Shown: one piece after another, positions 1 through 64,000 of the stretch
Layout: each line of letters begins with the position of its first letter
Position numbering within the stretch: the first letter of the stretch is position 1
Source of the DNA: a virus
Length of the DNA: 64,000 nucleotides
Reading direction: 5' to 3' (one strand)
UHGV virus genome: UHGV-0248979
Program-made: the position numbers and the translations under genes
Notes under the pieces: model-generated
Told to the model about the DNA's origin: nothing
What the model saw: the letters and a program-made list of their open reading frames with translations, nothing else
Database searches by the model: none

Positions 1-165
1 ATAGACGCGGACGGGGAAGAAAACCAACTTAAAAATGTACCAATAACTACAAAAGCAGGGTGTAACCAACTAGCCTCCTCAATAGGTGTAGAAGCTTACG
101 AGTACATTCGTCGTGTAGTGATGGCAGAGCGTAATAGAGGGGCGGAAAATGAGTCAAGAAAATAG
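1..165 (+). CDS. 3' end of an upstream ORF truncated by the window edge
   Basis: Frame 1 is open from position 1 to a TAG stop at 163-165, ending 17 nt into the next gene; no start within the window. Confidence 0.3.
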   Translation: MDADGEENQLKNVPITTKAGCNQLASSIGVEAYEYIRRVVMAERNRGAENESRK

Positions 166-1471
166 TTATCCTAAACAACTGACTTATCAAATTGTTACAA
201 ATTTATCGTGTAACTTGGACTGTGAGTATTGTTACGAACGTAAGTATCCCCGTAATAACAAAGCGGCGGATATTGTTGATTTTCTACACGCTTGTTTTGA
301 ACGAGATAAAGATCTGACAAACATCGAGGTCGTTATCGATATCATCGGTGGTGAGCCGTTTATTCAGCCTAAACTATTAAAGGCGGCATTTGAAACCGCA
401 GAAGAGTTATGCGAAAAACATAATCGGCCGTTTATGTTTAGCATCTCTACTAACGGAACGTTGTTAGATAGACCTTTGAATAGAGAAATTATTGAACGTT
501 GGAAAGACAGGCTGTCTATCGGCGTGTCTATTGATGGATTGCCCGAATCGCACGATAAGTACCGGATTTTTACAACAACTCGTGAAGGATCTTACGAGGC
601 CGCTGTGCGGGGCTATAACTACTTAAAAGAAGTCGGTATTGCAGAACTTGGTGTAAAAGCGACCTTTACGTTGGAAACGTTACCGTTCTATGCTGCTGGA
701 ATGAAATCATTAATTGATATTACTGGCGGCGGAACTATTTCTGGCAACGTAACCTTCGAAGACATTATGCCACGGAGCATGGCTACTTCAATCGCATTGC
801 AGATGATGGACGTGGTAGATTATTGGGTTGAGAAGGGCTTACACACCAACCCACGTAACACTTTGTCGCACATCATTCCAGACGGGTTAGATTTTGATAC
901 TATCTGGGAACCAAACTGGCGTGATCAGTTATTGTATAACGATACTGTACGTTTGAATCCAGAACGTTTACGCCCGTTCTGCGGTACGTTAACACACATG
1001 ACCTGCTTAGGATTTGATCGTAAGATCTTCGGTTGTAACCGTTTCATGTCAACCGTAACATCACGTTCTGCCGTATTTGAATTAGTTGGGCGGGAATTCG
1101 TTAGCTTAGATGACGGGAAATTGCTGGAAGAGATTCAGACGCAATACACCAACTATCCTGAAACCTGTTTAGGTTGTCCAATGAAGCACGCTTGTGGTAG
1201 TTGTGCGGCTGCATCTTACGAGAATGGAGAAGGGACGCTAGAAGATCGCAAAGCTTATCACGCTGAACGCCGTCAATGCGGCTGGACAACTGCAAAGTTG
1301 ATGGTTGCGGAATATTGGAAACAGAAAATGGGCACGACGTCAGTGAAAGATTTTCATGACAATAGCATGTGTTATTGCCCTCGTTGCGTACGTGAACGTA
1401 CCCAGAAAGAAAAACAATTGAGAGAAACCAAAGATGAAGCCAATTCTGATCCACAATATTACGAAGCGTAA
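149..1471 (+). CDS. radical SAM enzyme with C-terminal SPASM/twitch-like cysteine cluster
   Basis: CxxxCxxC motif (CNLDCEYC) near the N-terminus; Cys-rich C-terminal segment (CLGCPMKHACGSCAA...CGW...CYCPRC); 440 aa. Confidence 0.8.
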   Translation: MSQENSYPKQLTYQIVTNLSCNLDCEYCYERKYPRNNKAADIVDFLHACFERDKDLTNIEVVIDIIGGEPFIQPKLLKAAFETAEELCEKHNRPFMFSISTNGTLLDRPLNREIIERWKDRLSIGVSIDGLPESHDKYRIFTTTREGSYEAAVRGYNYLKEVGIAELGVKATFTLETLPFYAAGMKSLIDITGGGTISGNVTFEDIMPRSMATSIALQMMDVVDYWVEKGLHTNPRNTLSHIIPDGLDFDTIWEPNWRDQLLYNDTVRLNPERLRPFCGTLTHMTCLGFDRKIFGCNRFMSTVTSRSAVFELVGREFVSLDDGKLLEEIQTQYTNYPETCLGCPMKHACGSCAAASYENGEGTLEDRKAYHAERRQCGWTTAKLMVAEYWKQKMGTTSVKDFHDNSMCYCPRCVRERTQKEKQLRETKDEANSDPQYYEA

Positions 1472-2006
1472 ATTCCGTTTTCTGGAAAAATTTTTAGAAA
1501 CTACAAAATTGTTTGGTTGTTATGTGCAAATTAATGGTGAAGACTTCACTGACGATGTTAAACGATTATTAATTCGCCACGGAGTAACTGTAGTTATCCC
1601 AATGTATTGCACAGAACTCACCGATCTTTCAGTTACAGAAATTGAGAAACGGAATCCTGGGTTTGAACAACGTGTACTAGATTTTCCACGACATAAAATC
1701 GTGCTATTACGCAGGGCCTTGCAAGAACCAAGCGTCGAATCTATAACAGCATTAGGATTATCCTTTCCGGGCATCACGATTTACGCAATGCGGAATCCAG
1801 ATTCTACTATCGATGGATTTTACGAGGAACGTGAAGCGTTCCATGATTTAATTTATCCTGAACTTACCGATGAAGAACGACAAGGATTACACATCGATTG
1901 GGATTCTGGTTTTGATAACAAATTTCGCCAAATCGATTTTGAATTGTTAATTGAGCTAGGTTTAGTTAAAGGAGAAGATGAATGTCTGTTATTGACGAAG
2001 GCTTAA
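1434..2006 (+). CDS. hypothetical protein, co-oriented with the radical SAM gene
   Basis: 190-aa ORF overlapping the upstream gene end by about 38 nt; no recognisable motif. Confidence 0.5.
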   Translation: MKPILIHNITKRKFRFLEKFLETTKLFGCYVQINGEDFTDDVKRLLIRHGVTVVIPMYCTELTDLSVTEIEKRNPGFEQRVLDFPRHKIVLLRRALQEPSVESITALGLSFPGITIYAMRNPDSTIDGFYEEREAFHDLIYPELTDEERQGLHIDWDSGFDNKFRQIDFELLIELGLVKGEDECLLLTKA

Positions 2007-2656
2007 CGAAAGAGGAAATACGTCAACGTTATTTCTCACGAGGGCTTCCAATCGATCGCCACGGTAATTACATGGAACGAATTGGCAACGAGGATCGTGG
2101 TCGTGCGGGTTTTTGTGCGCTTCTACACTACAAATTAATCGATGGGTTGGAAGATAAGGCCGCAATCGAACAGATGCGTAGTTACGATATGTCGGAGATT
2201 GAGGCTAATTTCACTCTACAGAAAGCGAAAGAATTTATCGCTGATGTTCTTGAGATTGATTTAGAAGAAATACGAAACAACGTTCGATCAACTGCACGTT
2301 ATATCTATCAAGATGTTCAGAAAATCATGATAGAGATGGAACGTCTTTATGAGGAACAGCGTTATGCGCCCATTAAGTTAAATGGGTGTTATTTCCAAGC
2401 AGACGACGCATCGCGACAGATGTTAAGTCAGTATATTCAGTCTGAAACCGCCCCGGAATATTGGTTGGATACGTCGAATGCACGAATAGAACCGTTCACG
2501 TTGGAACAATGCAAAGAACTGATGGCAGCGATTGTGAAACGTGATCAGAAATTGCATGGGCAGAAAACCGAGCAGAAAAAAGAGCTTCGGCTTTTAGCCG
2601 AGCGGCGTGATTATGATACCATCCGAGCGTACGCTTTGGAAATGGGGATAAAATAA
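1982..2656 (+). CDS. hypothetical protein, last gene of the plus-strand module
   Basis: 224-aa ORF overlapping the previous gene; followed directly by a hairpin terminator. Confidence 0.55.
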   Translation: MSVIDEGLTKEEIRQRYFSRGLPIDRHGNYMERIGNEDRGRAGFCALLHYKLIDGLEDKAAIEQMRSYDMSEIEANFTLQKAKEFIADVLEIDLEEIRNNVRSTARYIYQDVQKIMIEMERLYEEQRYAPIKLNGCYFQADDASRQMLSQYIQSETAPEYWLDTSNARIEPFTLEQCKELMAAIVKRDQKLHGQKTEQKKELRLLAERRDYDTIRAYALEMGIK

Positions 2657-2658
2657 AA

Positions 2659-2706
2659 AAGTACCTACCTCCGTAAAGGAGGTAGGTAAACTTATTATTT
2701 TTTGTT
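2659..2706 (+). terminator. rho-independent terminator
   Basis: Perfect hairpin tacctacctcc-gtaaa-ggaggtaggta followed by a T-run, preceded by an A-run (could act in both directions). Confidence 0.7.
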
Positions 2707-2725
2707 GTAGTAGTTGACTTAGCGA

Positions 2726-3256
2726 TTAAGCAGTAAAGCCGTCAAGTTCACCGTCGGTGGTGGCCAGGTCAATACGATTATCAACAACTTTCGGCGTAAT
2801 TACGAAAGTTGCCATTACACCCGGTTTATAACGGAGGTTCTTTTCAGTAACGGTACAAGTTACCGTACGCAGAGTGACGCTATCGTGTTCGTCTTTCTGG
2901 TCTTCGGTGGTGTACTCAACGTCACCAGGTGCGATAGAGTCGTCAGGTTTTACTTTATTGATGTAAAACTGTAATCGGTCGCGTAGTTCGTTTTCTCCAG
3001 TCCAGAGAGCCAAATCGTCCGTTACCTCAATGCGTCCGACAACGCCAGGTTCCAGACGATCGTAATGCAGTTCGATTGCGCCTTTAAAATTTTCAGACTC
3101 TGTACGTGCGGTCATGGTAACTTTGGTATTTTTATCGCCCTTTTCAAGAGCGACAGGTTGACCAAAAGTTACCTCTTTATCAGTGACCTGATGCGGTAGC
3201 TCTGTGTTAGCAGCATTATAAAGCGCAACTAACATCATCTGGTTAGTAGCTGCCAT
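2726..3256 (-). CDS. paralog family member P1 (putative tail-associated protein); C-terminus ELDGFTA
   Basis: 176 aa; N-terminal pattern shared with five other ORFs in the window; C-terminus shared with 3324..3890. Confidence 0.6.
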   Translation of the reverse strand: MAATNQMMLVALYNAANTELPHQVTDKEVTFGQPVALEKGDKNTKVTMTARTESENFKGAIELHYDRLEPGVVGRIEVTDDLALWTGENELRDRLQFYINKVKPDDSIAPGDVEYTTEDQKDEHDSVTLRTVTCTVTEKNLRYKPGVMATFVITPKVVDNRIDLATTDGELDGFTA

Positions 3257-3307
3257 TATCTTAAATCCTTAAAATGAAAGTTAAAGAAATATCGGGGGAG
3301 GTTACCA

Positions 3308-3316
3308 CCCCCCCCC
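3308..3316 (-). repeat. homopolymeric G9 tract (C9 on the plus strand), intergenic between P2 and P1
   Basis: Nine consecutive C read directly at 3308-3316. Confidence 0.9.
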
Positions 3317-3323
3317 GAATCAA

Positions 3324-3890
3324 TTACTCTTTAGGCGCTGGTGCGGTGAAGCCATCCAGTTCACCTTCCAAACCGCTCAGTGCTACTTTCTCAATAGCCG
3401 GAGGAGTAACTTTATACGTTGCAACAGTACCTGGCAGGAACTTCAGGTGTCCAGTCACAACAGTTACTACGTAAATGGTTTTGCCTTCTTCTTCACGGGA
3501 AATAGTTTGCAGGTCGTTTTCACCGAACTCGTCATCGGTGTACCCCTTCTCAACCATGGCTGCGTTAACTTTTGCCAGGATTTTCGTTGGTGAATCGAAA
3601 TCGGTAGTAGGTGCAGTTACTTCAACTTCACCAACGATGTCGCAGGAAAGACGAGTATAGTGGAATTCTTTCTCGCCTTTGAAGTTCTGGCTTTCTGCCT
3701 TGGCGGTCAGAGTAATTTTAGTGTTGCGGCCAGCTTCTCCGGTGAAGTCAGCGACAGCACTAAAGTCAACATCAGCTACGGTGAGAGCGGAGCTCAGAGA
3801 GCTGTTTTTAGTGTTAATAAGTTCGATAAGCTGCTGTTGAAAAGTTTTAGCCATTGTTTTTACCTCGTAAGTAGTATGGGTGGTTTGCAT
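3324..3890 (-). CDS. paralog family member P2 (putative tail-associated protein)
   Basis: 188 aa; tandem paralog of P1, same ELDGFTA C-terminal motif plus a PAPKE extension. Confidence 0.6.
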   Translation of the reverse strand: MQTTHTTYEVKTMAKTFQQQLIELINTKNSSLSSALTVADVDFSAVADFTGEAGRNTKITLTAKAESQNFKGEKEFHYTRLSCDIVGEVEVTAPTTDFDSPTKILAKVNAAMVEKGYTDDEFGENDLQTISREEEGKTIYVVTVVTGHLKFLPGTVATYKVTPPAIEKVALSGLEGELDGFTAPAPKE

Positions 3891-3985
3891 AGTATTGTTC
3901 GGATTATAGAAGTGGTGTTAATAGTTATGACAGGCGGCAGAAGGGTTGCTTGTAAAATTAATTAACTTTAACTTTTTTATAAAAG

Positions 3986-4477
3986 GTGAAAAGTATGATA
4001 AAACGTTTTCTTATTGTTATGGTTGGTGTTTTTTCATTGGCAGGATGTGCCTTACAACCGAATGGTGACGGCCAATTCTCGACTGTGCCGGTGGAGCCAC
4101 ATGATATGGTTATTTACACCTGTATGGGTGCAGAGCAAGATTTTGCAAATTACAAACCTGTCGTCAGCTCGACTAATATAATGTTAGGGTCAGTAACTGT
4201 ACTCGATACTGGTGCTAACTGGGTAGCCACTTGGCCAAACGGCAAGATTGAGTCGCCGCAACTTTATAAAGATTTATTAGGTAAAGTTAATGGGAATATT
4301 GATCCTATCACAGGACAACGTTACTATCGTGTAAATGGCTTACTTTCAAAAACGCCAACGTTTGCGTATTCTACTTTAGAATATAAAACGGGTGATGGTA
4401 AAGGCATTACTTTCTTCCACTGTAAAGAAGGTGTAGCGTCTGACACTGGAACAATGCTCCATCCTGCGGAACAATAA
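3986..4477 (+). CDS. putative lipoprotein (candidate superinfection-exclusion or moron gene)
   Basis: Signal peptide with lipobox (FSLAG-C); likely true start is the ATG near 3995 with an AAAGGTG RBS; isolated plus-strand gene with its own terminator. Confidence 0.6.
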   Translation: MKSMIKRFLIVMVGVFSLAGCALQPNGDGQFSTVPVEPHDMVIYTCMGAEQDFANYKPVVSSTNIMLGSVTVLDTGANWVATWPNGKIESPQLYKDLLGKVNGNIDPITGQRYYRVNGLLSKTPTFAYSTLEYKTGDGKGITFFHCKEGVASDTGTMLHPAEQ

Positions 4478-4520
4478 AAACTACCCTACTCCTTATCGGG
4501 AGTAGGGTATATTCATTTTA
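4478..4520 (+). terminator. rho-independent terminator between convergent genes
   Basis: Hairpin ctaccctactcc-ttatcg-ggagtagggta followed by a T-rich stretch. Confidence 0.6.
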
Positions 4521-4592
4521 ACCGCCAAATCGTGCGTAAAACGCATTCTGAGCGTCTTTATACAAAATAAGGTATAAACACCTTAGAAATAG

Positions 4593-5108
4593 TTAAATCT
4601 CGACTAAGGCGCTCCAATCGATTGGTTTTTGCTTAACAACTTTCACAGTACCACGATTTGGTGACCAGAAAGTAATGTTAGGCTGGTTACGAACGTCAAT
4701 GTGCAACCAACTGATGTCACATTCAATAAAGTGAATGAACGGAAACTCGTCAGGGTTAGCAGCGATATAGTCGTGAACCTGTTTTACGGTGCTATCCAAC
4801 AACGTTGCATCAATGGCGTTACCGAATTTGTGTTGACTTCCTGAATCGGCGTAAAGCTGCAACGCACGTTGTTTATAACTACCACCCTTAGGCTTTTCTT
4901 GATTAATAAAGAAATCTAAGGTTCTTAGTCCGCGCTGTTGTGCGGCAGTTGAGTTAATCACCATTCTGCCGAAACGATTACGAATCTGTTGTAGGGAGAT
5001 CATTAACAACGGATTCATAAACCGAATTGCGGAATCGCCGTATTTGGCAATATAGGACTGTGGTACTAACTCTCTGAGTTTAAAGTTACTCGGATTTGGA
5101 TGAAACAT
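4593..5108 (-). CDS. peptidase M15-like cell-wall hydrolase (DUF882/Peptidase_M15_3-like)
   Basis: Motif SQHKFGNAIDA (SxHxxGxAxD) and a later His, typical of zinc D,D-carboxypeptidase-like M15 domains. Confidence 0.6.
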   Translation of the reverse strand: MFHPNPSNFKLRELVPQSYIAKYGDSAIRFMNPLLMISLQQIRNRFGRMVINSTAAQQRGLRTLDFFINQEKPKGGSYKQRALQLYADSGSQHKFGNAIDATLLDSTVKQVHDYIAANPDEFPFIHFIECDISWLHIDVRNQPNITFWSPNRGTVKVVKQKPIDWSALVEI

Positions 5109-5760
5109 CTTCCCTCCCAGACAGAAAAGCCCGTTTGATGTTCAGGTATTTGACATTAACGGGACAATCTGTGGTGATATCAATACGTTCGTGGTCAGGG
5201 ATTGCAGGTTCCTTAAACTCGCGAACGAATAAATAGTTTCGATTGTAATCTAACGTACGAAACGCGTTAGTGCTGTAGGATGGCTTTGCATTAGGATCTA
5301 CGTAGGCATCCCAGCCGAATTCAACAACGGCCTTATAAAATGTTTGGCAGATATAAGGCGAGATTTCCAACGACTGCATAATACGCAGGAAAGTTAAGTC
5401 AGAGAACTCTTTATCGATGAAACGCGAAACGTTACCACCCGGTGTCATGGGATAGCTACGCTCCGTGTTGCATTTTTGATAGAGTAAGTCGTGAATACAG
5501 GCCGCAGGTGCCCACGGTCCGTCAGGATGGAAAATTCCCTGGAGGTGATCAGGAATTGACGCTAAATCGGTAACGAACCCTTTCGGTGCTGTTAACCACA
5601 GTTGCGTGTCAGGCAATACACCCGTTAAATAAACCGCACGGTCTAAGTGTACGTGGTCGTGATAAATCTCGCGTAACGTAAACGGATAATGGTAATCCTC
5701 CGTTAATACAAACCACTTATTGTCTAAACGTTTATATTGAAGCTTCTCCATTACCCACAC
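5086..5760 (-). CDS. DUF1353-like phage protein
   Basis: Motif TDLASIP...HD..Y resembling the DUF1353 signature; 224 aa. Confidence 0.5.
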   Translation of the reverse strand: MWVMEKLQYKRLDNKWFVLTEDYHYPFTLREIYHDHVHLDRAVYLTGVLPDTQLWLTAPKGFVTDLASIPDHLQGIFHPDGPWAPAACIHDLLYQKCNTERSYPMTPGGNVSRFIDKEFSDLTFLRIMQSLEISPYICQTFYKAVVEFGWDAYVDPNAKPSYSTNAFRTLDYNRNYLFVREFKEPAIPDHERIDITTDCPVNVKYLNIKRAFLSGREDVSSKSE

Positions 5761-5867
5761 CTTCCCTTATAGAAACCAGAAAAATTCGTACCCACGCTTT
5801 TCGTCTTTACGTTTCCGTCCAGACGTTAACGCTTTCCACAATAGTGCTAAGAGTTTAGCAAACCAAT

Positions 5868-6458
5868 TCATTTTACTAACCCCGCCTTCACTACATAATC
5901 CGGCATTTCCCTGTACACGCGTCCGTACCAGCCGTAAGCGAATTTTTCATTCTTCTTACGCTTTTCGGAGATTTCCGTGTAGTAGGTTACCTGATGTGAG
6001 ATTAACGCAAAGATTAAGATGCCTAATCCCTCGCCTTTACGGTAATTCAGATAAGCATTCAGAGCACCTAGTGTTTTAGGTCCCATACCACCATCGGTGT
6101 CAATATCTGCGTAAAGTTTCCCTTCGTTATTTAAAACGTTGAGAATACGTTGTAACGATTTCACACAGTTAACACGGCCAGAGTTAATACCAAAATCAAA
6201 CATCCTGTCGGCGAGTATCGGCGAGATAGCGAAAATCTCATCGAGTTTAAGTTTCTTCCACCAACCACGATCGTAAATATCAAACGCTTGCGCACGGGTC
6301 AGATCTTTCATTCTTCCTTTGTACCCGTATTCGCGTGCAGTTGTCAGTGTTACCCCGTGACAGGTTTCCCCACCTTTATCGTCAGGGTCATTGACGTACC
6401 CACCCTCTAAATCTGTTTTTGATTCAATAATACCTTCTTTAGTCCAACGTTCGGCCAT
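5868..6458 (-). CDS. endolysin, glycoside hydrolase family 108-like with peptidoglycan-binding domain
   Basis: N-terminal EGGYVNDPDDKGGETCHGVT signature typical of GH108 lysozymes; C-terminal region consistent with a PG-binding module. Confidence 0.75.
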   Translation of the reverse strand: MAERWTKEGIIESKTDLEGGYVNDPDDKGGETCHGVTLTTAREYGYKGRMKDLTRAQAFDIYDRGWWKKLKLDEIFAISPILADRMFDFGINSGRVNCVKSLQRILNVLNNEGKLYADIDTDGGMGPKTLGALNAYLNYRKGEGLGILIFALISHQVTYYTEISEKRKKNEKFAYGWYGRVYREMPDYVVKAGLVK

Positions 6459-6491
6459 TTTCTTTAACTCCTCTTTTTACACAAAAAAAGA

Positions 6492-6520
6492 AAAGAGGGT
6501 GGGATTACCCCACCCTGTAG
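6492..6520 (-). terminator. rho-independent terminator
   Basis: Hairpin agggtggg-attacc-ccaccct with a T-run on the minus strand. Confidence 0.6.
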
Positions 6521-6997
6521 TTATTTCTTCTTAGCGCGCGATGGCTTAGCTGGCGGTGTCTCGACAGACGGTTTACGCGCAACACGCACTGTAAAACCAC
6601 CGACCCAGGTTAGACACTCGGGGCGGAAGAAAATACCGTGCTCGATTGCACTGCCGTCTAGCGGCAACGCACCAACCTGCTCTACCCACACATCGTCTTC
6701 GGTAAGGGTTAAGCCATACTGCTCGTTAATTACAGGCAGCAAGTCCGCAGTCGTGGTTGCTGTCTCAACTAACAGTTTCGGCAATACGTTGTGGAAATAC
6801 AAACCTGCATCAATGCGGTTATACTGGAACGTTTGCTTATTAACATAACCGAGATTTTTAACCGGCACAACCGTAATTTCGGTGTTGTACGTACCGGTAC
6901 TTACGACGGGCTCACCCAATGTGACTTTGGCGGTGTCGAGCTCGGCGTCTGGGTTAGCCTTTTTAATAAGGTCGAAGATAGTTTCTTGACTGGTCAT
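6521..6997 (-). CDS. paralog family member P3 (putative tail-associated protein)
   Basis: 158 aa; shares the N-terminal pattern of the family. Confidence 0.55.
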   Translation of the reverse strand: MTSQETIFDLIKKANPDAELDTAKVTLGEPVVSTGTYNTEITVVPVKNLGYVNKQTFQYNRIDAGLYFHNVLPKLLVETATTTADLLPVINEQYGLTLTEDDVWVEQVGALPLDGSAIEHGIFFRPECLTWVGGFTVRVARKPSVETPPAKPSRAKKK

Positions 6998-7010
6998 TAC
7001 TGTAATCCTC

Positions 7011-7859
7011 TTAATCTAAGAATCCCGGTAAGACCGAATTAGTCTTGGCTAATTCAATCTTCGACTTCGGACGATCGGTTCCGTTAAAGTGAATTAACAG
7101 TTTACCGGTCAGGTTAGAACACATACCGCTTAGGGCGAGTACCAGCACACGCGTGTACTTCGCATTTGCGCCTTCGAAACCTGCGGTAGGGCCATCGTAG
7201 ATAACCTTAGCACCGAACAAGTTATTAGCAGCGTTCTTAGGTACGCTTACCCATTTCTCATCAACAACGTTAGTCAGTTTAGTAGCTAACTCTACTAAGT
7301 CTACGGTGCCGTTGATGGTAATTGGATCAAGGTAATCTTTTTCTGCGGTGAAGTCAATTGGGTAAGAATAAACCGCAGCGTTACCTTTCTTAGTGGACGG
7401 ATACTCTACCAGGTTTTCTAATTGAGTAACAGGTAGCAATTTAGCCAGATCAATAGGATCGCGTAGCGTAAGCGTCACTTCGCCACACCACTCGTAAGAT
7501 TTCTCGTTAGCGGTAAGTTGGTGGGTTTTACCTTCAACTTTCGCATCAACGATATCCGATGGCAGAATATTTAAATCGTATTTTGCGTTGATTGCGTTAA
7601 GCAAATCTGAGGCGGTTACAACACCGTCGTTACCGAATACCAACTCACCTGTTAGGTATTCGGGCAAATTACGACGATGGTAAGTCACCGTTAAAGTAGT
7701 AGACTCATCGCCTTTGAGTTTAGAAGTCAGAACCACCTGGGTATCAACCCCAGTACCAGTAGGTTCGCCGATATCAACATCACTGAAGGTCAATGGCGGA
7801 ACAATATTGTTTTCAGTGTTGATGAGTTTTAGCAGTTTCTGTTTTGACGTAAGAGACAT
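7011..7859 (-). CDS. paralog family member P4 (putative tail-associated protein)
   Basis: 282 aa; N-terminus LLKLINTENN...FSDVDIGEP matches the family pattern. Confidence 0.6.
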   Translation of the reverse strand: MSLTSKQKLLKLINTENNIVPPLTFSDVDIGEPTGTGVDTQVVLTSKLKGDESTTLTVTYHRRNLPEYLTGELVFGNDGVVTASDLLNAINAKYDLNILPSDIVDAKVEGKTHQLTANEKSYEWCGEVTLTLRDPIDLAKLLPVTQLENLVEYPSTKKGNAAVYSYPIDFTAEKDYLDPITINGTVDLVELATKLTNVVDEKWVSVPKNAANNLFGAKVIYDGPTAGFEGANAKYTRVLVLALSGMCSNLTGKLLIHFNGTDRPKSKIELAKTNSVLPGFLD

Positions 7860-7989
7860 CGCGTTAACTCACAATAAGTAAAAAAGGTTTAAGAGGTCGT
7901 TTTACATCCCTCAGCCAGCATAGGAATAGTCGAGTAGAAGGTAAGTAAAGCAGCGTCAAAATAACAAAAAAAGAAAAGGGAAAGAAAAT

Positions 7990-8022
7990 TAATTCCGCTA
8001 TAGACCGAAGCCTATAGCGGAG
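7990..8022 (-). terminator. rho-independent terminator
   Basis: Hairpin ccgctatag-accgaagc-ctatagcgg flanked by an A/T run. Confidence 0.55.
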
Positions 8023-8027
8023 TAAGG

Positions 8028-8459
8028 TTAGCGAACGTTGTGTGCTAAGTACATCAGCGTACGAGTGTCGATGTCACGAGAAGTTTGTGACATCTGACTC
8101 AGTAACTTGTTGGCAGTAGGGTCATTGTAAACACGACTTAACCATTCGTCAACCATTTCTGGTACAGTGTCGACAAGAAGCGGATAGTTAAGATTTTCCA
8201 GTGTGTATTCAACGAATTCGTGCATCAGATTCTGGTCACGATGCATAGTGTCACCTAACTCACCTACAGGGTACTCTTCGCGAGGACGTTTACCCCAGCT
8301 ACAGATGTGCATGTAGTTAGTATTCACAATTTCCTGATATTCTTCTAACTTAACTAAATCGAAGTCAGTATTTGGACGACAGAAACCTGCTAGAACGCCC
8401 AAAGCAATCGGATTGTTACGAATGTAGTTACGGATTTCATCATTTAATACGAAAAACAT
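8028..8459 (-). CDS. hypothetical protein, paralog of 9320..9748
   Basis: 143 aa; shared N-terminal pattern LN-E-R-YIR--P----VLA; RBS CCTAAAGGAG. Confidence 0.6.
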   Translation of the reverse strand: MFFVLNDEIRNYIRNNPIALGVLAGFCRPNTDFDLVKLEEYQEIVNTNYMHICSWGKRPREEYPVGELGDTMHRDQNLMHEFVEYTLENLNYPLLVDTVPEMVDEWLSRVYNDPTANKLLSQMSQTSRDIDTRTLMYLAHNVR

Positions 8460-8535
8460 TTTAATACTCCTTTAGGTAAATACAATAATAGAGGGGTGGT
8501 AATCCACCCCTTGGTTGAATTTAGAATGTCGTTAA

Positions 8536-9297
8536 TTAACGACGTTTTTGACAATTAGGACAATCGCAATCTTTGTTGTAAATATTAAAAAGCTTTTCGA
8601 GAACCAAGGCACGTGCTTTTTCGATATAAGAATCCGTTGAAACAATTCGCAAAAAGTTCGTTAATGATTTGAAAACCTCAACATCGTTGTCGATCAAAAC
8701 GGTGAGTGTTTCACCTTTGTAAACGGATTGACGAATTTTCTCCTTGTGTTCGTGCACAGCCACACGCATGAGTTCATCAGCGGTATCTTTTCCGATACCG
8801 TGAATCGAAATAAGTCGAACGGCATCGTTATCGATCAGCTCAGCGATAGAACTAATTTCTTCCATGAGATTACGATCGTCTTTCTTCAATCGAACGACGA
8901 TCTTATCGTTATCCGAATAAATGCCTAAATCGTCGGGATAGAGGGTCTCTAACGCTTCTTTAATTTCCTTAATCTTCTTACCTTCGTACCAGAGGACGTG
9001 TGGTTCGTCTTTCTGCTGTTCTTCTACTTTCGGTTGTTCAGTCTCGGTCGTTTCCACCCGAGTGTTCGTGGTACCTTCTGCTGAGTTGAGTAACTCACCG
9101 ATTTCTTTCGCAATAGTGTCGCAAAGATAATCGTTGCAGTGAGTCCAGTAGAATACGATGCTTTCATCGTTGACCTGCTCTACACGGAAATGTACACCTT
9201 TATCCAGGAATATGCGATAAAGTTGATCGAGTAACTGTGCTTCAGGAACCGGACGGATTTCAGTTTTAACGAGCGGGGTAATTTCGATATTAAACAT
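8536..9297 (-). CDS. hypothetical protein with helix-hairpin-helix-like motif
   Basis: 253 aa; segment RLISIHGIGKDTADELM resembles an HhH DNA-binding motif; C-terminal CDCPNC. Confidence 0.5.
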   Translation of the reverse strand: MFNIEITPLVKTEIRPVPEAQLLDQLYRIFLDKGVHFRVEQVNDESIVFYWTHCNDYLCDTIAKEIGELLNSAEGTTNTRVETTETEQPKVEEQQKDEPHVLWYEGKKIKEIKEALETLYPDDLGIYSDNDKIVVRLKKDDRNLMEEISSIAELIDNDAVRLISIHGIGKDTADELMRVAVHEHKEKIRQSVYKGETLTVLIDNDVEVFKSLTNFLRIVSTDSYIEKARALVLEKLFNIYNKDCDCPNCQKRR

Positions 9298-9319
9298 GTC
9301 ATTTTTTCCTTTTGGTAAA

Positions 9320-9748
9320 TTAGCTGTAATTGTGCTTAAAGAACTCTAAAGCACGCTGGTCGTTTGTAATCGCCGTTGTGGACATTCGTTTTAACGCCTG
9401 TCGGCAGTAAGCGTCGCTCAGAATACGTTGCTGCCAAGCGTTGACTATTTCCGTCACTGTTTCCCCTTCTACAGCAGTGTTAAGTTTATCGAGGCAGTGT
9501 CGCCCTAACAGAAACGCAACCGCATAATCTGTAAACATCTCGGTGCCGAAATCCCCGTCGGGATAATCGCAACGTTTACGTACTGACGTTGCGGTAATGG
9601 AGTTATAAGCGGTTTTTATTATCTCGTGGAACTGTTCCACCGTTAAGATGTTAACGTCAGTACCTGAAAGCGTAAGCGACGCCAGTACAGGAATACTGGC
9701 TGGGTACTGACGGATGTAATCACGCAAATCTGAATTGAGCGTTTTCAT
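9320..9748 (-). CDS. hypothetical protein, paralog of 8028..8459
   Basis: 142 aa; shared N-terminal pattern. Confidence 0.6.
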   Translation of the reverse strand: MKTLNSDLRDYIRQYPASIPVLASLTLSGTDVNILTVEQFHEIIKTAYNSITATSVRKRCDYPDGDFGTEMFTDYAVAFLLGRHCLDKLNTAVEGETVTEIVNAWQQRILSDAYCRQALKRMSTTAITNDQRALEFFKHNYS

Positions 9749-10496
9749 TCATGAACCCTTTTGTTTTTATCCAATATAAGCAATTTGCACCAACCTGAAC
9801 TGGCTCGATCCTATCAAGTTCTTCCATCAGAGCCAGATAAGTATGCCAAACAGTTTGACGTTCGAAGAAAAATGATGTTGTGCCATTAGACCTAAGACAT
9901 GCACGTACTAAGTGCTCGGTTTGTGAAAACTGAATATTAACGTTGTTCAGGACACGTTGAATAGTATCAGAATCGTAATGCGCGAATCGATCTTTGTGTA
10001 CCAGAACCATCTCTATAGGCGAGGAATCGTCATTGACTGAAAAAGGTTCGTCAATGCGAATAAGGTTATTCCGGTGAGGTACCCCATCGTAACCGAGCGT
10101 ATAGACATCCATACCTTCCCCCGGGTTACAGTCGAAATACTCCAGAATTTTATCAGCGTTTTTCTCCGCCGAACGTTTAAAGTAAACAATATAAACGGTA
10201 TGACTAATCTTCTCAACTTCGTATACTTTTTCGGAGAACGATCTGAAAATTGCCATGACGTTTAATCTTCCTTTGTCTTTAGCAACGTAACATGCAACTA
10301 AACACGTTGCTTCACCACGAAGAACATCGTCAATGAACTCTTTTGCTCGTTTTAATTCATCCTCGTTAAAACCACCGATAGTGAGCTCATTCCCATAAAT
10401 CTGATAAGCAAGATGTGGAGTAACGTTTTTCAGGAAACTCGTAATGATGTGCGTGTATGCCCAAAGACTACTATTCTTAAACTCGATAGTTTTCAT
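9720..10496 (-). CDS. hypothetical protein
   Basis: 258-aa ORF. Confidence 0.55.
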   Translation of the reverse strand: MKTIEFKNSSLWAYTHIITSFLKNVTPHLAYQIYGNELTIGGFNEDELKRAKEFIDDVLRGEATCLVACYVAKDKGRLNVMAIFRSFSEKVYEVEKISHTVYIVYFKRSAEKNADKILEYFDCNPGEGMDVYTLGYDGVPHRNNLIRIDEPFSVNDDSSPIEMVLVHKDRFAHYDSDTIQRVLNNVNIQFSQTEHLVRACLRSNGTTSFFFERQTVWHTYLALMEELDRIEPVQVGANCLYWIKTKGFMNENAQFRFA

Positions 10497-10540
10497 TTTA
10501 TTTTCCTTTTGGTTTTACAAGCTGAAGCGTTAATTTACGC

Positions 10541-11086
10541 TTAGAGGTGTTTTCCGATAACTTCCGAAACTAATTCGTAAAGGTCATCGTCACTGCACAC
10601 GTCTACGCTAATTCCGATATCGATACTACGACTGCGGAACCCTACTTTGAGCGTTTTACCGAATTCGGTTTGTAGGGCTTTATAGAGTCTATTCTTATCT
10701 TCTTTAAAGAGAGGAACAGGTAGTCTAACAGTGAACTTGTAATGTTCTTTCGAAACAAGTTCGTTAGAATAATTAAAACGTTTAGCCACACGAGTTCCGA
10801 TAATCTGTGTTATCAGCTTAAACATTTCTTCGTCGCTATACGGTGTTGCACCATAACCGATATCAATAGAATTTCTACGGAATCCTGCGCAGAATAATGC
10901 ACCGAATTGCTCACGGAATTCTTTGTGTAGAATATCTTTTTCTACGTCCCACAGCCCGTAACCCAAGTCAATCGTGAATTTGTATTTTTCTTTGTCGACT
11001 AATTCGTTAGTGTAATCAAGTCTAGTGAAGTTCATGGTATATTCTCCTAAAATGGTTTCGTTAAGTGAGAGTAACTGAACTCTCAC
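10541..11086 (-). CDS. hypothetical protein built from two tandem ~85-aa repeats
   Basis: Internal duplication (NELVDKEKYKFT...SIDIGYG vs NELVSKEHYKFT...SIDIGIS); likely true start is the ATG near 11035 (MNFTRLDY) with an AGGAG RBS. Confidence 0.6.
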   Translation of the reverse strand: MRVQLLSLNETILGEYTMNFTRLDYTNELVDKEKYKFTIDLGYGLWDVEKDILHKEFREQFGALFCAGFRRNSIDIGYGATPYSDEEMFKLITQIIGTRVAKRFNYSNELVSKEHYKFTVRLPVPLFKEDKNRLYKALQTEFGKTLKVGFRSRSIDIGISVDVCSDDDLYELVSEVIGKHL

Positions 11087-11106
11087 CTAGGTAATATATA
11101 TCTGAA
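11080..11106 (-). promoter_or_regulatory. conserved phage promoter element, copy 1
   Basis: Minus-strand TTCAGATATATATTACCTAGGTGAGAG followed by an 8-bp-stem hairpin, about 45-70 nt upstream of a start codon. Confidence 0.55.
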
Positions 11107-11116
11107 AATATTTTTA

Positions 11117-11419
11117 TTAAAAACCCGCAATAAAACTGCCTAGCGAGACACGCTGTAGGTATTTGGGCTTACGGGCCAGGTAACAGTTCTTAGGATTACC
11201 TATTGCCATCTGCGCAACTGCACGTTCTAAACGCGGTGCTTCTAAGATGGCGCGATAGTTCCCTTCGTAATGCATTAACCACGCACACTCTTCAACGAAA
11301 CGTTTTGCTTCTCGGTATTCTAACGTACGAATACGTTTCTTACCACGATACAAAACCACATCACCATTACTACGAAATACAACCGTTTCACGCTTCATTA
11401 ATGATCTCCCACATTTCAC
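11117..11419 (-). CDS. hypothetical protein
   Basis: 100-aa ORF in a co-oriented array. Confidence 0.45.
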   Translation of the reverse strand: MKCGRSLMKRETVVFRSNGDVVLYRGKKRIRTLEYREAKRFVEECAWLMHYEGNYRAILEAPRLERAVAQMAIGNPKNCYLARKPKYLQRVSLGSFIAGF

Positions 11420-11600
11420 GTTTCACTTCAAGTTTATATTTTTCTACTTCAGGGCGACAGTGAATCGTTGCCTTCTTGACCAACTCTAACCCACCGTCTT
11501 TCGTTAACACACCTTCACTAATCAGTTCGGTAATAGCACAAAGTTTAAAAACCATTATCGCCACCGTTTGCAATCCAGGTTGCAACACGAACGTGTGCAC
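11388..11600 (-). CDS. hypothetical small protein
   Basis: 70-aa ORF; overlaps neighbours, start uncertain. Confidence 0.4.
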   Translation of the reverse strand: MHTFVLQPGLQTVAIMVFKLCAITELISEGVLTKDGGLELVKKATIHCRPEVEKYKLEVKREMWEIINEA

Positions 11601-11856
11601 TGTGGAAGTTAGAGACTAAAAGTATTACGCCGCCTAACGTACGTGGAACGCGTAAAGCTTCGAAACGTCGGCAGTAAGAGCGTACACAATACTCGGAACC
11701 TAAGATAACGATTTCGCAGTATTCTGAACGAATAGGCAGTAGTTGAGAAACGAGTTTATCGCACGTTTCTTTGTTGTCTTCTAATAACCCGCCACTGAGA
11801 ATATAATTGACAATGTTCTCAGGTGCCGATGTGTTCGCGATTTTATTTTCCATCAT
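11545..11856 (-). CDS. hypothetical protein
   Basis: 103-aa ORF. Confidence 0.45.
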   Translation of the reverse strand: MMENKIANTSAPENIVNYILSGGLLEDNKETCDKLVSQLLPIRSEYCEIVILGSEYCVRSYCRRFEALRVPRTLGGVILLVSNFHSAHVRVATWIANGGDNGF

Positions 11857-12254
11857 TAAACTCCTATTGTGATCTCCGTAATGTGCATTCTTCGCATCTC
11901 ACGGGTCATTCTGTCCATTGCTCGTTGACACTCGAATAAATTGTCGTAGTATTTCTGGGCGGTAACATTGAATAAAACTCGACCATCTTTCAATTGTTTA
12001 GCAGCGACTCTTATAGTTTCCGATTCAAACAACCGACCGCCACCCCTACCAACCTTAACCATAACGTCACGAATAGTAACGTTTATAAGTTCACCGTTAG
12101 GGGAAGTCACAACCTCCGTATACCAGTCGCCTTCTTTAACGACATATTGTACCCTTTTACCGCACAGCCAGTTTTTAACTTTCTCGTTAACAAACAGTTG
12201 GGCTTTTAATGACAAACGCCTTTTTAAGTAAAATAAACGTATCATGTAAATCAC
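11856..12254 (-). CDS. hypothetical protein
   Basis: 132-aa ORF. Confidence 0.5.
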   Translation of the reverse strand: MIYMIRLFYLKRRLSLKAQLFVNEKVKNWLCGKRVQYVVKEGDWYTEVVTSPNGELINVTIRDVMVKVGRGGGRLFESETIRVAAKQLKDGRVLFNVTAQKYYDNLFECQRAMDRMTREMRRMHITEITIGV

Positions 12255-12288
12255 CTTATCTCCCTCGGTGTTCCCGAGGGAGAGCTAA

Positions 12289-12570
12289 TCACAGTTTCTC
12301 TTCTATTGTATCTAATCGAACTAACGCATCGTGACTGACTTTCCGTGCGTGTCCGATTGTTCCACCGAGGGCTTTTGTTGTTGGGTCTAAGGTATTCAGA
12401 CGGTGATACTGATAATCGATATCACGTATACAACGCGCCTGTTGTTTTACCACCCGAATTAATTGTCGTTTGGTTTGACGATTGTTACTAAGCTCCTGCC
12501 GTAATCGCGTGTTTTCTTTATAAAGCTCCTGTTGACGTGAGTTAATTAAACCCAACAACCAATCTAACAT
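12289..12570 (-). CDS. hypothetical protein
   Basis: 93-aa ORF. Confidence 0.5.
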   Translation of the reverse strand: MLDWLLGLINSRQQELYKENTRLRQELSNNRQTKRQLIRVVKQQARCIRDIDYQYHRLNTLDPTTKALGGTIGHARKVSHDALVRLDTIEEKL

Positions 12571-12572
12571 TT

Positions 12573-13088
12573 TTACCCCCGGTGCAAGAAAATACGGTTA
12601 GTGTTTTCGAATTTCGGTTCTGTCCACTCCAGTTCCCAGTAAGCCTGGTTAATATCGCGAGACGTGAGTTTCAAATTCGAAACGCCAGGGATTTCGATCT
12701 GCTGCAGTAAATTAATAATCGTCACCAGCTCTTTACGAGGACGGTTCCAGATAACTTCAAGATATTCTTTCAGACGCTCTGGATAAGCGACAGGTCGAAT
12801 ATAAACTAGTCCAGCGGGATACTCAATTGCTGAGGGTGTTCTAGGCACTAACCAAACCCAGTCTTTTAATAGCGGTCCTGAGTGGTAGTTAGAGAGTTGA
12901 GTAAGCGCGTTTGCGACCGAACAACAACGGAAGTAAGTGATGTCCCAATCGTGTTCATGACAATTTCGCGCAACGATAACTTTTAAACGGTCAATAGGTT
13001 TACCGTCGATAGTCGTAACACCAGGTTGATTCGCCAGAATCTGACGTTCACGTTTAGTATAAAGATTCATGTTAATATTTACTGACAT
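12573..13088 (-). CDS. hypothetical protein
   Basis: 171-aa ORF; RBS CCTAAAGGAG. Confidence 0.55.
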   Translation of the reverse strand: MSVNINMNLYTKRERQILANQPGVTTIDGKPIDRLKVIVARNCHEHDWDITYFRCCSVANALTQLSNYHSGPLLKDWVWLVPRTPSAIEYPAGLVYIRPVAYPERLKEYLEVIWNRPRKELVTIINLLQQIEIPGVSNLKLTSRDINQAYWELEWTEPKFENTNRIFLHRG

Positions 13089-13130
13089 TTAATGCTCCTT
13101 TAGGTAAATGGTGGTGTGATTAAGCCTTCG

Positions 13131-13973
13131 TTATTTGAGATTTCGAATTTCTCTCATCTCGTTACAAAACTTATCAAACAACTGGGCGTATTTGTCAATG
13201 TGATTTTCGAACTCCCCAAAAAGGTGGCGTGAAAGGCGTTCGCTGACTTCTTTCTCGTATTTCTCGAGAACGTGTTTAAAAGATTCACTGTCTCTCTTAA
13301 TTTTCTTCGCATGGGTTTCCAAAGTTTTAAGAAGTCGTGGTTCGTTTTTGATCAGGAGATGCAAGTCACCTTTAAGATATCTGCTTTGATAAATCATTAT
13401 TTCGGCGAGCTTGTATTCACCTTTCACAACACTGATAAGCTCATCAGCACCGGCTTCTGTAATGTTTTCAACGGTAAATAGCAGAATATTTTCGCCCTCT
13501 ATATCTTTCAATAGTTGATTTATAGGAGATCGATAAGCAGTATATTCATAGCTCACTTTAAGCATGTTGTCTTCAATCACATACGTGAATTTATCGCTGA
13601 AAAAATGGTATAGTATTGGTCCAATTTTATCTGCTTGTTTGGGGGTAAGTGGGAACTCCTTTGTGTAGTAAGCGTTGCCTTTCGTAGTTGGCTTGTCCTT
13701 TAGCCCACAAGTCATTTGATCGTGTAATTCTGGATCTTTAGACACCTCAACAGATCGTACTAAAATATCCGTAATCGCACTAATGAGTTTGTTAGGAAAA
13801 TCGACATCACCTTCTACCCAGAAAATGTTAAACGATTCCGATTTAACTTTATAGTAAAAGGTGTACGTTTTTTGTAACTCAGCGATTTCCTTAATTTGTT
13901 CTTCAGTGGGGATAGGGGAGATCTTAAACCTGCTGATGACTTTTTCTTCTTCGGTGAGTTCGAACCGTAACAT
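13131..13973 (-). CDS. hypothetical protein
   Basis: 280-aa ORF. Confidence 0.55.
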   Translation of the reverse strand: MLRFELTEEEKVISRFKISPIPTEEQIKEIAELQKTYTFYYKVKSESFNIFWVEGDVDFPNKLISAITDILVRSVEVSKDPELHDQMTCGLKDKPTTKGNAYYTKEFPLTPKQADKIGPILYHFFSDKFTYVIEDNMLKVSYEYTAYRSPINQLLKDIEGENILLFTVENITEAGADELISVVKGEYKLAEIMIYQSRYLKGDLHLLIKNEPRLLKTLETHAKKIKRDSESFKHVLEKYEKEVSERLSRHLFGEFENHIDKYAQLFDKFCNEMREIRNLK

Positions 13974-13984
13974 GTTATAGTTCC

Positions 13985-14428
13985 TTAAATCATGCCTGGG
14001 AATTCGAAATCGATTTTATCTAAAAGTTTGTAGTCGTCTTTTAGTTGAAGCATTAGTGTATTCTTAAACAGTTCAAGTGAACCGATAAAGTAAGCCGTAT
14101 AGCAGCTACCACGAACAGAAGAGGAAAGACCCAAGTCTCTTAAACACTGTTTCAAGATTTCATGTTCTTCAGCGGTACCGAAAAGTTGGAAATTGATAAC
14201 GGTAATCTGTTTATTAATGATTGCCGATAACCATTCTTTAATTCTTCTCGTGGTTATACGTTCTTTGAAATCACTAGCTTCTGGCAACCAGGTAATGTGA
14301 ACAAACGGTGCATCGTAATCCACGAGAACTTTCTGCTGCCAACGTACTTGCATCAAACCACGAATACGGTTTGCTAACGTTTCAGAATCACAAAGCAACA
14401 TAATGCCATTAGTAGTATTTGGTTTCAT
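13985..14428 (-). CDS. hypothetical protein
   Basis: 147-aa ORF. Confidence 0.55.
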   Translation of the reverse strand: MKPNTTNGIMLLCDSETLANRIRGLMQVRWQQKVLVDYDAPFVHITWLPEASDFKERITTRRIKEWLSAIINKQITVINFQLFGTAEEHEILKQCLRDLGLSSSVRGSCYTAYFIGSLELFKNTLMLQLKDDYKLLDKIDFEFPGMI

Positions 14429-15276
14429 AATTGCCCTTCCTTCTTAATGTAATCTTCAACCAACTTATCAAACACGATTTTTATCTTCTCGCGTTCTTCT
14501 TCACCCAATTCACCAGAACAGGTCAGCCCATTTATCTTCCCGTACCGTAATTCCAACACATATTTCAACCGATGACGTAAGGCTTGATCAAAATGCGTTG
14601 GAATATAAATTGGTTCGAAGTTGTGCAATAAAATAAAATCGTCTTCGGTGTGTTTAGGGGGTTCGAATTTTACTCTATCTAAGATAGTAAGCCAGCGTTG
14701 TCTGTCGACTAGCCGATCGTCCCAATAAACAGGTTTTGTTTTAGAGGGGGTAAGTGTATTGTAGTTACTGGAATCGGAGATACGGAAATTTGCTGTGACG
14801 TAAGTCTTCGTGAGTAACGAGAGAAGACAGATCGTTCCTTCTTCAGAGTAGCTTAAACCCTCCTCGAGTACGTCTTTAGCTTTCTTGAAGTAGTCTTCAA
14901 TATAGTCTTCAGCAATTGGTTGAATCTCTACTTCTATAGCGCTAATTTGGGGCCCGTCTATCCGCAATGGAAATTTTAGCTCAGCGATATATTGCCTATC
15001 CGATGTATAGGCGCGTGTAACAATAGGGTAAGTAACAGGCTTAGCCAAATGACGATATTCATCATCTCTAATGACTGAGTAACGTCCAAACCTACCTTTA
15101 TTCGATTTTGAAAAAGCGTAAAGGTCTTTTAGATACTCTAGATACTGGCCATCTGTCATTTCATCGGTATTAAATTCACGAATATAAAGTCGTTCAACAA
15201 ATCCCTTTGTTTGTTCGTAGTAATAACTGGGGTCCCTATTTGCTAGAATGCGCGGGAGATAATACGGGTGTGACAT
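14425..15276 (-). CDS. hypothetical protein, first gene downstream of promoter copy 2
   Basis: 283-aa ORF; RBS AAGGAGG upstream of the ATG. Confidence 0.6.
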   Translation of the reverse strand: MSHPYYLPRILANRDPSYYYEQTKGFVERLYIREFNTDEMTDGQYLEYLKDLYAFSKSNKGRFGRYSVIRDDEYRHLAKPVTYPIVTRAYTSDRQYIAELKFPLRIDGPQISAIEVEIQPIAEDYIEDYFKKAKDVLEEGLSYSEEGTICLLSLLTKTYVTANFRISDSSNYNTLTPSKTKPVYWDDRLVDRQRWLTILDRVKFEPPKHTEDDFILLHNFEPIYIPTHFDQALRHRLKYVLELRYGKINGLTCSGELGEEEREKIKIVFDKLVEDYIKKEGQL

Positions 15277-15323
15277 CTAATCCTCCTTTTCGGCTATAAC
15301 TAATGGAGTGAACGTAAATTTCA

Positions 15324-15350
15324 CTCTCTCCTAGGTAATATATATCTGAG
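15324..15350 (-). promoter_or_regulatory. conserved phage promoter element, copy 2
   Basis: Minus-strand CTCAGATATATATTACCTAGGAGAGAG plus a downstream hairpin. Confidence 0.55.
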
Positions 15351-15356
15351 AAAAAA

Positions 15357-15392
15357 TATAAAAACCGTAGGATGGACTTAGTCCATCCTACG
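15357..15392 (-). terminator. rho-independent terminator after the tailspike gene
   Basis: Hairpin ccgtaggatggac-ta-gtccatcctacgg followed by a T-run. Confidence 0.7.
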
Positions 15393-15399
15393 GTTTAAA

Positions 15400-17520
15400 T
15401 TAAATAACTACCCAGCTTTTACCATCGGAACCAATCTGCATTAGCGTAATACTTTCACTGGTATCAATGGGTTTGGCAAGACCTTCTGTCCCACTCTTTG
15501 GAGTGATGAGAACGTTTGAATTTTCCGGTTTAACGGTGATCTTACCAGCCTTATTTGCCACGATCTGAATATTTCTGCCCACGCTATATTCTAGATCAGG
15601 AATAGTAAGTTGGCCGCCACGGTTGGTGGGTGGGAAATACACATAAGACGACACATCTTCCTCAGATAACACTATGCTACCAGAATCACGATTGACCGAG
15701 ATCTCAAACTTAGAAATATCGATATCATAGGCAGTAACTTTCGTAATATCCGTCAGAACCAATTCGTTCAAATCGGTCTTAGCTGGACTGTTCGCCAGAT
15801 CAAATGGAGTACCATTCGTACCGTCCAGCACAGGTGTGACTGTGGTTTTATTGGCACCAGGATAAATGATTTCAAGCGTATGCCAGTTATTATCGTACGC
15901 ACCAAAAGTTCCTAATTTCGCATTTTGCTTTTTATGATGCATCAGATTAAGATTCGTAGCGTCGGTCTGTAAGAAAAAAGACATTAGGTACGGGTTCGTC
16001 TCAGCCACACCAGCGTCAGCAAATGTAGTACCAGAAGGTAGGTCGGACGCGGAAATACGCCAATAAAGTCCTAATCCGAAACGATCTGCTGCTAAATCAC
16101 CTTTTAGTCTAAAAGTAACGGTCAGACGTCCACCGTAACGTATCATGTCCGCAGCAGATGTCATTGACTTAGTTACATTCCAAGGTTTCATCTTTACAGC
16201 CTTTCTTAATTCGACGAAATGCCCGTTTCCATCCTCAGAATCTTGCACGGTTACGTTACAATCAACGATATTGTTCCAACCTTGCCCTTTCAGGGAACCA
16301 TCCCCACGACGTCCGTTATAACCCACAGACTCTACTAATGGGGTATAGCTTCTTACCACATTCTTATTGTCTTTGGAGCTCTTAGTGTCGTTCTTCGTCA
16401 GGAACATTGCACCAATCGCTGTTCTTGATAATATCTCGGCAGCTATTCTCTCTGAGATAATACCGCGTCGTGCCCAAGAACTGAAATGGCTATTCCTTGT
16501 TTCAGACGTCCAGTTTTTAACAGTACGGGAGGCAGCACCGTAATAGGCCGCACCAGTGATATCAGGATCGTCAGTGGGATCATTAGTCGGTACACGTTGG
16601 CCATTATCGTCGTACATGAATGGAACAAAAAAGATATTTTTTTGTTCATTGTTACGATAATTACCGTATACGGTTTCATATTGGGCAGGATATTTTTCCT
16701 TCCAATAATAGGTAGTGTCCCCGCAGATCCATGGTACTTCGGCGGTGTCGTACTCGGGCATCTGAGAGAGATGGTCAGAGAGATCAGTTCGGAAACGCTC
16801 TACCATTGCGTTAAATAACGCTGGTTGTTGTGCGTATTGTACTTTAGTCAGATCATACTCTCCCTGCATCCACACTACAGCCAAGAGTTTATTTTTAGGA
16901 TTAACTTCTAGAGCTTTTTTGGTCCGGCTAACTAAATCTTTATAAAGCGGTTTCTCCACCCCCCATAGCATTGACGACTCAGTGGCTCCTGTGGCTTCAT
17001 CGAAGGTACCTTCTGCACCACCCGTGAAAGCAGAACCGCCGCGTGCGCAGGGTACTAGTAAGATACCGGCGTTCTTAGGAATATACGGGAGAAGACGCTT
17101 CGCGATATGTAGACCTTGACCCACACATCCGTATTCACCTTTGCTCAAATTGGCATTGGGATGCGAGTATTTGGACATATCTTGCACGTCGTGCAGACAG
17201 TGATCCGCTGGAATGACGTCGTTATATTTACAATCAGCCCCATTAGGCGTTACCTTCGCACGGCGCGCCATCTGTTTAATTCGCGGATCGGGAGCGTCCA
17301 ACGTCGCCGGTAGAGGCAACCCTTCACCATAACTCATCGCATTAGATTGCCCGGCTATAGGAATCACGAAGTAATACTCCGGCTCCGTCGTGCCCTGAAG
17401 TTTTGCAATATCAATTTTATATTCTTTTTCTTCCTTAGAAAGAAGAACTAACGCACCTTTGAGATCGCCAGAGAAATTGTCGAGTTCATGGATACGTTTC
17501 TTTCCAATTGGCTGACTCAT
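15400..17520 (-). CDS. tailspike/tail fibre protein with SASA/SGNH-type carbohydrate esterase domain
   Basis: 706 aa; N-terminal segment homologous to the 1479-aa fibre N-terminus; GQSNAMSY motif typical of sialate O-acetylesterase-like SGNH hydrolases. Confidence 0.65.
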   Translation of the reverse strand: MSQPIGKKRIHELDNFSGDLKGALVLLSKEEKEYKIDIAKLQGTTEPEYYFVIPIAGQSNAMSYGEGLPLPATLDAPDPRIKQMARRAKVTPNGADCKYNDVIPADHCLHDVQDMSKYSHPNANLSKGEYGCVGQGLHIAKRLLPYIPKNAGILLVPCARGGSAFTGGAEGTFDEATGATESSMLWGVEKPLYKDLVSRTKKALEVNPKNKLLAVVWMQGEYDLTKVQYAQQPALFNAMVERFRTDLSDHLSQMPEYDTAEVPWICGDTTYYWKEKYPAQYETVYGNYRNNEQKNIFFVPFMYDDNGQRVPTNDPTDDPDITGAAYYGAASRTVKNWTSETRNSHFSSWARRGIISERIAAEILSRTAIGAMFLTKNDTKSSKDNKNVVRSYTPLVESVGYNGRRGDGSLKGQGWNNIVDCNVTVQDSEDGNGHFVELRKAVKMKPWNVTKSMTSAADMIRYGGRLTVTFRLKGDLAADRFGLGLYWRISASDLPSGTTFADAGVAETNPYLMSFFLQTDATNLNLMHHKKQNAKLGTFGAYDNNWHTLEIIYPGANKTTVTPVLDGTNGTPFDLANSPAKTDLNELVLTDITKVTAYDIDISKFEISVNRDSGSIVLSEEDVSSYVYFPPTNRGGQLTIPDLEYSVGRNIQIVANKAGKITVKPENSNVLITPKSGTEGLAKPIDTSESITLMQIGSDGKSWVVI

Positions 17521-17523
17521 CTA

Positions 17524-18036
17524 CTACTCTCCAAAAGTTAAGATTTTATTGTCAAACGTCAACACGACAGAATCATCACCGATGCCACACGGTGTTTCAT
17601 CTGGGCCGAAAACCACCACGGAGAACTGTCCTTTATAAGCGATGGAATTCGGAGCGATGCTAAGCGTTACCGCGTCTTTACCTACCGTGAACGACTGGTC
17701 GGTTAAATCGTCGGTTTGTAAGTTAGCACCACAAACGGCATTGACGGATTCGATAAGATCGTGTGCATTAAACCCTTCACCTCTTACTTTTACCAGAATA
17801 GGTTGTTGGTTTAACCACCGCTCTGCGGTTAAACGGTTGTAGTAGATTTGCAACGTTCTGTTTCCAGGACGTTTAATCTTTACAATGGCAGTGGAGTCAC
17901 GATCCATTTCATCACTGGTTTTTACGTCACTGACTTCAACCTCGTTCTCTTGCAAGTCAAGTTGGAGGTCATGGTTAACCAGTGAAATAACCATGTTAAG
18001 TGAAGTTAGTGATAAATCTGGTGTGAATTTTTCCAC
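17524..18036 (-). CDS. paralog family member P5, translationally coupled to the tailspike gene
   Basis: 170 aa; GTG start preceded by an AGGAGG RBS; stop 3 nt before the tailspike ATG. Confidence 0.6.
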   Translation of the reverse strand: MEKFTPDLSLTSLNMVISLVNHDLQLDLQENEVEVSDVKTSDEMDRDSTAIVKIKRPGNRTLQIYYNRLTAERWLNQQPILVKVRGEGFNAHDLIESVNAVCGANLQTDDLTDQSFTVGKDAVTLSIAPNSIAYKGQFSVVVFGPDETPCGIGDDSVVLTFDNKILTFGE

Positions 18037-18090
18037 GTATGTTTACCTCCTACGGTTGGGGGTCATAAAATATTGACTAAAAAACATTCA

Positions 18091-18100
18091 CCCCCCCCCC
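18091..18100 (-). repeat. homopolymeric G10 tract (C10 on the plus strand), 5' of P5
   Basis: Ten consecutive C read directly at 18091-18100. Confidence 0.9.
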
Positions 18101-18103
18101 ACG

Positions 18104-18131
18104 ATTATTTTCAACCGCTTTCAGTTGAAAA
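18104..18131 (-). terminator. hairpin at the 3' end of the adhesin-like gene
   Basis: 12-bp perfect stem attattttcaac/gttgaaaataat with loop cgctttca. Confidence 0.5.
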
Positions 18132-18134
18132 TAA

Positions 18135-18642
18135 TTAGCTAATTCTCAAATCACGCAGTGCGCCTGTCGATTTCATCACGTTTTGGAACGCAGCGCTGAT
18201 GTTATTAGTCCAGTAATAATGCTGTCCGTTAATAACCTGCTGATAGGCCAGCGCGCAGGTGTTACCACCTAAATTTACGGTAATGTTAGAGGCTCTGCCT
18301 CCTTGTAAGTAAACCGCTAAAGTAGGCTTTGCGTTGGCAACTATCGTCGTTAACTGTAACTCAATACCTACTAAAGTTCCCACCCCGCAGTTACCCGCGT
18401 TTTGAATGGTTCCCTGATTTTTCTGGTTTAACGGCCAGCTTGGTCCTACTGCGCCCCATTTCTTACCTAAAGAATCGCTATATGCAGCGGTTGCAATTTT
18501 ACAGCCCATAGATCGTCCCACCATTTGACTCATCATAAAAGGTCTACCCAATCCTAATTTACTACCAGCAGCGCTCATCCATTGTTCGCCCGTTTCGTTC
18601 TTGGCCGAAGAACCGACCCACGAACCGGTTACCCCCCCCCAT
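18135..18642 (-). CDS. adhesin-like tail fibre-associated protein, paralog B; 5' end put out of frame by a G9 tract
   Basis: ORF track gives 18135..18578. The same frame is open upstream (…GSWVGSSAKNETGEQW) and matches paralog A's N-terminus; an ATG with AGGAG RBS at 18642-18640 is +1 out of frame across the G9 run. Confidence 0.6.
18632..18640 (-). repeat. homopolymeric G9 tract overlapping the start codon of adhesin-like paralog B
   Basis: Nine consecutive C at 18632-18640; the minus strand reads AT-GGGGGGGGG-TAACC. Confidence 0.9.
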
Positions 18643-18654
18643 CGCGATCTCCTG

Positions 18655-18885
18655 TTAAGATTTTCTACATGTTATTGAATCGAAAGCACCACGCCCAACC
18701 CAACGCCAATTATAATGATGATCAGCTTTATAAAGTGTGTATCTGCCCTGCTTTTTTACGTCGAAAATATTGATCGTAGTCTCTTCATTACCCAGCTTAG
18801 CTGTGCCGTAACATACAGGTTCGGGTAGTTGTTGACATCCACTTACTGTAAGCAATGCGAAACCCAGTAAAACTTTTCTTAACAT
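18655..18885 (-). CDS. small lipoprotein between the two adhesin-like genes (candidate receptor-masking protein)
   Basis: 76 aa; signal peptide with lipobox (LLTVSG-C); mature part about 59 aa with further Cys. Confidence 0.6.
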   Translation of the reverse strand: MLRKVLLGFALLTVSGCQQLPEPVCYGTAKLGNEETTINIFDVKKQGRYTLYKADHHYNWRWVGRGAFDSITCRKS

Positions 18886-18895
18886 CTTTCTGTCC

Positions 18896-19441
18896 TTAGA
18901 CTACACTTATTGAAATTGTTGCACCGTTCTGATTAAATAACCAGTTGGTTGCCGTCTTAGCCTCATAGCGCCGGACGCCGTTACTGTAGGAGTACGGTAG
19001 AAAAGTAATCTTCGTTCCGTTAAACGAAAGCGTAATATTCTGATTTGGTCCATTGGTTAGGGCCATGTAGATAATACCAGTATTTTGTACTTGGCTAAGA
19101 TGTGTGACGCTACAACCCAAGATCGAACCTGACACCGAACCGGCCGCATTTTGTGTTTGCACACGATTCGATACTGTAGAACCAGCACCCGTTGTTGTAG
19201 AGTTGTTCGAATACCCCCCATACGTATTTGTAATAGGAACCCACTGCGTGTTCGTAGCCTGCACCAAAACAACATAGGTTGATCGGCCTACAACGAGTTT
19301 AAGATCCTCTACGCTACGCCCGACCATCTGCGACATGTTAAATGGCGTGCTCAGTTTAAGCTTATTACCTGCCACACTCATCCACTCCTGACCGGTTACT
19401 GCCTTTGCTGAGCTTCCAACCCAGCCGGATGCTACCCCCAT
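18896..19441 (-). CDS. adhesin-like tail fibre-associated protein, paralog A
   Basis: 181 aa, Gly/Ser/Thr/Asn-rich; ATG with GGAGGA RBS just downstream of the fibre gene terminator. Confidence 0.65.
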   Translation of the reverse strand: MGVASGWVGSSAKAVTGQEWMSVAGNKLKLSTPFNMSQMVGRSVEDLKLVVGRSTYVVLVQATNTQWVPITNTYGGYSNNSTTTGAGSTVSNRVQTQNAAGSVSGSILGCSVTHLSQVQNTGIIYMALTNGPNQNITLSFNGTKITFLPYSYSNGVRRYEAKTATNWLFNQNGATISISVV

Positions 19442-19451
19442 AAATCCTCCA

Positions 19452-19481
19452 AACTAAAATAGGGGGATTACTCCCCCTATC
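19452..19481 (-). terminator. hairpin terminator after the tail fibre gene
   Basis: Hairpin tagggggagtaatccccctat followed by a T-rich run on the minus strand. Confidence 0.6.
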
Positions 19482-19482
19482 T

Positions 19483-22400
19483 TTAATTCCCCTTGAGTTC
19501 TTTAAGCTCTTGGCGAAGAGTTTTCATGCCTTCTACTAACAACGCAATAACACCATTGTAATTTAGACGTAAACGTTTTTCGCCTGAAATGGCATCGTCG
19601 TCCTCGGACACAAGTTCAGGTAACGCTTCTAATGCGTCCTGAGCAATTAGACCTACAGAAGTCTGCCAACCGTCATCAGGATGCTGAATTTCGTACAAAT
19701 AACCGGTTAGTAACTCTAACCGATCCAAAGCTTTATCCAGCTTCACCAGATTACGTTTGTTACGACGGTCAGAACGAATCTGTACGTCGTTAAACGAACC
19801 GTTACCGTTGCCAGTAACGTTATGTCCAAAGTTTACTTGGCCGTTAGAATTATTAAAAGACAACGGGCGTAATCCGTTCCAGGAACCCGCTGCGGCTTGT
19901 CCGGCGTCGGTTACTAAGAAATAGGTATTGGCACCGTCGTTACGTAAAATAAAACCGTAGGTACCGTAAGCGATTCGAAAATCAGGGTATTTAGTGGCCA
20001 ATTTACCATTAACGGTTAAATCACCGCCTACAGTACCGCCCCCTGACGGTAACGCGCCCACTTCCGCAGCAGTTGGCTTGTTTCTCGTATTGTAAGCACG
20101 ACGCCAGCCTGGTGAGTATCCATCGCCGTTAAATACGTAGATAAACTCCGCATTAGTGAGTGCTCCGCCGACGCTCGTCGTTGTGGCGGTCGTTATACGG
20201 ATCGTGTAGTTGTTTGTGCTGTTGCCGTTACTAATGACTTCTATAACGGCCCCAGCTAACGGAATGACACCACAACCCGTCTCGCTGTGAGGTATGGACG
20301 CACTGGCGGCATAAGCCCACGCACAGCGAGCAACCCACGATCTTGTGGTAAATGCGCCGTTATTTTTCAATAACGTCACTAGCTGTGCTGTAGTTATTGC
20401 ACCGCCATTAGCGCCAGTTTCTAACCAACCACTAGGTGATGCCGGACAACCTATTTCGGCTGGCCCTAACGCTATATTTCTAGTGCCATCAAACGCAATA
20501 CCATTGATGGTTCTTGCGGTTTGCAACTTTGTTGCCGTGGCTGCGTTTCCGGTGGTCGACTGATTCCCTGTTTGGTTTACTCCAGGTAAACTGATGTCTT
20601 TAGTACCATCAAAAGCTACGCCACCTATATTTCGAGCAGTCTGTAGCTTAGTCGCTGTCGCCGCATTCCCCGTAGTCGATTGGTTACCGGTTTGGTTTAC
20701 ACCAGGAAGATTAACGTCTTTTGTCCCATCGAACACCACACCGCCGATCTTACGTGCGGTTTGTAACTTAGTAGCGGTCGCTGCATTACCTGTCGTATTC
20801 TGGTTGCCTTGCTGGTTAACGCCCGGTAAATTGATATCACCTGTACCGTCAAAGCTAACGCCTCCGATCCTGCGAGCGGTTTTCAGTTTCGTCGCGGTAG
20901 CGGCGTTGCCGGTAGTATCCTGATTACCTGTGGCATTTACACCAGGAATGCTATCACGGGCAGTATAAACTTGTGCCCAATCTGACCACGGCGCATCAGC
21001 AGTATCACGTCGACTACGAATATAAACGGGTGCGTGCGCACCGCTCGTCCCCGACCATCCGATTAACAGTTCCCCTTCGCCTAGCGCAGCAGAACCGCCC
21101 AAATGCAGTAAGTTACCATAAGCGGTTGGATAACCGTTATTGTAAACTTCGTACATCTGAATACCGGGTGTACCTTTGTTTGATCCAGTCAGTGCAGTAA
21201 CACGTCCACGTCCTACCAACGTGTTGATATTGATGTCTCTAGACCCATCAAATTTCACACCGTTGATGTTTCGAGCCGTTTGTAATTTGGTTGCGGTTCC
21301 CGCGTTCCCAGAGGTGTTTTGATTACCCTGTTGGTTTACACCAGGGAGGCTAATGTCTCCGCTACCGTCGAAACTTACACCGCCGATTAAACGGGCTGTT
21401 TTCAGTTTCGTTGCCGTAGCAGCATTGCCTGTTAACTCACCTGATAACCCTTTTGCAAAGGTCTGTTTTTCTGCCCACGTATGCGCTGCATTCAATACGG
21501 GCATCTGGCGGCTAGTAATAGTACGTTTACCCTTTTCACCAGCGACGCGAACAGCAAAGAAGCGATAGTTAGCAGTAGACACTGTACCACGCCAGACCAA
21601 CATACTCCGGCCAGTACCGGTGTCCTCCGACGCCCCTACAAGAATAGTAACCAAGTTACCGTCGATAACACCCCAATCCATTCCCGCAGGAATGTTTTTC
21701 ATGGTATTCAATGGTGTACTTATCATCTGGCCAGGAACGAAGTCGAAGGTTTGCCAGTCTAACGGATCTACCTTAGCAGCAACCCCACCGATCCCTAAAG
21801 CCAACGGGAGTGAATAGGATGTGAAAATCTCTCGCCATTCGCTCCAGGCATTTCCTGTACGAATTCGTTGGAACTTGCGACCTTTCGAAGTTGCGCCTGT
21901 ACCGTATGTGGTATAATTTTGTTCAACACCTGAACCGTCTAAGCGTAAGGTAACTTCGCAAACGCCTAGCAAGGTTGCGCCAGCAGAGTCTGTTAACGGA
22001 CCGTCTGTAGCCTCGCCGGTAACACTAAAGCGACCCGGTTTAGTTAAGTCGTTAAAGCTACCCTTATAGTAGGCACCGTCTACCTGATACCCAACCTGAA
22101 TCCAATCTTCCCACTGCGGATTAGACGAATCCCAAGTCGCAGTCAAACCACGGACATACATCGTACCACGACGAGTGGTGTAACGTTGTAAACGTCCATA
22201 AAGACCGCCTTCCATGACTTCTAATACGCCTTGCGCATTACCGCCCTCTTCAGGATAATGTCTGTCGAACACCGCTAACGAACTGGACGAGTTACGCCAG
22301 TTACCCATGTGCTCAGCGCCGCCTAAGGAGTTCAGATCGATCGATGTAGATAACGGGCGTACACCTGTAGTTACCATTCTCCACGGTGACCACGGGCCAT

Positions 22401-23922
22401 TAGTTCCGTTCCACGCGGCTGACAACATGCGGTTGTACACGTTACCATTACGGCAGGTAAAACGTTGCGCTCCACTGTAGTTGCCCGCTTTATACACTTC
22501 TAGATAACCTACCGCACCGTCTTCCGGGAAGTGTTTTGCTATTGATGCGTTTGTTGATGTCGACTTGGACCATGTTCCTGTGTAATTGGCATCTGGAGCA
22601 AATGTGTTAATATCAGCATCTGCGGGCATTTCACCACGGAAACGCAGATAGGTATCAGGAGATAGACCAATATTGCGAGCAAAGGTTTCTTTATTGGGGA
22701 TATCAGCACCGTTAGAGTTTTTCTGTAACGCAGAGTTCGCTTTATCTACAGTGGCTTTTAATCCCAAGAAATTGATGATATCCGCAGTTGTCCCTTTTGC
22801 TAACAAGGTTCTGGCGGTTTCTGTAAAGTCAGTTAACCCGACTTTATTAGTGCCAGTGAAATAAGGGAGCTTGTTTGCTGCGGTTGTGACTGCGGCAATA
22901 GCAGTAAGTAGTGGACTGATAGGTTGCTTCTGTGCAAGTTTCTCAGTAATCGTTGTTGCGAAGTTAGGGTCATTACCTAACGCCGTAGCTAATTCCGCTA
23001 AGGTATCTAACGTCTCAGGTGAAGAACCAACCAATTCCGCGATAGCAGCACGCACCCAGGCCGTTGTGGAGATGCTCGTGTCGTTCGAGTCCTTTGGGGG
23101 CGTTGGTGATGTCGGGTTACCCGTAAAATTCGGCGAATGTTTATCGGCTTTTAACTGTAATTCGTCGTTCAGCTGTTTAACCGTGGACGGTGTGGCAGCC
23201 TCCGTCACGGATTCGCTAGTCAGGGTATTGTTAAGTTTAACGATACCTTTACCGGTCGTACTAGCGTCAACTAAACCCTGTGCAGCGATTTTCTCCGCAC
23301 GCAGAGCGGCTGACTCCGAGCGTGTAGCTGCGCCTTCTGAGCTTTCTTTATCTTTCGTAACCTGCGCAGCAACCTTCTCCACCGCGCCCTTACTGGCCTC
23401 AATTGAAGCCGCAGTATTTGCGATACTGGTAGCGGTCTGTTGAACCTGTCCGGCCCGTTGCGTAACCGTTTCTGCTTTCTTAGTTACATCAGCCGCTACA
23501 GCTGTCACAGATTGTTCGCTTGCGGCGACAGCTTGAGCCTTCTCATTTACTGATTGTGAAACAGTATCTACGGCAGTTTTTGCTGCTAAAACTTCAGCGT
23601 GTTTTTTGTTAACCTCCGCAGTTTTAGTGGCGACGGTTCCCGCTTGCTCATTAACTGTGGAAGCTAAAGTGGTGGTCTGTTGCTTCGCTGTTTCTGCTAA
23701 ATCTTTAGCTTTCGTAGCTTCTGTTGCGGACTGTTGTGATTTGGCCGCAGCCGTTTGTGCATCAGCAACCGCACTTCTGACGGTGTCAATGTCCGCAACG
23801 ATCTCGCGGACTGGTAACTTATAATCTTTTTCGTCTTTCGAAAAAAGTAAAACGCCTTCACCGATATCCCCGGTGTACGGATGTAAGTCGTGTAAACGTA
23901 TTTTCTTTACCGCTTTAGCCAT
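19483..23922 (-). CDS. long tail fibre protein with C-terminal intramolecular chaperone (peptidase S74-like) domain
   Basis: 1479 aa; Ala/Thr/Gln-rich N-terminal region; six ~40-aa repeats (GNQxTTGNAATATKLQTAR.IGGV.FDG); C-terminal SDRRNKRNL...LVEGMKTL motif typical of self-cleaving chaperone domains. Confidence 0.85.
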   Translation of the reverse strand: MAKAVKKIRLHDLHPYTGDIGEGVLLFSKDEKDYKLPVREIVADIDTVRSAVADAQTAAAKSQQSATEATKAKDLAETAKQQTTTLASTVNEQAGTVATKTAEVNKKHAEVLAAKTAVDTVSQSVNEKAQAVAASEQSVTAVAADVTKKAETVTQRAGQVQQTATSIANTAASIEASKGAVEKVAAQVTKDKESSEGAATRSESAALRAEKIAAQGLVDASTTGKGIVKLNNTLTSESVTEAATPSTVKQLNDELQLKADKHSPNFTGNPTSPTPPKDSNDTSISTTAWVRAAIAELVGSSPETLDTLAELATALGNDPNFATTITEKLAQKQPISPLLTAIAAVTTAANKLPYFTGTNKVGLTDFTETARTLLAKGTTADIINFLGLKATVDKANSALQKNSNGADIPNKETFARNIGLSPDTYLRFRGEMPADADINTFAPDANYTGTWSKSTSTNASIAKHFPEDGAVGYLEVYKAGNYSGAQRFTCRNGNVYNRMLSAAWNGTNGPWSPWRMVTTGVRPLSTSIDLNSLGGAEHMGNWRNSSSSLAVFDRHYPEEGGNAQGVLEVMEGGLYGRLQRYTTRRGTMYVRGLTATWDSSNPQWEDWIQVGYQVDGAYYKGSFNDLTKPGRFSVTGEATDGPLTDSAGATLLGVCEVTLRLDGSGVEQNYTTYGTGATSKGRKFQRIRTGNAWSEWREIFTSYSLPLALGIGGVAAKVDPLDWQTFDFVPGQMISTPLNTMKNIPAGMDWGVIDGNLVTILVGASEDTGTGRSMLVWRGTVSTANYRFFAVRVAGEKGKRTITSRQMPVLNAAHTWAEKQTFAKGLSGELTGNAATATKLKTARLIGGVSFDGSGDISLPGVNQQGNQNTSGNAGTATKLQTARNINGVKFDGSRDININTLVGRGRVTALTGSNKGTPGIQMYEVYNNGYPTAYGNLLHLGGSAALGEGELLIGWSGTSGAHAPVYIRSRRDTADAPWSDWAQVYTARDSIPGVNATGNQDTTGNAATATKLKTARRIGGVSFDGTGDINLPGVNQQGNQNTTGNAATATKLQTARKIGGVVFDGTKDVNLPGVNQTGNQSTTGNAATATKLQTARNIGGVAFDGTKDISLPGVNQTGNQSTTGNAATATKLQTARTINGIAFDGTRNIALGPAEIGCPASPSGWLETGANGGAITTAQLVTLLKNNGAFTTRSWVARCAWAYAASASIPHSETGCGVIPLAGAVIEVISNGNSTNNYTIRITTATTTSVGGALTNAEFIYVFNGDGYSPGWRRAYNTRNKPTAAEVGALPSGGGTVGGDLTVNGKLATKYPDFRIAYGTYGFILRNDGANTYFLVTDAGQAAAGSWNGLRPLSFNNSNGQVNFGHNVTGNGNGSFNDVQIRSDRRNKRNLVKLDKALDRLELLTGYLYEIQHPDDGWQTSVGLIAQDALEALPELVSEDDDAISGEKRLRLNYNGVIALLVEGMKTLRQELKELKGN
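20470..21450 (-). repeat. tandem ~117-nt coding repeats (phage tail fibre repeat units) inside the fibre gene
   Basis: Near-identical nucleotide units in two blocks (4 + 2 copies) separated by an insert; boundaries approximate. Confidence 0.7.
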
Positions 23923-24127
23923 GATATTTAATTCTCTATCTGGAGCTAAAAGATCTGGGAAGGTAAAACACCTCCCCCAACATTTTTATAAGCGGATTAT
24001 TATACTGGTTTTAATCCATCATCTTCTAACGTGAAAGTGATGCCCAACTCCGCGTTCTCATGATCTGGGTTTACTAAGTCTTGATAAACGTTTGCTTTGG
24101 CCTCCATTACCAGAAAAACCGTCAAGT

Positions 24128-24724
24128 TCATGTAGCCGGGTTTTCTTCAGCGGAGTCTCCATCTGGAACCTCAAATGTAAGAACAGCATCGTCACCAATA
24201 CAGAAGATTGCATCTTCTTCGTTTGCTAATGCCCGTTCAGTTTTATCAAATAACGTCACCATAAACGCATTCACCCACGCTGGAGAATCGTCAGCAACGT
24301 TGACAGCAATAGGATCGTTACCTAAAGTGATATCTGAAGCATGTAAATCCTCGGGTTGTAAGTTCGTTCCGCAGAATTCATTTACAACACCTAAAATGTC
24401 ACGAAGGTTGTCTTCGGTACCATCTAACGAAATCAAAATAGGTTCGGACGCTAACACTTTGTCCGCATCCAAGCGGTCGTAATAAACAACTACAGAAGCA
24501 CCATCAGGTTTCCTGATTTTTGTAATCTCTGTCAGTGTGTTACGACGCGACGTAGTCGGGGACAGGTTTGCCATAGTGTTGCTAATACGAATTTCGCTTA
24601 GAGACAACCGTGAACCGTTATCGTGGTTGATTAAAGCGACCACCAATTCGGCTGAGGACAGACTTAAATCAGGTACGTATGTGGCCACTATAGCCTCCCA
24701 GATCAAAAAAAAAATAAAAAACAT
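24128..24724 (-). CDS. paralog family member P6, upstream of the tail fibre gene
   Basis: N-terminal region (VPDLSLSSAELVVALINHDNG) homologous to P5; true start probably a GTG near 24681 with GGGAGG RBS (the ORF-track N-terminus translates a poly-T run). Confidence 0.55.
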   Translation of the reverse strand: MFFIFFLIWEAIVATYVPDLSLSSAELVVALINHDNGSRLSLSEIRISNTMANLSPTTSRRNTLTEITKIRKPDGASVVVYYDRLDADKVLASEPILISLDGTEDNLRDILGVVNEFCGTNLQPEDLHASDITLGNDPIAVNVADDSPAWVNAFMVTLFDKTERALANEEDAIFCIGDDAVLTFEVPDGDSAEENPAT

Positions 24725-24751
24725 CTACCGCCCATAGAATCGGGCGGTAGA
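24703..24751 (-). terminator. rho-independent terminator
   Basis: Hairpin ctaccgcccgattctatgggcggtag followed by a long T-run on the minus strand. Confidence 0.7.
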
Positions 24752-24777
24752 CAGTCATTTTACAGCTAAATATCAAA

Positions 24778-25152
24778 TCAGACCGTTAGTTCTCCACATA
24801 ACTCAACATCGATACCGAACGTCATTCCCACTTCTTGAAGTTTGTTCGCCAGTAGGTGACGATGACAAAACTTACCTGCAGGACAATAACACATCAAAAC
24901 CAGGTCTTCGTGTCTGAGTAACGACACTAAAACTTCGGCATCGGCATCTAACAGTCGTTCGAGTTTGTACAAATACTTTATCGTGTATTCACGCTCAGCG
25001 GCAGCGTCTTGGGCAGAATTTTTATACGCCATTAGGAAATCCCAGTCGGGGGCGAGTTCCTTTCGCCCTGACTTCACGGTGATATCCACCGCGTGAAATC
25101 CTTTCTGCTTAGCTAACCGCCACTTAGCGAGTTGTAGCGTCCAGATACGCAT
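24778..25152 (-). CDS. hypothetical protein with conserved Cys/His motif
   Basis: 124 aa; motif MCYCPAGKFCHRH. Confidence 0.55.
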   Translation of the reverse strand: MRIWTLQLAKWRLAKQKGFHAVDITVKSGRKELAPDWDFLMAYKNSAQDAAAEREYTIKYLYKLERLLDADAEVLVSLLRHEDLVLMCYCPAGKFCHRHLLANKLQEVGMTFGIDVELCGELTV

Positions 25153-25349
25153 TAGGAACGAGTCTGCGTTTCAGCCATCAACGCACAGCTTCTTACAGCC
25201 TGTGCATGAAGCTCTGTACCTGGAGTATAATCCTTTATACAGTCCTGATACAACTCACGTTTCGTTTCTAAAGTACGGTTGTCTAACTCAGCACTTGCGA
25301 GTGCCCCTGCGATAAGGATAAATACTAGAATCGGTAACCAAATTTTCAT
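25152..25349 (-). CDS. small membrane-anchored protein, tandem paralog of 25346..25558
   Basis: 65 aa; N-terminal hydrophobic helix; conserved Cys pair. Confidence 0.5.
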   Translation of the reverse strand: MKIWLPILVFILIAGALASAELDNRTLETKRELYQDCIKDYTPGTELHAQAVRSCALMAETQTRS

Positions 25350-25558
25350 TTCCCTCCTCCCATTCGATTAGCGTATTCCGTACACGCCATTACTAATTCA
25401 GCGTAACGTGGATTATCTACAGTAGTGCCTGACATACATTCACGATAAAGGGAGTCTCTACGTGATTCGTCAGACGTCTTAACGTAGAACATCAACATCG
25501 CTACAATCAGTGTAGTCGAAACAATTGCTGATATGATATATCCGTCATTTATTTTCAT
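25346..25558 (-). CDS. small membrane-anchored protein, tandem paralog
   Basis: 70 aa; N-terminal hydrophobic helix; pattern LY-EC...C shared with the neighbour. Confidence 0.5.
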   Translation of the reverse strand: MKINDGYIISAIVSTTLIVAMLMFYVKTSDESRRDSLYRECMSGTTVDNPRYAELVMACTEYANRMGGGK

Positions 25559-26075
25559 CTATAAAACACCAAGGTTCTGGATAAAACTCTGTAAGTAAGT
25601 CAACGTAAAAACTATGTAAATTTGTTAGCCTTATAACACACCCTAACAAATCCTGATCAGCGCGATGATAAATCACCACAGAAGTTTTTGATAATCGTTT
25701 AACATGTATAAACCCATCATCTTTTATTCTGCGATACAGCATCTTAAAATCGATTTCACCTACCGTATCAGGTTCACCTACGACGGAAAACCGAATATGT
25801 GGCCGTTCGCTACCTTGGGTTGATAAAAATTCCTCTGTCGTCTTTGCATAAACCTGCCCTAAAAAGGATAGGTGGGGAATTACTTCTTTACGCAACTCGG
25901 TGCTCGAAATCTTAGCAAAAACCTGGCGTTCCGTTAAGTGCATTAACTCGCCTAATCTCCCCAAGTCTTTGTTATATCCCAAAAAAAGAGCCACTTTCTC
26001 GTCATGCGTAATAGGCGGCCATTCGACCGCCTTTGCACGACGTTGCTTAAACCAACTCACAAGTCGCGCTATCAC
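25545..26075 (-). CDS. hypothetical protein
   Basis: 176-aa ORF. Confidence 0.55.
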   Translation of the reverse strand: MIARLVSWFKQRRAKAVEWPPITHDEKVALFLGYNKDLGRLGELMHLTERQVFAKISSTELRKEVIPHLSFLGQVYAKTTEEFLSTQGSERPHIRFSVVGEPDTVGEIDFKMLYRRIKDDGFIHVKRLSKTSVVIYHRADQDLLGCVIRLTNLHSFYVDLLTEFYPEPWCFIDENK

Positions 26076-26077
26076 GT

Positions 26078-26770
26078 TTAGTAATCCTCTTCCTGATTGA
26101 CCACCGATTGAATACGGGTTGCGACTTCGTTAGTGTCCAGATCAGTTTCGTCTACCTTATCCACAAGTTTCTGCACTTTACGTACATGGGATTCGGTAAC
26201 ATCAAAACGACCACGATCGGCTAACAGCAACGTTACCATATCCTTACGCGTAACCATCAGTTCTTCTTCAGGTAGGTGTAGGGATTTGTCTAACAGCCCA
26301 GAATGCATGAAGTTTTCCAGTAAGCGTTCTTCTCCCTGGTCGAAATCATAACGTTCGTTAGGTGCAGCAACAAAAGCATAACCGAAGTAGTTTTCTTCTG
26401 TCTCACGTAGCGATTTAATGATTTTGTCACCATGTTGGCAGAAATCACTTAACGTGTAGTCGTCAAGCGTTGCAACGATGGTTTCTGCTTGTACACCGTT
26501 ATCTGTTTCGTACAGATGCGCAACCCAAAGTTTCCAGTTACGCGGTTCGTCAAACAAACCACCGATTAACATATCAGTCGCTGCCATGCGCATACGCGGT
26601 GACGTTGTAAACTGGAAACCACGGCCCGCGTACGGGCCGATAGGACGAATAGAGCTACCGACGAAAGTAATGCGGTTTAACGCATTTTCAGCAATGGTGT
26701 GCGCGGTACGGTTAGCAGCCGCTTTCGGGTTATACTTTTTGTTACGAGGTTTCTTTTGTTTGGTAGCCAT
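26078..26770 (-). CDS. hypothetical protein with basic N-terminus
   Basis: 230 aa; N-terminal KQKKPRNKK. Confidence 0.55.
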   Translation of the reverse strand: MATKQKKPRNKKYNPKAAANRTAHTIAENALNRITFVGSSIRPIGPYAGRGFQFTTSPRMRMAATDMLIGGLFDEPRNWKLWVAHLYETDNGVQAETIVATLDDYTLSDFCQHGDKIIKSLRETEENYFGYAFVAAPNERYDFDQGEERLLENFMHSGLLDKSLHLPEEELMVTRKDMVTLLLADRGRFDVTESHVRKVQKLVDKVDETDLDTNEVATRIQSVVNQEEDY

Positions 26771-27252
26771 TATTTATTCTCAACTAATACTGTGTGAAAT
26801 GCTTTATAAAGAGCCTGTCGTGCCTCAATTAATACTGGACGATTAATCAAGCACATGTATCCGATTTTCCAAGACCAGTAAGACGTGTCGTCGGTGTTTA
26901 GCCCGTAATCAGGTTCAAGATATACCAAATCCGTGTATGCGTCCGGTATATAAAGACGACACAAACTAAGATTCCAAAAATTAGGTAAATCCGACTTTGC
27001 AAGTTCGGACATAACCTGCATTGGAAGCTGGCTTCCGATACCATCTGTTGCAAAAACAATATGCAAGTTTCCTGGCGATTTAGAATACATACCGTGGCCT
27101 TCACAGCTCCACATTGTCGCCAGATGCGGATGGTCGTTGATTAGTTTACAGGTATCACGAACACCTTTTTCAATATAGCCGTTTTTAACTGCAAACTGAG
27201 CACGGTCTTTAAATGACGCCAATCTTTCTGCGTCAACAGAAAATTGAATCAT
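26770..27252 (-). CDS. hypothetical protein
   Basis: 160-aa ORF. Confidence 0.55.
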   Translation of the reverse strand: MIQFSVDAERLASFKDRAQFAVKNGYIEKGVRDTCKLINDHPHLATMWSCEGHGMYSKSPGNLHIVFATDGIGSQLPMQVMSELAKSDLPNFWNLSLCRLYIPDAYTDLVYLEPDYGLNTDDTSYWSWKIGYMCLINRPVLIEARQALYKAFHTVLVENK

Positions 27253-27713
27253 ATCGGATTCTTCCCTAAAATTATCTCACGCATCTCCAGGTAGGTGTCA
27301 AACGGCACCACGGTGTCTTTGTAACGCAACGTTACATAGGTTACGAAGTGTTGCGGTGCCAGGAAAGCACGTTTCGGCGACCCGTCGTGGTTGTAATACT
27401 GTTTCGGACGATATTTGTTGAAAATGTCTTCCCGTGGGAATAATGATTTCTGAATAACCACTTCCCAACGGTGTGGCGTTTCCAAGAGCCCAATACGGAT
27501 CAGCATAGCATCTACCCACCGGCTCATGTTTTCGGTTAATACGAAACTGACGTGGTGGTGTTGGACTTCTGCTAACGCGACTTCGGGTTCTTTATCCAGT
27601 CGCATTAATACCGCAAACAGAGGACGATAGTCAGAATCGTACAGGTCACGGAAAGCGGTTTTCTCACGCTGCTTAAACAACTCAACAATTTCTTTAGATT
27701 CAAAACATTTCAT
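27249..27713 (-). CDS. hypothetical protein
   Basis: 154-aa ORF. Confidence 0.55.
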   Translation of the reverse strand: MKCFESKEIVELFKQREKTAFRDLYDSDYRPLFAVLMRLDKEPEVALAEVQHHHVSFVLTENMSRWVDAMLIRIGLLETPHRWEVVIQKSLFPREDIFNKYRPKQYYNHDGSPKRAFLAPQHFVTYVTLRYKDTVVPFDTYLEMREIILGKNPI

Positions 27714-27758
27714 TTTCTTTTCTCCTAATCATTAAAATAGCCACAGTTGTAAAAAAGA

Positions 27759-28280
27759 CTACGGGTTAAAAGGTAACGGCTTGCAGTCCCGCTTTTTCAA
27801 CTCCTCTACTAGCTCAGGTAATGTACACCAACGTTTAAATTTGTTGTTGGCTTTAAAGTGACTAAGAATTTCCTCTACACGTTCAATCGACCACTTCCCT
27901 TTACCCACGTTATCTAAATCTTTACGTAGCGAGAGCGTCTCAATGGTAAACGCTAATTCAGAACTGTCCGAGTGGTCGTACAGCAGTCTTACCGGTGCGG
28001 GATGATGTAGCGTAACGCGCCAACCTGACTCCTTAGTCCAGTAGACATCTTTAATTCGGCCACTGGCGTCAATTACGGAACTGATATAAGTCCAATCGGT
28101 ATCCAATTTGTTCTTTTCGGCGGTTAATGCATCTTCTAATCGTAAAGAGTTAGGGGACGGAATCCACCAACCGTACTTACCGTAATAATCGTCTATTACG
28201 GTAATACCTTCGTAATACAAATATTGTGTTTTTGTATTAACAAATAATTCATCGCCGATTAAAACCGCATTTATCTTCAT
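27759..28280 (-). CDS. hypothetical protein
   Basis: 173-aa ORF. Confidence 0.55.
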   Translation of the reverse strand: MKINAVLIGDELFVNTKTQYLYYEGITVIDDYYGKYGWWIPSPNSLRLEDALTAEKNKLDTDWTYISSVIDASGRIKDVYWTKESGWRVTLHHPAPVRLLYDHSDSSELAFTIETLSLRKDLDNVGKGKWSIERVEEILSHFKANNKFKRWCTLPELVEELKKRDCKPLPFNP

Positions 28281-28879
28281 CGTAAACCCTTCCTGTAAAA
28301 CAAGTCGTAAGTGGTCGAGCTAAACGGATCAATAGAACCTACCAATGGCATAATTTTCTTTTCTGATATTCCAGTTGCCCAAGCAGCCCGCGCAAATCCT
28401 CCACCAGAACCCGTTGCCCAAACCGCATTTTTATTTATTACAAACGTTTTAAACTTATCTGCCACTAATGTCAGCCAATGTGTTTCTCTAACCGTAAAAA
28501 TGACTATTTGATCGAATATTCGCTCTTTTTCGAAAAGATCTGCAAGCAAGGGCTCAACTTTCTGACGTTTATCCTCGTCTAAATATTCTTCTATAGCAGC
28601 GGTAATCGATATTTTCCAAAATTCGGTGTCCAGTACAAGTTCTCCCGTGTAGAAAACAAACTTGTTTTTGTGTTTGTGCAGTTTGGGCAATTCTTTAACC
28701 GTGCCACCATAATCCACAAGTCGGTCAGCTAAAATGTAATCGTTTGTTACTAAAACTGTTGTCATCATACACCTCGAAGAAAAATAAAAGTACCCTCTCT
28801 CCGTTAGGAGAGAGGGGCACTGCTTAAATCTTACGACTGCTACCGTAGCAGCCACGACCTGCTGTCGTTTTCGCAGCAC
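28277..28879 (-). CDS. hypothetical protein (true start probably the internal ATG near 28766)
   Basis: An internal MMTTVLVT start with GAGGTG RBS sits just downstream of a terminator hairpin; the annotated 5' extension overlaps the upstream gene. Confidence 0.5.
   Translation of the reverse strand: MLRKRQQVVAATVAVVRFKQCPSLLTERGYFYFSSRCMMTTVLVTNDYILADRLVDYGGTVKELPKLHKHKNKFVFYTGELVLDTEFWKISITAAIEEYLDEDKRQKVEPLLADLFEKERIFDQIVIFTVRETHWLTLVADKFKTFVINKNAVWATGSGGGFARAAWATGISEKKIMPLVGSIDPFSSTTYDLFYRKGLR
28784..28818 (-). terminator. rho-independent terminator
   Basis: Hairpin gcccctctctcc-taac-ggagagagggt followed by a T-run on the minus strand. Confidence 0.65.
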
Positions 28880-29093
28880 TGACAGGTGCTAATGCAACCA
28901 TCGTACCATCGTCCTTAACAATCTGTAAGTTACCTGCGCGAACCAGACCTTTAAAGGTAATCTTCACGCCCTTACGTAAACTCTTCACATTGAAACCGTC
29001 GAGTTTGAGTGTTTTGATTTTCTCAGGTTTACCTTCTTCGTAATAAGAAAGTACATTACCTGCACGTTTTTCAACAATATAGATCTTAGCCAT
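28824..29093 (-). CDS. small basic protein
   Basis: 89 aa, Lys-rich; GGAG RBS; preceded by a degenerate promoter-like element. Confidence 0.5.
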   Translation of the reverse strand: MAKIYIVEKRAGNVLSYYEEGKPEKIKTLKLDGFNVKSLRKGVKITFKGLVRAGNLQIVKDDGTMVALAPVSAAKTTAGRGCYGSSRKI

Positions 29094-29111
29094 TTTAGAT
29101 TACTCCATTTA

Positions 29112-29148
29112 GTTAAGTGAGAATTCTCACATAGATGAAATATATCTT
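29112..29148 (-). promoter_or_regulatory. degenerate copy of the conserved promoter element
   Basis: Minus-strand AAGATATATTTCATCTATGTGAGAATTCTCACTTAAC (GATATAT ... GTGAGA hairpin ... CACTTAAC). Confidence 0.3.
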
Positions 29149-29166
29149 AAATTTTTTAGACAGCCA

Positions 29167-29586
29167 TTAACATAGCGCAATATTAACCGACTTACCAGGC
29201 AGCGGGAAATGCTGAAGTTCTATCGATAGAAGTTTCCTGTCAATAGTCAGTATTTCATCAACGTTGGGTGTAAGGCGGAACACAGTGCGCGGTAACGTGA
29301 AAGGCACGTTCGTTGAGCAGTTTTTTAACAGTAACTGATCCTGAGGATAGTCAATTTCTACCACCCTCCCAATTACCCAACGTTCGTGAACCTCACCACC
29401 TAGCGGTGCAGTTAGTGTCCGTTGCAAGCGCTGTAAATTCGTTTCGTCGGTATTAGTGTGGTTTTGGTTCGACATAGATTTCCCCAAACACGTATGCGGT
29501 TCCGGCTTCATTTGTCGGTTTAGCAACACACCATTTCCATTCTTTAGTTTCAGGGATTTGCCAGGATAACAAAAGAGAACCCTCAC
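29167..29586 (-). CDS. hypothetical protein (likely start at the internal ATG near 29475)
   Basis: ORF overlaps the upstream gene; an internal MSNQNHT start avoids most of the overlap. Confidence 0.45.
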   Translation of the reverse strand: MRVLFCYPGKSLKLKNGNGVLLNRQMKPEPHTCLGKSMSNQNHTNTDETNLQRLQRTLTAPLGGEVHERWVIGRVVEIDYPQDQLLLKNCSTNVPFTLPRTVFRLTPNVDEILTIDRKLLSIELQHFPLPGKSVNIALC

Positions 29587-29770
29587 AGATTTCAGAGGTA
29601 TCGACCTCAGGGTGGAACAACATGAATTCGTTTTCGTTGTCGTCTACTACGACGAATTGACCTTCTTCTACCCTTTCGAACTTAGCAACACCTACTACAG
29701 TTGCTGGTTCCCCAACGGTAAATACCATTTCTTGTTTTGGTAAATCACGGTGAATCGCACTTAACCACAT
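29453..29770 (-). CDS. hypothetical protein
   Basis: 105-aa ORF. Confidence 0.5.
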   Translation of the reverse strand: MWLSAIHRDLPKQEMVFTVGEPATVVGVAKFERVEEGQFVVVDDNENEFMLFHPEVDTSEICEGSLLLSWQIPETKEWKWCVAKPTNEAGTAYVFGEIYVEPKPH

Positions 29771-29825
29771 TTAAGCTGTTCCTCAATTAATTTGTTTACG
29801 TGTGCATAATTAGACGCGGAAGCGT

Positions 29826-29866
29826 AAAAATAAATTCTCCCTCTCTCCAAACGGAGAGAGGGGAAG
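29826..29866 (-). terminator. rho-independent terminator
   Basis: Hairpin ctccctctctcc-aaac-ggagagagggga with an adjacent A/T run. Confidence 0.65.
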
Positions 29867-29867
29867 T

Positions 29868-30374
29868 TTACAGTACGTTTTCTTCGCGATCGTCTACTAA
29901 CACAGAAGTAATCACATAACGCGCTAAGCGATTACGTGCTTCTTCCGTTTCTTCTTCAGAAGGTAACTGTTCGCCCGCAGGCGCACACAACGTTAGCCCA
30001 GACTCACGAAGCTGTTCGGCATAGTCTTCCACGGCTGCGTCGAACGTACCACGAATACCTGCTACCGCATCCATAATTTCGTCGTTCGGAATAATGGATT
30101 CTTTTAGCACAGCGTGAGCATCTGTAGGCTCCACCATTTGCAGGTTCTGTTCTACCAGCAATGCCTGTTTCGCTAAGCTGTCTGTGATAAAGCAAGACAG
30201 AATCTTTTCGAAATCGTCTAACGAGAATTCTGTGTCTTCAGATGCCCCGGTAATCAATTGCCCGTAGCGATTAAAGAATTCTTTACAACGTGTTTCGTAG
30301 TCAGCTTCTAAGTCGCGAACACCGAGATCAAAATCGTGCTGCTCCAGCTGATTAAAATCCAGAGTCTCTTTCAT
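29868..30374 (-). CDS. strongly acidic protein (candidate DNA mimic / anti-restriction)
   Basis: 168 aa with about 39 Asp/Glu against about 14 Lys/Arg, counted by eye. Confidence 0.5.
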   Translation of the reverse strand: MKETLDFNQLEQHDFDLGVRDLEADYETRCKEFFNRYGQLITGASEDTEFSLDDFEKILSCFITDSLAKQALLVEQNLQMVEPTDAHAVLKESIIPNDEIMDAVAGIRGTFDAAVEDYAEQLRESGLTLCAPAGEQLPSEEETEEARNRLARYVITSVLVDDREENVL

Positions 30375-30412
30375 CTCTAAGTCTCCAGTTAAGAGGTCAT
30401 ATTACCTGCTGG

Positions 30413-30640
30413 CTAGAGTACCAACGTTAACCCGGTATGGGTTTGTGCTGAACCAACACCATCACGCGCTTTTGCTTTGGCGATAAGTTTGTCAATCACA
30501 CGTTGATGACTGCGAGTAATATCTTTACCTGGATAACCGATAATCAGCACGTTCTCAGCATTAATAACCGCCGAGAACTCGTTATCACCTGCAACATAAG
30601 CAATCTTTTTGTCTTTGGTTACAATACGTTTGATTTCCAT
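30413..30640 (-). CDS. hypothetical small protein
   Basis: 75-aa ORF. Confidence 0.45.
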   Translation of the reverse strand: MEIKRIVTKDKKIAYVAGDNEFSAVINAENVLIIGYPGKDITRSHQRVIDKLIAKAKARDGVGSAQTHTGLTLVL

Positions 30641-30649
30641 TCAATGTCC

Positions 30650-31423
30650 TTAAAAGATAAAATGACCAGTTAATGCTTCTGCCTCAACACCAGGCATCGA
30701 TGGAGGTGCTGAATATGGAAAAGTAAGACGCACGGTTGCGCCCTTTAAATACGCAATACGGTAGTACGTGGTCAAGAGCGCATTCCCGTAAGTACAATCG
30801 TTATAGAAGAAACCTTCGGTGGCAAACGTCTTTTCGTTGATTTTCGAATAGACTAAGATACCTTCAACTTTACCATCTTTACGGCAGCACAAACCTTCTG
30901 CTGCACCAATCGCTAACAATTCCAGGCAGCGCGTATCCAAGCTGACATTAACCACCTTAGTGATCGTAAACGTTTCTTCTAACGTTAGAGATTCAATATC
31001 ATCTACATCAGGCAAATCGGTGCGAACTTCAGGTTTTTCAGTAAACGTCAGCTCATAATCGATGAACGACGGCTGCATACGCAAGAACGCCATTAACTGA
31101 TCGCGACGTTTTAGGTCATTGGCAGGGTATGTGACATCAAACACCTCCACATCTAACAAACGTTTGAGTTGTGCGAAATTAATTTTCTTCTTCGCAAACA
31201 CAACGATTGCCGACATGTAGAAAATCTTACCATCGGCGCGACCGGAGAAGACACATTGCAGCTGATTCGTGTTCGAAAGAATGATAAAGGTCGGATCTTC
31301 AGATTCGCGAATGATGTCTTTTTCCATCAACCCTTTTCGTAGACGGGTTAGCGAAACTATTCTACCACCCACACCAATTGCTAAATGGTCATTACGATAA
31401 TCGTCAATATCCACTATACGCAT
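30650..31423 (-). CDS. hypothetical protein
   Basis: 257-aa ORF. Confidence 0.55.
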   Translation of the reverse strand: MRIVDIDDYRNDHLAIGVGGRIVSLTRLRKGLMEKDIIRESEDPTFIILSNTNQLQCVFSGRADGKIFYMSAIVVFAKKKINFAQLKRLLDVEVFDVTYPANDLKRRDQLMAFLRMQPSFIDYELTFTEKPEVRTDLPDVDDIESLTLEETFTITKVVNVSLDTRCLELLAIGAAEGLCCRKDGKVEGILVYSKINEKTFATEGFFYNDCTYGNALLTTYYRIAYLKGATVRLTFPYSAPPSMPGVEAEALTGHFIF

Positions 31424-32238
31424 TAGAGCACTCCCAGTAATTCAGTCACCGTTTTCCGAGTAGCGCCAGACGCACCCATATAGCGACCGACCTCAATACT
31501 ACGCCACTTAAAACCGTAATAAATTTCTCGGGTGAGCAGGGTGTCTGCATTTGACAACACGACACTGTTGCCACGTTCCACCTGCTGCTGTAGTAACTTG
31601 GCCAATTCACGATGATCCGTTTGTGAGAATTCTTTACGGTGGTATTGCGCATGTTTCGCAGTATCCGATAACGGAATATACGGAGGATCAGCATAAATCA
31701 CAGCATCCTCAGGTGTCCGTGCTAATACAGAACGAAAGTCCTCACAAACAATTTCCAGATAATCAACTTCCGCACAACGTTTAGCCCAATCCCGAATTTC
31801 TTCTAATGGATAATAAACCCCATTCGGGTAACGTCCAAACGGAACATTGAACCCACCGCTACTGTTATAGCGACACATACCGTTATAACCGTGACGCATT
31901 AAGTATAAAAACATCGCAGCACGCTCAACTTCTGACATCGATTTACCGCTATTAAACAGCTCACGACGCTCCATATACTTTACAGTGGCATTACCGTCTA
32001 AGAACAACGGTTGCGACGCAGCGATCAGTTCTTCAGGCTGTTCACGCGCAACACAAAGTAAGCGTATCAAATCAGGGTTAGAATCCGATAAAATATACCG
32101 GCTGTAATTCGTATTTAGGAAAACAGACCCTGCACCCACAAACGGTTCTACAAAGGTTGTACGTTTAGGCAAGACCTTTTGTAATTCCCCTAAAACACGT
32201 GTTTTCCCACCCATCCACTTAATAATTGGTTTCCGCAT
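31423..32238 (-). CDS. dam: DNA adenine methyltransferase (Dam-like, GATC-type N6-adenine MTase)
   Basis: Near-identical blocks to enterobacterial Dam as recalled (VEPFVGAGSVFLNT, YGYNGMCRYN, catalytic DPPY in IYADPPYIP). Confidence 0.9.
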   Translation of the reverse strand: MRKPIIKWMGGKTRVLGELQKVLPKRTTFVEPFVGAGSVFLNTNYSRYILSDSNPDLIRLLCVAREQPEELIAASQPLFLDGNATVKYMERRELFNSGKSMSEVERAAMFLYLMRHGYNGMCRYNSSGGFNVPFGRYPNGVYYPLEEIRDWAKRCAEVDYLEIVCEDFRSVLARTPEDAVIYADPPYIPLSDTAKHAQYHRKEFSQTDHRELAKLLQQQVERGNSVVLSNADTLLTREIYYGFKWRSIEVGRYMGASGATRKTVTELLGVL

Positions 32239-33217
32239 TATATCCGCCTTGTAACGATGATACTTCGTCGCCTAACACCAGCTCGACACGATTTTTCCGA
32301 CGCTCCCAACTGACGACGTCATCGTCGCGCACTAAAACAAATTCGTACTCGTAGGACCGAAATTTAAATAATTCGACGACCAGGTGTCTAAATGCAGGGT
32401 TGTTATTGAAACACCCTATCTCCAATGGTGCCGCTGTTGTCGATGCAATCTGCAGAGCACGGTATAACAAAGTCCGTCCGATACCACGCCCCCGATGTGT
32501 TTCACTTACCGCAATGGCTTTTAATTCACACTCGTTAAGATTACGCAATTTAACTTGCACCACGCCCACAACATCGTTGCCGTCCATCCAAACGTAGGTG
32601 TGGTGGTTGACGTGACGTACTAACTCCACCAACGTTTCGACTTGTGGCATGATTTGTCGTGAGCGGCCCACAGGGTCAGCGTTGATGTTTTCAACTACGC
32701 TCGCGCCTAAAAGCAACATAAGCTGTTCTCGTTGTGCAGCGGTTAACTCTTTATAAAAATCACCAGAGATGTTCTTCACGTTCGTTGGTAGAGCGATATC
32801 CAATAACGAGCGTGTACCTAAACGGTATGTGGTGTGGGTGTGTCTAAATCCTAAGTCATTAAGCTCAGAGATTTCTTCTACACCACTGGCGATTCGATTA
32901 AGATACGTAAAACCGGTGTAGTCGAGTACCAGTAGTAGGTTCAGTTTGTTCAAACAACCTGGTACAATTTCATGCATATACAAGCAGTGTAACGTTGGAT
33001 CGCCGTAAATGTGTTTTGTGATGATAAACCCTTGAATTGTTTTTCCTTTTTGTAAAGAGAACGTATTCAGTTCACTATTGCACAACGCCTCACGAATCAC
33101 CGCACCGTTAGGGCCAGATAAACAAGCCTGAAGTTGAGGGTTGCGAATATCTCTACGTGCTAACCGACCTACTGTTAAATCCGTGGCGGTACGTTCTATA
33201 GTCTTCCTAAAAGCCAT
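32219..33217 (-). CDS. two-domain protein with C-terminal GNAT acetyltransferase domain
   Basis: 332 aa; C-terminal HRGRGIGRTLL acetyl-CoA-binding motif; N-terminal ~200 aa unrecognised. Confidence 0.65.
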   Translation of the reverse strand: MAFRKTIERTATDLTVGRLARRDIRNPQLQACLSGPNGAVIREALCNSELNTFSLQKGKTIQGFIITKHIYGDPTLHCLYMHEIVPGCLNKLNLLLVLDYTGFTYLNRIASGVEEISELNDLGFRHTHTTYRLGTRSLLDIALPTNVKNISGDFYKELTAAQREQLMLLLGASVVENINADPVGRSRQIMPQVETLVELVRHVNHHTYVWMDGNDVVGVVQVKLRNLNECELKAIAVSETHRGRGIGRTLLYRALQIASTTAAPLEIGCFNNNPAFRHLVVELFKFRSYEYEFVLVRDDDVVSWERRKNRVELVLGDEVSSLQGGYNAETNY

Positions 33218-33267
33218 GTTAATTACTCCTTAAAAGGTCGTCTCAAAACAATACGCTAAAGCTGTAA

Positions 33268-33300
33268 AAACAAAAAAGAAAGGGGAACCGAAGTTCCCCA
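33268..33300 (-). terminator. rho-independent terminator
   Basis: Hairpin ggggaac-cgaa-gttcccc with a T-run on the minus strand. Confidence 0.6.
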
Positions 33301-33311
33301 ATTATTAAACA

Positions 33312-33968
33312 TCACGCAAAAGGGGCAGAGCTTGTGAAAGCAAGATTGGGTGTCATGCCAGCTTTCCCTAATTTTTCATACAGGTAATTGAAAAATCTGA
33401 GATGGACCTCGTAGTGGCCAGTCGCTACTCGCTGGCCGTAAACTTCTACCAAGTCAGGCGAAAACTTAATATGGCAGTTTTGTCTAGAGAACAAAGGTTG
33501 TTGCACCCCACCCTTAATTAAGATGCGATACTTTTTACCATCGTCTGTTACGGCGTGAAGAATATTTGTATTGAAATGGAAATAGATAGAAGGGTTAAAA
33601 CTCAACCAGTCGGCAGCATTGACTAGTAGGTCAGCTAACTTAACACCGATTTTGTCAAGTTCAGGCCCTTCAAACTTATGCATTAACCGCAGGAGAATTT
33701 CAGTAATAACCGTACCTGTAAGTAACTTGTCTCTATTAAGGCCAGGCGCAACCGCCAAAATGTCGCCATTATAAGTGCAGACAAGTGTGAATAAGTTGAA
33801 AGGCTGGTCTTGATAAAAATCGAAAACCAGGTCAGTATACGGATTAAAAGTTAAGAATTTCACCCCAATTATTTCATTAACGCAGGGTAAAAGTTCAACC
33901 TTCGCAGCCGGTTGAACTTCGTTGGCTTTAGTCTCGTTCTTTACAGTTTCTTTAGTTTTCGGTGCCAT
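33312..33968 (-). CDS. hypothetical protein
   Basis: 218-aa ORF. Confidence 0.55.
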   Translation of the reverse strand: MAPKTKETVKNETKANEVQPAAKVELLPCVNEIIGVKFLTFNPYTDLVFDFYQDQPFNLFTLVCTYNGDILAVAPGLNRDKLLTGTVITEILLRLMHKFEGPELDKIGVKLADLLVNAADWLSFNPSIYFHFNTNILHAVTDDGKKYRILIKGGVQQPLFSRQNCHIKFSPDLVEVYGQRVATGHYEVHLRFFNYLYEKLGKAGMTPNLAFTSSAPFA

Positions 33969-33989
33969 GATATTACTCCTTCAGGTTGA

Positions 33990-34349
33990 TTAGTGTGTTA
34001 CAGTGTTAGTGATAAAACGCACATTCTTCTTGGTACGTTTAATGGACGTGTTTGCAACGTAGTCCAATGCGGACTCTACGTGAACGGTTACTGAGCAACG
34101 ACCCTTAACGGAATTAAAACTAATCTGATATTTCAGACGAATCGCATCAGCAACTTTCATCATAATCGGCAAGCTTAAACGTTCTACGCGTTCGTTCTTA
34201 ATAGATGAGATAACGGGTTGTGAAACTTTCGCAAGCTGGGCAAGCTCACGCTGGGTAATGTCTTTCGTGGTCAAATGACAAACTACGTAAGACAAATGAA
34301 GGCCAAATTTACGTTTTGCCAGAACGATGGAATTGTGATTGTAAGCCAC
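33990..34349 (-). CDS. helix-turn-helix (XRE-like) transcriptional regulator
   Basis: 119 aa; HTH segment ITQRELAQLAKVSQPVISSIKN; GTG start with AAAGGAG RBS; first gene after promoter copy 3. Confidence 0.65.
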   Translation of the reverse strand: MAYNHNSIVLAKRKFGLHLSYVVCHLTTKDITQRELAQLAKVSQPVISSIKNERVERLSLPIMMKVADAIRLKYQISFNSVKGRCSVTVHVESALDYVANTSIKRTKKNVRFITNTVTH

Positions 34350-34397
34350 GGTAATACTCCTTTAGGTTAACAAGTCGGTGTAAAGAGTTAATTGTAA

Positions 34398-34424
34398 CTC
34401 TCACCTAAGTAATATATATCTGAG
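34398..34424 (-). promoter_or_regulatory. conserved phage promoter element, copy 3
   Basis: Minus-strand CTCAGATATATATTACTTAGGTGAGAG plus a downstream hairpin. Confidence 0.55.
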
Positions 34425-34468
34425 AAAAAATAAAATATAGGTACCACCGTTGGGTGGTACCTAAGCGG

Positions 34469-35092
34469 TTAGTTTGCTAAAATGTACGTAACAATCTCTG
34501 CGGCTTTCAAACGGTAATCGTCATTCTGCGTTACCGGTAATAACGCGTGAAGACAACCGCCTTCTGTTAAGATGTGGTGCGCGAATCGATAACGGTCACG
34601 TAAACCATCCCAACATTGGTTGTCCTTTAGATACTTAACTGTAAGTACCTCATCATCCCAATTCTTACCTTGTTCTTCTACACGTTTCTTAAATCGTGTT
34701 AACGCTGTTGGGTAATCAACATCTGTCCAAACATAAAGGTCAGGAGTGTGGAAATGACGAGTTAGCTTACGTTGGAAAACCACATCCTTACCATCTGTCC
34801 CCTGATAAACGATCGTTGAAGGACAGAAGCGATCGAAAATAACGACATCGTACTCGTCAACAACATGGTCCAACGTGTGAAGGAAATCATCACACATCGC
34901 TTCAGCAATTTTTGTATTCGAAGCAGACTGTACAACCAAACTGCGTGCACGAATGCCCGCCTCGGTTTCAGATGTCGGATGGTTCCGAACGCAAACTTTT
35001 AATCCGGCGGATTCCAACATCGCTTTTACCATTTTACACAACGTTGATTTCCCAGAAAAGTCAGGACCATCAATAGACACTGTCTTAAGCAT
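34469..35092 (-). CDS. tmk: thymidylate (dTMP) kinase-like nucleoside monophosphate kinase
   Basis: P-loop DGPDFSGKST near the N-terminus; DRF...YQG motif at the expected spacing; 207 aa. Confidence 0.75.
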   Translation of the reverse strand: MLKTVSIDGPDFSGKSTLCKMVKAMLESAGLKVCVRNHPTSETEAGIRARSLVVQSASNTKIAEAMCDDFLHTLDHVVDEYDVVIFDRFCPSTIVYQGTDGKDVVFQRKLTRHFHTPDLYVWTDVDYPTALTRFKKRVEEQGKNWDDEVLTVKYLKDNQCWDGLRDRYRFAHHILTEGGCLHALLPVTQNDDYRLKAAEIVTYILAN

Positions 35093-35115
35093 TATAGTTT
35101 TACCTTTTTACGCAC

Positions 35116-35158
35116 GTTAAGTGAAACTTCTCACAATGAGGGTAACAGTTGTAATAAT
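35116..35158 (-). promoter_or_regulatory. degenerate promoter-like element upstream of the kinase gene
   Basis: Minus-strand TTATTAC...GTGAGAAGTTTCACTTAAC shares TATTAC, the GTGAGA hairpin and CACTTAAC with the conserved element. Confidence 0.3.
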
Positions 35159-35206
35159 TTACAATAAAAAAGAAACCCGCCCCTACCGTTAAGTAGGGGT
35201 AAGGTT

Positions 35207-35812
35207 TTATTGGTGGTCAACAATCGGACCACTCCACACTTCTGACGTTTCCGGTGAGGTGAGGTTAGCAGCCTGTGCAGAAGTTACGCACAGCAAGACT
35301 AACCCTTGTTTAGCAAGATAATGTTGCATTCTTGCTGCCTGCACGGCGGTGTCCACAATAACGAGCTCAGCGTCACGTAGAAGCGTTAGAGCTGCTTGCC
35401 CCTCTTGCGGTGTGGTTAAAGCATCACTGTCGTCCAGAATGCGTTTAAGGCGGTTATACGCCAACCCAGTTACATTACTCCGACCTGCACGAAGATCAAC
35501 GACCATATTGCTGTATTCCCCCACCACTTGTTGCGTCGAGTTTGGATAAAATCGAAACGCAGCACGGCGACGTTTACGTCGCACCTCAGAAATCGCGCGT
35601 TGTAAAACCAGCAATACGTATTTCGGAGCCGCTTCGCTATTCGGTCGACGCATCTTGGCTAAACGTGCAGCTAAATCCAAAATTTTCGTTAAGGGATAGC
35701 GGTGTTTAAACCCGTCACGTTCGATAGTAACGCCACGTTTAGGCAACTTGCCTGTTTTGTTGATATACGATACTGTAATCAATAGTAATGAATCGAGAAT
35801 CATCTCTGACAT
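35207..35812 (-). CDS. hypothetical protein
   Basis: 201-aa ORF. Confidence 0.55.
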   Translation of the reverse strand: MSEMILDSLLLITVSYINKTGKLPKRGVTIERDGFKHRYPLTKILDLAARLAKMRRPNSEAAPKYVLLVLQRAISEVRRKRRRAAFRFYPNSTQQVVGEYSNMVVDLRAGRSNVTGLAYNRLKRILDDSDALTTPQEGQAALTLLRDAELVIVDTAVQAARMQHYLAKQGLVLLCVTSAQAANLTSPETSEVWSGPIVDHQ

Positions 35813-35826
35813 TACAAGGCCCTCTC

Positions 35827-36198
35827 TTAGAACCCCTCAAGAACAGCTTTCACAAATTCGTAAACCGTGCGTCGGTGTTCTTCAAGCGGATAAACAAACT
35901 TAGAATAATCGTTGTTCCAGACAACCGGATAGAGGTCGCCATCACAACTTAAATAGCTCTTACGAACCATGTAATAATCTAAACCTACACGGAAGTTTAA
36001 CGACAGACTACCGTGTTTACTACAAACGTGTAGCTGGAGCGATTTCACACCGTCGTGAGTTGGCGATTCAATCGTTTCCGCATACAATACATCCGAACAC
36101 TGTTCTATAGCGCTAACGACATCTCTGAGGTTGTTGTCTGCATCGATGGTCGCTTTTCGGAGAGCGTCGGTGTATTGCTGAAGTTCTCGATAGAACAT
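35827..36198 (-). CDS. hypothetical protein
   Basis: 123-aa ORF with AGGAG RBS. Confidence 0.55.
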   Translation of the reverse strand: MFYRELQQYTDALRKATIDADNNLRDVVSAIEQCSDVLYAETIESPTHDGVKSLQLHVCSKHGSLSLNFRVGLDYYMVRKSYLSCDGDLYPVVWNNDYSKFVYPLEEHRRTVYEFVKAVLEGF

Positions 36199-36737
36199 CC
36201 TGCTAATCTCCTGTCTCTACCGTAAGGTAGGGGAAATGCTTTGTGTTCATATTCTGCAACGACATACGCAGGATAGAACAAAAGGTATTTATAGAACGTA
36301 GACAACGTAACGTTTTTCTGGGTGGCTAAAAAGTAATTAAGATCGGGGTTGTCTGGAAAAGCAAAATGCAATCCTGTGTATACCTGACCTTTATACTCCC
36401 CATTAAAGGGTGTGACTGCACATCGTGGGTGTGTCGGCTCGACGTGTAACCAACGACTTCTTACGTGATAAACGCCACGGACTGTCGCGTTTCGTGTTTT
36501 ACCCAAATAACGACAACGAATATTCTTTTCCCACGCCGCACGTTGAGTGGGTGAACCCAGAGAAACAAACCGCGTTAAAGCTTCAGGTGTAAAGTAATCA
36601 AAAATGCCGGTCGGTAAACACCAACACGCTTTATCGATTCGTACCACTCTCCAACCAGGACGAAAACCCACAGCGTAACGCTCTACACCAAAAGTATATC
36701 TAGACCCGTCATGAAACGGTACTAATCTTGCAGCCAT
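36105..36737 (-). CDS. hypothetical protein (3' end overlaps the next gene)
   Basis: 210-aa ORF; 94-nt overlap with 35827..36198. Confidence 0.5.
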   Translation of the reverse strand: MAARLVPFHDGSRYTFGVERYAVGFRPGWRVVRIDKACWCLPTGIFDYFTPEALTRFVSLGSPTQRAAWEKNIRCRYLGKTRNATVRGVYHVRSRWLHVEPTHPRCAVTPFNGEYKGQVYTGLHFAFPDNPDLNYFLATQKNVTLSTFYKYLLFYPAYVVAEYEHKAFPLPYGRDRRLAGCSIENFSNTPTLSEKRPSMQTTTSEMSLAL

Positions 36738-36738
36738 T

Positions 36739-37206
36739 TTAGATTTCCTTTATCATTTCCCTGCATTCGGTACGGAATCCCATCTTCTCATACAAGGAGA
36801 TAGCTTTAACGTTGTTGTCTAACACATCCAGACTCATCCAACCACAGCCTTTGGACTTTCCGTATTCACGGACTTTGTCCATAAGCGCACGGCCTACCCC
36901 TTGAGAGCGTGCTTCAGGAACCACATAGTAATTCCCGATGTAAACAAACGTGTCCTTTGAGCAAGAACCCATTGAGAACGTCATAAATCCCAGAAGCTGT
37001 TCGTTGTCGTCCACCGCACACGCACAGAGATAATCTTGAGGCCAAATCTCTTCTAAACGTTCGATGGGGTTGAACGTGTCACGTCCGGTTAACTGACTAA
37101 TACGCACTTTCTCTTCTGCGAACAGCATGTTGTGCAGTTTGAGTACCTGGTCGCCGTATAACTTTCCGTATTTACTGTCGGGTTTGAGAATAATAGTAAT
37201 ACGCAT
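36739..37206 (-). CDS. GNAT family N-acetyltransferase
   Basis: 155 aa; motif VVPEARSQGVGRALM. Confidence 0.75.
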   Translation of the reverse strand: MRITIILKPDSKYGKLYGDQVLKLHNMLFAEEKVRISQLTGRDTFNPIERLEEIWPQDYLCACAVDDNEQLLGFMTFSMGSCSKDTFVYIGNYYVVPEARSQGVGRALMDKVREYGKSKGCGWMSLDVLDNNVKAISLYEKMGFRTECREMIKEI

Positions 37207-38339
37207 TATTTAACCTCAATCAGCGACAACCTGCACCATTCCAGTAAGCCCTCCGCAACACGCACCAACGAAGTAGTAAAGGCATCTTCTAAACGCAGCG
37301 CGTTTTTATACCGGACAGTAGCATCGCGTAACTCACGGCCATCTAACGATTTCAGCTCTTTTTTCATTCGCTGAACTTCATCGTAAATACCGGTATAACC
37401 AACACTACGTCGTTTCGTACCACGCTGACGTAACGCTCGGATAATGTTTCTAACAGCGTCTAGAGCTGAACCGATTTCGTGCAAGTTCAGAGATTTGATT
37501 GTGTGGCCAAAATCACCATCGCGGGCAATCGCCCACTCAATCTTACCGTTGTCGTGTTCAACGACCACCACGTTACCAGGCCACGGATACGCTTTCACCG
37601 TTTTAAACGGATCAATAATACCGAACAGTCCTGCGCTTCGTTTAATCGCCCAGTTCGTCGACCGACCCACTTTCTCCAAACCGCTCTCGGTAACTTTCTT
37701 GCTCTTACCGATAATAGTGCGTGTTTTAACGGTATACTCGTTGACCATCGCATCCATTGCGCTCAGGTTCTTACTGAATTCAATACATGCTTTTACGTTA
37801 GGCTTGTCTTCTAAACAAACTTTGGTTGTCCAACTTCCCGTGTCGCAGTCGACAGGCTTTAACGTGTCCTTGATGCCGAGTAAACTTAGCTTTGCGGTTA
37901 ACTTTTGCAGTTTGCGTTCTAAAGTCGTCGCTTTAGACGTCGCTTCTTTTAATTCCTTTATGACTTCTTTACCGGCGGCTTCCGCGAAGTCGACAAAACG
38001 TAACGCAAGTTGCTTAGAATGCTTACCTGCGAAGTTTCCAGTTGCCTTAGCCCCCGCTACCGCTGCCTTTCCAGCAACACGACTAGCCCCTTTAACCGCT
38101 CTGCCGGTCGCGCGTGCGACCGCTTTACCTACTCCTGCGTAAGGCTCAGTGTCCGCAACAAATTGCGCGCGTTCCATCATCGCTGCAGACTCTAGCGCAA
38201 CCTGCACATCGTCTAAAACCCACCGTTTTCGGATAGCGACAATCGCCGGATAATTGTCTTTAACATTAAGCGACTCTAACGCGACCAATCGATCGTAGTC
38301 ATCGCAAAGGACTTCTAAATCGGAATCTAATGTTGACAT
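37206..38339 (-). CDS. hypothetical protein
   Basis: 377 aa with an Ala/Lys/Gly-rich segment. Confidence 0.55.
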   Translation of the reverse strand: MSTLDSDLEVLCDDYDRLVALESLNVKDNYPAIVAIRKRWVLDDVQVALESAAMMERAQFVADTEPYAGVGKAVARATGRAVKGASRVAGKAAVAGAKATGNFAGKHSKQLALRFVDFAEAAGKEVIKELKEATSKATTLERKLQKLTAKLSLLGIKDTLKPVDCDTGSWTTKVCLEDKPNVKACIEFSKNLSAMDAMVNEYTVKTRTIIGKSKKVTESGLEKVGRSTNWAIKRSAGLFGIIDPFKTVKAYPWPGNVVVVEHDNGKIEWAIARDGDFGHTIKSLNLHEIGSALDAVRNIIRALRQRGTKRRSVGYTGIYDEVQRMKKELKSLDGRELRDATVRYKNALRLEDAFTTSLVRVAEGLLEWCRLSLIEVK

Positions 38340-38389
38340 CCTTTACCCCATTTTAAGCTAAAGCGGGGAGAAGCCCGCCCTGACTAACT

Positions 38390-38938
38390 TCATAATAAGC
38401 GTAGGTCTTCTAACCACTTAGATGCATCCGTAACATGATAATAGCAAGGGATGTTCAGTGACTGCGCATAGCGGACACCCATTGCTGTACCACCTTTTGG
38501 ATTTCCCTTTTTATCGTGTTCAGCGTAATAATAGACCGCATCTACGGGGTTGTCTAAAGCGTCACCGGATACAATATTTAAGTTTCGTCCATGCAAAGCC
38601 CAAGCTATATCCGATAGCTTATCGGGATTAGGGTGAAGCGATGCCACAATCCCACGATAACGAATGTCTTGAGGGATAACGAGAAAGTCAACATTCGGAT
38701 GTAACTTACGTAACCACAACTTACGATCGTCGGGCAAATAGCAAATATGTGGACCTGGTTCAGTACGCGCTAACATAAACTGTAATTGGTCTGGCCCTTT
38801 ATAACAACCACCCGAACGGGTTTCGATTTTGTGCTGTTTATTACGAAGAATTTTGAACCCGCGTTGCAACACGTCCAACATTTCTTGCATCGTGTCTTCG
38901 GGAGTTTCTCGAGAACCAATAATAGCGATTTTATACAT
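38390..38938 (-). CDS. SLOG/DprA/LOG-like Rossmann-fold protein (putative nucleotide-processing enzyme)
   Basis: N-terminal KIAIIGSRETP followed by SGGCYKGPD, resembling the GSR + glycine-loop motifs of DprA/LOG-type domains; weak by-eye call. Confidence 0.4.
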   Translation of the reverse strand: MYKIAIIGSRETPEDTMQEMLDVLQRGFKILRNKQHKIETRSGGCYKGPDQLQFMLARTEPGPHICYLPDDRKLWLRKLHPNVDFLVIPQDIRYRGIVASLHPNPDKLSDIAWALHGRNLNIVSGDALDNPVDAVYYYAEHDKKGNPKGGTAMGVRYAQSLNIPCYYHVTDASKWLEDLRLL

Positions 38939-38967
38939 TTGTCACCTCCATACTGAAGTTGTGAAGT

Positions 38968-39003
38968 GAAAAAAAGAAAGCAGGAGAGAACCCCGAAAAG
39001 GTT
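38968..39003 (-). terminator. rho-independent terminator
   Basis: Hairpin ggagagaacc-ccgaaaa-ggttctctcc with an adjacent T-run. Confidence 0.65.
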
Positions 39004-39023
39004 CTCTCCTATCGTTGACGATA

Positions 39024-39686
39024 TCACTCTTCTAAACTACTTAAAACGGCAGTTTCGAGTAACGCTTTACCCATCCAGACATCCAACTCACCATCTAAGT
39101 CAGCTAAAGGGCGCTTATCCAGTTCGTTGTTGTAGTTAAGTCCGTCAAGGGTTTTATTCGTAATAATTTGCCCAATATGAAGCGGTAGAATAAAACGATT
39201 TCGTGCGCTATAAATAAACGAATCACATTCGTAAACTACCGCATAGCGCTCAAGATCGTCATCATACTCAACATGGCACTGCGAGCCAGTGTCCCATGCA
39301 CGTGACAAAACCATACCACGATCTTGACACATCTTCTCTACTGACGCTTTCGCGGACTTTGCCCATTTATCGTAATTTTTCGGTTGGCCGTTTTCGAAAT
39401 CGAACCAATCCAGATACTTACCGGGAATCTCAAGAAAGTCGTTTAGTTGAAGTTTTGTGTAAGATACCATCACCGCGTCATTAATATCGTTGCGGTTAGT
39501 TAACTTTACCCGATACCGACCTTCCGGTGTGGGTGCACCCATTAAAGAAACATCCACTTTCTCAGCCGAAAGCTTTTTACGTACACTGCCGTTATTACAG
39601 TAGCTGACGAGGTTGAGTAAGTTCTGTCTATGACCAACTTCAAAATCAATTACAAAAGACATACAAACTCCGCGGGGGTTAATCAC
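39024..39686 (-). CDS. hypothetical protein
   Basis: 220-aa ORF. Confidence 0.55.
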   Translation of the reverse strand: MINPRGVCMSFVIDFEVGHRQNLLNLVSYCNNGSVRKKLSAEKVDVSLMGAPTPEGRYRVKLTNRNDINDAVMVSYTKLQLNDFLEIPGKYLDWFDFENGQPKNYDKWAKSAKASVEKMCQDRGMVLSRAWDTGSQCHVEYDDDLERYAVVYECDSFIYSARNRFILPLHIGQIITNKTLDGLNYNNELDKRPLADLDGELDVWMGKALLETAVLSSLEE

Positions 39687-40078
39687 TAATACCCGTATAA
39701 CGGGTAGCGTGCGGTGATCTCATCACCGACATAAAAAGTTAAACGTTGGATTTTAATACTTTTATTTACATAGGGTACAGTTTCTAACGTTACCTTTACA
39801 CCGGCAGAACAGCTTCCAGGATCAACAAACTGATATGTACGTCGTTTGATATTTACCAAATAGTAGCCACCCGCTGGGCACAGTTCGGTTTTGCCATAAT
39901 TTACCGTGGCAAACTCATCGTTTTGAACCGCAACGACTGGTTGGTCGGTAGATTTAAATACGACAGGTTTATCCCCTGGCACCGTAGGTTCAAAACGACT
40001 AATATCGTGCGGTTTAAATTCCGCTATCGCGGAAAATGAAAGTAACGTTAGAAAAAGGGTAATAACAGATCTTTTCAT
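39686..40078 (-). CDS. secreted (periplasmic) protein with signal peptide
   Basis: 130 aa; N-terminal signal sequence MKRSVITLFLTLLSFSAIA; four Cys in the mature part. Confidence 0.6.
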   Translation of the reverse strand: MKRSVITLFLTLLSFSAIAEFKPHDISRFEPTVPGDKPVVFKSTDQPVVAVQNDEFATVNYGKTELCPAGGYYLVNIKRRTYQFVDPGSCSAGVKVTLETVPYVNKSIKIQRLTFYVGDEITARYPLYGY

Positions 40079-40554
40079 CAGTATACCTCATCAAGATGTT
40101 CGCGTAGCCATGGTTTCGACTCTAAGCGCGGAATCATGTTCCGCGTGTTCGGCGAAAACCATAACGCTTCGCGATATTTCTTTTTGAAACGTTCCCAGTG
40201 ATACGAGAATGGCTTGGGTGTAAAACCGCGCTCTTTTAGCACCTCCTCCCAAACCAAGTCTTTAATAAAATCATCCACTAAAATTAATACCAGCGCTTTC
40301 CATTTACTACGTCGGTAGTGCCGTGTAAAAGATTTGCGGAGATCAGAAAAGTCCTCTCGTCGCCGAGAACGTACTACTGGAGTTGCCTTCTCTTTAAATT
40401 GCGAACAAGGATTATGTTCTATTATCGTTACAGGAACACCCCGAACACGACCTGTACGCAAGTCAATCTCGTGAGCGGGGATAACTTCAACGCAACGTAA
40501 CACTTTTGCTTTATTGCCTTCCAAGCACCGCGTCTCATATTCGACACGAATCAT
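40078..40554 (-). CDS. hypothetical basic protein
   Basis: 158 aa, Arg/Lys-rich. Confidence 0.55.
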   Translation of the reverse strand: MIRVEYETRCLEGNKAKVLRCVEVIPAHEIDLRTGRVRGVPVTIIEHNPCSQFKEKATPVVRSRRREDFSDLRKSFTRHYRRSKWKALVLILVDDFIKDLVWEEVLKERGFTPKPFSYHWERFKKKYREALWFSPNTRNMIPRLESKPWLREHLDEVY

Positions 40555-40573
40555 TTTGGGCTCTCAACCATTT

Positions 40574-41050
40574 CTAATAAATCTTATCCGCAACAGAGAG
40601 AAAGATGGGGGTGTTTTCAATAAAATCCACCAAATATCCTTCTTCTGGCGGGGTGTATGACGAATCAATGTTACTGTTCGTCATACGAAAATACCGACGG
40701 GAGTCACTGGCAATAAACCATCGGTCTATTTGGAAGCCTTTTTTGGAAAAGAAACACAGCCCGTCGATGTTTGAGGGATGAACACGACACATCACCATTT
40801 GACGATCTGAATTGAGTTGAACGTATTTCAGTAAAAAGGAACCTACACCACTGCGACGAGAACCCTCGGCCACCACCAGATAAATAAGATTCCCCGGTTC
40901 CCAGATTGCAACCCCATGTGTAATATCGTCTTCAACGGCCAAAGTGATTCTAACCGGCGTTTCACGAATCGAATTTAAGTCTTTCACATATTCGCACAAT
41001 TCAGGAAATTTAGCAGAGATTTTGTCTTCGGTAATATTTAACGGTTGCAT
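40574..41050 (-). CDS. GNAT family N-acetyltransferase
   Basis: 158 aa; motif VVAEGSRRSGVGSFLL. Confidence 0.7.
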   Translation of the reverse strand: MQPLNITEDKISAKFPELCEYVKDLNSIRETPVRITLAVEDDITHGVAIWEPGNLIYLVVAEGSRRSGVGSFLLKYVQLNSDRQMVMCRVHPSNIDGLCFFSKKGFQIDRWFIASDSRRYFRMTNSNIDSSYTPPEEGYLVDFIENTPIFLSVADKIY

Positions 41051-41712
41051 TATTGTTCCCCTATCGATAAAACATTTTTAACAAATTCATCCCACGTGGT
41101 GTTCCCACCAGAAGTAAATAAACTGCTAAGTGGGACGTTTCGATGTTGTGGAATAATTGCATCGAGTTTCGTTACTGGAACTTCGCTCCATAAAGCCCAA
41201 CCGTACAACCCTTCCACCGTTTTTCTCTCACCACGTAGGGTCGGCACCCACCAAGCAAACTGAATGAATCTTTTACCGCGACAGATTTTAAGGGCGGTAG
41301 TAAAACCGTGGTCTAACATCCGAACGTCGTCAAACTTACAATTAATCGAGAAAATACCATAGCGGGTGAGTAATCTCCTTATCTGAAGTCTTAGGTCATT
41401 CTGATACTCGTTCAATTCGACAGCGTCTACAAAAACCTGTCCCTTCCCAACCCCAAACCCTTTCTTTTCTAAGTGCTCCGCTATTAACGCAGACGTACTC
41501 CCCTCCACACCCGGACAATCTAAACTGCCGGATAAAGGCACTGCACGATAATAGCGATGGACCGTCTCTTGAAAAGCGGTCGTAACAATTTTTTCGTCTT
41601 TAACGAAATCAACAATTTCCCCATTAGAGGCGACCAACGGTCCAACCTTCAGCTCCTGAATAGGTATCAGCAACGTTCTGGTCATTAAGCGTAACGGTTC
41701 CACAATTAACAC
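41050..41712 (-). CDS. hypothetical protein
   Basis: 220-aa ORF. Confidence 0.55.
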   Translation of the reverse strand: MLIVEPLRLMTRTLLIPIQELKVGPLVASNGEIVDFVKDEKIVTTAFQETVHRYYRAVPLSGSLDCPGVEGSTSALIAEHLEKKGFGVGKGQVFVDAVELNEYQNDLRLQIRRLLTRYGIFSINCKFDDVRMLDHGFTTALKICRGKRFIQFAWWVPTLRGERKTVEGLYGWALWSEVPVTKLDAIIPQHRNVPLSSLFTSGGNTTWDEFVKNVLSIGEQ

Positions 41713-41754
41713 TCCTTCTTTTAAGTCTCACACTATGTTTAAAAATTGTAAAAA

Positions 41755-41792
41755 TAAAAAGAAGTAACCTCTACCCGAAGGTAGAGGTTAAT
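41755..41792 (-). terminator. rho-independent terminator
   Basis: Hairpin aacctctacc-cgaa-ggtagaggtt with a T-run on the minus strand. Confidence 0.65.
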
Positions 41793-41793
41793 A

Positions 41794-42372
41794 TTATTTC
41801 GTTGTTGGGCTTTCTGTCTTCGACTTAAGCTGGCCTGATTTCTCAAGCTTCTTCTCAACAACTTTTGTGGCTATCTCAAGAGACTTATAAGCCAACGTTT
41901 TAATCGGCCAAGTCGCAAAAACAACCAATGCAAAGAACGGTACCAACGTCACAATCAGAACATCTAGACTGTCTTCTGGAAAATGTTGATGTGTGTCGTA
42001 ACCCAGGAACCCCGTTACAATAACCGTCGCCAACGTCAGAATGGCAATAATGAACTTCTGGGAAGCGGCTAATTTCGGCCATAAGGTTAGCATGGTTTCT
42101 TTACTAACCTCATCCCCGAGAGATTCCACAGCATCAGTTGCCTGCTGATGGAATTGTTCTGATAGTTTGCCTAAATTATCAATTAACGTCGGTCGTAAGT
42201 CGGAAAGAATCTTTGTTCCCGAACGGGTAACGTCAACATCGACTTCATCCCCATACGCCGCTTTCAAGAGTTTCGTTAACTGTTCAGATTGTTCTTTACT
42301 TAACTTTTTGTTTCCAGCTTGAATCAGCAAGTCAAGTATTTCAGTGGGTAGTGCTTGTGTGCTTGGTTCCAT
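41794..42372 (-). CDS. membrane protein (two predicted transmembrane helices)
   Basis: 192 aa; hydrophobic segments FIIAILTLATVIVTGFLGY and LIVTLVPFFALVVFATWPI. Confidence 0.6.
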   Translation of the reverse strand: MEPSTQALPTEILDLLIQAGNKKLSKEQSEQLTKLLKAAYGDEVDVDVTRSGTKILSDLRPTLIDNLGKLSEQFHQQATDAVESLGDEVSKETMLTLWPKLAASQKFIIAILTLATVIVTGFLGYDTHQHFPEDSLDVLIVTLVPFFALVVFATWPIKTLAYKSLEIATKVVEKKLEKSGQLKSKTESPTTK

Positions 42373-43016
42373 TAACGTTTTCTCCGACGCCTTCTCCGCC
42401 TGGAGGTCTTAGTCGACTTTTGTTTAGGCGGTAGCAAGCTATTTAAGTTTAACAGATTTACCCTGACGAAAATATTTCCCACCGCCACAGCATCAATGCT
42501 GTGCTCATCTAACGTTGTAATATCAAACAAAGCATGTTCACGGTAGAGCTTGGTCACGGCCCGAAACATATCGGTTTTATCCGTCCCCTTCGCTTCCACC
42601 CCAACGAATGATTTTACAATGATAGGATTGAAGCCGTGTAAAATTTTCTCCGGGTAAATATCCCACAAAGTACGTCGCAACATTAATTGTAGTTCGACGC
42701 CAGATTCATAAGCGGAGAGTTTTGCTCTCCGCATGAACGGTGTCTCAGTTGCAACGAAAGTTGGGCAGGCAATCCGAAGAAATTCACGGTAACAAGCTTC
42801 GAGCTTAACTAAACGATCGTCACGTTTACCGACACACTCTGCGAACGCATTTGGATGCGTTGGGTCTAATACATGCATGGTATCAGCCCAAACCACTTCG
42901 GCTTGATCGCTGCCGTATTCCCAATCCAATACTGCCATACCAAGATGGCTCGTACCGGGGTCTATTGCCGCGATTCTTACCATCTTATCTGGAAGTCTCG
43001 GCTCGGGTATCAACAT
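42372..43016 (-). CDS. RuvC-like Holliday junction resolvase with poly-Arg C-terminal tail
   Basis: N-terminal RIAAIDPGTSHLGMAVL resembling the RuvC/YqgF catalytic motif; C-terminal SRRRRRRRKR. Confidence 0.6.
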   Translation of the reverse strand: MLIPEPRLPDKMVRIAAIDPGTSHLGMAVLDWEYGSDQAEVVWADTMHVLDPTHPNAFAECVGKRDDRLVKLEACYREFLRIACPTFVATETPFMRRAKLSAYESGVELQLMLRRTLWDIYPEKILHGFNPIIVKSFVGVEAKGTDKTDMFRAVTKLYREHALFDITTLDEHSIDAVAVGNIFVRVNLLNLNSLLPPKQKSTKTSRRRRRRRKR

Positions 43017-43903
43017 CAGTTAGCTGTCCCCAGGAAGAACGGCGCAGGTTGTCCGATGCGAATGGTCAAAGACAGTTTGTCATTCGTCTGTGCCAGGTTG
43101 GTAAACATCGAAATATAGTACAGCGCCTGGACCCCAATCGCCTCGTTATAGCTGAATTTAGACCCAGCTGCAGAATCCCCGGACGCTACCTGGTCTAACC
43201 CAGAACAGAGTGCCAGTTCAGAGATAATTGAACTACGCGGACTACCACGCATAATGCTCGTTACGTTCATGTATTCCTGAACATCAAAGTCTGTCCACGG
43301 AATAACCAGGTCAGCACCAGATTCGACATAACGTCCGTCTGGAATTGCGACAGTACCATCGTCATCGTAATCGTAATCCGGCAATACTTTCGGCACGGGG
43401 TTTAATTCCGTGTCTGTGTACACAAAGTCTTCGACCGTCTCAACGCCGTTCTCACGCTTGATATCGTAGTCTGACGTTTTTACAGCACGCATGTCGATAC
43501 GTTTTAAGTAATACGCCCAATACTGACGTTTATTGATGGTTTCCAGAGTACGGAAGGCGTATTTCTTACGCTGTTCGTCAGACAGATCATTGTCTTTTGT
43601 ACGCAGGACAAACGGAACGCGGGAAAACATCCCGGAAGCAATAGGTTCTTTACCTACAGGTACAACGTCAGCCACCACATCAGAGGTGTCGACCATATGA
43701 CCACGGTTGCCAATTGCCATGTACTGCAAATGAGGACGCGCTTTACCATCCGGCACTGGCGTTTGCATGAGTTTATAGAACTCATTCAGTGTGGATTTTT
43801 GTGGGTATTGCACGTCAGCACCGGTAATTAATGCGGTAGCTAAACGCATCGCATTAAGCGTTACCGTCGAGAGTTTACCGTCGTAAACTTTGACATTAGA
43901 CAT
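43016..43903 (-). CDS. hypothetical protein
   Basis: 295-aa ORF. Confidence 0.6.
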   Translation of the reverse strand: MSNVKVYDGKLSTVTLNAMRLATALITGADVQYPQKSTLNEFYKLMQTPVPDGKARPHLQYMAIGNRGHMVDTSDVVADVVPVGKEPIASGMFSRVPFVLRTKDNDLSDEQRKKYAFRTLETINKRQYWAYYLKRIDMRAVKTSDYDIKRENGVETVEDFVYTDTELNPVPKVLPDYDYDDDGTVAIPDGRYVESGADLVIPWTDFDVQEYMNVTSIMRGSPRSSIISELALCSGLDQVASGDSAAGSKFSYNEAIGVQALYYISMFTNLAQTNDKLSLTIRIGQPAPFFLGTAN

Positions 43904-44423
43904 TGATTAATTCTCCTGGGCGGAACCCATCCAACGCCAATTTCGTCACAAGAGACGCCAATTTGCGTGGAGTGGAATCAGTAAATACGACCGGAATCGT
44001 TCCTTTAAAAGACAAATGATTCGGGACGAGACGAACATCATAAGAATCCAGTTCCTCTGAAATCGGCTCAATCATAATGTCGTCGGCACGCAGGTCGAGC
44101 CCTGTTTGTGCGACGATATAATCAGCCAACTCTTCGCTGGACGTTACTGCGCCTTTCGGTACACTCACCGGTTCATCGGCCAAGAACGTTGCCAAATCAA
44201 CGCGAGTTAAAATGAATTCCTGGTTACCGACAACGCCGTTACGGAAGACGGCAGCAACCTTTGATTCTAGTCCGTAACGTTGACGTTCTGCTAAGGTTAG
44301 CGGTTGAACGCCGTTTGCGTTAAACTCGATGTTATCAGCAGTATAGGATAGACTAAATACGTAGTTAATCCGGTCTACTAAAATTTGTTTAGGTGCTTTC
44401 GTTAAATCGACACGATATGCCAT
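43896..44423 (-). CDS. hypothetical protein
   Basis: 175-aa ORF. Confidence 0.6.
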   Translation of the reverse strand: MAYRVDLTKAPKQILVDRINYVFSLSYTADNIEFNANGVQPLTLAERQRYGLESKVAAVFRNGVVGNQEFILTRVDLATFLADEPVSVPKGAVTSSEELADYIVAQTGLDLRADDIMIEPISEELDSYDVRLVPNHLSFKGTIPVVFTDSTPRKLASLVTKLALDGFRPGELINV

Positions 44424-44430
44424 GGTTTTC

Positions 44431-46626
44431 TCACTTAGGTAGCTGGTCTAACGTAAACCCTTCGAGATCGTTAATTTTCACCTGTTCGCTTAACGACCAG
44501 TCGTCAAGTGAAGACTTGACCTTAACAACCCCGGTGGTCGGTTCATTAATATTCACCACGACTTGCTGATTCACTCTCACACGGATACCCATGTAAATGT
44601 TCATCCGTAGTTTGATGTGTTGCGGCATGGACAGCTCTTTAATCACCGGCGCTGCGGGAAGCACTTTGTCCGTCGTCATGTGTTGATGTCGCGTAACTGA
44701 CTGTACGCCTAAGAGAGGTTCAATGATGGTAACTGTACCCTCCCCACTCATAGGGATATCCCCTAAGATTGGACAAAGCGGGTCCATAACGTCGTAAGAA
44801 TCTGACCCCATCCGCGCAGCAAAATGTACGGTATACGACGAAAGCTTGGTCATCAATCGAACCATCGCACGTTGTATTTCAGATTGCGAAATAGTTGCAC
44901 GCGTTTCGAGGTTTGTTGCGGTGTTCAATGCATCAGTTGCGATATCTTGCCACGTCTCTGCGGAGACCAGTGTGTAGTCTAAACCGAAGGTCTTAAAGAA
45001 CTCATCGTAGTTACGATACTTTAACTTTAAATCACATCGGTAATCGCGATAATGGTAATCGAACAACATTAGGCCCGCTGCACGGTCGGGAATTTTACGG
45101 CGGTTTTGGCTGTAACGCCAACGGCGTCGCTTCTGCAAAATAATTTCATTAACAGTGTCGTAAAGTTCATCGGCACTGAGAATGGTTCCGACTACCTCGG
45201 TGTGGGTGTCGGTGTAGTAGTTAATCAGTGCGTCGAAACGGTGTTCCCAACTCGGGATAAGATGTTGTTCCATTTCATCGAACGAAACCCATCGTTTAAT
45301 CAAAACATCAAAAACGTTAAATACCGGGATTTCTTCAAGAGCGACATCGGAGTAACCTTTGTACGCGGCGTACAAAAACAACGCCAACAGCTCTTTCGAA
45401 CTCATTTTTAACGTGTCGCCGTTGGTCGGGTTAAGAATCTCGTGGTAGATGCTGTATTTTCCCTTCGCGACCAAATGCACCCATTCATTAAAGAGGTTAT
45501 GTGTGTATTCAAAACGCTCAATAGCTTCTGGGTCAACAGCGGTGACTTCTACGAGTTTCGTCGTTAAGTTGGGGTATTGTGTCAGACTCAGTCGGGTGTC
45601 TAAGTCTTCTTGATACTCCGGTTCGTACGCCGGGTTATTATACGCTAACCCCACCTCTTTTTGGATTATGTCCGTAGTGGCAACAATATCCAAATCGCGT
45701 CCAGAGTCTTTCTCTGTGTAGTTTAAAGATTGCTGATAGCCGATAGGTAACGGTGTTAAGGAATTATCATCGTTATCTTTCGGTTCGTGAATCTGCTGTG
45801 CAACATTATACCCAACCGCAGGCATTCCCCAACCTGTCAATAGCGCATCGATTTGCCAATCGAAGATCTCCTCTTTCCCTGAATTGCGTTCCCAGTATCG
45901 GATATTCCGATAAAGAATGAATTTTTGTTTCTGAGTCAGATACGGCATAAACTCATGCAGTTCCTGATGCGAAGCTAAAAATTCGGTAACGAAGAAAGAG
46001 TGCGTTTCTGTCGTATGCTGTAAAGAAGAACGTATATAACCAATTATGCCTGGTAACTGAGGAAACAACATGCAATAGAAAGCTAACACAAACGCATCGT
46101 TGTGGACCTTCCAACCCTCAGCCATGTAACGGACATGTGCCGCACGAATTCTCGCTTCCAGTCGGCTAATCAATGACGTCTCTTGCGATTCTACTAACGA
46201 GCTGTCGTAATACAAAATAGAACAATCGTCTACACGTAAAGCGTATTTTAAATCGATTGGCGTAAAGACGCCGCGAATATAAATCGCGTATTCGGGATAA
46301 CTTGCGATCAACGCCTCGATGTACTCAGCATTCGAACGAAAAACGTTAGAGGTCTTTTTATGACGGGACAGGTTGGCTGTCGTTAATTCTATCTGCTCTT
46401 GCGTGTCGAGCGACGTTATGTAAATGGGTTTATCCATTTCGTGACGTTGTCCTGCTAAATGCAGGTAGTATCGCCACGTACTACGGTTATCGGAAACGAA
46501 ACCGCCGTTCTCGGTTATTGCCAGATTCATCTGTTGTGCGATTGATTCTGATTTAATAATCAGCGATTTCGCCAACGTGATGTTCTGATCACGAAATATG
46601 TTAAATCTCTGCATCGGAGACCCCAA
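44431..46626 (-). CDS. large hypothetical protein (ATG start likely at 46614)
   Basis: 731 aa; no Walker motif or other recognisable signature. Confidence 0.65.
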   Translation of the reverse strand: MGSPMQRFNIFRDQNITLAKSLIIKSESIAQQMNLAITENGGFVSDNRSTWRYYLHLAGQRHEMDKPIYITSLDTQEQIELTTANLSRHKKTSNVFRSNAEYIEALIASYPEYAIYIRGVFTPIDLKYALRVDDCSILYYDSSLVESQETSLISRLEARIRAAHVRYMAEGWKVHNDAFVLAFYCMLFPQLPGIIGYIRSSLQHTTETHSFFVTEFLASHQELHEFMPYLTQKQKFILYRNIRYWERNSGKEEIFDWQIDALLTGWGMPAVGYNVAQQIHEPKDNDDNSLTPLPIGYQQSLNYTEKDSGRDLDIVATTDIIQKEVGLAYNNPAYEPEYQEDLDTRLSLTQYPNLTTKLVEVTAVDPEAIERFEYTHNLFNEWVHLVAKGKYSIYHEILNPTNGDTLKMSSKELLALFLYAAYKGYSDVALEEIPVFNVFDVLIKRWVSFDEMEQHLIPSWEHRFDALINYYTDTHTEVVGTILSADELYDTVNEIILQKRRRWRYSQNRRKIPDRAAGLMLFDYHYRDYRCDLKLKYRNYDEFFKTFGLDYTLVSAETWQDIATDALNTATNLETRATISQSEIQRAMVRLMTKLSSYTVHFAARMGSDSYDVMDPLCPILGDIPMSGEGTVTIIEPLLGVQSVTRHQHMTTDKVLPAAPVIKELSMPQHIKLRMNIYMGIRVRVNQQVVVNINEPTTGVVKVKSSLDDWSLSEQVKINDLEGFTLDQLPK

Positions 46627-49343
46627 TGGACGATATTAGTAAATTAACGGGCGACCCCGCCGTAGCTGCAATTCTTCGTAAAACTACGGGCCCAGCACCC
46701 CAGCAACAACGCGGTACGCGTAGCGAGGGTGGTTCTACGCCAACACGTCAGGAACTTGCAGGAATTGTAAGTTCGCGTATTCGTACTATCAAAAATGCGG
46801 AACGTATCTTTGATGCGTTACCTGAACTCGAAACGATTGTTACCATTGCAACTTCGAGCTTGCTGTCGACAAAAGACTTAATCAACACCACGTTGATTTA
46901 CGACAACATCGCAGACATTCCAATTGACTTACGTAATGACTTACTGACACCAACGCGTGATTATCATGATAACGTACGTCAATTACCTAAGAAATTATAT
47001 CAGTGGATTTACGACGCGTTAAAAACAAAAGGCGCAAGTCCAGTGATGATAATCTCGGACAATGGATTTGACCAGCTGTTCGGTTTAGACACCAAAATCG
47101 CTACCGAATCCATGCGTCGTTCTCAAGCCGCGTATTTCGAAGAACAACTCGGTATTCTCGGCCCAATCAACTCGCAAGATGACGGGCAACGCGTGGGTGT
47201 GGAATCTATTCTGAGTCGTGTCCGTGGACCTGTTAAAGGACCACAATCACTGAAAATCAATTTCAGTAACCATGATAAGATGTTCTCAGATAAGTTCGAA
47301 ATGGACATCTCGATTACCGACAACCCACGTATCACGTTACTGCCCCATGCTTATCGTCGAATCGCGCATGAGAACGCTCGTACTGGTCTCTACGGCCAAT
47401 TAGAGCAAGCCGCATATGAAAAGCCTGCCACACCGACAGGTGCTGCGCCGTATGAAGTTAATCAACAGTTTAACGATCGTCAGCGCGATGCGGCTGAAAA
47501 AGGTTTCATTAACTTAGGTGATCTGAACGAAGCGTACAAAAGTACACCAAAAACTCAGCTTTATGGTAACATCCCGATTATTTCGATGGATGAAAACAAC
47601 CAGATCGACTATTTCGAATGTTTACTCCCTGCTGAGTCTACCGCCCCGTTGGTTATTGGTGACGACGTTCGTAACCCTATTGGGTTTCTGACCATTATTG
47701 ACGATATGGGTAACTTCATCAACTCACGTTCCTCACTTTACGGGGACGCGAACTTTATGAACTACCTTAATAACGACGGCATGACAGACAGTATTATCAA
47801 CCGCTCTAATTTAGGCTTGGGTAATACCTCTCGTATAACGCCTGAAATCGCCAACCGTTTAAGTGCACGTTGCAGCGAGATTGCTGAGAACGAATTTACC
47901 CGCGCTTTAAGCCAGGCGTTGGGTGGTGCCGAAATCAGCATGAAAATTACCGAAACCTTCGGTCGTATTCTACTGGCACGTCACCTCGCAAAACGTCACA
48001 CACAGGTTGTCTATATCCCGGTTAATAACTTATGCTACTTTGCAACCGACTTTAACGAAGATGGTATCGGGGTGTCTATTACCGAACGTTCCTTTATCAT
48101 CTCCACGGTCAGGATGGCGCTGTTGTTCGCAACAATGAACTCTTCAGTGTTGAACTCAGCGCGTCACATGCAATATGACATTGAGCTATCGCCGGACGAT
48201 ATGAACGGTCAGAAAACAGTTGACCAAGTTAAATCGGATATCCTCAACTCCTATAATCGTCGTTTACCGATGTGGGGCGATATCAACGATGCCTGGTCAA
48301 TGGGGGCTAATGCCGGGATTGCATTTAACGTGACGGGTAACGAATACTACGCCAGTCATAAAGTGTCAGTTTCGGACACAACGCCTGAGTATAAAGTGCC
48401 CGATCAGCAAATCGATGAAAACTTACTCCGCCGTACTTGCCACATCGCGTGTGTAGACCCGGATCTTGTTTTGACACCAGAAAACCTGGAATTTGCTTCG
48501 CAGATTTATTCCAAGTCACTGCTGGTGACTCAACAAATCGTGAAGAAACAAGAAATCCTGTCTACGCCGTTAACACGCTACGTGACAAACAGTTTGCAAG
48601 CCTCTCCTAAGTTACAAGCAGAATTGATTCGTATTATCGTTGAGTATATTCGCAATCAAAATCCTAACGTAACAGGTGAAGACTTGACCAAGCAAACGTC
48701 AGAGTATCTGGCGAAGTTCATCAATGGCATGAAAGTCACCTTACCACCACCAGACACATCAGCTTCTTCTTCACAAGCGGATCTGTTCGATAAACGCTAT
48801 GAGTTCATTGAGAAACTGGCGGATCTGGTTGTTACCGACGACATTTCAAATATGCTTCAGAATGAAGGTATCGAAATGCAACCTGATGATCTCAAGACGA
48901 TGATTAAATCGTTCTATACGCGTAACTGGCTACGCAATCAGGGCATCGAAACCGATCTGTTTGATTTGATCTACGACGAAGATAAACGTGGCGAAAACGT
49001 CAAGATGATTTCTGATGAAATTGCATCGGCATCTAAAACGTTGATTCAGTTAGCAAAGCGTGCAACAGGTAAAGTTGAAACCTTAGCAAAAGCGGCTGAT
49101 TTGAATCCTGAGTACGCCAATAACTTCGGCGGGGGTAGCGACTTTGGTGGCGGGTCTGAAGACGACGGCGGCTTAGGTGGCGATGAGGACTTAGGTGGTG
49201 ACGATCTGGGTGGTGATGAAGACATGGACATGTCTGATGAAGAAACGACGGAAACCGATACGACAACGGAAGAAGACGTTTCTGCTGAAGACACGGACGA
49301 GACGGATACCGGTACAGACGACAACACCGACGAAACTCTCTAA
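46626..49343 (+). CDS. large protein with acidic Gly/Asp/Glu/Thr-rich C-terminal tail (possible virion protein)
   Basis: 905 aa; C-terminal ~70 aa low-complexity acidic (GGGSDFGGGSEDDGG...TDETDTGTDDNTDETL). Confidence 0.7.
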   Translation: MDDISKLTGDPAVAAILRKTTGPAPQQQRGTRSEGGSTPTRQELAGIVSSRIRTIKNAERIFDALPELETIVTIATSSLLSTKDLINTTLIYDNIADIPIDLRNDLLTPTRDYHDNVRQLPKKLYQWIYDALKTKGASPVMIISDNGFDQLFGLDTKIATESMRRSQAAYFEEQLGILGPINSQDDGQRVGVESILSRVRGPVKGPQSLKINFSNHDKMFSDKFEMDISITDNPRITLLPHAYRRIAHENARTGLYGQLEQAAYEKPATPTGAAPYEVNQQFNDRQRDAAEKGFINLGDLNEAYKSTPKTQLYGNIPIISMDENNQIDYFECLLPAESTAPLVIGDDVRNPIGFLTIIDDMGNFINSRSSLYGDANFMNYLNNDGMTDSIINRSNLGLGNTSRITPEIANRLSARCSEIAENEFTRALSQALGGAEISMKITETFGRILLARHLAKRHTQVVYIPVNNLCYFATDFNEDGIGVSITERSFIISTVRMALLFATMNSSVLNSARHMQYDIELSPDDMNGQKTVDQVKSDILNSYNRRLPMWGDINDAWSMGANAGIAFNVTGNEYYASHKVSVSDTTPEYKVPDQQIDENLLRRTCHIACVDPDLVLTPENLEFASQIYSKSLLVTQQIVKKQEILSTPLTRYVTNSLQASPKLQAELIRIIVEYIRNQNPNVTGEDLTKQTSEYLAKFINGMKVTLPPPDTSASSSQADLFDKRYEFIEKLADLVVTDDISNMLQNEGIEMQPDDLKTMIKSFYTRNWLRNQGIETDLFDLIYDEDKRGENVKMISDEIASASKTLIQLAKRATGKVETLAKAADLNPEYANNFGGGSDFGGGSEDDGGLGGDEDLGGDDLGGDEDMDMSDEETTETDTTTEEDVSAEDTDETDTGTDDNTDETL

Positions 49344-49354
49344 ATAGCAAAAAA

Positions 49355-49400
49355 AAAATAATTCGAGCTTACTCCGACCCTTCTGGGGTCGGAGTAGCTT
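49355..49400. terminator. bidirectional rho-independent terminator between convergent genes
   Basis: Hairpin gcttactccgaccc-ttct-ggggtcggagtagc flanked by an A-run upstream and a T-run downstream. Confidence 0.75.
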
Positions 49401-49404
49401 TTCT

Positions 49405-49710
49405 TTATTCGGACCATGCTATTTCGTCTTTATTAATAACATGGTCTAACATAATTCCTATCGCTAAAGGATCGTTATCAAACGCCATCAGTTTCGCTAA
49501 CAATTCTTGCTGACCTGATTTCTTGACGGCTTTCAGTAACTCATTACGTGCATTATAGTAGATAAGCCAGTATCTACCGCGATTGACTTTGGTGTTTGAA
49601 TGCTCTAAAAAGTAACGATTAAACTCCATGGTTGCATTGGTTTCAGGTAATTCGAAGCGAAAACGTGGACTACGTTCGTAGTTTACATTAATAACAACAT
49701 ATTTAATCAT
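49405..49710 (-). CDS. hypothetical protein
   Basis: 101-aa ORF. Confidence 0.5.
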   Translation of the reverse strand: MIKYVVINVNYERSPRFRFELPETNATMEFNRYFLEHSNTKVNRGRYWLIYYNARNELLKAVKKSGQQELLAKLMAFDNDPLAIGIMLDHVINKDEIAWSE

Positions 49711-49798
49711 TTCCTCATTCCCTCACTATAGTGGGCGGCTATAATAAATTGGGGAATAAAAATAAAGGAGGAGAGCCGAAGCTCTCCTGTGGGGGCGA

Positions 49799-50047
49799 TT
49801 AAACAATAGCGGCAATGCGTTCTTCTAACAACAATTTCTCTGCGGCCATTACCTCCAGTTCCGCAGTGATCAGTTTCACTTGGCGTTCGTCAATGAAAAT
49901 TGGGCGTTTTTCAATGAGCTGTTCGCGTTCATGTATCCGAACTTGGAGTTGGTATAACTCCAGATTAAGTTGTTGTTTTAAACGTGCGGCGGTATCAATC
50001 TCCTTTAACTCAATTTTTGTTTTACTATAATCAACATAGGCTGCCAT
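49799..50047 (-). CDS. hypothetical coiled-coil protein
   Basis: 82 aa with heptad-like Leu/Glu/Gln-rich sequence. Confidence 0.5.
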   Translation of the reverse strand: MAAYVDYSKTKIELKEIDTAARLKQQLNLELYQLQVRIHEREQLIEKRPIFIDERQVKLITAELEVMAAEKLLLEERIAAIV

Positions 50048-50091
50048 GATACTGTCCTGTGGTGTCTATAGATTAGGGGGCACGAAGCCCC

Positions 50092-51732
50092 TTAGTAACG
50101 CACCGGCGCGGTAATTTCACCATTGCTAAGCAGCGTGTACGATGCCGACGGCGTAGCCAGCTTCACAATAGCTTCAGGTGCGCGTTGGTTAATTGCTTCA
50201 TAGATACCGACGATAGGTTCAAACGCATTACCGAATGAGGAAATCTCTACGATATTGCGTCCTTTCGCAGACGGATAATCCGCAGGCAGCTGAATGGTGT
50301 ACGTTACGCGGCAAATTTCAATAGCATGATCGTTAGATTTCAGACGGAAATGTAGCTTACGAACAGAACGTGCGACCAGCAAGCACAGTTCGCGGAAGAA
50401 ATCCGCAGCCGTGGTTACGCCATTTTCACCGATGGTGCGCGGGAACAGAGTGTCACGGAAATATTCGAGATCGCTTAAGTTGCAATCGAATTGCACAAAT
50501 TTCGTACCTGGGATACCTTTACCGTAGTTTGTCGCAACAGAAATAGCGTTGTGAACCAAAACAGTGAGTGTTGCGTTAAACTGCTGACAGAACTCCACAC
50601 AGCTTTGTTTCAACGTTTCTGGCTCCTCAGCCTGGCTATTGAAATATTGCAGTAGGCATTCAGACATTTTACGGATGTGGAACACCATTTCGATAGTATT
50701 CTTCAGCATCTCTTCCGGATCGTCAATATCGCGAATGTCTTCAATACCATCAATTGCCTGACGGGTGGCGGTATAAAATTCTTGAAGGTAAGTTTTGCTC
50801 GAGTCCGTACTTACCATCGGGAACAATTTATACTCGCTTTCGGTTTTCACCATCACGTCCGCTTCATCATAGACGCAATAATCGATGTCTTTATTATCGA
50901 TGATTTCGTCAACCTTTTCAGACCAATTGCGGTGGCTTGAATACGGTGAATTTTTGATGCGTTCGTTGAGTTCTTTTGGCGTAAGAATGTTTTTCTTAAT
51001 CTGTTCTCTAAGTTCGTGATCTAAATAGTCTTCCACAATTTCTACCCGGAAATGATCGATGATAGGTTTATTGTAACGTTCGACAAGTTCTTCGATGGTT
51101 TTCTCGTCGAGCTCACGCGGCTTGTTAGCTTCCACCATAGAGTGCGAAACAGTCGGTTGTGGCTGTGCCTGTTGCACTGGTTGTTGTGCAGGCTGACCGA
51201 AGTTACCTTGCGGTTGCGCTGTTTGCTTCTGTTCCGCTGTGCGCGGATCGTAAGTTGACATTGGGATAGAACCCCCTTCTACCGCTGTTGCTGGTCGTGG
51301 GCTACCGTGGCCACTGCCTGTAAAGCTAGACGCGGGCATCGCTAAGCTCGGCGAAGCGGGCATTGTTGGGCCAGCGAAAGAGCTCGAATGTCCCATAAGC
51401 TGTTTAGCTTGTACCGCATACTGATTCGCCGTACGGAATTCCTGTTCCAGCTGGCTGTGAATACGCGGGTCCAATGGCTGCATACCACGCCCCAGTAAGT
51501 CACTATACAGCGTCGATTTAAATGTTGCCAGAATCGCCGATGCAGTTTCGTTATCTGGACGACGGTTGTATACAAACCACGTGGCGACGGTAACAGCATT
51601 ATCCATGTATTTGTCGTCATTCATTCCGGCAGCACGTGCTTGATTACAAAGGTATGATAAAAGTTCGTCGCGGCCACTAGAGATTGTGCTATAGATGTGG
51701 TTACGAATTGCGTCTTTATTGACAGTTGCCAT
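50092..51732 (-). CDS. hypothetical protein with Gln/Pro/Ala-rich linker (possible structural or assembly protein)
   Basis: 546 aa; low-complexity segment in the middle. Confidence 0.65.
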   Translation of the reverse strand: MATVNKDAIRNHIYSTISSGRDELLSYLCNQARAAGMNDDKYMDNAVTVATWFVYNRRPDNETASAILATFKSTLYSDLLGRGMQPLDPRIHSQLEQEFRTANQYAVQAKQLMGHSSSFAGPTMPASPSLAMPASSFTGSGHGSPRPATAVEGGSIPMSTYDPRTAEQKQTAQPQGNFGQPAQQPVQQAQPQPTVSHSMVEANKPRELDEKTIEELVERYNKPIIDHFRVEIVEDYLDHELREQIKKNILTPKELNERIKNSPYSSHRNWSEKVDEIIDNKDIDYCVYDEADVMVKTESEYKLFPMVSTDSSKTYLQEFYTATRQAIDGIEDIRDIDDPEEMLKNTIEMVFHIRKMSECLLQYFNSQAEEPETLKQSCVEFCQQFNATLTVLVHNAISVATNYGKGIPGTKFVQFDCNLSDLEYFRDTLFPRTIGENGVTTAADFFRELCLLVARSVRKLHFRLKSNDHAIEICRVTYTIQLPADYPSAKGRNIVEISSFGNAFEPIVGIYEAINQRAPEAIVKLATPSASYTLLSNGEITAPVRY

Positions 51733-51771
51733 TATTATACTCCTGTTACGTCTTTTCTATAATTTAATTCG

Positions 51772-53547
51772 TTAACGGCCAATCTTCGCAATGTCTTCTT
51801 CGGTTGCTTGGATCAAGTCGTTGAGTTTTGGATTACGTACCATCACCAGTTGGGTATTCGTCTTCATATACGGATTGAGAATGCCCGATTTGAACGGTGA
51901 TGATTTCGGAATGTAATACACGTTACCACATTCCAGATGAGATGCAGAGGCATGTTTTGTCCGGTCGTTAAGGTTAACCGTCTTACCGCCCTTGCTGCTA
52001 CGTTTTGATTCTGTTTCTGTCTGGCTGATAGCATGGGTTGAAACCCCCAGCACCATAGACTCTGTAGAAGCGTTGAAATAACTTACACCGCCGTTACCGG
52101 TAATGTTCCGCAATACCAGGCTGGTTACAATGTCTTTATTCAACGCACTGCGTATCATGTTCGCACAAGACTCCGGTGTTCTATTCTCCGTTTGTCCCAA
52201 GTGAAAACGAATCGCAGCAATGGTAGGTGTAAAACCACGCTCACCTAATAACAGGTAATCTGTTACGGTCAGACGTTTTCCATACATTGACGGAATATCG
52301 CCTTGTTTCGTGAGACGCGTTCTCACCATCAACTTCGTCGCGTACCAGAAGAAATCAAACATATCCATATCGTCCGGGATATCGGGATCTGACATCATTA
52401 ACTCGCCACGGAATGTTGAGTTAACGTAGCGTTCACACTCCGTATAGTGTTTCGTCATGCTGTGTGCCAGTTCAATATCAGACGGTTTAAGTCCAACAAT
52501 ACTTCTCCCCAAAATCTCCCGCCAAATTGCGGAGGAATTCAGGTTTACAACATCGTCCTCCATTGCAAGTTCATTAATAGCGGTAAACAACGGCGGTAAA
52601 GGAACAACGTTGCCGTTTTTAATCGCTTGTTTTCCGCAATAATAGTGCGCTGCTTTAAAGAATGCAGAAATCGCTACGAGTAATAAGTGTTCGTTTTGAT
52701 CCCATCCCGCTTTATCGAGATTCGGTAAAGCCTCTGCAGGAACCGTCACTACGTACATAATCGCCCGATTATGCTTAGGTTCACCTGAACCGATTACTAC
52801 TTTTTTATCGAGATCGATTTCAGGTACTTTGAATGCAGGATATATCTCTACATCCACACCAGTATAACGTTTGATGGCTTCCTTAAATCCATAACGTCCG
52901 AATAACCAGTACATTAACGGTTTCTCGTCCGTATCAGGATGTGTGGCGTTTTTGGCTTTAAACAAATTGTTTGTTCCGGGCAAGAACAACTCTTCTTTCT
53001 TCCCATTCACTAAAATACGTACCGGGTGCTTACAGAATTTTAGTGACGCTTTACGTTTAAAGTCAAAATTAACAAACACCCCGCCATGCTCACGACAGAT
53101 ACCCGGCTGATGAATAACAGGCGCAACGTGGTACGTTGTCCCGTAATAGTTCATCAACCCACCACGACGAATGAATGGCAAGTTAATCGGTCTTGAGATC
53201 GGCCTTGAGTCGCCAGGAATACGGAACGACGACATGACCATATACGCATCGGTATTCGCTATAGACATCACCCCACGACGTTTATCCATTCTGCTGCTCT
53301 CTGAGCGAGACAACTTGTAGATAAAAGTTTCGAACGGCGACATTAAACGAACACCCAATACAGCCAAGCCTTCAGGAACACGCGGATTCTCTACAGGATG
53401 GTAATCTAGCTCACGTTTCAAGATACGATGCACACGATCGTGAATACCATCTTTGGCTTGTGTATATCCGACTCCTTCCGCAATCGCGCGGTTAAAGGGT
53501 ACTATTTTACCACTCTCTTTAAGCTTTTTGATTGCATCTTTAAACAC
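51772..53547 (-). CDS. hypothetical large protein (possible structural or assembly protein)
   Basis: 591-aa ORF co-oriented with the putative capsid gene. Confidence 0.65.
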   Translation of the reverse strand: MFKDAIKKLKESGKIVPFNRAIAEGVGYTQAKDGIHDRVHRILKRELDYHPVENPRVPEGLAVLGVRLMSPFETFIYKLSRSESSRMDKRRGVMSIANTDAYMVMSSFRIPGDSRPISRPINLPFIRRGGLMNYYGTTYHVAPVIHQPGICREHGGVFVNFDFKRKASLKFCKHPVRILVNGKKEELFLPGTNNLFKAKNATHPDTDEKPLMYWLFGRYGFKEAIKRYTGVDVEIYPAFKVPEIDLDKKVVIGSGEPKHNRAIMYVVTVPAEALPNLDKAGWDQNEHLLLVAISAFFKAAHYYCGKQAIKNGNVVPLPPLFTAINELAMEDDVVNLNSSAIWREILGRSIVGLKPSDIELAHSMTKHYTECERYVNSTFRGELMMSDPDIPDDMDMFDFFWYATKLMVRTRLTKQGDIPSMYGKRLTVTDYLLLGERGFTPTIAAIRFHLGQTENRTPESCANMIRSALNKDIVTSLVLRNITGNGGVSYFNASTESMVLGVSTHAISQTETESKRSSKGGKTVNLNDRTKHASASHLECGNVYYIPKSSPFKSGILNPYMKTNTQLVMVRNPKLNDLIQATEEDIAKIGR

Positions 53548-53557
53548 GCCATGCTCC

Positions 53558-54568
53558 TTACGTTAGCATCCCTATAAATGCGACACCCGCCGCCAAATAC
53601 GCAGGGACAGATTTAAATAGGTCTGAGCCGTCCTTACGAATGTAAGAACGCGTCTCGTAGAATTCTTTACGCGCCTCAGCCCGTGACTTCGCTTCCAATT
53701 CCTGTTGTTTGAATGCTAAAGTCAATCGCTCCTTTTCTAAAGCCATGCTCTGTAGTTGTTTCTTGTGTTCCAATTCTAGCTTGTCTTTTGCCGAATCCAA
53801 GCTTTCTAATTTTTCTTTGTACTGCTCCTCTAAACGTTGCTTAATCTCAAAGAGACCGGGAACTGCTTCTTGCCATCGAAACGCGTCCGCCGCTGCCTCA
53901 TCCTTAAATAATCTAAATGGTGAAGTAATGTCGTCAAATTCAAAATGAATCATACGACTCCCTTCCACCCTCGTACCACCTCCTATTATCATGTAAACGC
54001 CTGGTTCATAATAGCGAGACGTTATTGGCTCGATTTTCATTTTCGTGCCGTAGAAACGTAGCCACCGATAGTTGTCAGGCTCATCGTAGCGCTGCACAAC
54101 AACAACACCCAATGTAAATTCAGTGCGCTCACCTCCAGGGCGCGTGGTCGGGGGTTTACTATCTAAGCGTATTGGTGTTGTTGAGAAAGCAAAGCCTAAC
54201 TGCTTTAGTACAACCAAATCTCCTCGCAGCAACGCACCAACATCGTTTACTGCATACTCTAACGTCACCTCCCCTTTTTCTTTCAATTGGTCGCAAAAGC
54301 GAGAAAATTGTTTTCCCGGCAACAGTTCAGCAAACCCATTGAGATTCGCACATCTTCCGTACGATTGATACGTCACGTAAACGATAACCCCATGCTCATC
54401 AGCGGGGTTTTTCGAAGCATTTAAAATAAAGCTACCGCCACTGGTTTCAGTGACGTGAATAGGTACGCCAGTGTTATTTTCAAACGTAACGAGTTTCCTC
54501 AATCCAGACGTTTGATACAACGAGCGTTCAGAGATACTGGGCACCACATCGATATCAAGACGTTTCAT
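53558..54568 (-). CDS. hypothetical protein with C-terminal coiled coil and terminal hydrophobic segment
   Basis: 336 aa; C-terminal Lys/Glu/Leu-rich region then AYLAAGVAFIGMLT. Confidence 0.6.
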   Translation of the reverse strand: MKRLDIDVVPSISERSLYQTSGLRKLVTFENNTGVPIHVTETSGGSFILNASKNPADEHGVIVYVTYQSYGRCANLNGFAELLPGKQFSRFCDQLKEKGEVTLEYAVNDVGALLRGDLVVLKQLGFAFSTTPIRLDSKPPTTRPGGERTEFTLGVVVVQRYDEPDNYRWLRFYGTKMKIEPITSRYYEPGVYMIIGGGTRVEGSRMIHFEFDDITSPFRLFKDEAAADAFRWQEAVPGLFEIKQRLEEQYKEKLESLDSAKDKLELEHKKQLQSMALEKERLTLAFKQQELEAKSRAEARKEFYETRSYIRKDGSDLFKSVPAYLAAGVAFIGMLT

Positions 54569-54694
54569 GGGTGACCCAAGCTAAATTTTAATGATGTTAC
54601 ATATCTTTAGTTTAAACTGTATTTTTTCCATACATACTCCTTTAAAGCCAACTGACTGTCTCCCTTTAATAATATCTATCCAAAAAATAATAGA

Positions 54695-54745
54695 AAGAAA
54701 AAAATAAAAGGTCTAAGCCCCGAAGGGCTTAGACTCTTTTTAAGC
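54695..54745. terminator. strong bidirectional rho-independent terminator after the codon-optimised structural gene
   Basis: Hairpin gtctaagccc-cgaa-gggcttagac flanked by an A-run and a T-run. Confidence 0.75.
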
Positions 54746-54749
54746 AAGA

Positions 54750-57044
54750 TTACTTACCGGCAGCAGCTTTGCCTTCGCCAGCAACGTTACCTGCTACACC
54801 ACCTTCGGTTTGTTTCTGACCGTTCTGTTCAACAGAAACATTGTAAGCCAGTTTTTCTTCAACCAGTTTGGTGATGCCTTTAACCCAGATCAGACCAGTG
54901 ATCGGGCAGTGGCAGATGTGCGCGTTACGCGGCTGTACGGCCAGCTCTTTAGAGGTAGAGCCGTTACGCTGAATGTTGATGTTAGTAACCATGATCGGAG
55001 ACCAGAAGTGGTTACCCCAGTTCAGCACGTTGTAGGAACCATCGTCCGCAGTCGGAACTTTCAGGAACCATTGCAGACGACGAGTCCAGGAACCGTCAGC
55101 TGCGTTGTAGATACGCCAGCGGTCATCGTTGGTGGTGATCACTTCGTATTCGTAGCGATCGCCCAGCAGACGTTGGTCGCCCTGTACCAGCAGCAGCATG
55201 GATGCAGTCGGTTCGTCGGTTGCAATAACAACCTTCGGCAGAATGTCCGGATCAGCAGTGTACAGACGCAGCGCAGGAATGAAGCGAGATTCCTGGATAG
55301 CCTGAGTTACCTGATTACCGATACGCTGTACCAGACCCTGACGAGCGTTGATCAGTGCTTCTTTGGTATCCAGGGACTGTACAACTTTATCAACGTTGTA
55401 GTCAGACTCTTTGAACCACGGAGCAACCCAGTGACGGCCCAGACCACGAATGGCCGGTTTGTCCCACGGAGTGATCATGCTTGCAGCAGCGTTACGTACC
55501 GCTTCGGTGTAAGACAGTGTCTGAGTGATAGCCAACTGTTCGTTACGGATGTTAACTGCGGAAATCAGGTCGTCCAGACGCTCGGTATCGTCGTATTCAA
55601 CGCCAACCGGAGACTTGGTCAGAATCGGAGAACCGTATTGCAGCTTGTAGTTTTCTTGTTCCCAGATTGGGTCGAGCAGCAGACCCTGGGTACGACGGTT
55701 TTCGTTGGTACGAGTACCATCGAAACGCCAGCCGATCAGTTCAAGTTTCAGATTTTCCAGGACAGCTTTGCCGGTACCAGTCTTAATATCAACTTTGTTA
55801 CCGGTAGCGTCGTACAGACCTTCGATTTCCAGTTTGTGACCAGCGATGTCAACTTTACCACCGAACTGACCGGTAGTGAACAGAGACATGTTGATGGTGA
55901 TCACATAACGCAGGGTGTAGGAGTTCTGTTCCAGTGTTTTCAGAGCCGGAATAGCTTCGCCTTTCCAGTCGGTAGTTTTCGCGTTCAGAGAGAACGCAGT
56001 ACGACGGAATTGCAGTACCAGCTCACGGCCATCACCTTCAGCAGGGCGCTGGAAGGTTGCGAACTGCATGTCGCGAACGTGCAGTTTAATGAATTTACCT
56101 GCTTTTGCATCTTCAGCCGCTTTACGTACGGAAATCAGCAGGCTGCCCAGAGCACAGCCCGGCGCGATTTCATCAGTTTCGTCGTAACCTTCGATTACGA
56201 TACCCGGATGCGCGGACAGCTGGAACAGGTTCAGAGTGTCTTTAGCAAAGCTCAGGTAGTTAGTCGGGTACGGAGGTACACGACCCAGACGAACAGATTC
56301 GTTCGGTACCAGATCTTCGCTTACGAAGTATTCAGCGTTTTCACCGGTTTCCATTACGTAAGGAACGATGTTGATCGCTTCGTCCTGGAGAACAGTGTGG
56401 TCAGTCAGCGCTTCATGTAAGTTACGACGATGATCTTCAACAACGTCTTTGCTCAGCAGTGCGTTCATTACACCGCGAGAAACGGTGGTCACTTTGGTAC
56501 GTACGGTAATACCAACATCGTTAGTGTCAACAGTGATGGTCGGGAACAGAGTCTCAGCAAAACGAGACTGGGTTTCCAGAGCACGTACGTTCAGCGTCCA
56601 GGTCAGACCCAGGTTTTTGTCGTAGTCTTTGTTGGTGTAGTATTCCTGAGCGACAACCATACGCTCTTTGCCCCAGTCGCCGTTACCAGCTTGGGAGCCA
56701 GGAATCGCAACGTCCAGGTTAAAACGGCTATGGAATTCCGGTTTAGCGTATTCTTGAGCTACTTTTTCTTGCAGGTCCATACCGTGACCAGCAGCACCCA
56801 GAATCATTGCAGAAGCAACTTCCGCAGCGTGGGACATTTTCTTACCGCCAGCAAACGCGTTTGCGTAGTGCTGTGCAGCGTCGTCACGCAGGGTACCAAA
56901 AACTTTAGTGTTGCTACGTACAGATTCACCAGCAACGATGGTGTTCCACATTTCGCCAGCAGTGTTGTTACTAATGACGCTTTGTACCAGCGAGTTACCA
57001 GCTTGTACGAGTTTCTCCAGATTAGAGATTCGGGTATCTTTCAT
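54750..57044 (-). CDS. major virion structural protein, probable major capsid protein
   Basis: 764 aa; codon usage visibly distinct (GC-rich third positions, CTG/CGT/GGT/CAG) as in very highly expressed genes; flanked by strong terminators. Capsid versus sheath not resolved. Confidence 0.45.
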   Translation of the reverse strand: MKDTRISNLEKLVQAGNSLVQSVISNNTAGEMWNTIVAGESVRSNTKVFGTLRDDAAQHYANAFAGGKKMSHAAEVASAMILGAAGHGMDLQEKVAQEYAKPEFHSRFNLDVAIPGSQAGNGDWGKERMVVAQEYYTNKDYDKNLGLTWTLNVRALETQSRFAETLFPTITVDTNDVGITVRTKVTTVSRGVMNALLSKDVVEDHRRNLHEALTDHTVLQDEAINIVPYVMETGENAEYFVSEDLVPNESVRLGRVPPYPTNYLSFAKDTLNLFQLSAHPGIVIEGYDETDEIAPGCALGSLLISVRKAAEDAKAGKFIKLHVRDMQFATFQRPAEGDGRELVLQFRRTAFSLNAKTTDWKGEAIPALKTLEQNSYTLRYVITINMSLFTTGQFGGKVDIAGHKLEIEGLYDATGNKVDIKTGTGKAVLENLKLELIGWRFDGTRTNENRRTQGLLLDPIWEQENYKLQYGSPILTKSPVGVEYDDTERLDDLISAVNIRNEQLAITQTLSYTEAVRNAAASMITPWDKPAIRGLGRHWVAPWFKESDYNVDKVVQSLDTKEALINARQGLVQRIGNQVTQAIQESRFIPALRLYTADPDILPKVVIATDEPTASMLLLVQGDQRLLGDRYEYEVITTNDDRWRIYNAADGSWTRRLQWFLKVPTADDGSYNVLNWGNHFWSPIMVTNINIQRNGSTSKELAVQPRNAHICHCPITGLIWVKGITKLVEEKLAYNVSVEQNGQKQTEGGVAGNVAGEGKAAAGK

Positions 57045-57056
57045 TTGTTTAATACC

Positions 57057-57581
57057 TTAATGAGATAAATGACATGCGTATAATTGCGTCAGCACTTCGT
57101 TAGCGGCAAACTGCGTTGAGGTACTGAAGCAGTCATCCACGACGCGAGTCTTGGTACGCATATATTTAAAAAGTTCTGCGCAGAACATCTTTTTCGCAGC
57201 GTGGTCTTCACCCGAAGAAAAACCCGAACCGGACTTTGCTTCTGCAAATGACGCCACAATCGTATCACCACGTTGAGTAAACACCCAACGTACGCGACAA
57301 GGAATTGTTTCCCCATATAAATCGTCAAGGGAAACCTTTTCGCCTGATTCGACCAGACGTAACACCTGATCATAATATTTACCTGGAAGCACAGGCGGAG
57401 CCATCAGTGCTTTATAAATAGCAGAACGACTTACTTCAGGTAAGATGATAGAACTGAAACCATTCGGACAGTCATATAACCAGTTAAAGAACCCTGCCTG
57501 GAGCAATTCTATACTTTTAACGGCAGCGCCTTTATCTATGTTAGGTTGAACTTCCCACGGTGGACTAAAACGAATTTGCAT
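57057..57581 (-). CDS. hypothetical protein upstream of the putative capsid gene
   Basis: 174-aa ORF, 13 nt from the next gene. Confidence 0.6.
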   Translation of the reverse strand: MQIRFSPPWEVQPNIDKGAAVKSIELLQAGFFNWLYDCPNGFSSIILPEVSRSAIYKALMAPPVLPGKYYDQVLRLVESGEKVSLDDLYGETIPCRVRWVFTQRGDTIVASFAEAKSGSGFSSGEDHAAKKMFCAELFKYMRTKTRVVDDCFSTSTQFAANEVLTQLYACHLSH

Positions 57582-57594
57582 TTAAGGATGCTCC

Positions 57595-59157
57595 ATGAAT
57601 AACAAAATGATGTTGATAACCGCCTTAGCCACATTATACGCTGAAAGTCTTCTGACCGATCCTGAAAAGGACCACGACATCATAAGAAAAGTGCTGTTAG
57701 AGGCTAAGCTTCCTGATTACGCAGAGGAAGGTGACGAACGTGCCGCCCTCGTCGAAATCAAGGATATCATCACATCCATCATAGACGGCGGTATGCCTTA
57801 CGACCACACAAACGTCATGAAACGTTTGAAACTGGCCACTACGCAAATACGTCCTCTATACGATACGATTACCAAATTCCTGGAAGATGATATTCCAGAA
57901 GAACCAGAAGCACGCATCGAGCATCTTAATCGCCAAGTAGCACAATACTACTTTCAGTTACGTCAAGCTATTCAAGGCGTACAACTGAAACAAAAATTGG
58001 GTCGTACGTTAGGCGCACTGAACGGTACCGAAACGCGCGTTGATTTACAAACGGCGCTCAACGACCTTAAGGATACCTTATCCACGTTCAGTGAACGCTC
58101 TCATAATAAGATTCCTTCTCTGGTAGGGGAATTGATTACTGATAATAAAGCACCTTTCGTGCACGTTTTCGACTCTATCAGTAAGAAAGCGGCAGGGAAC
58201 GGGTTGCGTACAGGCTGGAAAGCAATTAACCAGATGCTCGGTTGTAACAAAGGGATCACCGAAGAACTCTGGCTGATGCCTGCTCTCCCCTTTAACTGTA
58301 AGTCATTATTCAGTTTATTGCTCTCTATTAGCATTCCTGTTTTCAACACCCCAGAAAAAGTGATGGCGAATGTTAAAGGTGATCTACAACCGGTTATTCT
58401 AGATTTAAGTTTAGAAAACGAATTGGATGTTAACTTGGCTTACGCGTATCAGGCACTTTACGGACACTTTGAAGGTACAGCCCCGGTGATGGTTGCGCCA
58501 GAAACCGCAACTGACGAAGAAAAAGCGTCACATAATGCACAAATGTCAGACTACCTCTGTAGTAAGATGCGGGCGAACGGTTGGGAGTATATTTTCCAAA
58601 AACACACAAACTCCGATTTTAAAATTCACTATTTGAACGATTTGATTTTAGATTTAAAACGTCGAGGTTATCATGTAGCTGGAATACGCGGAGACTATTT
58701 CGGTACTATCAGCAAAGCAGGGCACGGTAACGGCATTGCGGGTAGCGACATTAAAGAAATTTATCGTATCGCACGAAACATCCAAGTGGTACGTAATCGT
58801 GGTTTCCTGTTAGCACCACACCAAATCTCACCAGAAGGCAAAAAATTAAAAGCACTCGACCCAGCAAGTTTCTGTAAGAACTTACCTGGTCGTGGTCTTT
58901 ACGACAACTGCTCTAGCTTAGACAACGAAGCTGACGGTGAGATGTATTTTAACAAACGTGTCGTCAACGGTCACAGCTATTTAGAAGTACAACGCGGTAA
59001 ACACCGTACCATTATCGATACCAAAGAAGCTTATCATTATACTGTAATACCTTTCCGTGATGTTGGCATTTTGCCATGGGATTGTGATAAAGAAGAAACT
59101 GTAACAGCCTCGTCGATTAACGTATTTACCGGCGGCATGGGTGACGAACTCTTTTGA
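57595..59157 (+). CDS. hypothetical large protein (possible virion or assembly protein)
   Basis: 520-aa ORF diverging from the minus-strand block. Confidence 0.65.
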   Translation: MNNKMMLITALATLYAESLLTDPEKDHDIIRKVLLEAKLPDYAEEGDERAALVEIKDIITSIIDGGMPYDHTNVMKRLKLATTQIRPLYDTITKFLEDDIPEEPEARIEHLNRQVAQYYFQLRQAIQGVQLKQKLGRTLGALNGTETRVDLQTALNDLKDTLSTFSERSHNKIPSLVGELITDNKAPFVHVFDSISKKAAGNGLRTGWKAINQMLGCNKGITEELWLMPALPFNCKSLFSLLLSISIPVFNTPEKVMANVKGDLQPVILDLSLENELDVNLAYAYQALYGHFEGTAPVMVAPETATDEEKASHNAQMSDYLCSKMRANGWEYIFQKHTNSDFKIHYLNDLILDLKRRGYHVAGIRGDYFGTISKAGHGNGIAGSDIKEIYRIARNIQVVRNRGFLLAPHQISPEGKKLKALDPASFCKNLPGRGLYDNCSSLDNEADGEMYFNKRVVNGHSYLEVQRGKHRTIIDTKEAYHYTVIPFRDVGILPWDCDKEETVTASSINVFTGGMGDELF

Positions 59158-59299
59158 GTCTGGGGAGCTTCGGCTCCCCCTATAACCCCTTATGCGTCTC
59201 GAAAAGCAAAAAAAAACAGAAGGCTATTAATTATGAACGGAAAACAACTACCGAACTAAGTAGGGGGTGTTGCTACCACCCCCTTTATTAGTTAGTAAC

Positions 59300-59461
59300 T
59301 TATCTCCTTAGAGGTGGTTGCTGAACATTGTGGTTGTTAACCGTTTTCGGTGCCGCAACGAGGCCGAGACGAACATATTCGTCCATGCGTTGGTTAAACT
59401 GAATTTGTTTTTCACGATTTCGCATCGCGGTATTGAACATCTGTATTTGATATTCGTTCAT
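59300..59461 (-). CDS. small protein sORF-A (53 aa), member of a three-gene tandem family
   Basis: Not in the ORF track (below cutoff); ATG with upstream purine-rich RBS; shares QR..EY..LG...KP pattern with sORF-B and sORF-C. Confidence 0.55.
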   Translation of the reverse strand: MNEYQIQMFNTAMRNREKQIQFNQRMDEYVRLGLVAAPKTVNNHNVQQPPLRR

Positions 59462-59550
59462 TTTTCATTACCTTTCGTAATGTTGTAAAAACGTCAACAA
59501 CTTTATGTGTTGACACCGTACAGCAGAGACTGGCGGAACAGCCTCTGCTG

Positions 59551-59578
59551 CTTTAACTTCTCTTTCGAAAAGTTAAAG
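59551..59578. promoter_or_regulatory. conserved hairpin element, copy 1 (ctttaacttctctttcgaaaagttaaag)
   Basis: 9-bp stem / 10-nt loop, flanked by GC-rich hairpins at 59521-59550 and 59584-59609. Confidence 0.5.
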
Positions 59579-59685
59579 CTATGAAAAGGGGTGGTGGTGC
59601 ACCCCTTTTTATTATACCTACGACCACCATCTCGGCAGGTTACTGTACGAGGAGGAGAGGCGTGTCAGCGCCTCTCCTTTATTTG

Positions 59686-59859
59686 TTAGTAGTGTTCACT
59701 CCTCTTTTCGGTGAATATCTGCGTGAAACGGTTGGTAGACGGTTTTAACCGTTTATCCATGCCGAGCTGACTATACTTGTAGATACGTTGCTGTAAATTG
59801 GTCTTTGCTGCACTCTGTTCTGCAAGCATTTTGTCAGTAAAGTAGTAACCATTGTTCAT
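59686..59859 (-). CDS. small protein sORF-B (57 aa), tandem family member
   Basis: ATG with AGAGGG RBS; C-terminus QIFTEKRSEHY matches sORF-C QIFTERRSNY through synonymous codon changes. Confidence 0.6.
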   Translation of the reverse strand: MNNGYYFTDKMLAEQSAAKTNLQQRIYKYSQLGMDKRLKPSTNRFTQIFTEKRSEHY

Positions 59860-59949
59860 GGTAGGCCCTCTTTGTAGGGTGATTAAAGAAATCCACTACG
59901 GAAACGTAATGGTGTTGTAAAGGGGTGTGACAGCACCCCTTTATTTTAT

Positions 59950-60120
59950 TTAGTAGTTACTTCTCCTTTCGGTGAAGATTTGTACTCGAGGATTATTAGA
60001 AGGTTTAAGCCTTTTATTTAATCCTAGCTGTTGAACTTCTCTTAATCGTTCATTAAACCTCGCTTGTTCTGCATAGCTGTTTGAAATAGAAGTAAAGATA
60101 CGTGAATTGTTGTTAGTCAT
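59950..60120 (-). CDS. small protein sORF-C (56 aa), tandem family member
   Basis: ATG with GAGG RBS; conserved LG(M/L)(D/N)KRLKPS...QIFTE core. Confidence 0.6.
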   Translation of the reverse strand: MTNNNSRIFTSISNSYAEQARFNERLREVQQLGLNKRLKPSNNPRVQIFTERRSNY

Positions 60121-60205
60121 GTTAAAACCTCACACGAGTTGGGGATTAAGCTATTACGTGACTGTAATAGCGACAAGTAGGGACTGCTGGTACAGCCCCT
60201 ACTGC

Positions 60206-60233
60206 TTTATCTTCTCTTTCGAAAAGATAAAGC
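60206..60233. promoter_or_regulatory. conserved hairpin element, copy 2 (ctttatcttctctttcgaaaagataaag)
   Basis: Same loop as copy 1 with a compensatory A/T to T/A change in the stem; flanked by GC-rich hairpins at 60177-60205 and 60235-60267. Confidence 0.5.
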
Positions 60234-60454
60234 GCCTAAGGGGAGTGCGCCAACACACCCCTTTAGGTTGTTACCTTCTTTCAACTATCAACTGGATGTT
60301 TCTTGGGTATGCAACCTTGGGCTACGTTAACGTTGGTCGCGGTATTGCACTAACCCTTCGCTGAAACTCAAGTTGTTTTGTTGACAACTCGTTTAACCGT
60401 CGAAACAGCAGTTCATGTTTCGTGAACTCATCTCCTATGTCGAATTTGCGAAAA

Positions 60455-60502
60455 TAAATAAAGTGTACCCCTAATCCCGAAAAGGATTAGGGGTTGCTTT
60501 TA
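60455..60502. terminator. hairpin terminator
   Basis: Hairpin cccctaatcc-cgaaa-aggattagggg followed by TTGCTTTTATTT. Confidence 0.6.
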
Positions 60503-61315
60503 TTTAGTCGCTACGTATTGAACATGGCCACATTCCTTACATTCCACGTTGGCTTTCGGGATTGTCAGGCCGGTTAAAGGAACACGTATTTGATACTGTG
60601 CTCCACATTCTTCACAAACAAAATCGTATTCTGGATAAACACGACCTTCTAATTTCTCTTCTTTCCTTAGTGTGCCTGCTAAGAACAGCATTGCGCCTAA
60701 CGCTTCATTAATCTGCTGTTCCCATTCTCCGTCTAACGGGTAAGCGAACGCGCGAGTCAACGTTTCCACCATCTCTGGAGTATTACTTACATAAACGTGT
60801 TTCAGTTCAAACTCAACACGTTCTAAACCAAACAATACGCGCGCCGTCACCGTAACATTATCCAACGTTTGTGCAAACACAACGGGATTATCGTCACCGT
60901 GCATTGCGAATAACGCAGCACGTTCGTATTCGATATCACTCCACTCGATTAGTTCTACAGATTTAATCGCTTCCGCAATCTCAGCATTACCGAACGTTTC
61001 GTGTTCCAATAATCCGACGATAACTTCATTCAACGATTTCAATTGCTGTAATCGAATCGTAGGATCGGTATTCACGATAAGTAAACGATGCATTCTGGAT
61101 TTCAACCAGTTAATCGTTCCTTCTACACCGCCCCTAAACGAGCAGATGCTTATCACTTCAGGTTCACGAAGGATAAGAGTAGATTTTCCTGCTGCCGTAC
61201 TCAAGTAGAGTTTAAAAGACTTATCGTTAGACTCTGCAACGATGGCAATGTCTTCAGTTGGAACGAAGTTTTCATTGCTCAGCCCACGCGGAAAATAATC
61301 TTTAATAGTAATCAT
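60500..61315 (-). CDS. hypothetical protein with C-terminal CxxC...CxxC pair
   Basis: 271 aa; C-terminal CEECGAQ...CKECGH zinc-ribbon-like motif. Confidence 0.6.
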   Translation of the reverse strand: MITIKDYFPRGLSNENFVPTEDIAIVAESNDKSFKLYLSTAAGKSTLILREPEVISICSFRGGVEGTINWLKSRMHRLLIVNTDPTIRLQQLKSLNEVIVGLLEHETFGNAEIAEAIKSVELIEWSDIEYERAALFAMHGDDNPVVFAQTLDNVTVTARVLFGLERVEFELKHVYVSNTPEMVETLTRAFAYPLDGEWEQQINEALGAMLFLAGTLRKEEKLEGRVYPEYDFVCEECGAQYQIRVPLTGLTIPKANVECKECGHVQYVATK

Positions 61316-61370
61316 CTTTTATGCTCCAATTAATAAAAAAATTAAGGGCACCCGAAGGTGCCTTATACAT

Positions 61371-61514
61371 TAACCACGACCAGTGCACTGTGCAACGGAA
61401 TTACCGTTGTCGATGCAAGTGTCGTAGCCTTTGTCGATATCCAGGTACAGGCAACCCAGAACAACAGCGATAACAACAGCGAAGATAGCTTTTTTGTGTT
61501 TTACAGAAATCATG
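61371..61514 (-). CDS. small signal-peptide/lipoprotein-like peptide (47 aa), unannotated
   Basis: ATG with AGGAG RBS directly downstream of promoter copy 4; MISVKHKKAIFAVVIAVVLG-C then a Cys-containing ~27-aa mature part; optimal-looking codons. Confidence 0.5.
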
Positions 61515-61559
61515 ATATAACTCCTAATTAGGTATTCGATAAATGAGTATTACGTAAAC

Positions 61560-61587
61560 TCTCACCTAGGTAATATATATCTGAAAT
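61560..61587 (-). promoter_or_regulatory. conserved phage promoter element, copy 4
   Basis: Minus-strand TTCAGATATATATTACCTAGGTGAGAG, about 50 nt upstream of the 47-aa sORF. Confidence 0.55.
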
Positions 61588-61714
61588 CTTTTTGAATCCA
61601 TATACCCTCTAGAACGCTCTAAAACGCATTCTAACGCAATTTTCTTTTTAAAGGGTAATTAGTCGTCTTAATGGAGAAATGACTTCTGTGTGGCGTTTAG
61701 GGATAAATAAAAGG

Positions 61715-61750
61715 TATTCCCGTTACCCACAGAGGTAACGGGAAGTTTTT
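61715..61750 (-). terminator. rho-independent terminator
   Basis: Hairpin ttcccgttaccc-acagag-ggtaacgggaa followed by a T-run on the minus strand. Confidence 0.65.
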
Positions 61751-62555
61751 ACAGACCTTGCATCTTATCCATTACAGCGATTTCAGGATCGCTAATGCCC
61801 GTCTTCGAAGAAATCATAAAGCGCTTATCGCTAATAGCTTCTACGGATTCGCGAATAAACAATGACTTTTCTTCCGCAACAGGAAGAATAGAATCGTTAT
61901 CCTGCGGACCCACAAGCTGGCAACTGAAAGGTACATAGCTGTTGAAGGTCACATAAGGACCTAACTGCAAGACCGGATACACTTCATTGAAGTTATTTGA
62001 TGTGCCACTGTCTGTAGAAATAACAGAATAGCGCACCACCGCACGCACAGCCGTGGTATATTCAGGGTCGCGGGCTTCACCCACTACGGTAAAACGAAAC
62101 GCATTGAAGTCATAGTCTTCCGACTCACTAAAGTGTGAAGGGAGAATACGTTCAATATACTGAGGATAGGTTTCCTGTTGCCCTGGGGTAACCGCTGCAG
62201 CCAATTTCTGAGCATAGAAGTAACAATAAGCAAAGCCGTATTGCGCTTCTAAAGCACCAGACACCACAGCAGTTGTGATCGCGTGCAGGAACAACAAATG
62301 ACCTAACGTCCCTTTTTCTTCGATTGATAATAAGCGACAATTCTGTACACCGTCTACGGTATAGATAACAGAAATCGTTTTGTCAGCACTGGACGCCATG
62401 ATGTAATCCAACTGGCGTTGTTCGCCACCAGGAATAACATTAAGGCAACGTTCTAACAACTTCGACGGTTTCGAAAAATTCTCTTCTTCGAATTTGTCGA
62501 TTTGAATTAACGTTTGACCAGACATTCTGAAAGTAAGTAGATTACTCATTAACAA
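61749..62555 (-). CDS. hypothetical protein
   Basis: 268-aa ORF; RBS CCTAAAGGA. Confidence 0.6.
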   Translation of the reverse strand: MLMSNLLTFRMSGQTLIQIDKFEEENFSKPSKLLERCLNVIPGGEQRQLDYIMASSADKTISVIYTVDGVQNCRLLSIEEKGTLGHLLFLHAITTAVVSGALEAQYGFAYCYFYAQKLAAAVTPGQQETYPQYIERILPSHFSESEDYDFNAFRFTVVGEARDPEYTTAVRAVVRYSVISTDSGTSNNFNEVYPVLQLGPYVTFNSYVPFSCQLVGPQDNDSILPVAEEKSLFIRESVEAISDKRFMISSKTGISDPEIAVMDKMQGL

Positions 62556-62581
62556 ATCCTTTAGGTTACGGACAACATAAT

Positions 62582-63901
62582 TTACGTAGCGGTTGTAAAT
62601 TTTTCATTAGTCAACCACAACGTCAATTGACTAATGGTATTAAATTGTGGGGACGCCATCGAACCGCCATCAACGGCAGCTTGGAAAACTTCACCAACCA
62701 ACGTCCCATAACGAGTGTATACACCGTAATTATTCGCATACAGATATTTTACTGCCATACCCGGCTGTAATAAACCGTACGCCGAACGGTTCCAGGTCGT
62801 TGCGGTAAGTGTCCCTCTAGCGGCAGCCAACTTAGAACGACGGGGTTTATCTGTGTCGCTGAAGTGTTCGTTTGGATCAATAGGCGCATTAACAACACCA
62901 CCAGGGTACTGTGTAGGGTCTGCCGCTGAAACAAACGAATCTGACGTCGTTGCCGAAACATCGCCTGGAGAGAAAGAACTTGCACGTCCATCTAAGGCAC
63001 GGATTGAACCCACACGGTAACCCGTTCCCTGATTTAGCGCAAGGGCGTCTTTGTCTTCGAAGGTGTGAACATCGCCACCACAAATCAGATAAATGACGTC
63101 ACCTGCAATGTGACACGTTTTATCTAAATAGGCAACCTTCTCTCTTGGAAGGTTAATTACCACCAGTTTCTTTTTCGCCGTAGAGAATTTCTTAGAGTCC
63201 CACGGCTGAAAGATATGCCAACGGTGTTTATACAAGAAGACACCTAATCCTTGGCTATACACACCGTAACGGTTCTGAATGAAATCGAAAACCGAAAGAA
63301 AACTTTGCGAATCGGGAATCAAAATGTCACGATAAGGCTGTTGTTCTTCTTCCTCGTATTCCACACCAACCAACTGACCTTCTGGTGCATCCCCAGTAGG
63401 TAACGTATCAGCAAGTAATGCACGAACGACACTTAATCCATCCGTCTCGTGGTAAATCCCTCCTACCTGCCGACAGCGAAGGAACCACATCGATTCGTCC
63501 ATCAGTTCCAGCGTCACCACGCCCAACCCTTTTTGATCAGACTCACCCAAGAACATCGTGGGCGATTCCATATCAGGATCGTGATTGTTAACCACGATTC
63601 CTCGGTAGTTCAGCTGAGCAATGGTTTTCTTGTTCATTGTCCGCATCAGGATTTTAACTGATAAATCCCCTTCTGCCGACGACGTAAGAATACGTTGCTG
63701 GCTCAGTGGAATTACCACACTGAGATGTGTGATAGTCGTTAAATCCTGAGCGAAATTACTGGCATGGATTATCGACATGGTTTTGTAAACGTCGATCGTC
63801 ACCCCACGAACTGTAATAAGGGGTACGTAGTCGATGGCCGGTAATCCCGCCGCTTGTGCAATGTGCACGTTTGCTATGTTCTGTAACCGACCAAACGACA
63901 T
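62582..63901 (-). CDS. hypothetical protein (possible structural component)
   Basis: 439-aa ORF; start codon overlaps the stop of the upstream gene (TAATG). Confidence 0.6.
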   Translation of the reverse strand: MSFGRLQNIANVHIAQAAGLPAIDYVPLITVRGVTIDVYKTMSIIHASNFAQDLTTITHLSVVIPLSQQRILTSSAEGDLSVKILMRTMNKKTIAQLNYRGIVVNNHDPDMESPTMFLGESDQKGLGVVTLELMDESMWFLRCRQVGGIYHETDGLSVVRALLADTLPTGDAPEGQLVGVEYEEEEQQPYRDILIPDSQSFLSVFDFIQNRYGVYSQGLGVFLYKHRWHIFQPWDSKKFSTAKKKLVVINLPREKVAYLDKTCHIAGDVIYLICGGDVHTFEDKDALALNQGTGYRVGSIRALDGRASSFSPGDVSATTSDSFVSAADPTQYPGGVVNAPIDPNEHFSDTDKPRRSKLAAARGTLTATTWNRSAYGLLQPGMAVKYLYANNYGVYTRYGTLVGEVFQAAVDGGSMASPQFNTISQLTLWLTNEKFTTAT

Positions 63902-64000
63902 TACAGAATTCCTCCACGTCTACGGTATATCTGTTCAATACGGTGCATAATCGTATCGTTGAACTGATGCCGTTCTGTTTCCAATCGGACTTCGCCAAAT
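63901..64000 (-). CDS. 3' end of a minus-strand ORF truncated by the window edge
   Basis: Frame open from the window end to a TAA at 63903-63901 (…EQIYRRRGGIL*), overlapping the downstream start. Confidence 0.35.
   Translation of the reverse strand, partial: FGEVRLETERHQFNDTIMHRIEQIYRRRGGIL

What the first reader, a model, noticed from the sequence alone, without database searches (positions are those of the whole stretch)
3986..4477. Isolated plus-strand lipoprotein gene beside the lysis enzymes
A 163-aa lipoprotein gene is inserted on the opposite strand between minus-strand blocks, with its own terminator and AT-rich upstream region. It is not Pro-rich and has no C-terminal membrane segment, so a spanin role is unlikely; exclusion or outer-membrane modification is more plausible.
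Basis: inference. Interest (0 to 1): 0.4.

Follow-up and report, generated by a model that had tools for sequence, protein, structure and literature searches.

The report
Conserved jumbo-phage outer-membrane lipoprotein gene
This is a real, well-conserved gene for a small fat-anchored protein that a giant Salmonella/Erwinia-type phage sends to the host's outer membrane; it is not part of the virus particle and almost certainly not a lysis "spanin". It most plausibly masks the cell envelope against further phage attack, but its function has never been tested.

Summary
Window 3995-4477 (+) encodes a 160-aa lipoprotein precursor (lipobox LAGC, Ala at +2), with its own hairpin terminator and an AT-rich leader.

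The window is a SPN3US-like (phiKZ-related) jumbo phage, and the gene is the homologue of SPN3US gp159 (PHROG 9559, function unknown). The family is tiny and phage-only. It is under purifying selection (dN/dS 0.04-0.13). The lipobox Cys and two further Cys are invariant. AlphaFold gives a confident all-beta domain with no significant match in PDB.

- **Not a spanin.** No membrane partner gene lies beside it in more than 20 loci, the mature domain is folded and not Pro-rich, and related genomes carry a separate, typical spanin-like gene pair.
- **Not a virion protein.** gp159 is missing from the SPN3US virion mass-spectrometry tables, whereas both of its neighbours are listed.
- **The "lysis enzyme" neighbourhood is lineage-specific.** The constant neighbours are DUF7941 virion proteins and, in distant lineages, tail-fibre genes.
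- **Probably late-expressed.** A TATGAC motif (phiKZ late-promoter type) followed by a 5' hairpin precedes the gene in 17/17 loci.

Best guess (~0.35) is a receptor-masking or exclusion lipoprotein. The window also holds a true Cor-family exclusion lipoprotein at 18655-18885.

The parts
3926..3931 (+). TATGAC motif, a candidate phiKZ-type non-virion RNA polymerase (late-class) promoter, with the predicted transcription start at G3929
   Evidence: TATGAC lies 38-71 nt upstream of the lipoprotein start in 17/17 otherwise divergent loci. The phiKZ late promoter is 5'-TATG-3' with +1 at the G (PMC4666361; PMC12809450). TATG is 2.7-fold enriched in upstream gaps of the window. Promoter activity is inferred, not shown.
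3930..3953 (+). Predicted stem-loop at the very 5' end of the lipoprotein mRNA
   Evidence: -11.4 kcal/mol, z = -5.08, 0/200 shuffles as good. All 11 lineage representatives fold into a hairpin starting at +1 to +4, with different stem sequences. The individual energies are often weak, and RNAalifold could not align the loops.
3983..3988 (+).
   Evidence: Read from the sequence. There is a 6-nt spacer to ATG 3995. The GTG is out of frame in the L017-L019 relatives.
3995..4477 (+). Lipoprotein precursor gene, 160 aa (homologue of SPN3US gp159, PHROG 9559)
   Evidence: dN/dS is 0.04-0.13. The AlphaFold model has pLDDT 83 and the core is all-beta.
3995..4048 (+). Signal peptide (17 aa) plus the lipobox Cys codon (4046-4048); the lipobox is L-A-G-C and residue +2 is Ala
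   Evidence: L15 and C18 are invariant in 28 sequences. Lipid modification was not tested.
4482..4509 (.). Bidirectional hairpin terminator shared with the convergent M15-like gene
3888..3891 (-). TATG motif upstream of the divergent DUF7941-like gene, conserved in four compared phages
   Evidence: One search shows the alignment block GGTGCATA. It lies 34 nt upstream of the probable true start at 3854.
3324..3854 (-). Divergent neighbour: a short DUF7941 / 'paralog family B' protein, homologue of SPN3US gp160 (abundant head protein)
   Evidence: Pfam DUF7941 and PHROG 4862. gp160 is present at more than 300 copies per capsid (PMC5694885). It is adjacent to the lipoprotein gene in nearly all SPN3US-like loci.
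4593..5108 (-). Convergent neighbour: a putative LAS/M15-type peptidoglycan peptidase (SxHxxGxAxD motif), homologue of SPN3US gp158
   Evidence: PHROG 894, E = 6e-28. The motif is read from the sequence. gp158 is a low-abundance non-head virion protein. There is no Pfam or PDB sequence hit.
5086..5751 (-). DUF1353 protein (homologue of SPN3US gp157)
   Evidence: Pfam DUF1353 and PHROG 1158. gp157 appears in the SPN3US virion tables.
5868..6458 (-). GH108 plus PG_binding_3 muramidase, the presumptive endolysin (homologue of SPN3US gp156)
   Evidence: It is not listed in the SPN3US virion tables.

Best explanation
**What the gene product is**
- The gene encodes a phage protein exported through Sec, lipid-modified at Cys18 and cleaved by signal peptidase II.
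- Because residue +2 is Ala, the Lol pathway should deliver it to the inner leaflet of the host outer membrane.
- There, a linker of about 10-20 residues would hold a compact 11-strand beta domain in the periplasm just under the outer membrane. The domain is probably closed by a Cys43-Cys143 disulfide.

**How it is expressed**
- It is a separate transcription unit with a TATG-type promoter, so it is most likely transcribed by the phage's non-virion RNA polymerase at the same time as the virion genes.
- It has a 5' stem-loop leader and its own terminator.
- The protein is not packaged into virions.

**Most likely job (inferred, about 0.35)**
- It alters or masks an outer-membrane component from the periplasmic side, in the manner of T5 Llp or the Cor proteins.
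- The infected cell and its debris would then stop taking up or inactivating phage. This amounts to superinfection exclusion and/or protection of progeny.

**What is shown and what is inferred**
- Shown: the gene is real; its signals are conserved; it has lipoprotein features; it is absent from the virion proteome of the SPN3US homologue; it has no spanin partner.
- Inferred: outer-membrane location, the disulfide, late timing, and the masking function.
For: **Lipoprotein features and sorting**
- Lipobox, n-region and h-region are present.
- 28/28 homologues have a lipobox and none has Asp at +2.
- Invariant residues in 28 sequences are L15, C18, C43, D71, G73, R109, Y111, S126, G133, G135 and C143.

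**Fold**
- The model has pLDDT 83 and pTM 0.71; residues 28-145 are all-beta.
- The weak best matches are small lipoprotein or lipocalin beta-barrels (NHBA 6cuj TM 0.40, HpuA, lipocalins).

**Selection**
- dN/dS is 0.04-0.13.
- The lipoprotein gene and the adjacent DUF7941 gene form a divergence hot spot: 62-72% DNA identity against 82-99% in the flanks, window versus L017. This fits a host-interface gene.

**Non-virion**
- gp159 is absent from the SPN3US virion tables, while gp157, gp158 and gp160 are listed.

**Genomic company**
- In all SPN3US-like lineages the gene sits next to DUF7941 virion-protein genes.
- In the 35%-identity lineage it lies on the same strand immediately after a long tail-fibre gene (L028-L030; Caudo_TAP chaperone only in L012). 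It lies immediately before a DUF7941-TIM-barrel (NCTSP) protein.
- Known receptor-masking lipoprotein genes sit beside receptor-binding genes. The window's own Cor homologue lies between two Gp38-like adhesin genes.

**Expression**
- TATGAC is present in 17/17 loci and is followed by a hairpin.
- The phiKZ late-promoter definition comes from PMC4666361.
Against: **No functional data**
- None exist for any family member. Literature searches found nothing on gp159.

**No detected similarity to known exclusion or inhibitor proteins**
- There is no sequence or fold similarity to Cor, Llp or any other exclusion protein. The PHROG, Pfam, NCBIfam and PADLOC searches gave only PHROG 9559, and Foldseek gave nothing significant.

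**Features that fit exclusion poorly**
- The mature protein (143 aa) is twice the size of Llp or Cor.
- Classic exclusion genes such as T5 llp and T4 imm/sp are early, whereas the promoter motif here suggests middle or late expression.
- In SPN3US the DUF7941 neighbours were assigned to the head, not the tail (PMC5694885). This weakens the argument from proximity to a receptor-binding protein in this lineage.
- The family is conserved across phages of Salmonella, Erwinia, Escherichia and Proteus. A receptor-specific blocker would need a receptor shared by all of them.
- The window already has a Cor homologue.
Confidence: 0.35

Rival explanations
1. A lysis-related outer-membrane factor. It would be either a non-canonical outer-membrane spanin-like component or a regulator of the last lysis step, acting together with the nearby GH108 endolysin and the 34-aa cationic peptide gene.
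For: - The gene lies within 1-4 genes of the GH108 endolysin in all SPN3US-like lineages.
- The likely late TATG promoter fits lysis timing.
- In the distant lineage a 189-aa two-membrane-segment (holin-like) gene lies 1-3 genes downstream.
- Most phage lipoproteins in Gram-negative hosts are outer-membrane spanins (general knowledge of the Rz1 and PseT.2 families).
Against: - No adjacent or embedded membrane partner exists in any locus.
- The mature part is a folded, acidic, 143-aa beta domain with an internal disulfide pattern. It is not a short Pro-rich tether.
- A separate adjacent or overlapping pair (membrane-anchored protein with a Pro-rich C-terminal region, plus a lipoprotein) exists in SPN3US and in five other genomes. 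At least four of these also carry this family.
- The order relative to GH108 is rearranged between lineages.
Confidence: 0.15
2. A periplasmic inhibitor ('immunity' protein) of peptidoglycan hydrolases, in the way T4 Spackle blocks the gp5 tail lysozyme or MliC/PliG block lysozymes. It would neutralise the virion-borne M15-like or GH108 enzymes of superinfecting particles, or stop premature wall damage.
For: - The gene converges on the M15-like gene (gp158 homologue, a virion protein) and shares its terminator.
- It would be tethered exactly where a tail tip emerges.
- It is a small beta-barrel lipoprotein, like MliC in general shape.
Against: - Asesino, ChrisDB and Wellington-type phages keep the lipoprotein but have no detectable M15-like homologue near it (no hit in the ±6 kb flanks searched).
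- There is no Pfam hit to MliC, PliG, Ivy, LprI or Spackle families.
- No inhibitor structure appears among the top 50 PDB matches of the good model.
Confidence: 0.15
3. Some other host-envelope modulator unrelated to phage entry or lysis. Examples are a Bor-like fitness factor, an interference with Lol, Bam or Lpt traffic, or a ligand-binding barrel.
For: - The weak fold neighbours are LolA-type and lipocalin or neisserial lipoprotein barrels.
- There is no direct evidence for any entry or lysis role.
Against: - All fold matches are insignificant (E > 0.02, TM <= 0.41).
- The family is confined to virulent jumbo-type phages, where host-fitness morons are not expected.
Confidence: 0.15
4. A virion component or a spurious ORF.
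For: Both neighbours are virion proteins in SPN3US.
Against: - gp159 is absent from the SPN3US virion tables.
- The export signal is conserved.
- dN/dS is 0.04-0.13 and invariant residues hold across 29-95% identity.
Confidence: 0.02

Closest known systems
SPN3US gp159 (SPN3US_0159 / YP_009153453) and PHROG 9559; Erwinia phage Asesino gp174 and Wellington gp172 (named 'Lipoprotein' in UniProt)
   Same: They are true homologues: 48-58% identity over more than 90% of the length, with the same lipobox, the same three Cys and the same locus.
   Different: None has an assigned function. The window's protein is 89-95% identical only to unannotated metagenome or assembly sequences.
T5 Llp and Cor (phi80/N15/T1; PHROG 1119) receptor-masking exclusion lipoproteins
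   Same: They are phage-encoded outer-membrane lipoproteins with conserved Cys in the mature part. Their genes travel with virion-surface or fibre genes, and they are not virion components.
   Different: No sequence or fold similarity was detected, and this protein is about twice the size. It is probably late rather than early (T5 llp). The window has a separate real Cor homologue at 18655-18885. Function is untested.
Outer-membrane spanin subunits (lambda Rz1, T4 PseT.2) and the T1 gp11 single-chain spanin
   Same: An N-terminal lipobox and outer-membrane sorting; the gene lies near an endolysin in some lineages.
   Different: There is no partner gene, no C-terminal membrane segment and no Pro-rich tether; the domain is folded. 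A better spanin-like pair exists elsewhere in related genomes.
T4 Spackle and the MliC/PliC/PliG lysozyme inhibitors
   Same: A small periplasmic or outer-membrane-tethered beta-rich protein encoded beside a wall-degrading enzyme.
   Different: No family or fold match was found. The adjacency to the hydrolase genes is not conserved.
Eight-stranded barrels of neisserial lipoproteins (NHBA C-terminal domain, HpuA, TbpB) and lipocalins
   Same: They are the best, though weak, structural neighbours of the confident model (6cuj E = 0.02, TM 0.40).
   Different: The matches are below significance, so the fold may be new or very diverged.

Membership tests
Bacterial lipoprotein precursor (signal peptidase II substrate) | Basic n-region, hydrophobic h-region, and lipobox [LVI][ASTVI][GAS]C within the first ~35 residues | tested here: met
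   The sequence is MIKRFLIVMVGVFSLAG|C. The lipobox is found in 28/28 homologues, and L15 and C18 are invariant.
Bacterial lipoprotein precursor (signal peptidase II substrate) | Actual diacylglyceryl modification and globomycin-sensitive cleavage | not testable with these tools
   This needs labelling or mass spectrometry.
Outer-membrane (Lol-sorted) lipoprotein | No Lol-avoidance residue (Asp) at +2 | tested here: met
   The +2 residue is Ala here. Across the family it is A, V, S, T, Q, K or M, never D. Localisation itself is inferred.
PHROG 9559 / SPN3US gp159 family | Full-length profile match | tested here: met
   E = 3.6e-65 over residues 2-152. tblastn found 55 phage records, all covering more than 80% of the query.
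Two-component spanin, outer-membrane subunit | Partner gene for an inner-membrane subunit (N-terminal membrane segment), adjacent, overlapping or embedding | tested here: not met
   Neighbours in the window and in more than 20 related loci lack membrane segments.
Two-component spanin, outer-membrane subunit | Short, largely unstructured, Pro-rich mature part | tested here: not met
   The mature part is 143 aa with 6.3% Pro and forms an all-beta domain with pLDDT above 90.
Single-chain spanin (T1 gp11 type) | Lipobox plus a C-terminal membrane segment | tested here: not met
   The maximum 19-aa hydropathy in the mature part is 1.07.
Cor / Llp exclusion lipoproteins | Sequence membership in the Cor (PHROG 1119) or Llp families | tested here: not met
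   Only PHROG 9559 is hit. The Cor profile instead hits the window's other lipoprotein, 18655-18885, at E = 1.3e-25.
Cor / Llp exclusion lipoproteins | Blocks the cognate outer-membrane receptor | not testable with these tools
   This needs adsorption and plating assays.
Lysozyme inhibitor families (MliC/PliC, PliG, Ivy, LprI) and T4 Spackle | Profile or fold match | tested here: not met
   Pfam scans of the protein and of all 28 family members gave nothing. None appears in the top 50 Foldseek PDB hits.
phiKZ-type late (non-virion RNA polymerase) transcription unit | 5'-TATG-3' at the transcription start | tested here: inconclusive
   TATGAC is conserved in 17/17 loci, but no transcript mapping is available. 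TATG is necessary but not sufficient in phiKZ.

The most novel reading that the evidence does not exclude
The gp159 family would be a previously unrecognised class of jumbo-phage envelope effector. It would be a late-made outer-membrane lipoprotein with a new beta-barrel fold. From the periplasmic side it would shut down a conserved enterobacterial outer-membrane entry route, or the tail's wall-piercing enzymes. This would give nucleus-forming phages an exclusion or progeny-protection system unrelated to Llp, Cor, Imm or Spackle.
Probability: 0.3. Interest if true: 0.5.

Novelty: new member of a known kind. Interest (0 to 1): 0.3.

Why it matters
The lysis and exclusion machinery of phiKZ/SPN3US-type giant phages is essentially unannotated; the SPN3US RefSeq record names no holin, spanin or exclusion gene.

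Three results here are useful for that problem:
- This conserved lipoprotein is pinned down as a non-virion, non-spanin envelope protein.
- A separate spanin-like gene pair is identified in related genomes.
- A real Cor homologue is identified in this window.

Together they give three concrete, cheap-to-test candidates for how these therapeutic-candidate phages deal with the host outer membrane.

The conserved TATGAC-plus-hairpin leader is also a clean test case for what, beyond TATG, defines a late promoter or transcript in this group.

Tried and rejected
**Searches that gave nothing**
- Megablast of 3000-6500 against phage genomes found only a 12% partial match, so the phage itself is not in that collection.
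- Pfam, NCBIfam and PADLOC scans of the protein and of the whole family gave no family.
- PDB sequence searches with the single sequence and with the profile gave only noise.
- Foldseek against PDB gave no hit at E < 0.02 with either model.
- The Foldseek viral library returned only family members plus weak lipoprotein-like hits.

**Technical limits**
- The first AlphaFold run, with 10 sequences, was poor (pLDDT 65.6). It was superseded by the 28-sequence run (pLDDT 83).
- RNAalifold on the leader hairpins failed because loop lengths differ, so the sequences were folded individually.

**Literature**
- Nothing on gp159 or on spanins/lipoproteins of SPN3US-like phages.
- The SPN3US infection-proteomics paper (Weintraub 2019) and the genome announcement are not held.

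**Rejected readings**
- Single-chain spanin: no C-terminal membrane segment.
- Outer-membrane spanin subunit: no partner gene and a folded domain.
- Virion protein: absent from the mass-spectrometry tables.
- Recently acquired moron: present in all lineages with ordinary GC content.
- GTG 3986 as the start codon: it is part of the Shine-Dalgarno sequence.

**Other checks**
- The match to a 4490-aa protein in the representative search is a cadherin-repeat protein, scored by summing 33 weak repeats. It was judged uninformative.
- The candidate spanin pair could not be located in the window's own lineage. It is outside the window, and the pattern scan did not reach that lineage.
Full report
**1. 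What is at the coordinates**

- The ORF listing gives a 163-aa ORF at 3986-4477 (+) starting at GTG.
- Reading the sequence, AAGGTG at 3983-3988 is a Shine-Dalgarno sequence. ATG 3995 follows after 6 nt.
- All homologues begin at the equivalent Met. In the 72%-identical relatives the GTG is out of frame. The gene is therefore 3995-4477, 160 aa.
- The N-terminus, MIKRFLIVMVGVFSLAG|CALQ, has two basic residues, a hydrophobic core, the lipobox L-A-G-C and Ala at +2.
- The mature chain is 143 aa, pI 5.2 and 6.3% Pro, with no second hydrophobic segment.
- A 12-bp hairpin (4482-4509; -20.4 kcal/mol, z = -5.95) with T-runs on both strands lies between this gene and the convergent minus-strand gene.
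- The leader is AT-rich (GC 0.25 at 3950-4049).

**2. Where the window comes from and what the family is**

- tblastn finds the protein in 55 phage genomes, all of them jumbo phages of 197-251 kb that infect Salmonella, Erwinia, Escherichia or Proteus. They include SPN3US, SPAsTU, Asesino, phiEaH2, ChrisDB and Wellington, at 46-58% identity.
- The SPN3US homologue is gp159 (SPN3US_0159).
- The family is PHROG 9559, function unknown (E = 3.6e-65).
- It is very small. A profile search of 1.8 billion representative proteins returns 14 hits, and a 5.8-billion-sequence search returns 28. All are from phage-sized contigs or phage records.
- The closest relatives (89-95% identity) are unannotated assembly or IMG/VR contigs of 220-225 kb.
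- Across 28 sequences (29-95% identity) the invariant residues are L15 and C18 of the lipobox, C43, D71, G73, R109, Y111, S126, G133, G135 and C143.
- dN/dS among close relatives is 0.04-0.13. This is a real gene under purifying selection.

**3. Structure**

- With 10 sequences AlphaFold gave a poor model (pLDDT 65.6).
- With 28 sequences it gave pLDDT 83 and pTM 0.71. Residues 28-145 form 11 beta strands, mostly above pLDDT 90.
- C43 lies in the second strand and C143 in the last, so a barrel-closing disulfide is likely.
- Foldseek finds no significant PDB match. The best hits are the NHBA C-terminal barrel (E = 0.02, TM 0.40), lipocalins, HpuA/TbpB and LolA.
- In the viral library only family members score well.
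- No Pfam, NCBIfam, PADLOC or PDB-sequence match exists for the protein or for any of the 28 members.

**4. The neighbourhood**

In the window the gene order is:

| Coordinates | Strand | Gene |
|---|---|---|
| 149-2656 | + | radical-SAM, a hypothetical gene, DUF4376 |
| 2726-3256, 3324-3854 | - | two short DUF7941 paralogues |
| 3995-4477 | + | the lipoprotein |
| 4593-5108 | - | M15/LAS-like peptidase (SxHxxGxAxD motif; PHROG 894) |
| 5086-5751 | - | DUF1353 |
| 5767-5871 | - | 34-aa ORF |
| 5868-6458 | - | GH108 plus PG_binding_3 muramidase |
| 6521-7859 | - | two more DUF7941 proteins |

The published SPN3US proteomics changes how the 'lysis enzymes' should be read:
- gp158 (M15-like) is a low-abundance virion protein that is not found in tailless particles (PMC5105663).
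- gp157 (DUF1353) and gp158 appear in the virion tables.
- gp160, the divergent DUF7941 neighbour, is an abundant head protein at more than 300 copies. It belongs to the 20-member 'paralog family B' (PMC5694885).
- The rows of those tables jump from 155 to 158 to 160, and in the other table 157 and 160 are present. gp156 (GH108) and gp159 (the lipoprotein) are therefore not virion components.

**5. Is the locus conserved?**

A neighbour analysis covered 16 IMG/VR loci plus the annotated genomes.
- In nearly all SPN3US-like lineages the lipoprotein gene stays next to a short DUF7941 gene, transcribed divergently from it.
- The M15-like gene is present only in the Seoulvirus-type lineage.
- In ChrisDB-type phages (L021-L023, L027) the GH108-DUF1353 pair lies on the other side and in the opposite orientation.
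- In a 35%-identity lineage from different phages (L010-L012, L028-L030) the gene is on the same strand as its neighbours.
  - It lies directly after a 1170-1480-aa tail fibre or tail protein. In L012 this is a Phage_tail_fib protein followed by a Caudo_TAP chaperone.
  - It lies before a DUF7941-TIM-barrel (NCTSP) protein.
- So the constant association is with virion-surface and fibre genes, not with wall-degrading enzymes.
- Between the window and its 72% relative (L017), the lipoprotein gene and the adjacent DUF7941 gene are a divergence hot spot. Their DNA identity is 62-72%, against 82-99% in the flanks.

**6. Expression signals**

- In the divergent intergenic region two blocks are conserved among four phages. 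Both contain TATG, one on each strand.
- Extending to 17 loci, TATGAC is present 38-71 nt upstream of the lipoprotein start in every one. The surrounding sequence is otherwise unalignable between lineages.
- In phiKZ the late promoter recognised by the non-virion RNA polymerase is 5'-TATG-3' with +1 at the G (PMC4666361; PMC12809450).
- TATG is 2.7-fold enriched in upstream gaps of this window.
- Immediately after the predicted +1, every lineage has an inverted repeat with a different sequence. In the window it is 3930-3953 (-11.4 kcal/mol, z = -5.08).
- All 11 lineage representatives fold into a hairpin starting at +1 to +4, although several are weak on their own.
- I infer a late-class, separately transcribed mRNA with a 5'-terminal stem-loop. 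No transcript data were available.

**7. Testing the spanin idea**

- The lipobox scan finds only two credible lipoproteins in the window: this one and 18655-18885.
- No gene within 5 kb of the target encodes a membrane-spanning protein. None does in the related loci either.
- A whole-genome scan of SPN3US found an unannotated adjacent pair.
  - 180017-180487 encodes an N-terminal membrane segment followed by a Pro-rich C-terminal region.
  - 180497-980976 is not a valid range; the second gene is 180497-180976. It encodes a lipoprotein (LLTGC|PG...).
- This pair is conserved, adjacent or overlapping by 4 nt, in five other jumbo-phage genomes. At least four of them also carry the gp159 family (the contigs match those).
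- That pair is the natural spanin candidate.
- It is not in the window and could not be traced in the window's own lineage. This argument therefore rests on relatives.

**8. Testing the exclusion idea**

- The second lipoprotein of the window (18655-18885, 76 aa) matches PHROG 1119, 'Cor superinfection exclusion protein', at E = 1.3e-25.
- It lies between two Gp38-like adhesin genes, next to a 1479-aa fibre gene.
- This shows the known pattern of an exclusion lipoprotein gene embedded among receptor-binding genes. It also shows that the target is not a Cor.
- The target's own association with fibre and virion-surface genes, its predicted periplasmic face-of-outer-membrane location, its faster divergence than the flanks and its non-virion status all fit an Llp/Cor-like mechanism.
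- Its size, its probable late timing, the head assignment of its SPN3US neighbours and its conservation across host genera all argue for caution.

**9. Verdict**

- Settled with good confidence:
  - The gene is real, conserved and separately transcribed.
  - It encodes an outer-membrane-type lipoprotein.
  - The protein is not a virion component and not a spanin.
  - The gene is not a recent insertion.
- Not settled: its function.
- My ranking is:
  - receptor or envelope masking (exclusion or progeny protection), about 0.35;
  - a lysis-related role, about 0.15;
  - a Spackle- or MliC-like hydrolase inhibitor, about 0.15;
  - another envelope modulator, about 0.15.
- The gene is a new member of an already catalogued but uncharacterised family (PHROG 9559). 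Interest is moderate to low (0.3).
- It would rise if the family proved to be a new exclusion or anti-hydrolase system of nucleus-forming jumbo phages.

Noticed in passing
window 18135-19441 (-), lipoprotein at 18655-18885: A 76-aa lipoprotein (MLRKVLLGFALLTVSGC...) matches PHROG 1119, 'Cor superinfection exclusion protein' (E = 1.3e-25). It sits between two Gp38-like tail-fibre adhesin genes (PHROG 1121, Pfam Gp38_N), downstream of a 1479-aa fibre gene (19483-23922). SPN3US has no counterpart in the lipobox scan, so this looks like an acquired adhesin-plus-exclusion cassette in a jumbo phage.
   Followed up: partly
window 5767-5871 (-): A 34-aa ORF (MNWFAKLLALLWKALTSGRKRKDEKRGYEFFWFL) overlaps the GH108 endolysin stop codon (ATGA). 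It encodes an amphipathic helix followed by a basic stretch. It is conserved in close relatives, and a similar 34-aa ORF is annotated in Asesino (gp172). It could be a membrane-active lysis peptide. It matches no PHROG.
   Followed up: partly
L008:30017-30976 (SPN3US 180017-180976); also L033-L038: An unannotated adjacent or overlapping gene pair: a 156-177-aa protein with an N-terminal membrane segment and a Pro-rich C-terminal region, followed by a 156-159-aa lipoprotein. It is conserved in six jumbo-phage genomes (PHROG 8719/8165, 'unknown'). It has the architecture of a two-component spanin.
   Followed up: partly
window 11091-11104, 15335-15348, 34409-34422, 61570-61583 (all - strand): There are four exact copies of CAGATATATATTAC, against 0.63 expected (0/100 shuffles reach 4). 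At least two lie in intergenic gaps just after terminator hairpins, within the longer shared motif TTTTTTCTCAGATATATATTAC(C/T)TAGG. They are candidates for a different (early-type, extended-consensus) promoter class of this phage.
   Followed up: partly
window 3855-3994 and the 17 related loci: The hairpin placed directly at the predicted +1 of the TATGAC start changes sequence between lineages but keeps its position. This may bear on the unexplained 'downstream element' requirement of phiKZ late promoters.
   Followed up: partly
window 25152-25349 and 25346-25558 (-); 41794-42372 (-): Two small overlapping genes (65 and 70 aa) each encode an N-terminal membrane segment and two Cys. Separately, a 192-aa protein has two membrane segments at residues 107-154 (PHROG 8722, unknown). 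Its architecture resembles the 188-189-aa two-segment protein found 1-3 genes downstream of the lipoprotein in the distant lineage. These are possible holin-type candidates.
   Followed up: no
window 1-9000 versus L015, L016, L017: There is sharp mosaicism. To the right of about 4500 the window is 96-100% identical to L015, but to the left it is only 52-94% identical. The short DUF7941 gene (3300-3900) drops to 56-72% identity against L016 and L017. This indicates recombination break-points around the lipoprotein and DUF7941 genes.
   Followed up: partly
proteins P0015 and P0020 (representative library): Two library proteins look like block-shuffled versions of SPN3US gp159. The same peptide blocks appear in permuted order, with the signal peptide at the C-terminus, and each is matched in 7 separate stretches. 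They are probably artefactual or decoy-like entries rather than biology.
   Followed up: no

What the first reader, a model, noticed from the sequence alone, without database searches (positions are those of the whole stretch)
11080..61587. Conserved 27-nt phage promoter element containing TATATTAC, followed by variable hairpins
Four near-identical copies of minus-strand TTCAGATATATATTAC(C/T)TAGG(T/A)GAGAG occur at 11080-11106, 15324-15350, 34398-34424 and 61560-61587. Each lies in an intergenic gap about 40-70 nt upstream of the first start codon of a minus-strand gene block, usually right after a terminator. Two degenerate copies (29112-29148, 35116-35158) keep TATTAC/GATATAT, a GTGAGA-initiated hairpin and CACTTAAC. 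The core TATATTAC matches, as I recall it, the early promoter consensus reported for phiKZ-like jumbo phages transcribed by a virion RNA polymerase, which would fit the 764-aa capsid-sized protein; the phage family assignment is tentative. The hairpin after the motif differs in sequence but not in position.
Basis: partly seen in the sequence, partly recalled or inferred. Interest (0 to 1): 0.6.

Follow-up and report, generated by a model that had tools for sequence, protein, structure and literature searches.

The report
Jumbo-phage early promoters with 5' hairpins
The repeated 27-base motif is this giant phage's version of the known phiKZ-type early promoter, read by the RNA polymerase the virus carries in its particle, and each copy is followed by a small hairpin that would sit at the very start of the early messenger RNA.

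Summary
Four near-identical minus-strand copies of TTCAGATATATATTACYTAGGWGAGAG exist (0 expected by chance). All are intergenic, 44-48 nt upstream of a minus-strand start codon.

The window is a phiKZ-like jumbo phage: it has a PhiKZ-type capsid protein and a homologue of the phiKZ gp123 polymerase subunit, and it is syntenic with Salmonella phage SPN3US.

The same motif recurs 3-7 times per genome in about 95 jumbo-phage records. In phiKZ, TATATTAC sits in the same extended context upstream of about 25 genes, including PHIKZ054, which the literature assigns an early promoter motif.

Refinements:
- One "degenerate" copy (29124-29168) is supported. The other (35116-35158) is not.
- A further variant copy (GATAGATATTAT, 54658-54702) lies after the capsid gene, at the same position as promoters in SPN3US and phiKZ upstream of the polymerase-subunit gene.
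- The hairpin starts exactly at the inferred +1 G in 41 of 42 copies across phages. It shows compensatory changes and is not systematic in phiKZ (8 of 25 sites).

I read the hairpin as a 5'-terminal RNA stem-loop, probably stabilising early mRNA. That part is inference.

The parts
11080..11124 (-). Early promoter copy A (about -40 to +5). TATATTAC lies at 11091-11098 and the inferred +1 G at 11084.
   Evidence: Exact motif. Clade weight-matrix score 64.0. phiKZ-trained matrix score 20.9.
11067..11084 (-). Hairpin at +1 of copy A (GAGAGU-loop-ACUCUC, -8.4 kcal/mol).
10541..11035 (-). First gene downstream of copy A: a 164-aa hypothetical protein with an internal duplication and no Pfam or PHROG match.
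15324..15368 (-). Early promoter copy B. The inferred +1 is at 15328. This is the only copy with GGAGAG instead of GGTGAG.
   Evidence: score 44.9.
15305..15328 (-). Hairpin at +1 of copy B (-7.6 kcal/mol).
15362..15396 (-). Intrinsic-terminator-like stem (16 pairs) plus T-run, ending the upstream gene immediately before copy B.
14425..15276 (-). First gene downstream of copy B: a 283-aa hypothetical protein that heads a gene block of about 4.2 kb running to copy A.
34398..34442 (-). Early promoter copy C. The inferred +1 is at 34402. It is syntenic with the SPN3US copy at 94244.
   Evidence: score 53.7.
34383..34402 (-). Hairpin at +1 of copy C (8 bp, -6.5 kcal/mol).
34438..34463 (-). Terminator-like stem plus T-run immediately upstream of copy C.
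33990..34349 (-). First gene downstream of copy C: a 119-aa helix-turn-helix DNA-binding protein (phrog_7126, Pfam HTH_37). It sits at the position of the SPN3US gene annotated 'HTH DNA binding protein' (gp165 in the RefSeq record).
61559..61603 (-). Early promoter copy D. The inferred +1 is at 61563. It is syntenic with the SPN3US copy at 65418.
   Evidence: 26.2; 62.9.
61545..61563 (-). Weak hairpin at +3 to +19 of copy D (-2.7 kcal/mol, not significant on its own).
61370..61513 (-). First gene downstream of copy D: a 47-aa protein with a hydrophobic stretch (phrog_8574), followed directly by a terminator-like stem at 61347-61362.
54658..54702 (-). Variant promoter copy with core GATAGATATTAT (54669-54680). 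It lies after the capsid-gene terminator, upstream of the 336-aa gene and the 591-aa gp123-like polymerase gene. It has no convincing +1 hairpin.
   Evidence: Matching positions: SPN3US 72487 (after the capsid gene, upstream of the genes numbered gp190/gp189 in the RefSeq record) and phiKZ 120657 (after gp120, upstream of gp121-123). Fold.
51772..53547 (-). Homologue of phiKZ gp123, annotated 'polymerase'. This gene shows that the phage has the phiKZ-type transcription system.
54750..57044 (-). PhiKZ-type major capsid protein (764 aa).
   Evidence: (PF25620, E 4.8e-209).
29124..29168 (-). Degenerate promoter copy (TTTAAGATATATTTCATCTATGTGAGAA). Three mismatches fall in the 8-nt core. It lies upstream of the 89-aa gene at 28824-29093. 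Whether it is active is unknown.
   Evidence: score 21.6.

Best explanation
Each copy is an early promoter of a phiKZ-like (Chimalliviridae-type) jumbo phage. It is recognised by the multisubunit RNA polymerase that is packaged in the virion and injected with the DNA.

The promoter spans about -34 to +1. It has an upstream T(-32)/A-tract, then T(-23)-T(-21)CAGAT, then the -10-like core TATATTAC at -14 to -7, then the clade-specific spacer CYTAGGT. Initiation is inferred at the G of GAGAG, the 7th nucleotide after the core.

The transcript then begins with a stem-loop whose 5' arm is the conserved GAG(A/C/G).. start. An untranslated leader of about 50 nt follows, with a Shine-Dalgarno site and the first gene of a block of small, mostly uncharacterised genes.

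What is shown: the motif, its position and orientation, its conservation across phages while the flanks diverge, its close match to the motif in phiKZ, and the covariation in the hairpin.

What is inferred: the exact start site, early timing, dependence on the virion polymerase, and the role of the hairpin. My preferred reading of the hairpin is a 5'-terminal RNA stem-loop that protects early mRNAs from 5'-end-dependent decay (RNase E / RppH). This is how the 5' stem-loops of E. coli ompA mRNA and the T7 gene 10 leader are known to act (established knowledge, not tested here).
For: - The motif is real and not a chance match. All copies are intergenic and co-oriented with the downstream gene, 44-48 nt from the start codon.
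- In window 10-18 kb the motif is the only DNA with any megablast match to other phages. That points to selection on the element rather than shared ancestry of the flanks.
- Short-query blastn finds 399 places in 95 records, mostly 3-7 per genome. Nearly all records are genomes above 200 kb from Salmonella, Erwinia, Cronobacter, Vibrio, Pseudomonas (PA1C type) and Serratia PCH45.
- SPN3US has 6 exact copies, all on the main coding strand and all about 65 nt upstream of a start codon (annotation). An IMG/VR scan found 39 copies on 14 contigs, 13 of them 107-246 kb.
- In phiKZ, TATATTAC occurs 42 times, about 25 in the same extended context. The conserved T(-32), A-tract, T(-21), AGAT(-19 to -16) and TG at -1/+1 are shared with the window. 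These sites include PHIKZ054, to which the literature assigns the early promoter motif at a primary start site, and PHIKZ260, which has a mapped primary start site.
- A phiKZ-trained matrix recovers the window's copies.
- The literature describes an AT-rich motif of about 10 nt near -10, upstream of early operons in all such phages, read by the virion polymerase. It reports 28-32 early promoters in phiKZ.
- The phage family is confirmed by the capsid protein and the gp123 homologue.
- Hairpin: in 41 of 42 distinct copies a stem begins at nucleotide 1-3 from the inferred +1 (mean -5.9 kcal/mol, mean z -2.2).
- Covariation: 84.1% of cells are paired against 70.8% in shuffles (0 of 500 reach it). 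37 cells change on both sides against 15.2 expected. The covariation score is 0.387 against 0.171, and 0.07-0.13 when the partners are slid. My own permutation gave 131 of 165 paired against 96 +/- 5 (0 of 5000).
- G-U pairs (32) outnumber A-C (7), so the structure is specific to the sense strand.
Against: - No transcript data exist for this phage or, as far as I could find, for SPN3US-like phages. Start site, timing and polymerase are all assigned by homology.
- Only 4-6 copies occur per 64 kb here and 6 exact copies in the 240 kb of SPN3US, against about 28-32 in phiKZ. The strict motif may therefore mark only a subclass of early promoters.
- The variant class GATAGATATTAT, not the strict motif, precedes the polymerase-subunit genes.
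- The hairpin alignment was fitted to each sequence's own minimum-energy fold, and many copies are orthologues. Both inflate covariation statistics. RNAalifold on an ungapped alignment finds nothing, because the loops differ in length.
- One in-window hairpin (copy D) is not better than shuffles.
- The stabilising role of the hairpin is untested.
Confidence: 0.85

Rival explanations
1. The motif is a promoter for the second, non-virion phage polymerase (middle or late class), or is used by both polymerases, rather than an early promoter of the virion polymerase.
For: Temporal class cannot be read from sequence. In phiKZ some genes have both early and middle start sites. In 201phi2-1 the polymerase-subunit genes are not all behind early promoters.
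Against: The published phiKZ middle motif (an AT-rich motif near -24; TACT near -22 preceded by an A-rich repeat) and late motif (TATG at the start site) look nothing like this element. The element matches the phiKZ motif in the core, the -20 region and the -30 region.
Confidence: 0.07
2. The motif is an ordinary host sigma-70 promoter (TATATT as the -10 box) used by the bacterial polymerase.
For: TATATT is 5 of 6 matches to TATAAT. The 11080 copy gets a loose 9-of-12 match (TTAATA-16-TATATT).
Against: Only 1 of the 4 copies passes even the loose scan, and such matches are no more frequent than in shuffles. Conservation runs through the spacer and past the start site, with no conserved -35 hexamer at 16-18 nt. 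phiKZ development is reported to be independent of the host polymerase.
Confidence: 0.03
3. The conserved DNA, including the ACCTAGGT palindrome or the hairpin, is chiefly a binding site for a protein or a DNA-level structure. It could be an operator for the helix-turn-helix protein encoded behind copy C, or an N4-style DNA hairpin promoter.
For: ACCTAGGT is a perfect 8-bp palindrome that overlaps the inferred start site. An HTH gene lies directly behind one copy. Phage N4's virion polymerase does recognise DNA hairpins (established knowledge).
Against: The palindrome is broken (ACTTAGGT) in 20 of 42 copies, and this spacer is not conserved in phiKZ. The hairpin lies downstream of the -10-like core, varies in loop length (3-11 nt) and in sequence, and relies on G-U pairs that would be A-C mismatches on the other strand. 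phiKZ sites lack a systematic hairpin. An operator function layered on top of the promoter is not excluded.
Confidence: 0.05

Closest known systems
phiKZ early promoters (virion RNA polymerase). Sources: Ceyssens et al. 2014 J Virol, not readable here; Wicke et al. 2020, PMC8244752; Putzeys et al. 2024, PMC10914365.
   Same: Both have the core TATATTAC, an upstream AGAT, a T-rich -20 region and an A-tract near -30, and TG at -1/+1. Both lie in intergenic gaps on the coding strand upstream of small uncharacterised genes and of the gp121-123 cluster.
   Different: The spacer CYTAGGT and the start GAGAG are fixed in this clade but variable in phiKZ. phiKZ sites have no systematic +1 hairpin (8 of 25; mean -2.0 kcal/mol, z -0.4). 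There are fewer strict copies per genome here.
Early-promoter motifs predicted for all RNA-polymerase-encoding jumbo phages (Lavysh et al. 2016 Virology, as summarised in PMC7598289), and the early promoters of 201phi2-1 (PMC11512511).
   Same: They share the concept: an AT-rich motif of about 10 nt near -10 with conserved -20 and -30 regions, upstream of hypothetical genes.
   Different: I could not read Lavysh 2016. I therefore cannot say whether the SPN3US logo or the hairpin was already shown there.
The T7 gene 10 leader and the E. coli ompA 5' stem-loop (5'-terminal hairpins that stabilise mRNA; established knowledge).
   Same: A purine-rich transcript start (T7: GGGAGA; here: GAGAG) forms the 5' arm of a stem-loop at the extreme 5' end.
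   Different: The polymerases are unrelated. The stabilising effect has not been shown here.
Phage N4 virion-polymerase hairpin promoters.
   Same: Both involve a virion-carried polymerase, and both have a hairpin of fixed position and variable sequence next to the promoter.
   Different: The N4 hairpin is the promoter itself: it lies upstream of the start site and has a 3-nt loop. The hairpin here lies downstream of the core, and its loops are 3-11 nt long.

Membership tests
phiKZ-type virion-RNA-polymerase early promoter | An AT-rich conserved core (TATATTAC in phiKZ) centred near -10. | tested here: met
   The core is present in all four copies. The same 8-mer lies in the extended context at about 25 phiKZ sites, including PHIKZ054 and PHIKZ260.
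phiKZ-type virion-RNA-polymerase early promoter | Conserved -20 (T-rich) and -30 regions. | tested here: met
   T(-32), the A-tract at -29 to -27, T(-23), T(-21) and CAG at -20 to -18 are conserved outside the searched pattern and are shared with phiKZ. The phiKZ-trained matrix finds the window's copies.
phiKZ-type virion-RNA-polymerase early promoter | Intergenic position, co-oriented with the downstream operon, with a short leader. | tested here: met
   Leaders are 44-64 nt long (median 51) across 39 copies.
phiKZ-type virion-RNA-polymerase early promoter | The genome encodes the two phiKZ-type multisubunit RNA polymerases. | tested here: inconclusive
   The window holds a gp123 homologue and a PhiKZ-type capsid gene. 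Virion polymerase subunits are not in the window. The relative SPN3US, which carries the same motif, is annotated with several RNA polymerase beta-like genes.
phiKZ-type virion-RNA-polymerase early promoter | A primary transcript 5' end about 7-10 nt downstream of the core, appearing early and independent of host polymerase and of new protein synthesis. | not testable with these tools
   No transcript data are available. The start site at 11084, 15328, 34402 and 61563 is inferred from the shared TATATTAC-N5-TG spacing and from the literature statement that the motif is centred near -10.
Host sigma-70 promoter | -35 and -10 hexamers 16-18 nt apart. | tested here: not met
   Only copy A gives a loose 9-of-12 match. 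Copies B, C and D give none.
N4-type DNA hairpin promoter | A hairpin (5-7 bp stem, 3-nt loop) upstream of the start site that acts as the recognition element. | tested here: not met
   The hairpin lies downstream of the conserved core, with loops of 3-11 nt. It is not systematic at the phiKZ sites.
Intrinsic terminator or attenuator | A GC-rich stem followed by a U-run. | tested here: not met
   The stems are AU-rich. The following U's are partly the pairing partners of GAG and are absent where G1 pairs with C. Only copy B's hairpin is flagged, weakly, by the scan.
Known RNA family (Rfam) | A match at or above a family's gathering score. | tested here: not met
   There are no Rfam matches anywhere in the window.

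The most novel reading that the evidence does not exclude
The stem-loop fixed at +1 is a separate, previously undescribed functional module. Several Enterobacterales-, Serratia- and PA1C-type jumbo phages have added it to the ancestral virion-polymerase promoter, whereas phiKZ itself has not.

The module would mark or protect the first transcripts, which are made inside the early infection vesicle. It could block 5'-end-dependent decay in phages that lack a detectable homologue of PHIKZ037. I recall PHIKZ037 as Dip, phiKZ's inhibitor of the RNA degradosome. Alternatively, the module could act as a handle for export or translation of vesicle-made mRNA.

A second promoter flavour (GATAGATATTAT, without a hairpin) would then serve the polymerase-subunit genes.
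Probability: 0.3. Interest if true: 0.55.

Novelty: new member of a known kind. Interest (0 to 1): 0.35.

Why it matters
The motif gives a ready map of where early transcription begins in an uncultured relative of SPN3US. It shows that the recognition sequence of the virion polymerase is conserved almost base for base from Pseudomonas phage phiKZ to enterobacterial jumbo phages. This is useful for annotation, for engineering these phages, and for in vitro work on a polymerase whose promoter recognition is not yet understood.

The covarying hairpin at +1 and the hairpin-less variant promoter upstream of the polymerase genes are concrete, testable leads on how early mRNAs of nucleus-forming phages are handled.

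The core finding itself is expected for this phage family.

Tried and rejected
It falls below the matrix threshold, and its TATTAC and GTGAGA parts are 14-15 nt apart instead of 6. It shares TTACAACTGT with the gap at 27714-27758 and may belong to another signal.
- RNAalifold on an ungapped alignment of 30 copies found only a spurious 4-bp helix, because the loops differ in length. I replaced it with an arm-anchored alignment and a permutation test.
- Literal searches for TATATTAC and ATATATTAC in papers returned nothing relevant. The consensus is printed only in figures.
- Ceyssens 2014 and Lavysh 2016 are not held. No supplementary tables of phiKZ or 201phi2-1 start sites are held. I therefore derived the phiKZ sites from the genome itself.
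- The sigma-70 scan was negative.
- The Rfam and tRNA scans found nothing.
- I searched for a homologue of PHIKZ037 (which I recall as Dip, the degradosome inhibitor) in SPN3US and in the window. None was found (best E 1.6). This fits the stabilisation idea but does not prove it.
- A leader element GAC[TC][ATG]T close to the Shine-Dalgarno site is enriched (15 of 39 against 10.5% background) but is not universal. I left it as an observation.

Full report
**Observation**

The pattern TTCAGATATATATTACYTAGGWGAGAG, allowing up to 3 mismatches, matches four times in the window. All four matches are on the minus strand: 11080-11106, 15324-15350, 34398-34424 and 61559-61585. Each has 0-1 mismatch, and no match occurred in 100 dinucleotide-preserving shuffles. 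TATATTAC occurs only at these four places.

An alignment of the four loci shows that similarity is confined to the motif, a T/A-rich stretch upstream of it, and scattered leader positions. A crude gene call makes the window about 94% coding and mostly minus-strand. All four copies lie in gaps, and they end 44-48 nt before the start codons at 11035, 15276, 34349 and 61513. Strong terminator-like stems with T-runs lie directly upstream of copies B and C. Another lies about 130 nt upstream of copy D. None was found for copy A.

**What the window is**

The capsid-helicase region matches Erwinia phages Asesino and phiEaH2 and Salmonella phage SPN3US at about 80% nucleotide identity. The 764-aa protein is a PhiKZ-type major capsid protein (PF25620, E 4.8e-209).

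The 591-aa protein lies two genes downstream of the capsid gene. It belongs to phrog_2943 ('polymerase') and aligns end to end with phiKZ gp123 (E 8e-20). By my recollection of the phiKZ literature, gp123 is a subunit of the non-virion RNA polymerase.

Gene order follows SPN3US, with the window's minus strand equal to the SPN3US plus strand. The tentative family assignment is therefore correct.

**Conservation elsewhere**

In window 10-18 kb the motif region is the only DNA with a megablast match to any phage record. A sensitive search with 57 nt around copy A finds 399 places in 95 records, mostly 3-7 per genome. The records come from:
- SPN3US-like Salmonella and Escherichia phages;
- many Erwinia jumbo phages;
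- Cronobacter phage CR5;
- Vibrio jumbo phages;
- Pseudomonas PA1C-type phages;
- Serratia phage PCH45.

SPN3US has six exact copies, at 56299, 65418, 94244, 113991, 165692 and 223282. All are on the main coding strand, and each lies about 65 nt upstream of a gene (annotation). Three of them are syntenic with window copies.

A scan of IMG/VR with GATATATATTACYTAGGWGAG returned 39 copies on 14 contigs, 13 of them 107-246 kb long. Together with the window this gives 42 distinct contexts. Positions outside the searched pattern are also conserved: A-34, T-32, A-29 to -27, T-23, T-21, C-20 and A-19 upstream, and A+4 and T+6 downstream.

**Link to phiKZ**

I could not read the original consensus: Ceyssens 2014 and Lavysh 2016 are not held, and the logos exist only as figures. 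I therefore fetched the whole phiKZ genome.

TATATTAC occurs 42 times in phiKZ, 33 of them on the plus strand. About 25 sit in one extended context, for example GCTAAAAAATAATTAAGATATATATTACATGTTTG or TTCAATTTCAGATTTATATTACTAAGGTG, just upstream of genes. These sites include:
- PHIKZ054, to which Wicke et al. 2020 assign the early promoter motif at a primary start site;
- PHIKZ260, for which the same paper maps a primary start site;
- PHIKZ068;
- the site at 120657, just after the capsid gene and upstream of gp121-123.

The count fits the 28-32 early promoters reported.

A weight matrix built from only the first seven phiKZ sites scores window copies D, A and C at 26.2, 20.9 and 15.3 as its top hits. 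The 29127 site comes next. Nine of ten shuffles stayed below 8, and one reached 15.2.

phiKZ sites and the window share TATATTAC-N5-TG. The review PMC7598289 says the motif is centred near -10. Wicke et al. describe a T-rich element upstream of -19. Both statements place +1 at or next to the G that follows, which is 11084, 15328, 34402 and 61563 in the window. This is inference, not measurement.

The review also states that such a motif can be found upstream of presumed early operons in every RNA-polymerase-encoding jumbo phage, and that it must be read by the virion polymerase. The kind of element is therefore known.

A matrix built from the 42 clade copies gives the following scores in the window (the maximum in 20 shuffles was 4.0):
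- 64.0, 62.9, 53.7 and 44.9 for the four strong copies;
- 21.6 for 29124-29168;
- 11.0 for 54658-54702.

The 29124 site (TTTAAGATATATTTCATCTATGTGAGAA) is collinear with the motif but has three mismatches in the core. It is a plausible weak or decayed copy.

The 54658 site has the core GATAGATATTAT. That 12-mer occurs seven times in SPN3US, all on the plus strand. These include positions just upstream of a gene annotated 'RNA polymerase beta subunit' (28970) and just after the capsid gene, upstream of the gp123-like gene (72487 and 72685). phiKZ has a canonical early motif at the same relative position (120657). This conservation of position across three distant phages argues that the window's 54658 site is a real promoter for the polymerase-subunit gene at 51772-53547.

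**The hairpin**

I folded 32 nt from the inferred +1 for all 42 distinct copies. In 41 of them a hairpin forms whose first paired base is nucleotide 1-3, and nucleotide 1 in most. The mean energy is -5.9 kcal/mol and the mean z against shuffles is -2.2.

The 5' arm starts with the invariant GAG, and the rest of the stem differs between copies with matching changes in the 3' arm. Examples are GAGAGUUA/UAACUCUU, GAGCGUUA/UAACGCUU, GAGAUUAC/GUAAUCUC, GAGCAUUGA/UCAAUGCUU and GAGGAU/AUCCUC.

Two tests support covariation:
- Swapping 3' arms among 33 distinct hairpins lowers pairing at stem positions 4-8 from 131 of 165 to 96 +/- 5.4 (0 of 5000 permutations reach the observed value).
- The pair-counting tool, run on an arm-anchored alignment, gives 84.1% paired against 70.8% in shuffles. 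It finds 37 cells changed on both sides against 15.2 expected. The covariation score is 0.387 against 0.171 (0 of 500 shuffles reach each), and 0.07-0.13 when the partners are slid.

There are three caveats. The arms were anchored on each sequence's own best fold. Many copies are orthologues. A plain RNAalifold run fails because the loop lengths differ.

G-U pairs (32) far outnumber A-C (7). The structure is therefore specific to the sense strand, that is, to the RNA or the non-template strand.

Inside the window, copies A, B and C have clear hairpins. Copy D's hairpin is weak, and the two variant copies have none. Single copies from PA1C, CR5 and PCH45 also show a stem at +1, but a Vibrio copy does not. 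phiKZ's 25 sites show no systematic hairpin: mean -2.0 kcal/mol, z -0.4, and 8 of 25 start at nucleotide 1-3. I found no paper that mentions this hairpin, but I could not read Lavysh 2016.

**Mechanism**

The best-supported reading is as follows. The injected virion polymerase binds the region from -34 to -7 and starts at the G of GAGAG. It transcribes a leader of about 50 nt and then a block of small genes:
- copy A: a 164-aa protein of unknown function with an internal repeat;
- copy B: a 283-aa protein of unknown function, heading a block of about 4.2 kb;
- copy C: a 119-aa helix-turn-helix protein;
- copy D: a 47-aa protein with a hydrophobic stretch, followed directly by a terminator.

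The nascent RNA folds into a 5'-terminal stem-loop. By analogy with the ompA and T7 gene 10 leaders (established knowledge), this would shield the 5' end from RppH/RNase E-dependent decay. SPN3US and the window have no detectable homologue of PHIKZ037, which I recall as Dip, phiKZ's degradosome inhibitor. This is compatible with that idea but proves nothing. Other roles, such as promoter escape or a handle for export or translation of mRNA made in the early infection vesicle, are not excluded.

**Rivals**

- Host sigma-70 promoter. Only copy A passes a loose scan, at background frequency.
- Middle or late promoter of the non-virion polymerase. The published phiKZ middle and late motifs are quite different.
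- Operator or N4-like DNA hairpin. The ACCTAGGT palindrome is broken in 20 of 42 copies. The hairpin is downstream of the core and is strand-specific.
- Known RNA family. There are no Rfam matches.

**Verdict**

The element is a new member of the known class of phiKZ-type early promoters. Its interest is modest. The parts that may be new are the covarying +1 hairpin and the hairpin-less GATAGATATTAT flavour upstream of the polymerase-subunit genes.

Noticed in passing
window 54658-54702 (-); SPN3US (L001-L005) 23811, 25227, 28970, 72487, 72685, 92541, 184045: A second promoter flavour has the core GATAGATATTAT(CT) instead of GATATATATTAC. All copies are on the coding strand, and several lie upstream of genes annotated as RNA polymerase subunits. 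It has no consistent +1 hairpin.
   Followed up: partly
window 27745-27754 (-), 33260-33269 (-); similar TTACAACTGT at about 35130-35150 (-), T-run + TTTTTACAAT at about 41740-41760 (-) and T-run + TTTTTACGCT at about 29815-29830 (-): Several intergenic gaps carry a T-run followed by TTTTACA(A/G)CT or TTACAACTGT shortly after a terminator and before the next gene. This could be another promoter class (middle or late). The exact pattern is not enriched in SPN3US.
   Followed up: partly
window 3308-3316, 18091-18100, 18632-18640 (minus strand): Runs of 9-10 G occur in intergenic gaps (0.12 expected by chance). Two of them lie in consecutive gaps between the predicted tail-fibre gene (19483-23922) and the SASA/DUF6645 gene (15400-17520). 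They are possible slippage-prone tracts. Their function is unknown.
   Followed up: no
leaders of motif-linked genes, e.g. window 34365-34380 (-); loci L007-L043: A short element GAC(T/C)(A/T/G)T often lies 7-15 nt before the Shine-Dalgarno site, for example TTGACTATCAAGGA or ATCGACTATTA..AAGGAG. It occurs in 15 of 39 motif-linked leaders, against 10.5% of other SPN3US gene starts.
   Followed up: partly
window 11085-11092, 15329-15336, 61564-61571 (-): The spacer between the core and +1 forms the perfect palindrome ACCTAGGT, which contains an AvrII site (CCTAGG), in 22 of 42 copies. The other 20 copies have ACTTAGGT.
   Followed up: partly
window 10541-11035 (-): The 164-aa protein behind copy A is an internal tandem duplication (NFTRLDYTNELVDKEKYKFTIDL... 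and RFNYSNELVSKEHYKFTVRL...). It has no Pfam or PHROG match.
   Followed up: no
window 61347-61513 (-): Copy D drives what looks like a single-gene unit: a 47-aa protein with a hydrophobic stretch (phrog_8574), followed at once by a GC-rich terminator stem. SPN3US has a 47-aa gene at the same place.
   Followed up: no
window 15400-17520 (-), 19483-23922 (-): The region with no nucleotide similarity to known phages encodes two proteins. One is a 706-aa protein with SASA carbohydrate-esterase and DUF6645 domains. The other is a 1479-aa tail-fibre-like protein with Gp34 trimerisation and endosialidase-chaperone domains. They are probably the host-range module of this lineage.
   Followed up: no
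whole window; L025, L034: Copy D and its flanks are identical to IMG/VR contigs IMGVR_UViG_3300029126_000001 (225 kb) and IMGVR_UViG_3300045988_113438 (221 kb). The nearest cultured phages are only about 80% identical at the capsid gene. The window therefore comes from an uncultured or recently deposited lineage near SPN3US, Asesino and phiEaH2.
   Followed up: partly

Follow-up and report, generated by a model that had tools for sequence, protein, structure and literature searches.

What holds two host-recognition proteins of different build on one virion? The question was raised by two genes in a 64,000-nt stretch of viral DNA (UHGV-0248979; the window), for which a preliminary description had claimed a 1479-aa fibre and a 706-aa tailspike with related N-termini and different distal modules. 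Both open reading frames were found as claimed (19483-23922 and 15400-17520, minus strand), and the difference of the distal modules was supported.

The host-recognition cassette

The genome to which the window belongs is that of a ~225-kb SPN3US-like, phiKZ-type (chimallivirus) jumbo phage with Enterobacteriaceae as host group. Its host-recognition cassette covers 9.3 kb, is transcribed leftward and is bracketed by two strong terminators (24753 / 15362); all features given here lie on the minus strand. The upstream boundary is a terminator-like hairpin with a 13-bp stem and T-run (24722..24753). The downstream boundary, with a 16-bp stem and T-run (15362..15396), follows directly after the esterase stop codon. 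Two gp38-like adhesin genes and a Cor gene lie between the fibre gene and the gene of the 706-aa protein, an esterase.

The shared N-terminal anchor

The N-termini were compared by pairwise alignment and with a profile of the module. Residues 1-41 of the fibre (23800..23922; 'VKKxRLHxL' flavour) and of the esterase (17398..17520; 'IGKKRIHEL' flavour) align from residue 1, with 14 of 41 positions identical and 30 of 41 similar (BLASTP, E 1e-6). The profile scored 77-84 bits on both, and the homology claimed earlier was confirmed as a shared modular anchor. Searching 1.84 billion representative proteins with the profile gave ~18 true anchor clusters, all matched at residue 1 and all restricted to the SPN3US-like phage group. 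The anchor is conserved in SPN3US, Asesino and a 222-kb Enterobacter element and heads at least eight bodies unrelated to one another, SPN3US gp123 among them (154-156, 133, 188, 205, 273, 706 [esterase], 710 [Ig/propeller-like] and 1494 aa [fibre]). Modelled alone, it was predicted to be disordered (pLDDT <50). Its sequence resembled neither any solved structure nor the shared N-termini of phiKZ fibres gp131/133/134/135 nor the DUF7941 linker/CTD.

A vestigial third anchor of 34 codons (METPLKKTRLHELDGFSGN..., 24061..24162; anchor HMM E 3e-7) is the remnant of a gp123-type gene, which was lost together with a gp124-type 1000-aa tail protein; the gene pair is intact in relative L001, SPN3US and Asesino. 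A common attachment site for fibre and esterase is plausible. Relatives, however, have up to five anchored genes, in conserved order, and the anchor sequences fall into two flavours.

The long fibre and its tip

Pfam, PDB and repeat alignments were used to divide the fibre. A Phage_fiber_2 repeat (aa 221-260; 23143..23262; Pfam E 3e-10) is followed by 40-aa repeats 1-2 (aa 832-911; 21190..21429) and 3-6 (aa 1005-1164; 20431..20910), a Gp34_trimer-like domain (aa 1256-1355; 19858..20157; Pfam E 6e-19; PDB 5NXF, 4UXE, 8JU3) and an S74 intramolecular chaperone (aa 1384-1479; 19486..19773; PDB 6F45, S16 gp37). The Peptidase_S74 match itself (Pfam; aa 1384-1438, E 5e-10) starts with SDRRNK, placing Ser1384 and Lys1389, in agreement with the C-terminal chaperone proposed before. 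The 40-aa repeats were likewise recovered, as six GNAATATKL-type copies starting at aa 832, 872, 1005, 1045, 1085 and 1125. Their portrayal as near-identical 117-nt nucleotide repeats did not hold: the period is 120 nt, and pairwise identity among the four good copies is 63-74% for DNA and 75-90% for protein. Exact DNA matches between copies reach 15 nt at most. Diverged as they are, the repeats offer homologous recombination little to act on within the window's genome. Among relatives, repeat number does vary, and swaps of the distal tip begin right at the end of the repeats 3-6 array.

Over the S74 chaperone together with the final stretch of the mature tip, the fibre is 69% identical to that of Stx phage vB_EcoP_phi296. 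The same phage supplied matches for the 181-aa gp38-like tip adhesin with a complete Gp38_N domain (18896..19441; Pfam E 2e-20, phrog_1121; 69% identity) and for the 76-aa Cor-type superinfection-exclusion lipoprotein with a VSGC lipobox (18655..18885; phrog_1119 E 1e-25; 62% identity). The chaperone-adhesin-Cor trio is common to the window's phage and a Stx Traversvirus.

The second gp38-like adhesin gene (18135..18642), recognised by domain match and assembly comparison, is out of frame in the window. A poly-G tract at its start codon (9 G; 18632..18640) has 8, 9 or 10 G among otherwise identical assemblies, and a run of 8 gives a full-length 168-aa protein. From this comparison, the tract is predicted to act as an on/off switch of the gene.

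Another tract (G9) was seen in a sister lineage (L010, L012-L014) exactly at the anchor/esterase junction. Here, the tract sets a 45-aa anchor ORF apart from a 663-aa esterase ORF, and the two meet in a GTGA stop-start overlap. In most assemblies of this lineage the anchor is frameshifted away from the esterase, and tethering is therefore not obligatory.

The anchored esterase

Behind the anchor, the 706-aa protein (15400..17520; ORF, Pfam, PDB, structure model) consists of an SGNH/SASA sialate O-acetylesterase domain (aa 45-366; 16423..17388), a lectin-like jelly-roll domain (DUF6645; aa 390-610; 15691..16353) and a C-terminal beta-domain (aa 613-706; 15403..15684). Residues 45-364 match NanS (PDB 3PT5) with E 3e-122, and Ser59 (in GQSN) and His345 are invariant across 80 esterase homologues. 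The esterase domain reached a Foldseek TM of 0.88, and the model of the protein superposes on both 3PT5 and 6YP6. The jelly-roll matches 6YP6 (E 2e-38), and its model gave TM 0.90 to 6YP6 and 0.72 to the sialic-acid-binding domain of V. cholerae sialidase (2W68). The C-terminal beta-domain, delimited by homologue comparison and the structure model, also occurs in Salmonella prophage esterases and lies outside the coverage of E. coli Stx-phage NanS-p.

The GQSNAM motif pointed out in the preliminary description lies within the SASA domain (Pfam), and the SASA/SGNH-type esterase was supported by the NanS match. The term tailspike was dropped in its structural sense: the model combines an SGNH esterase with a lectin-like jelly-roll and a small beta domain, and as it has no beta-helix the protein is not a classical tailspike. 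Of the proposed deacetylation of a surface polysaccharide, the esterase type stands. The target was conjecture. The known substrate of the family is 9-O-acetylated sialic acid; for an enzyme predicted to be active on such residues, a bacterial glycan is no likelier a target than mucin.

The protein is a NanS-p homologue in which the usual capsid-binding DUF1737 is replaced by the anchor; Stx phages tether this kind of body to the capsid through DUF1737. In phage phi24B, gp84 (NanS-p; vb_24B_21) decorates the capsid, to which DUF1737 holds it (preprint 10.64898/2026.04.10.717836). Alternatively, the esterase could be a soluble 'moron' enzyme released at lysis that came by chance to follow the 5' end of a former receptor-binding gene, its N-terminus a recombination scar without attachment role. 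The split reading frames of the sister lineage would fit this, as would the unrelated anchored 710-aa protein in the same slot of relatives and the literature on NanS-p, which describes a growth-substrate enzyme of lysogens that was long thought soluble. We regard such a soluble enzyme as unlikely: the fused 706-aa form is kept in several clusters (89-98% identity) with its anchor intact, and conservation is about equal in anchor and body. In addition, the gene belongs to the terminator-bracketed cassette, its translation is coupled to that of DUF7941-B, different virion-binding N-termini are found on homologues (DUF1737; lambda Stf-type PF08400 in P0011), and the phi24B protein is virion-bound.

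DUF7941 proteins and the site of attachment

Each group of anchored genes is headed by a paralogous short DUF7941 gene. DUF7941-A (24128..24688; 186 aa by the sister-contig call, the mechanical ORF in the window running to 24724) has only the N-terminal DUF7941 domain (PF25613, E 1e-17) and is the orthologue of SPN3US gp122 (tblastn to SPN3US and Asesino). It is 34% identical (E 2e-32) to DUF7941-B (17524..18036; 170 aa), which stops 3 nt before the esterase start. In three genera an anchor gene directly follows a DUF7941 gene, with 0-3 nt spacing or overlap. Up to five anchored proteins stand against two short DUF7941 genes, which argues against simple 1:1 pairing.

The predicted fold of DUF7941-B matches phiKZ gp127, which was modelled on the outer baseplate at the fibre-attachment platform (PMC13250141). 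Peripheral baseplate association has been proposed for DUF7941 proteins (preprint 10.64898/2026.04.21.720040). In SPN3US, mass spectrometry identified gp123 (16.5 kDa, anchor-bearing) and gp124 as virion proteins, neither of them with a head-protein flag (PMC5694885, Suppl. Table 1). SPN3US proteomics did not detect gp122 in virions of the wild type. Members of the DUF7941 family ('paralog family B') were found in a tailless mutant, for which reason the authors assigned the family to the head.

The absence of gp122 from wild-type virions would be expected of a chaperone, and the 41-residue module might be a shared assembly tag outside the final interface, either a recognition peptide for a DUF7941 chaperone or an oligomerisation element. 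The disorder of the isolated anchor and the tight coupling of both DUF7941 genes to anchored genes point the same way. We consider a tag of this kind rather improbable, given that the DUF7941-B fold matches a structural protein of the baseplate, that other DUF7941 paralogues are abundant in virions and that S74 already supplies a fibre chaperone, as TAP proteins do in relatives. Attachment to the capsid or to head DUF7941 proteins, with fibre and esterase as head decorations or head fibres, has the head assignment of family B and the display of phi24B NanS-p on capsid hexons in its favour but is improbable, as the SPN3US head proteins do not include gp123 and gp124, the DUF7941-B fold is that of a baseplate protein and T-even distal-type fibres with a tip adhesin belong to the tail wherever they have been characterised.

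Proposed arrangement

Starting from the established domain identities, anchor homology and restricted distribution, gene order and DUF7941-B fold match, we think it fairly likely that the anchor serves to fasten exchangeable host-recognition modules at the periphery of the tail. The ~41-residue anchor would be a lineage-specific virion-attachment 'plug' for swappable distal bodies, binding at the tail/baseplate periphery in both window proteins. Its partners would probably be the short DUF7941 proteins whose genes directly precede each anchored group. The first body is a T2/S16-type distal long fibre, from which the S74 chaperone would be removed after folding; this would expose the fibre tip, to be capped by the gp38-like adhesin. 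The Cor lipoprotein, encoded beside the adhesin, would block the receptor in infected cells. The second body, a predicted sialate 9-O-acetylesterase of the NanS-p type whose jelly-roll resembles a sialic-acid lectin, would in anchored form serve as a tethered glycan-binding, glycan-modifying enzyme.

Comparison with known systems

The window adds another example of a known principle, host-recognition modules swapped on a common anchor. G7C gp63.1/gp66, the Vi-specific phage acetylesterases and the KP32/KP34-type anchors of Klebsiella phages combine a conserved N-terminal module with swappable enzymatic or binding heads, and SGNH esterases are displayed on virions. Compared with the G7C/Vi-type esterases as generally described, the window body is NanS-like and has no trimeric beta-helix. 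Pairing of a lectin with a sialate-O-acetylesterase, as in the window esterase, is found in the receptor-destroying haemagglutinin-esterases of influenza C (HEF) and coronaviruses (HE).

With NanS-p/phi24B gp84 and NanS (YjhS, 3PT5), the window esterase shares the SGNH/SASA domain, the GQSN serine and the histidine. Identity to NanS-p of Stx/Salmonella lambdoid phages is ~52-62% over aa 45-610/706, including the C-terminal lectin-like jelly-roll (PDB 6YP6), and the three-part layout with an N-terminal virion-binding module before the enzyme is the same. The window protein differs in its 41-aa jumbo-phage anchor in place of DUF1737, in a linker of only ~4 residues between anchor and enzyme, and in its lytic-type jumbo myovirus rather than lambdoid prophage genome. 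Its C-terminal 95-aa beta domain is present in Salmonella homologues but absent from E. coli Stx-phage NanS-p.

For the T2/S16-type tip (gp37 + gp38, 6F45), the fibre C-terminus matches S16 gp37 (E 1e-11), and the S74 chaperone with its Ser-Lys dyad and the Gp38_N attachment domain of the adhesins are held in common. In contrast to T2/S16, the window fibre would be attached via its anchor N-terminus and not by a gp36 joint, the adhesins are without the polyglycine GP38 domain (present in relatives L001 and L010), and two alternative adhesin genes flank a Cor gene.

A homopolymeric G tract that lies 5' in an adhesin gene and sets its frame is also known from phage contingency loci (hypermutable poly-G in Campylobacter phage receptor-binding genes; T2/T4, PMC12633550). 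The window's tract differs in belonging to an enterobacterial jumbo phage, its length variation being known from otherwise identical genomes only.

Distal parts exchanged on a common N-terminal segment are also seen in a related phage type, that of phiKZ, where the paralogues gp131/gp133/gp134/gp135 dock on the peripheral baseplate by a shared N-terminal segment and differ in their distal parts, and where the DUF7941 protein gp127 belongs to the fibre platform (PMC13250141). The N-terminal segments are without detectable sequence similarity to the anchor, and the window bodies are unrelated to the gp131 propeller. The DUF7941 'fibre cloud' of Goslar (preprint 10.64898/2026.04.21.720040) resembles the window in that genes of its recognition region encode the DUF7941 N-terminal domain. 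There, a single polypeptide joins DUF7941 to domains that bind or hydrolyse carbohydrates, whereas in the window DUF7941 and the recognition body come from two neighbouring genes, and it is the body that begins with the 41-aa module.

Phage identity and layout of the cassette

The window encodes a major capsid protein of the phiKZ type along with an inner-head protein, and it shows synteny to SPN3US and Erwinia phage Asesino. Near-identical proteins are found on contigs of ~222-226 kb in assemblies of Shigella flexneri, Salmonella and E. coli. The source is therefore an enterobacterial, SPN3US-like jumbo phage. At the DNA level it is closest to a circular 222-kb 'plasmid' from Enterobacter ludwigii (L001, NZ_CP134650.1), the only close relative retrieved when the locus was searched by megablast against phage, plasmid and E. 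coli collections. The same search returned a more distant second relative in E. coli (221.9 kb, NZ_CP173450.1) and, as its remaining match, 135 nt of the second adhesin's 5' end in phage-like plasmids. Phages of this group appear as circular 'plasmids' or single large contigs in bacterial-isolate assemblies, which suggests a carrier or pseudolysogenic state. No tRNA was found in a scan of the window. The count from a sigma-70 promoter scan was below shuffled expectation, which is uninformative for a phage with its own RNA polymerases.

Both ORFs under study are real and lie in one unbroken leftward gene string. This host-recognition cassette is a discrete unit, because it is bracketed by two very strong terminator-like hairpins on the minus strand, one upstream (24722-24753, 13-bp stem and T-run) and one downstream (15362-15396, 16-bp stem and T-run), the latter directly past the stop of the 706-aa gene. 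The string opens with DUF7941-A (24128-24688), a short DUF7941 gene whose end is overlapped by 34 codons left over from a third anchored gene (24061-24162). It continues with the 1479-aa fibre (19483-23922, minus strand), a 181-aa gp38-like adhesin (18896-19441), a Cor-type lipoprotein (18655-18885), a second gp38-like gene, frameshifted in the window (18135-18642), the other short DUF7941 gene, DUF7941-B (17524-18036), and the 706-aa esterase (15400-17520, minus strand), which starts 3 nt past the DUF7941-B stop.

An N-terminal anchor on unrelated bodies

Fibre and esterase N-termini align from residue 1 (14/41 identities, 30/41 positives, E 1e-6). The homology proposed in the preliminary description thus holds, and its core claim of a common N-terminal anchor with differing distal modules is supported and extends to the whole phage group. 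The anchor consensus is M-x4-(K/G)K-x-R(L/I)H(E/D)L-x3-x-G(D/E)...L(F/L)SK-x2-K(E/D)YK. The same ~41 residues also start SPN3US gp123, Asesino gp140 and, in the Enterobacter element, a 153-aa protein and the fibre. A profile search of 1.84 billion representative proteins recovered ~18 genuine clusters, all matched at residue 1; other matches were repeat proteins with several partial matches, i.e. noise. Against a word-indexed set of 5.8 billion proteins the profile gave five short fragments only, apparently owing to candidate selection, and the true distribution of the anchor is that of the exhaustive search. The five fragments pointed to a frameshift in a sister lineage. The anchor family appears to be undescribed so far.

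Besides the ~1500-aa fibre and the 706-aa esterase, the anchored bodies comprise a 710-aa Ig/propeller-like protein, gp123-type proteins (154-156 aa) and proteins of 133, 188, 205 and 273 aa, all of them mutually unrelated. Anchors and DUF7941 genes were mapped in eight loci, where up to five anchored genes per phage follow a conserved order: DUF7941-A, gp123-type (with gp124), fibre (with adhesins or an assembly protein), an optional 273-aa gene, DUF7941-B, an optional 205-aa gene, and then either the 710-aa protein or the esterase. Two flavours of the anchor were distinguished, 'VKKxRLHEL' in the upstream set and '(I/V)GKxR(I/V)HEL' after DUF7941-B. The window holds two intact anchors and a 19-residue remnant of a gp123-type anchor (E 3e-7); the vestige reads METPLKKTRLHELDGFSGN..., followed by unrelated sequence and a stop. 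This remnant is the scar of a deletion that removed the gp123/gp124-type pair; SPN3US, Asesino and the Enterobacter element retain both genes intact.

Fibre, adhesins and Cor

The fibre contains a Phage_fiber_2 repeat, a Gp34_trimer-like domain and a C-terminal Peptidase_S74 domain (aa 1384-1438, 39.9 bits at a cutoff of 22). A Ser-Lys dyad, S1384-DRRN-K1389, lies at the S74 start as the predicted cleavage site and has the S-x4-K spacing known from endosialidase work. With domain score and dyad in agreement, the S74 chaperone earlier read from the SDRRNK stretch at the fibre C-terminus was confirmed. Matches to distal long-fibre subunits in PHROG cover aa 1366-1477, and the final 140 residues match the tip construct of S16 gp37 (PDB 6F45). 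The adhesin directly downstream is recognised by Gp38_N (72.7 bits, cutoff 25).

Fibre tip, adhesin and Cor gene occur in the same order at 18655-19800 of the window and at 4100-5286 of vB_EcoP_phi296 (L021), a Stx-type Traversvirus podophage, with identities of 69% for the mature-tip end and chaperone, 69% for the 181-aa adhesin and 62% for Cor. From this match and that of the esterase to NanS-p, it follows that the nearest characterised relatives of both recognition bodies are in lambdoid prophages of enteric bacteria. Because the Cor gene adjoins the adhesin gene, the position suggests that the adhesin receptor is an outer-membrane protein blocked by Cor.

In the second adhesin gene, 135 nt of the 5' end (18486-18620) are 96% identical to phage-like plasmids of ~108-110 kb from E. 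coli O104:H4 and Shigella sonnei; their identity to gp38 genes of chromosomal prophages is 88-90%. Such near-identity is evidence, at the level of sequence, of a recent exchange of the adhesin 5' end.

Fibre repeats

Six 40-aa repeats (GNAATATKLxTARxIGGVxFDG...) were identified in the fibre, in blocks of two (aa 832-911) and four (aa 1005-1164). At the peptide level they share 75-90% identity; the DNA has a period of 120 nt, 63-74% identity and a longest exact match of 15 nt. The 40-aa repeats described earlier are thus present, and the near-identical 117-nt DNA repeats are ruled out by period, identity and match length. Since the repeat DNA has diverged to this extent (exact matches of at most 15 nt), the copies are poor substrates for homologous recombination inside this genome, and the role suggested for them as a recombination substrate falls away at that level. 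On the historical scale it fares better. Repeat number varies (4-5 in the related loci L017 and L018 vs 6 in the window, 20431-21429), and the fibres of relatives diverge sharply just past the array, at ~aa 1160. The array therefore marks a boundary of historical exchange or indel despite its diverged DNA copies.

A NanS-p-type esterase

Residues 45-364 of the 706-aa protein match NanS (3PT5, E 3e-122) and residues 400-610 the C-terminal domain of NanS-p (6YP6, E 2e-38). The SASA domain (PF03629) scored 45.7 bits at a Pfam gathering cutoff of 24.8, and DUF6645 was matched with E 2e-30. Ser59, the serine of GQSN, corresponds to Ser30 of the 3PT5 chain and His345 to its His312, and neither position varies in an alignment of 80 homologs. 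The SASA/SGNH assignment made from the motif was accordingly correct. Over aa 45-706, the protein is 52-62% identical to Salmonella prophage 'sialate O-acetylesterases', and over aa 41-612 it is ~50-53% identical to NanS-p of Stx phages.

In the AF2 model (pLDDT 78), a disordered linker (aa 370-387) joins the SGNH domain to a jelly-roll modelled with high confidence, and a beta domain forms the C-terminus. The top structural matches of the model are NanS, NanS-p and lectins: it superimposes on 3PT5 with TM 0.88 at 57% identity, and the jelly-roll gives TM 0.90 to 6YP6 and TM 0.72 to the sialic-acid-binding lectin domain of Vibrio cholerae sialidase. A trimeric right-handed beta-helix is absent from the model, in which only the monomer fold was considered, and the name 'tailspike' is therefore a loose one. 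The predicted substrate is either host mucin or O-acetylated sialic/nonulosonic acid of the bacterial surface.

The capsid-binding domain DUF1737 (PF08410) was not matched in the esterase, residues 1-41 being the jumbo-phage anchor instead. Homologs vary at this end: many carry DUF1737, some have other beta modules, and the prophage homolog P0011 starts with a lambda Stf-type PF08400 domain and a coiled coil. NanS-p of phi24B (gp84) decorates the capsid, to which a DUF1737 hexamer holds it (2026 preprint, 10.64898/2026.04.10.717836). Because the N-terminal modules differ in this way and gp84 decorates the capsid, the NanS-p family looks like a virion-displayed enzyme with exchangeable anchors, to which the window adds that of a jumbo phage.

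Placement of the anchor

The anchor probably goes to the tail periphery. This placement is based on four lines, namely virion data for gp123, adjacency of DUF7941 and anchored genes, the fold of DUF7941-B, and parallels in phiKZ and Goslar. In the SPN3US virion proteome, anchor-bearing gp123 (16.5 kDa) and gp124 (113.7 kDa) are present and neither is marked 'Head' (PMC5694885, Suppl. Table 1). In Seoulvirus, Erskinevirus and the present group, an anchored gene directly follows a DUF7941 gene, with a gap of 0-3 nt or an overlap. The domain itself (PF25613) was detected in two window proteins with 51.6 and 64.8 bits (cutoff 27). One clear structural neighbour was obtained for the AF2 model of DUF7941-B (pLDDT 69, pTM 0.64), and the fold found was that of the gp127 N-terminal domain (PDB 9XQD). 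The baseplate region of gp127 is described in the phiKZ atlas as a fibre-attachment platform, and the phiKZ fibre proteins gp131/133/134/135 have a common N-terminal segment and differ in their distal parts (PMC13250141). For Goslar, head-to-tail assembly of DUF7941 proteins is reported, along with fusion of some of them to carbohydrate-binding or hydrolase domains, and a peripheral-baseplate position is proposed for the proteins (10.64898/2026.04.21.720040).

The literature is split on whether DUF7941, the 'paralog family B' of SPN3US, belongs to head or baseplate. The SPN3US authors assigned the family to the head; in their proteome, the DUF7941-A ortholog gp122 was undetected in wild-type virions. 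Two further paralogs in the window, of 158 aa (6521-6997) and 282 aa (full-length, 7011-7859), adjoin a GH108/PG_binding_3 endolysin gene (5868-6458).

Anchor flavours track position relative to DUF7941-A and DUF7941-B, which would fit docking to the neighbouring protein and is accounted for equally well by shared ancestry. A strict 1:1 pairing of anchored and DUF7941 proteins is weakened by counts of up to five anchored vs two short DUF7941 genes. Homology of the anchor to the common N-termini of the phiKZ fibre proteins was dropped, as an unfiltered hmmsearch with the anchor profile, at E values up to 1000, did not match gp131/133/134/135. The idea that gp123-type proteins are the missing linker and CTD half of a split DUF7941 gene was rejected, with no Pfam match in P0128 or P0133 (both gp123-type) and BLASTP E values above 2 against full-length DUF7941 (7011-7859). 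Modelled alone, the anchor is disordered, and it has no sequence similarity to DUF7941 linkers. Searches of solved structures with the anchor, P0133 and DUF7941-A gave no meaningful match (Elongin-C at E 0.07 is noise).

Poly-G tracts

The second gp38-like gene starts with ATG and a G-run at 18632-18640 (minus-strand sense; lengths include the G of ATG). In seven assemblies the run measures 8, 8, 9, 9, 9, 9 and 10. Only the G8 form (L008, L009) is in frame, giving a 168-aa adhesin with complete Gp38_N; G9 (the window and three other assemblies) and G10 (L004) place it out of frame. The ~800 nt flanking the run are 100% identical among the four aligned sequences (window, L004, L008, L009). Related adhesin genes begin ATGGGGGTA, and on this comparison the tract is an expanded native G5. 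The polyglycine-rich GP38 domain (PF05268) was not matched in either window adhesin and was found in the 260-aa adhesin of the sister-lineage relative L010.

G/C runs of at least 9 occur three times in the window vs 0.07 expected under a first-order Markov model, and 0 of 1000 simulations reached three. The other two are intergenic: one of 10 (18091-18100) precedes DUF7941-B and varies between 9 and 11 G across assemblies, and one of 9 (3308-3316), with CCCCC after it, has the potential to form a hairpin.

The sister lineage, at 92% identity in the esterase, carries a G9 tract exactly at the anchor/esterase junction (L010, 10127-10135). It is likewise present in L012, L013 and L014 and in proteins P0001 and P0002, and G8 occurs too. 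The gene is thereby broken up into two ORFs, 45 aa of anchor and 663 aa of esterase, whose stop and start codons overlap in GTGA; a run of G7 or G10 would rejoin them. At this junction the window reads CAG GGC ACG, without a G tract.

Homopolymer assembly error may be the source of the differences in tract length. The tract at 18632-18640 is nonetheless a candidate phase-variable switch of an alternative adhesin, and the poly-G behaviour looks like that of contingency loci.

Interpretation and significance

To our knowledge, very little is known of host recognition by jumbo phages, and the peripheral baseplates of phiKZ and Goslar were resolved, or partly so, only in 2026. The observation that gave rise to this analysis was largely correct, and its interpretation right in part. 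As a tentative joint reading, to which we give rather less than even chances, the anchor would be the 'plug' of a system specific to SPN3US-like chimalliviruses, docking interchangeable receptor-binding proteins and glycan-modifying enzymes onto DUF7941 N-terminal domains, either at the peripheral baseplate or along DUF7941 filaments. Poly-G contingency tracts would then select the displayed modules virion by virion, switching the alternative adhesin on or off and leaving the sister-lineage esterase tethered or free. If confirmed, the connections with DUF7941 and with poly-G switching would be the parts of interest.

As a short and easily spotted signature, the anchor marks every exchangeable recognition module of SPN3US-like phages, and it suggests the adjacent DUF7941 protein as candidate partner. 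It could serve to engineer new heads onto these phages, and in therapeutic stocks the poly-G tracts would bear on how stable the host range is. NanS-p esterases have long been regarded as metabolic accessory genes of Stx prophages. A NanS-p body on an unrelated jumbo-phage anchor is independent genomic evidence for virion display of the family; the lambda Stf-type N-terminus of P0011 points the same way. Such display is in keeping with a picture in which phages bind or remodel O-acetylated sialoglycans.

Comparison with known systems

Sharing of an anchor by different recognition modules is a variant of a well-known design principle. In Goslar, direct fusion to DUF7941 would perform the job of plug docking. 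Contingency loci are known in Campylobacter phages. They are also known in T2/T4 (PMC12633550). With its S74 chaperone and Gp38_N-type adhesin, the fibre belongs to the T2/S16 type, and it differs from the gp37-gp38 tip of these phages in that the window adhesins lack the polyglycine-rich domain. The esterase resembles NanS-p of Stx phages in catalytic domain and jelly-roll, whereas the DUF1737 N-terminus is swapped for the anchor; it is thus a known enzyme in what is predicted to be a new virion context.
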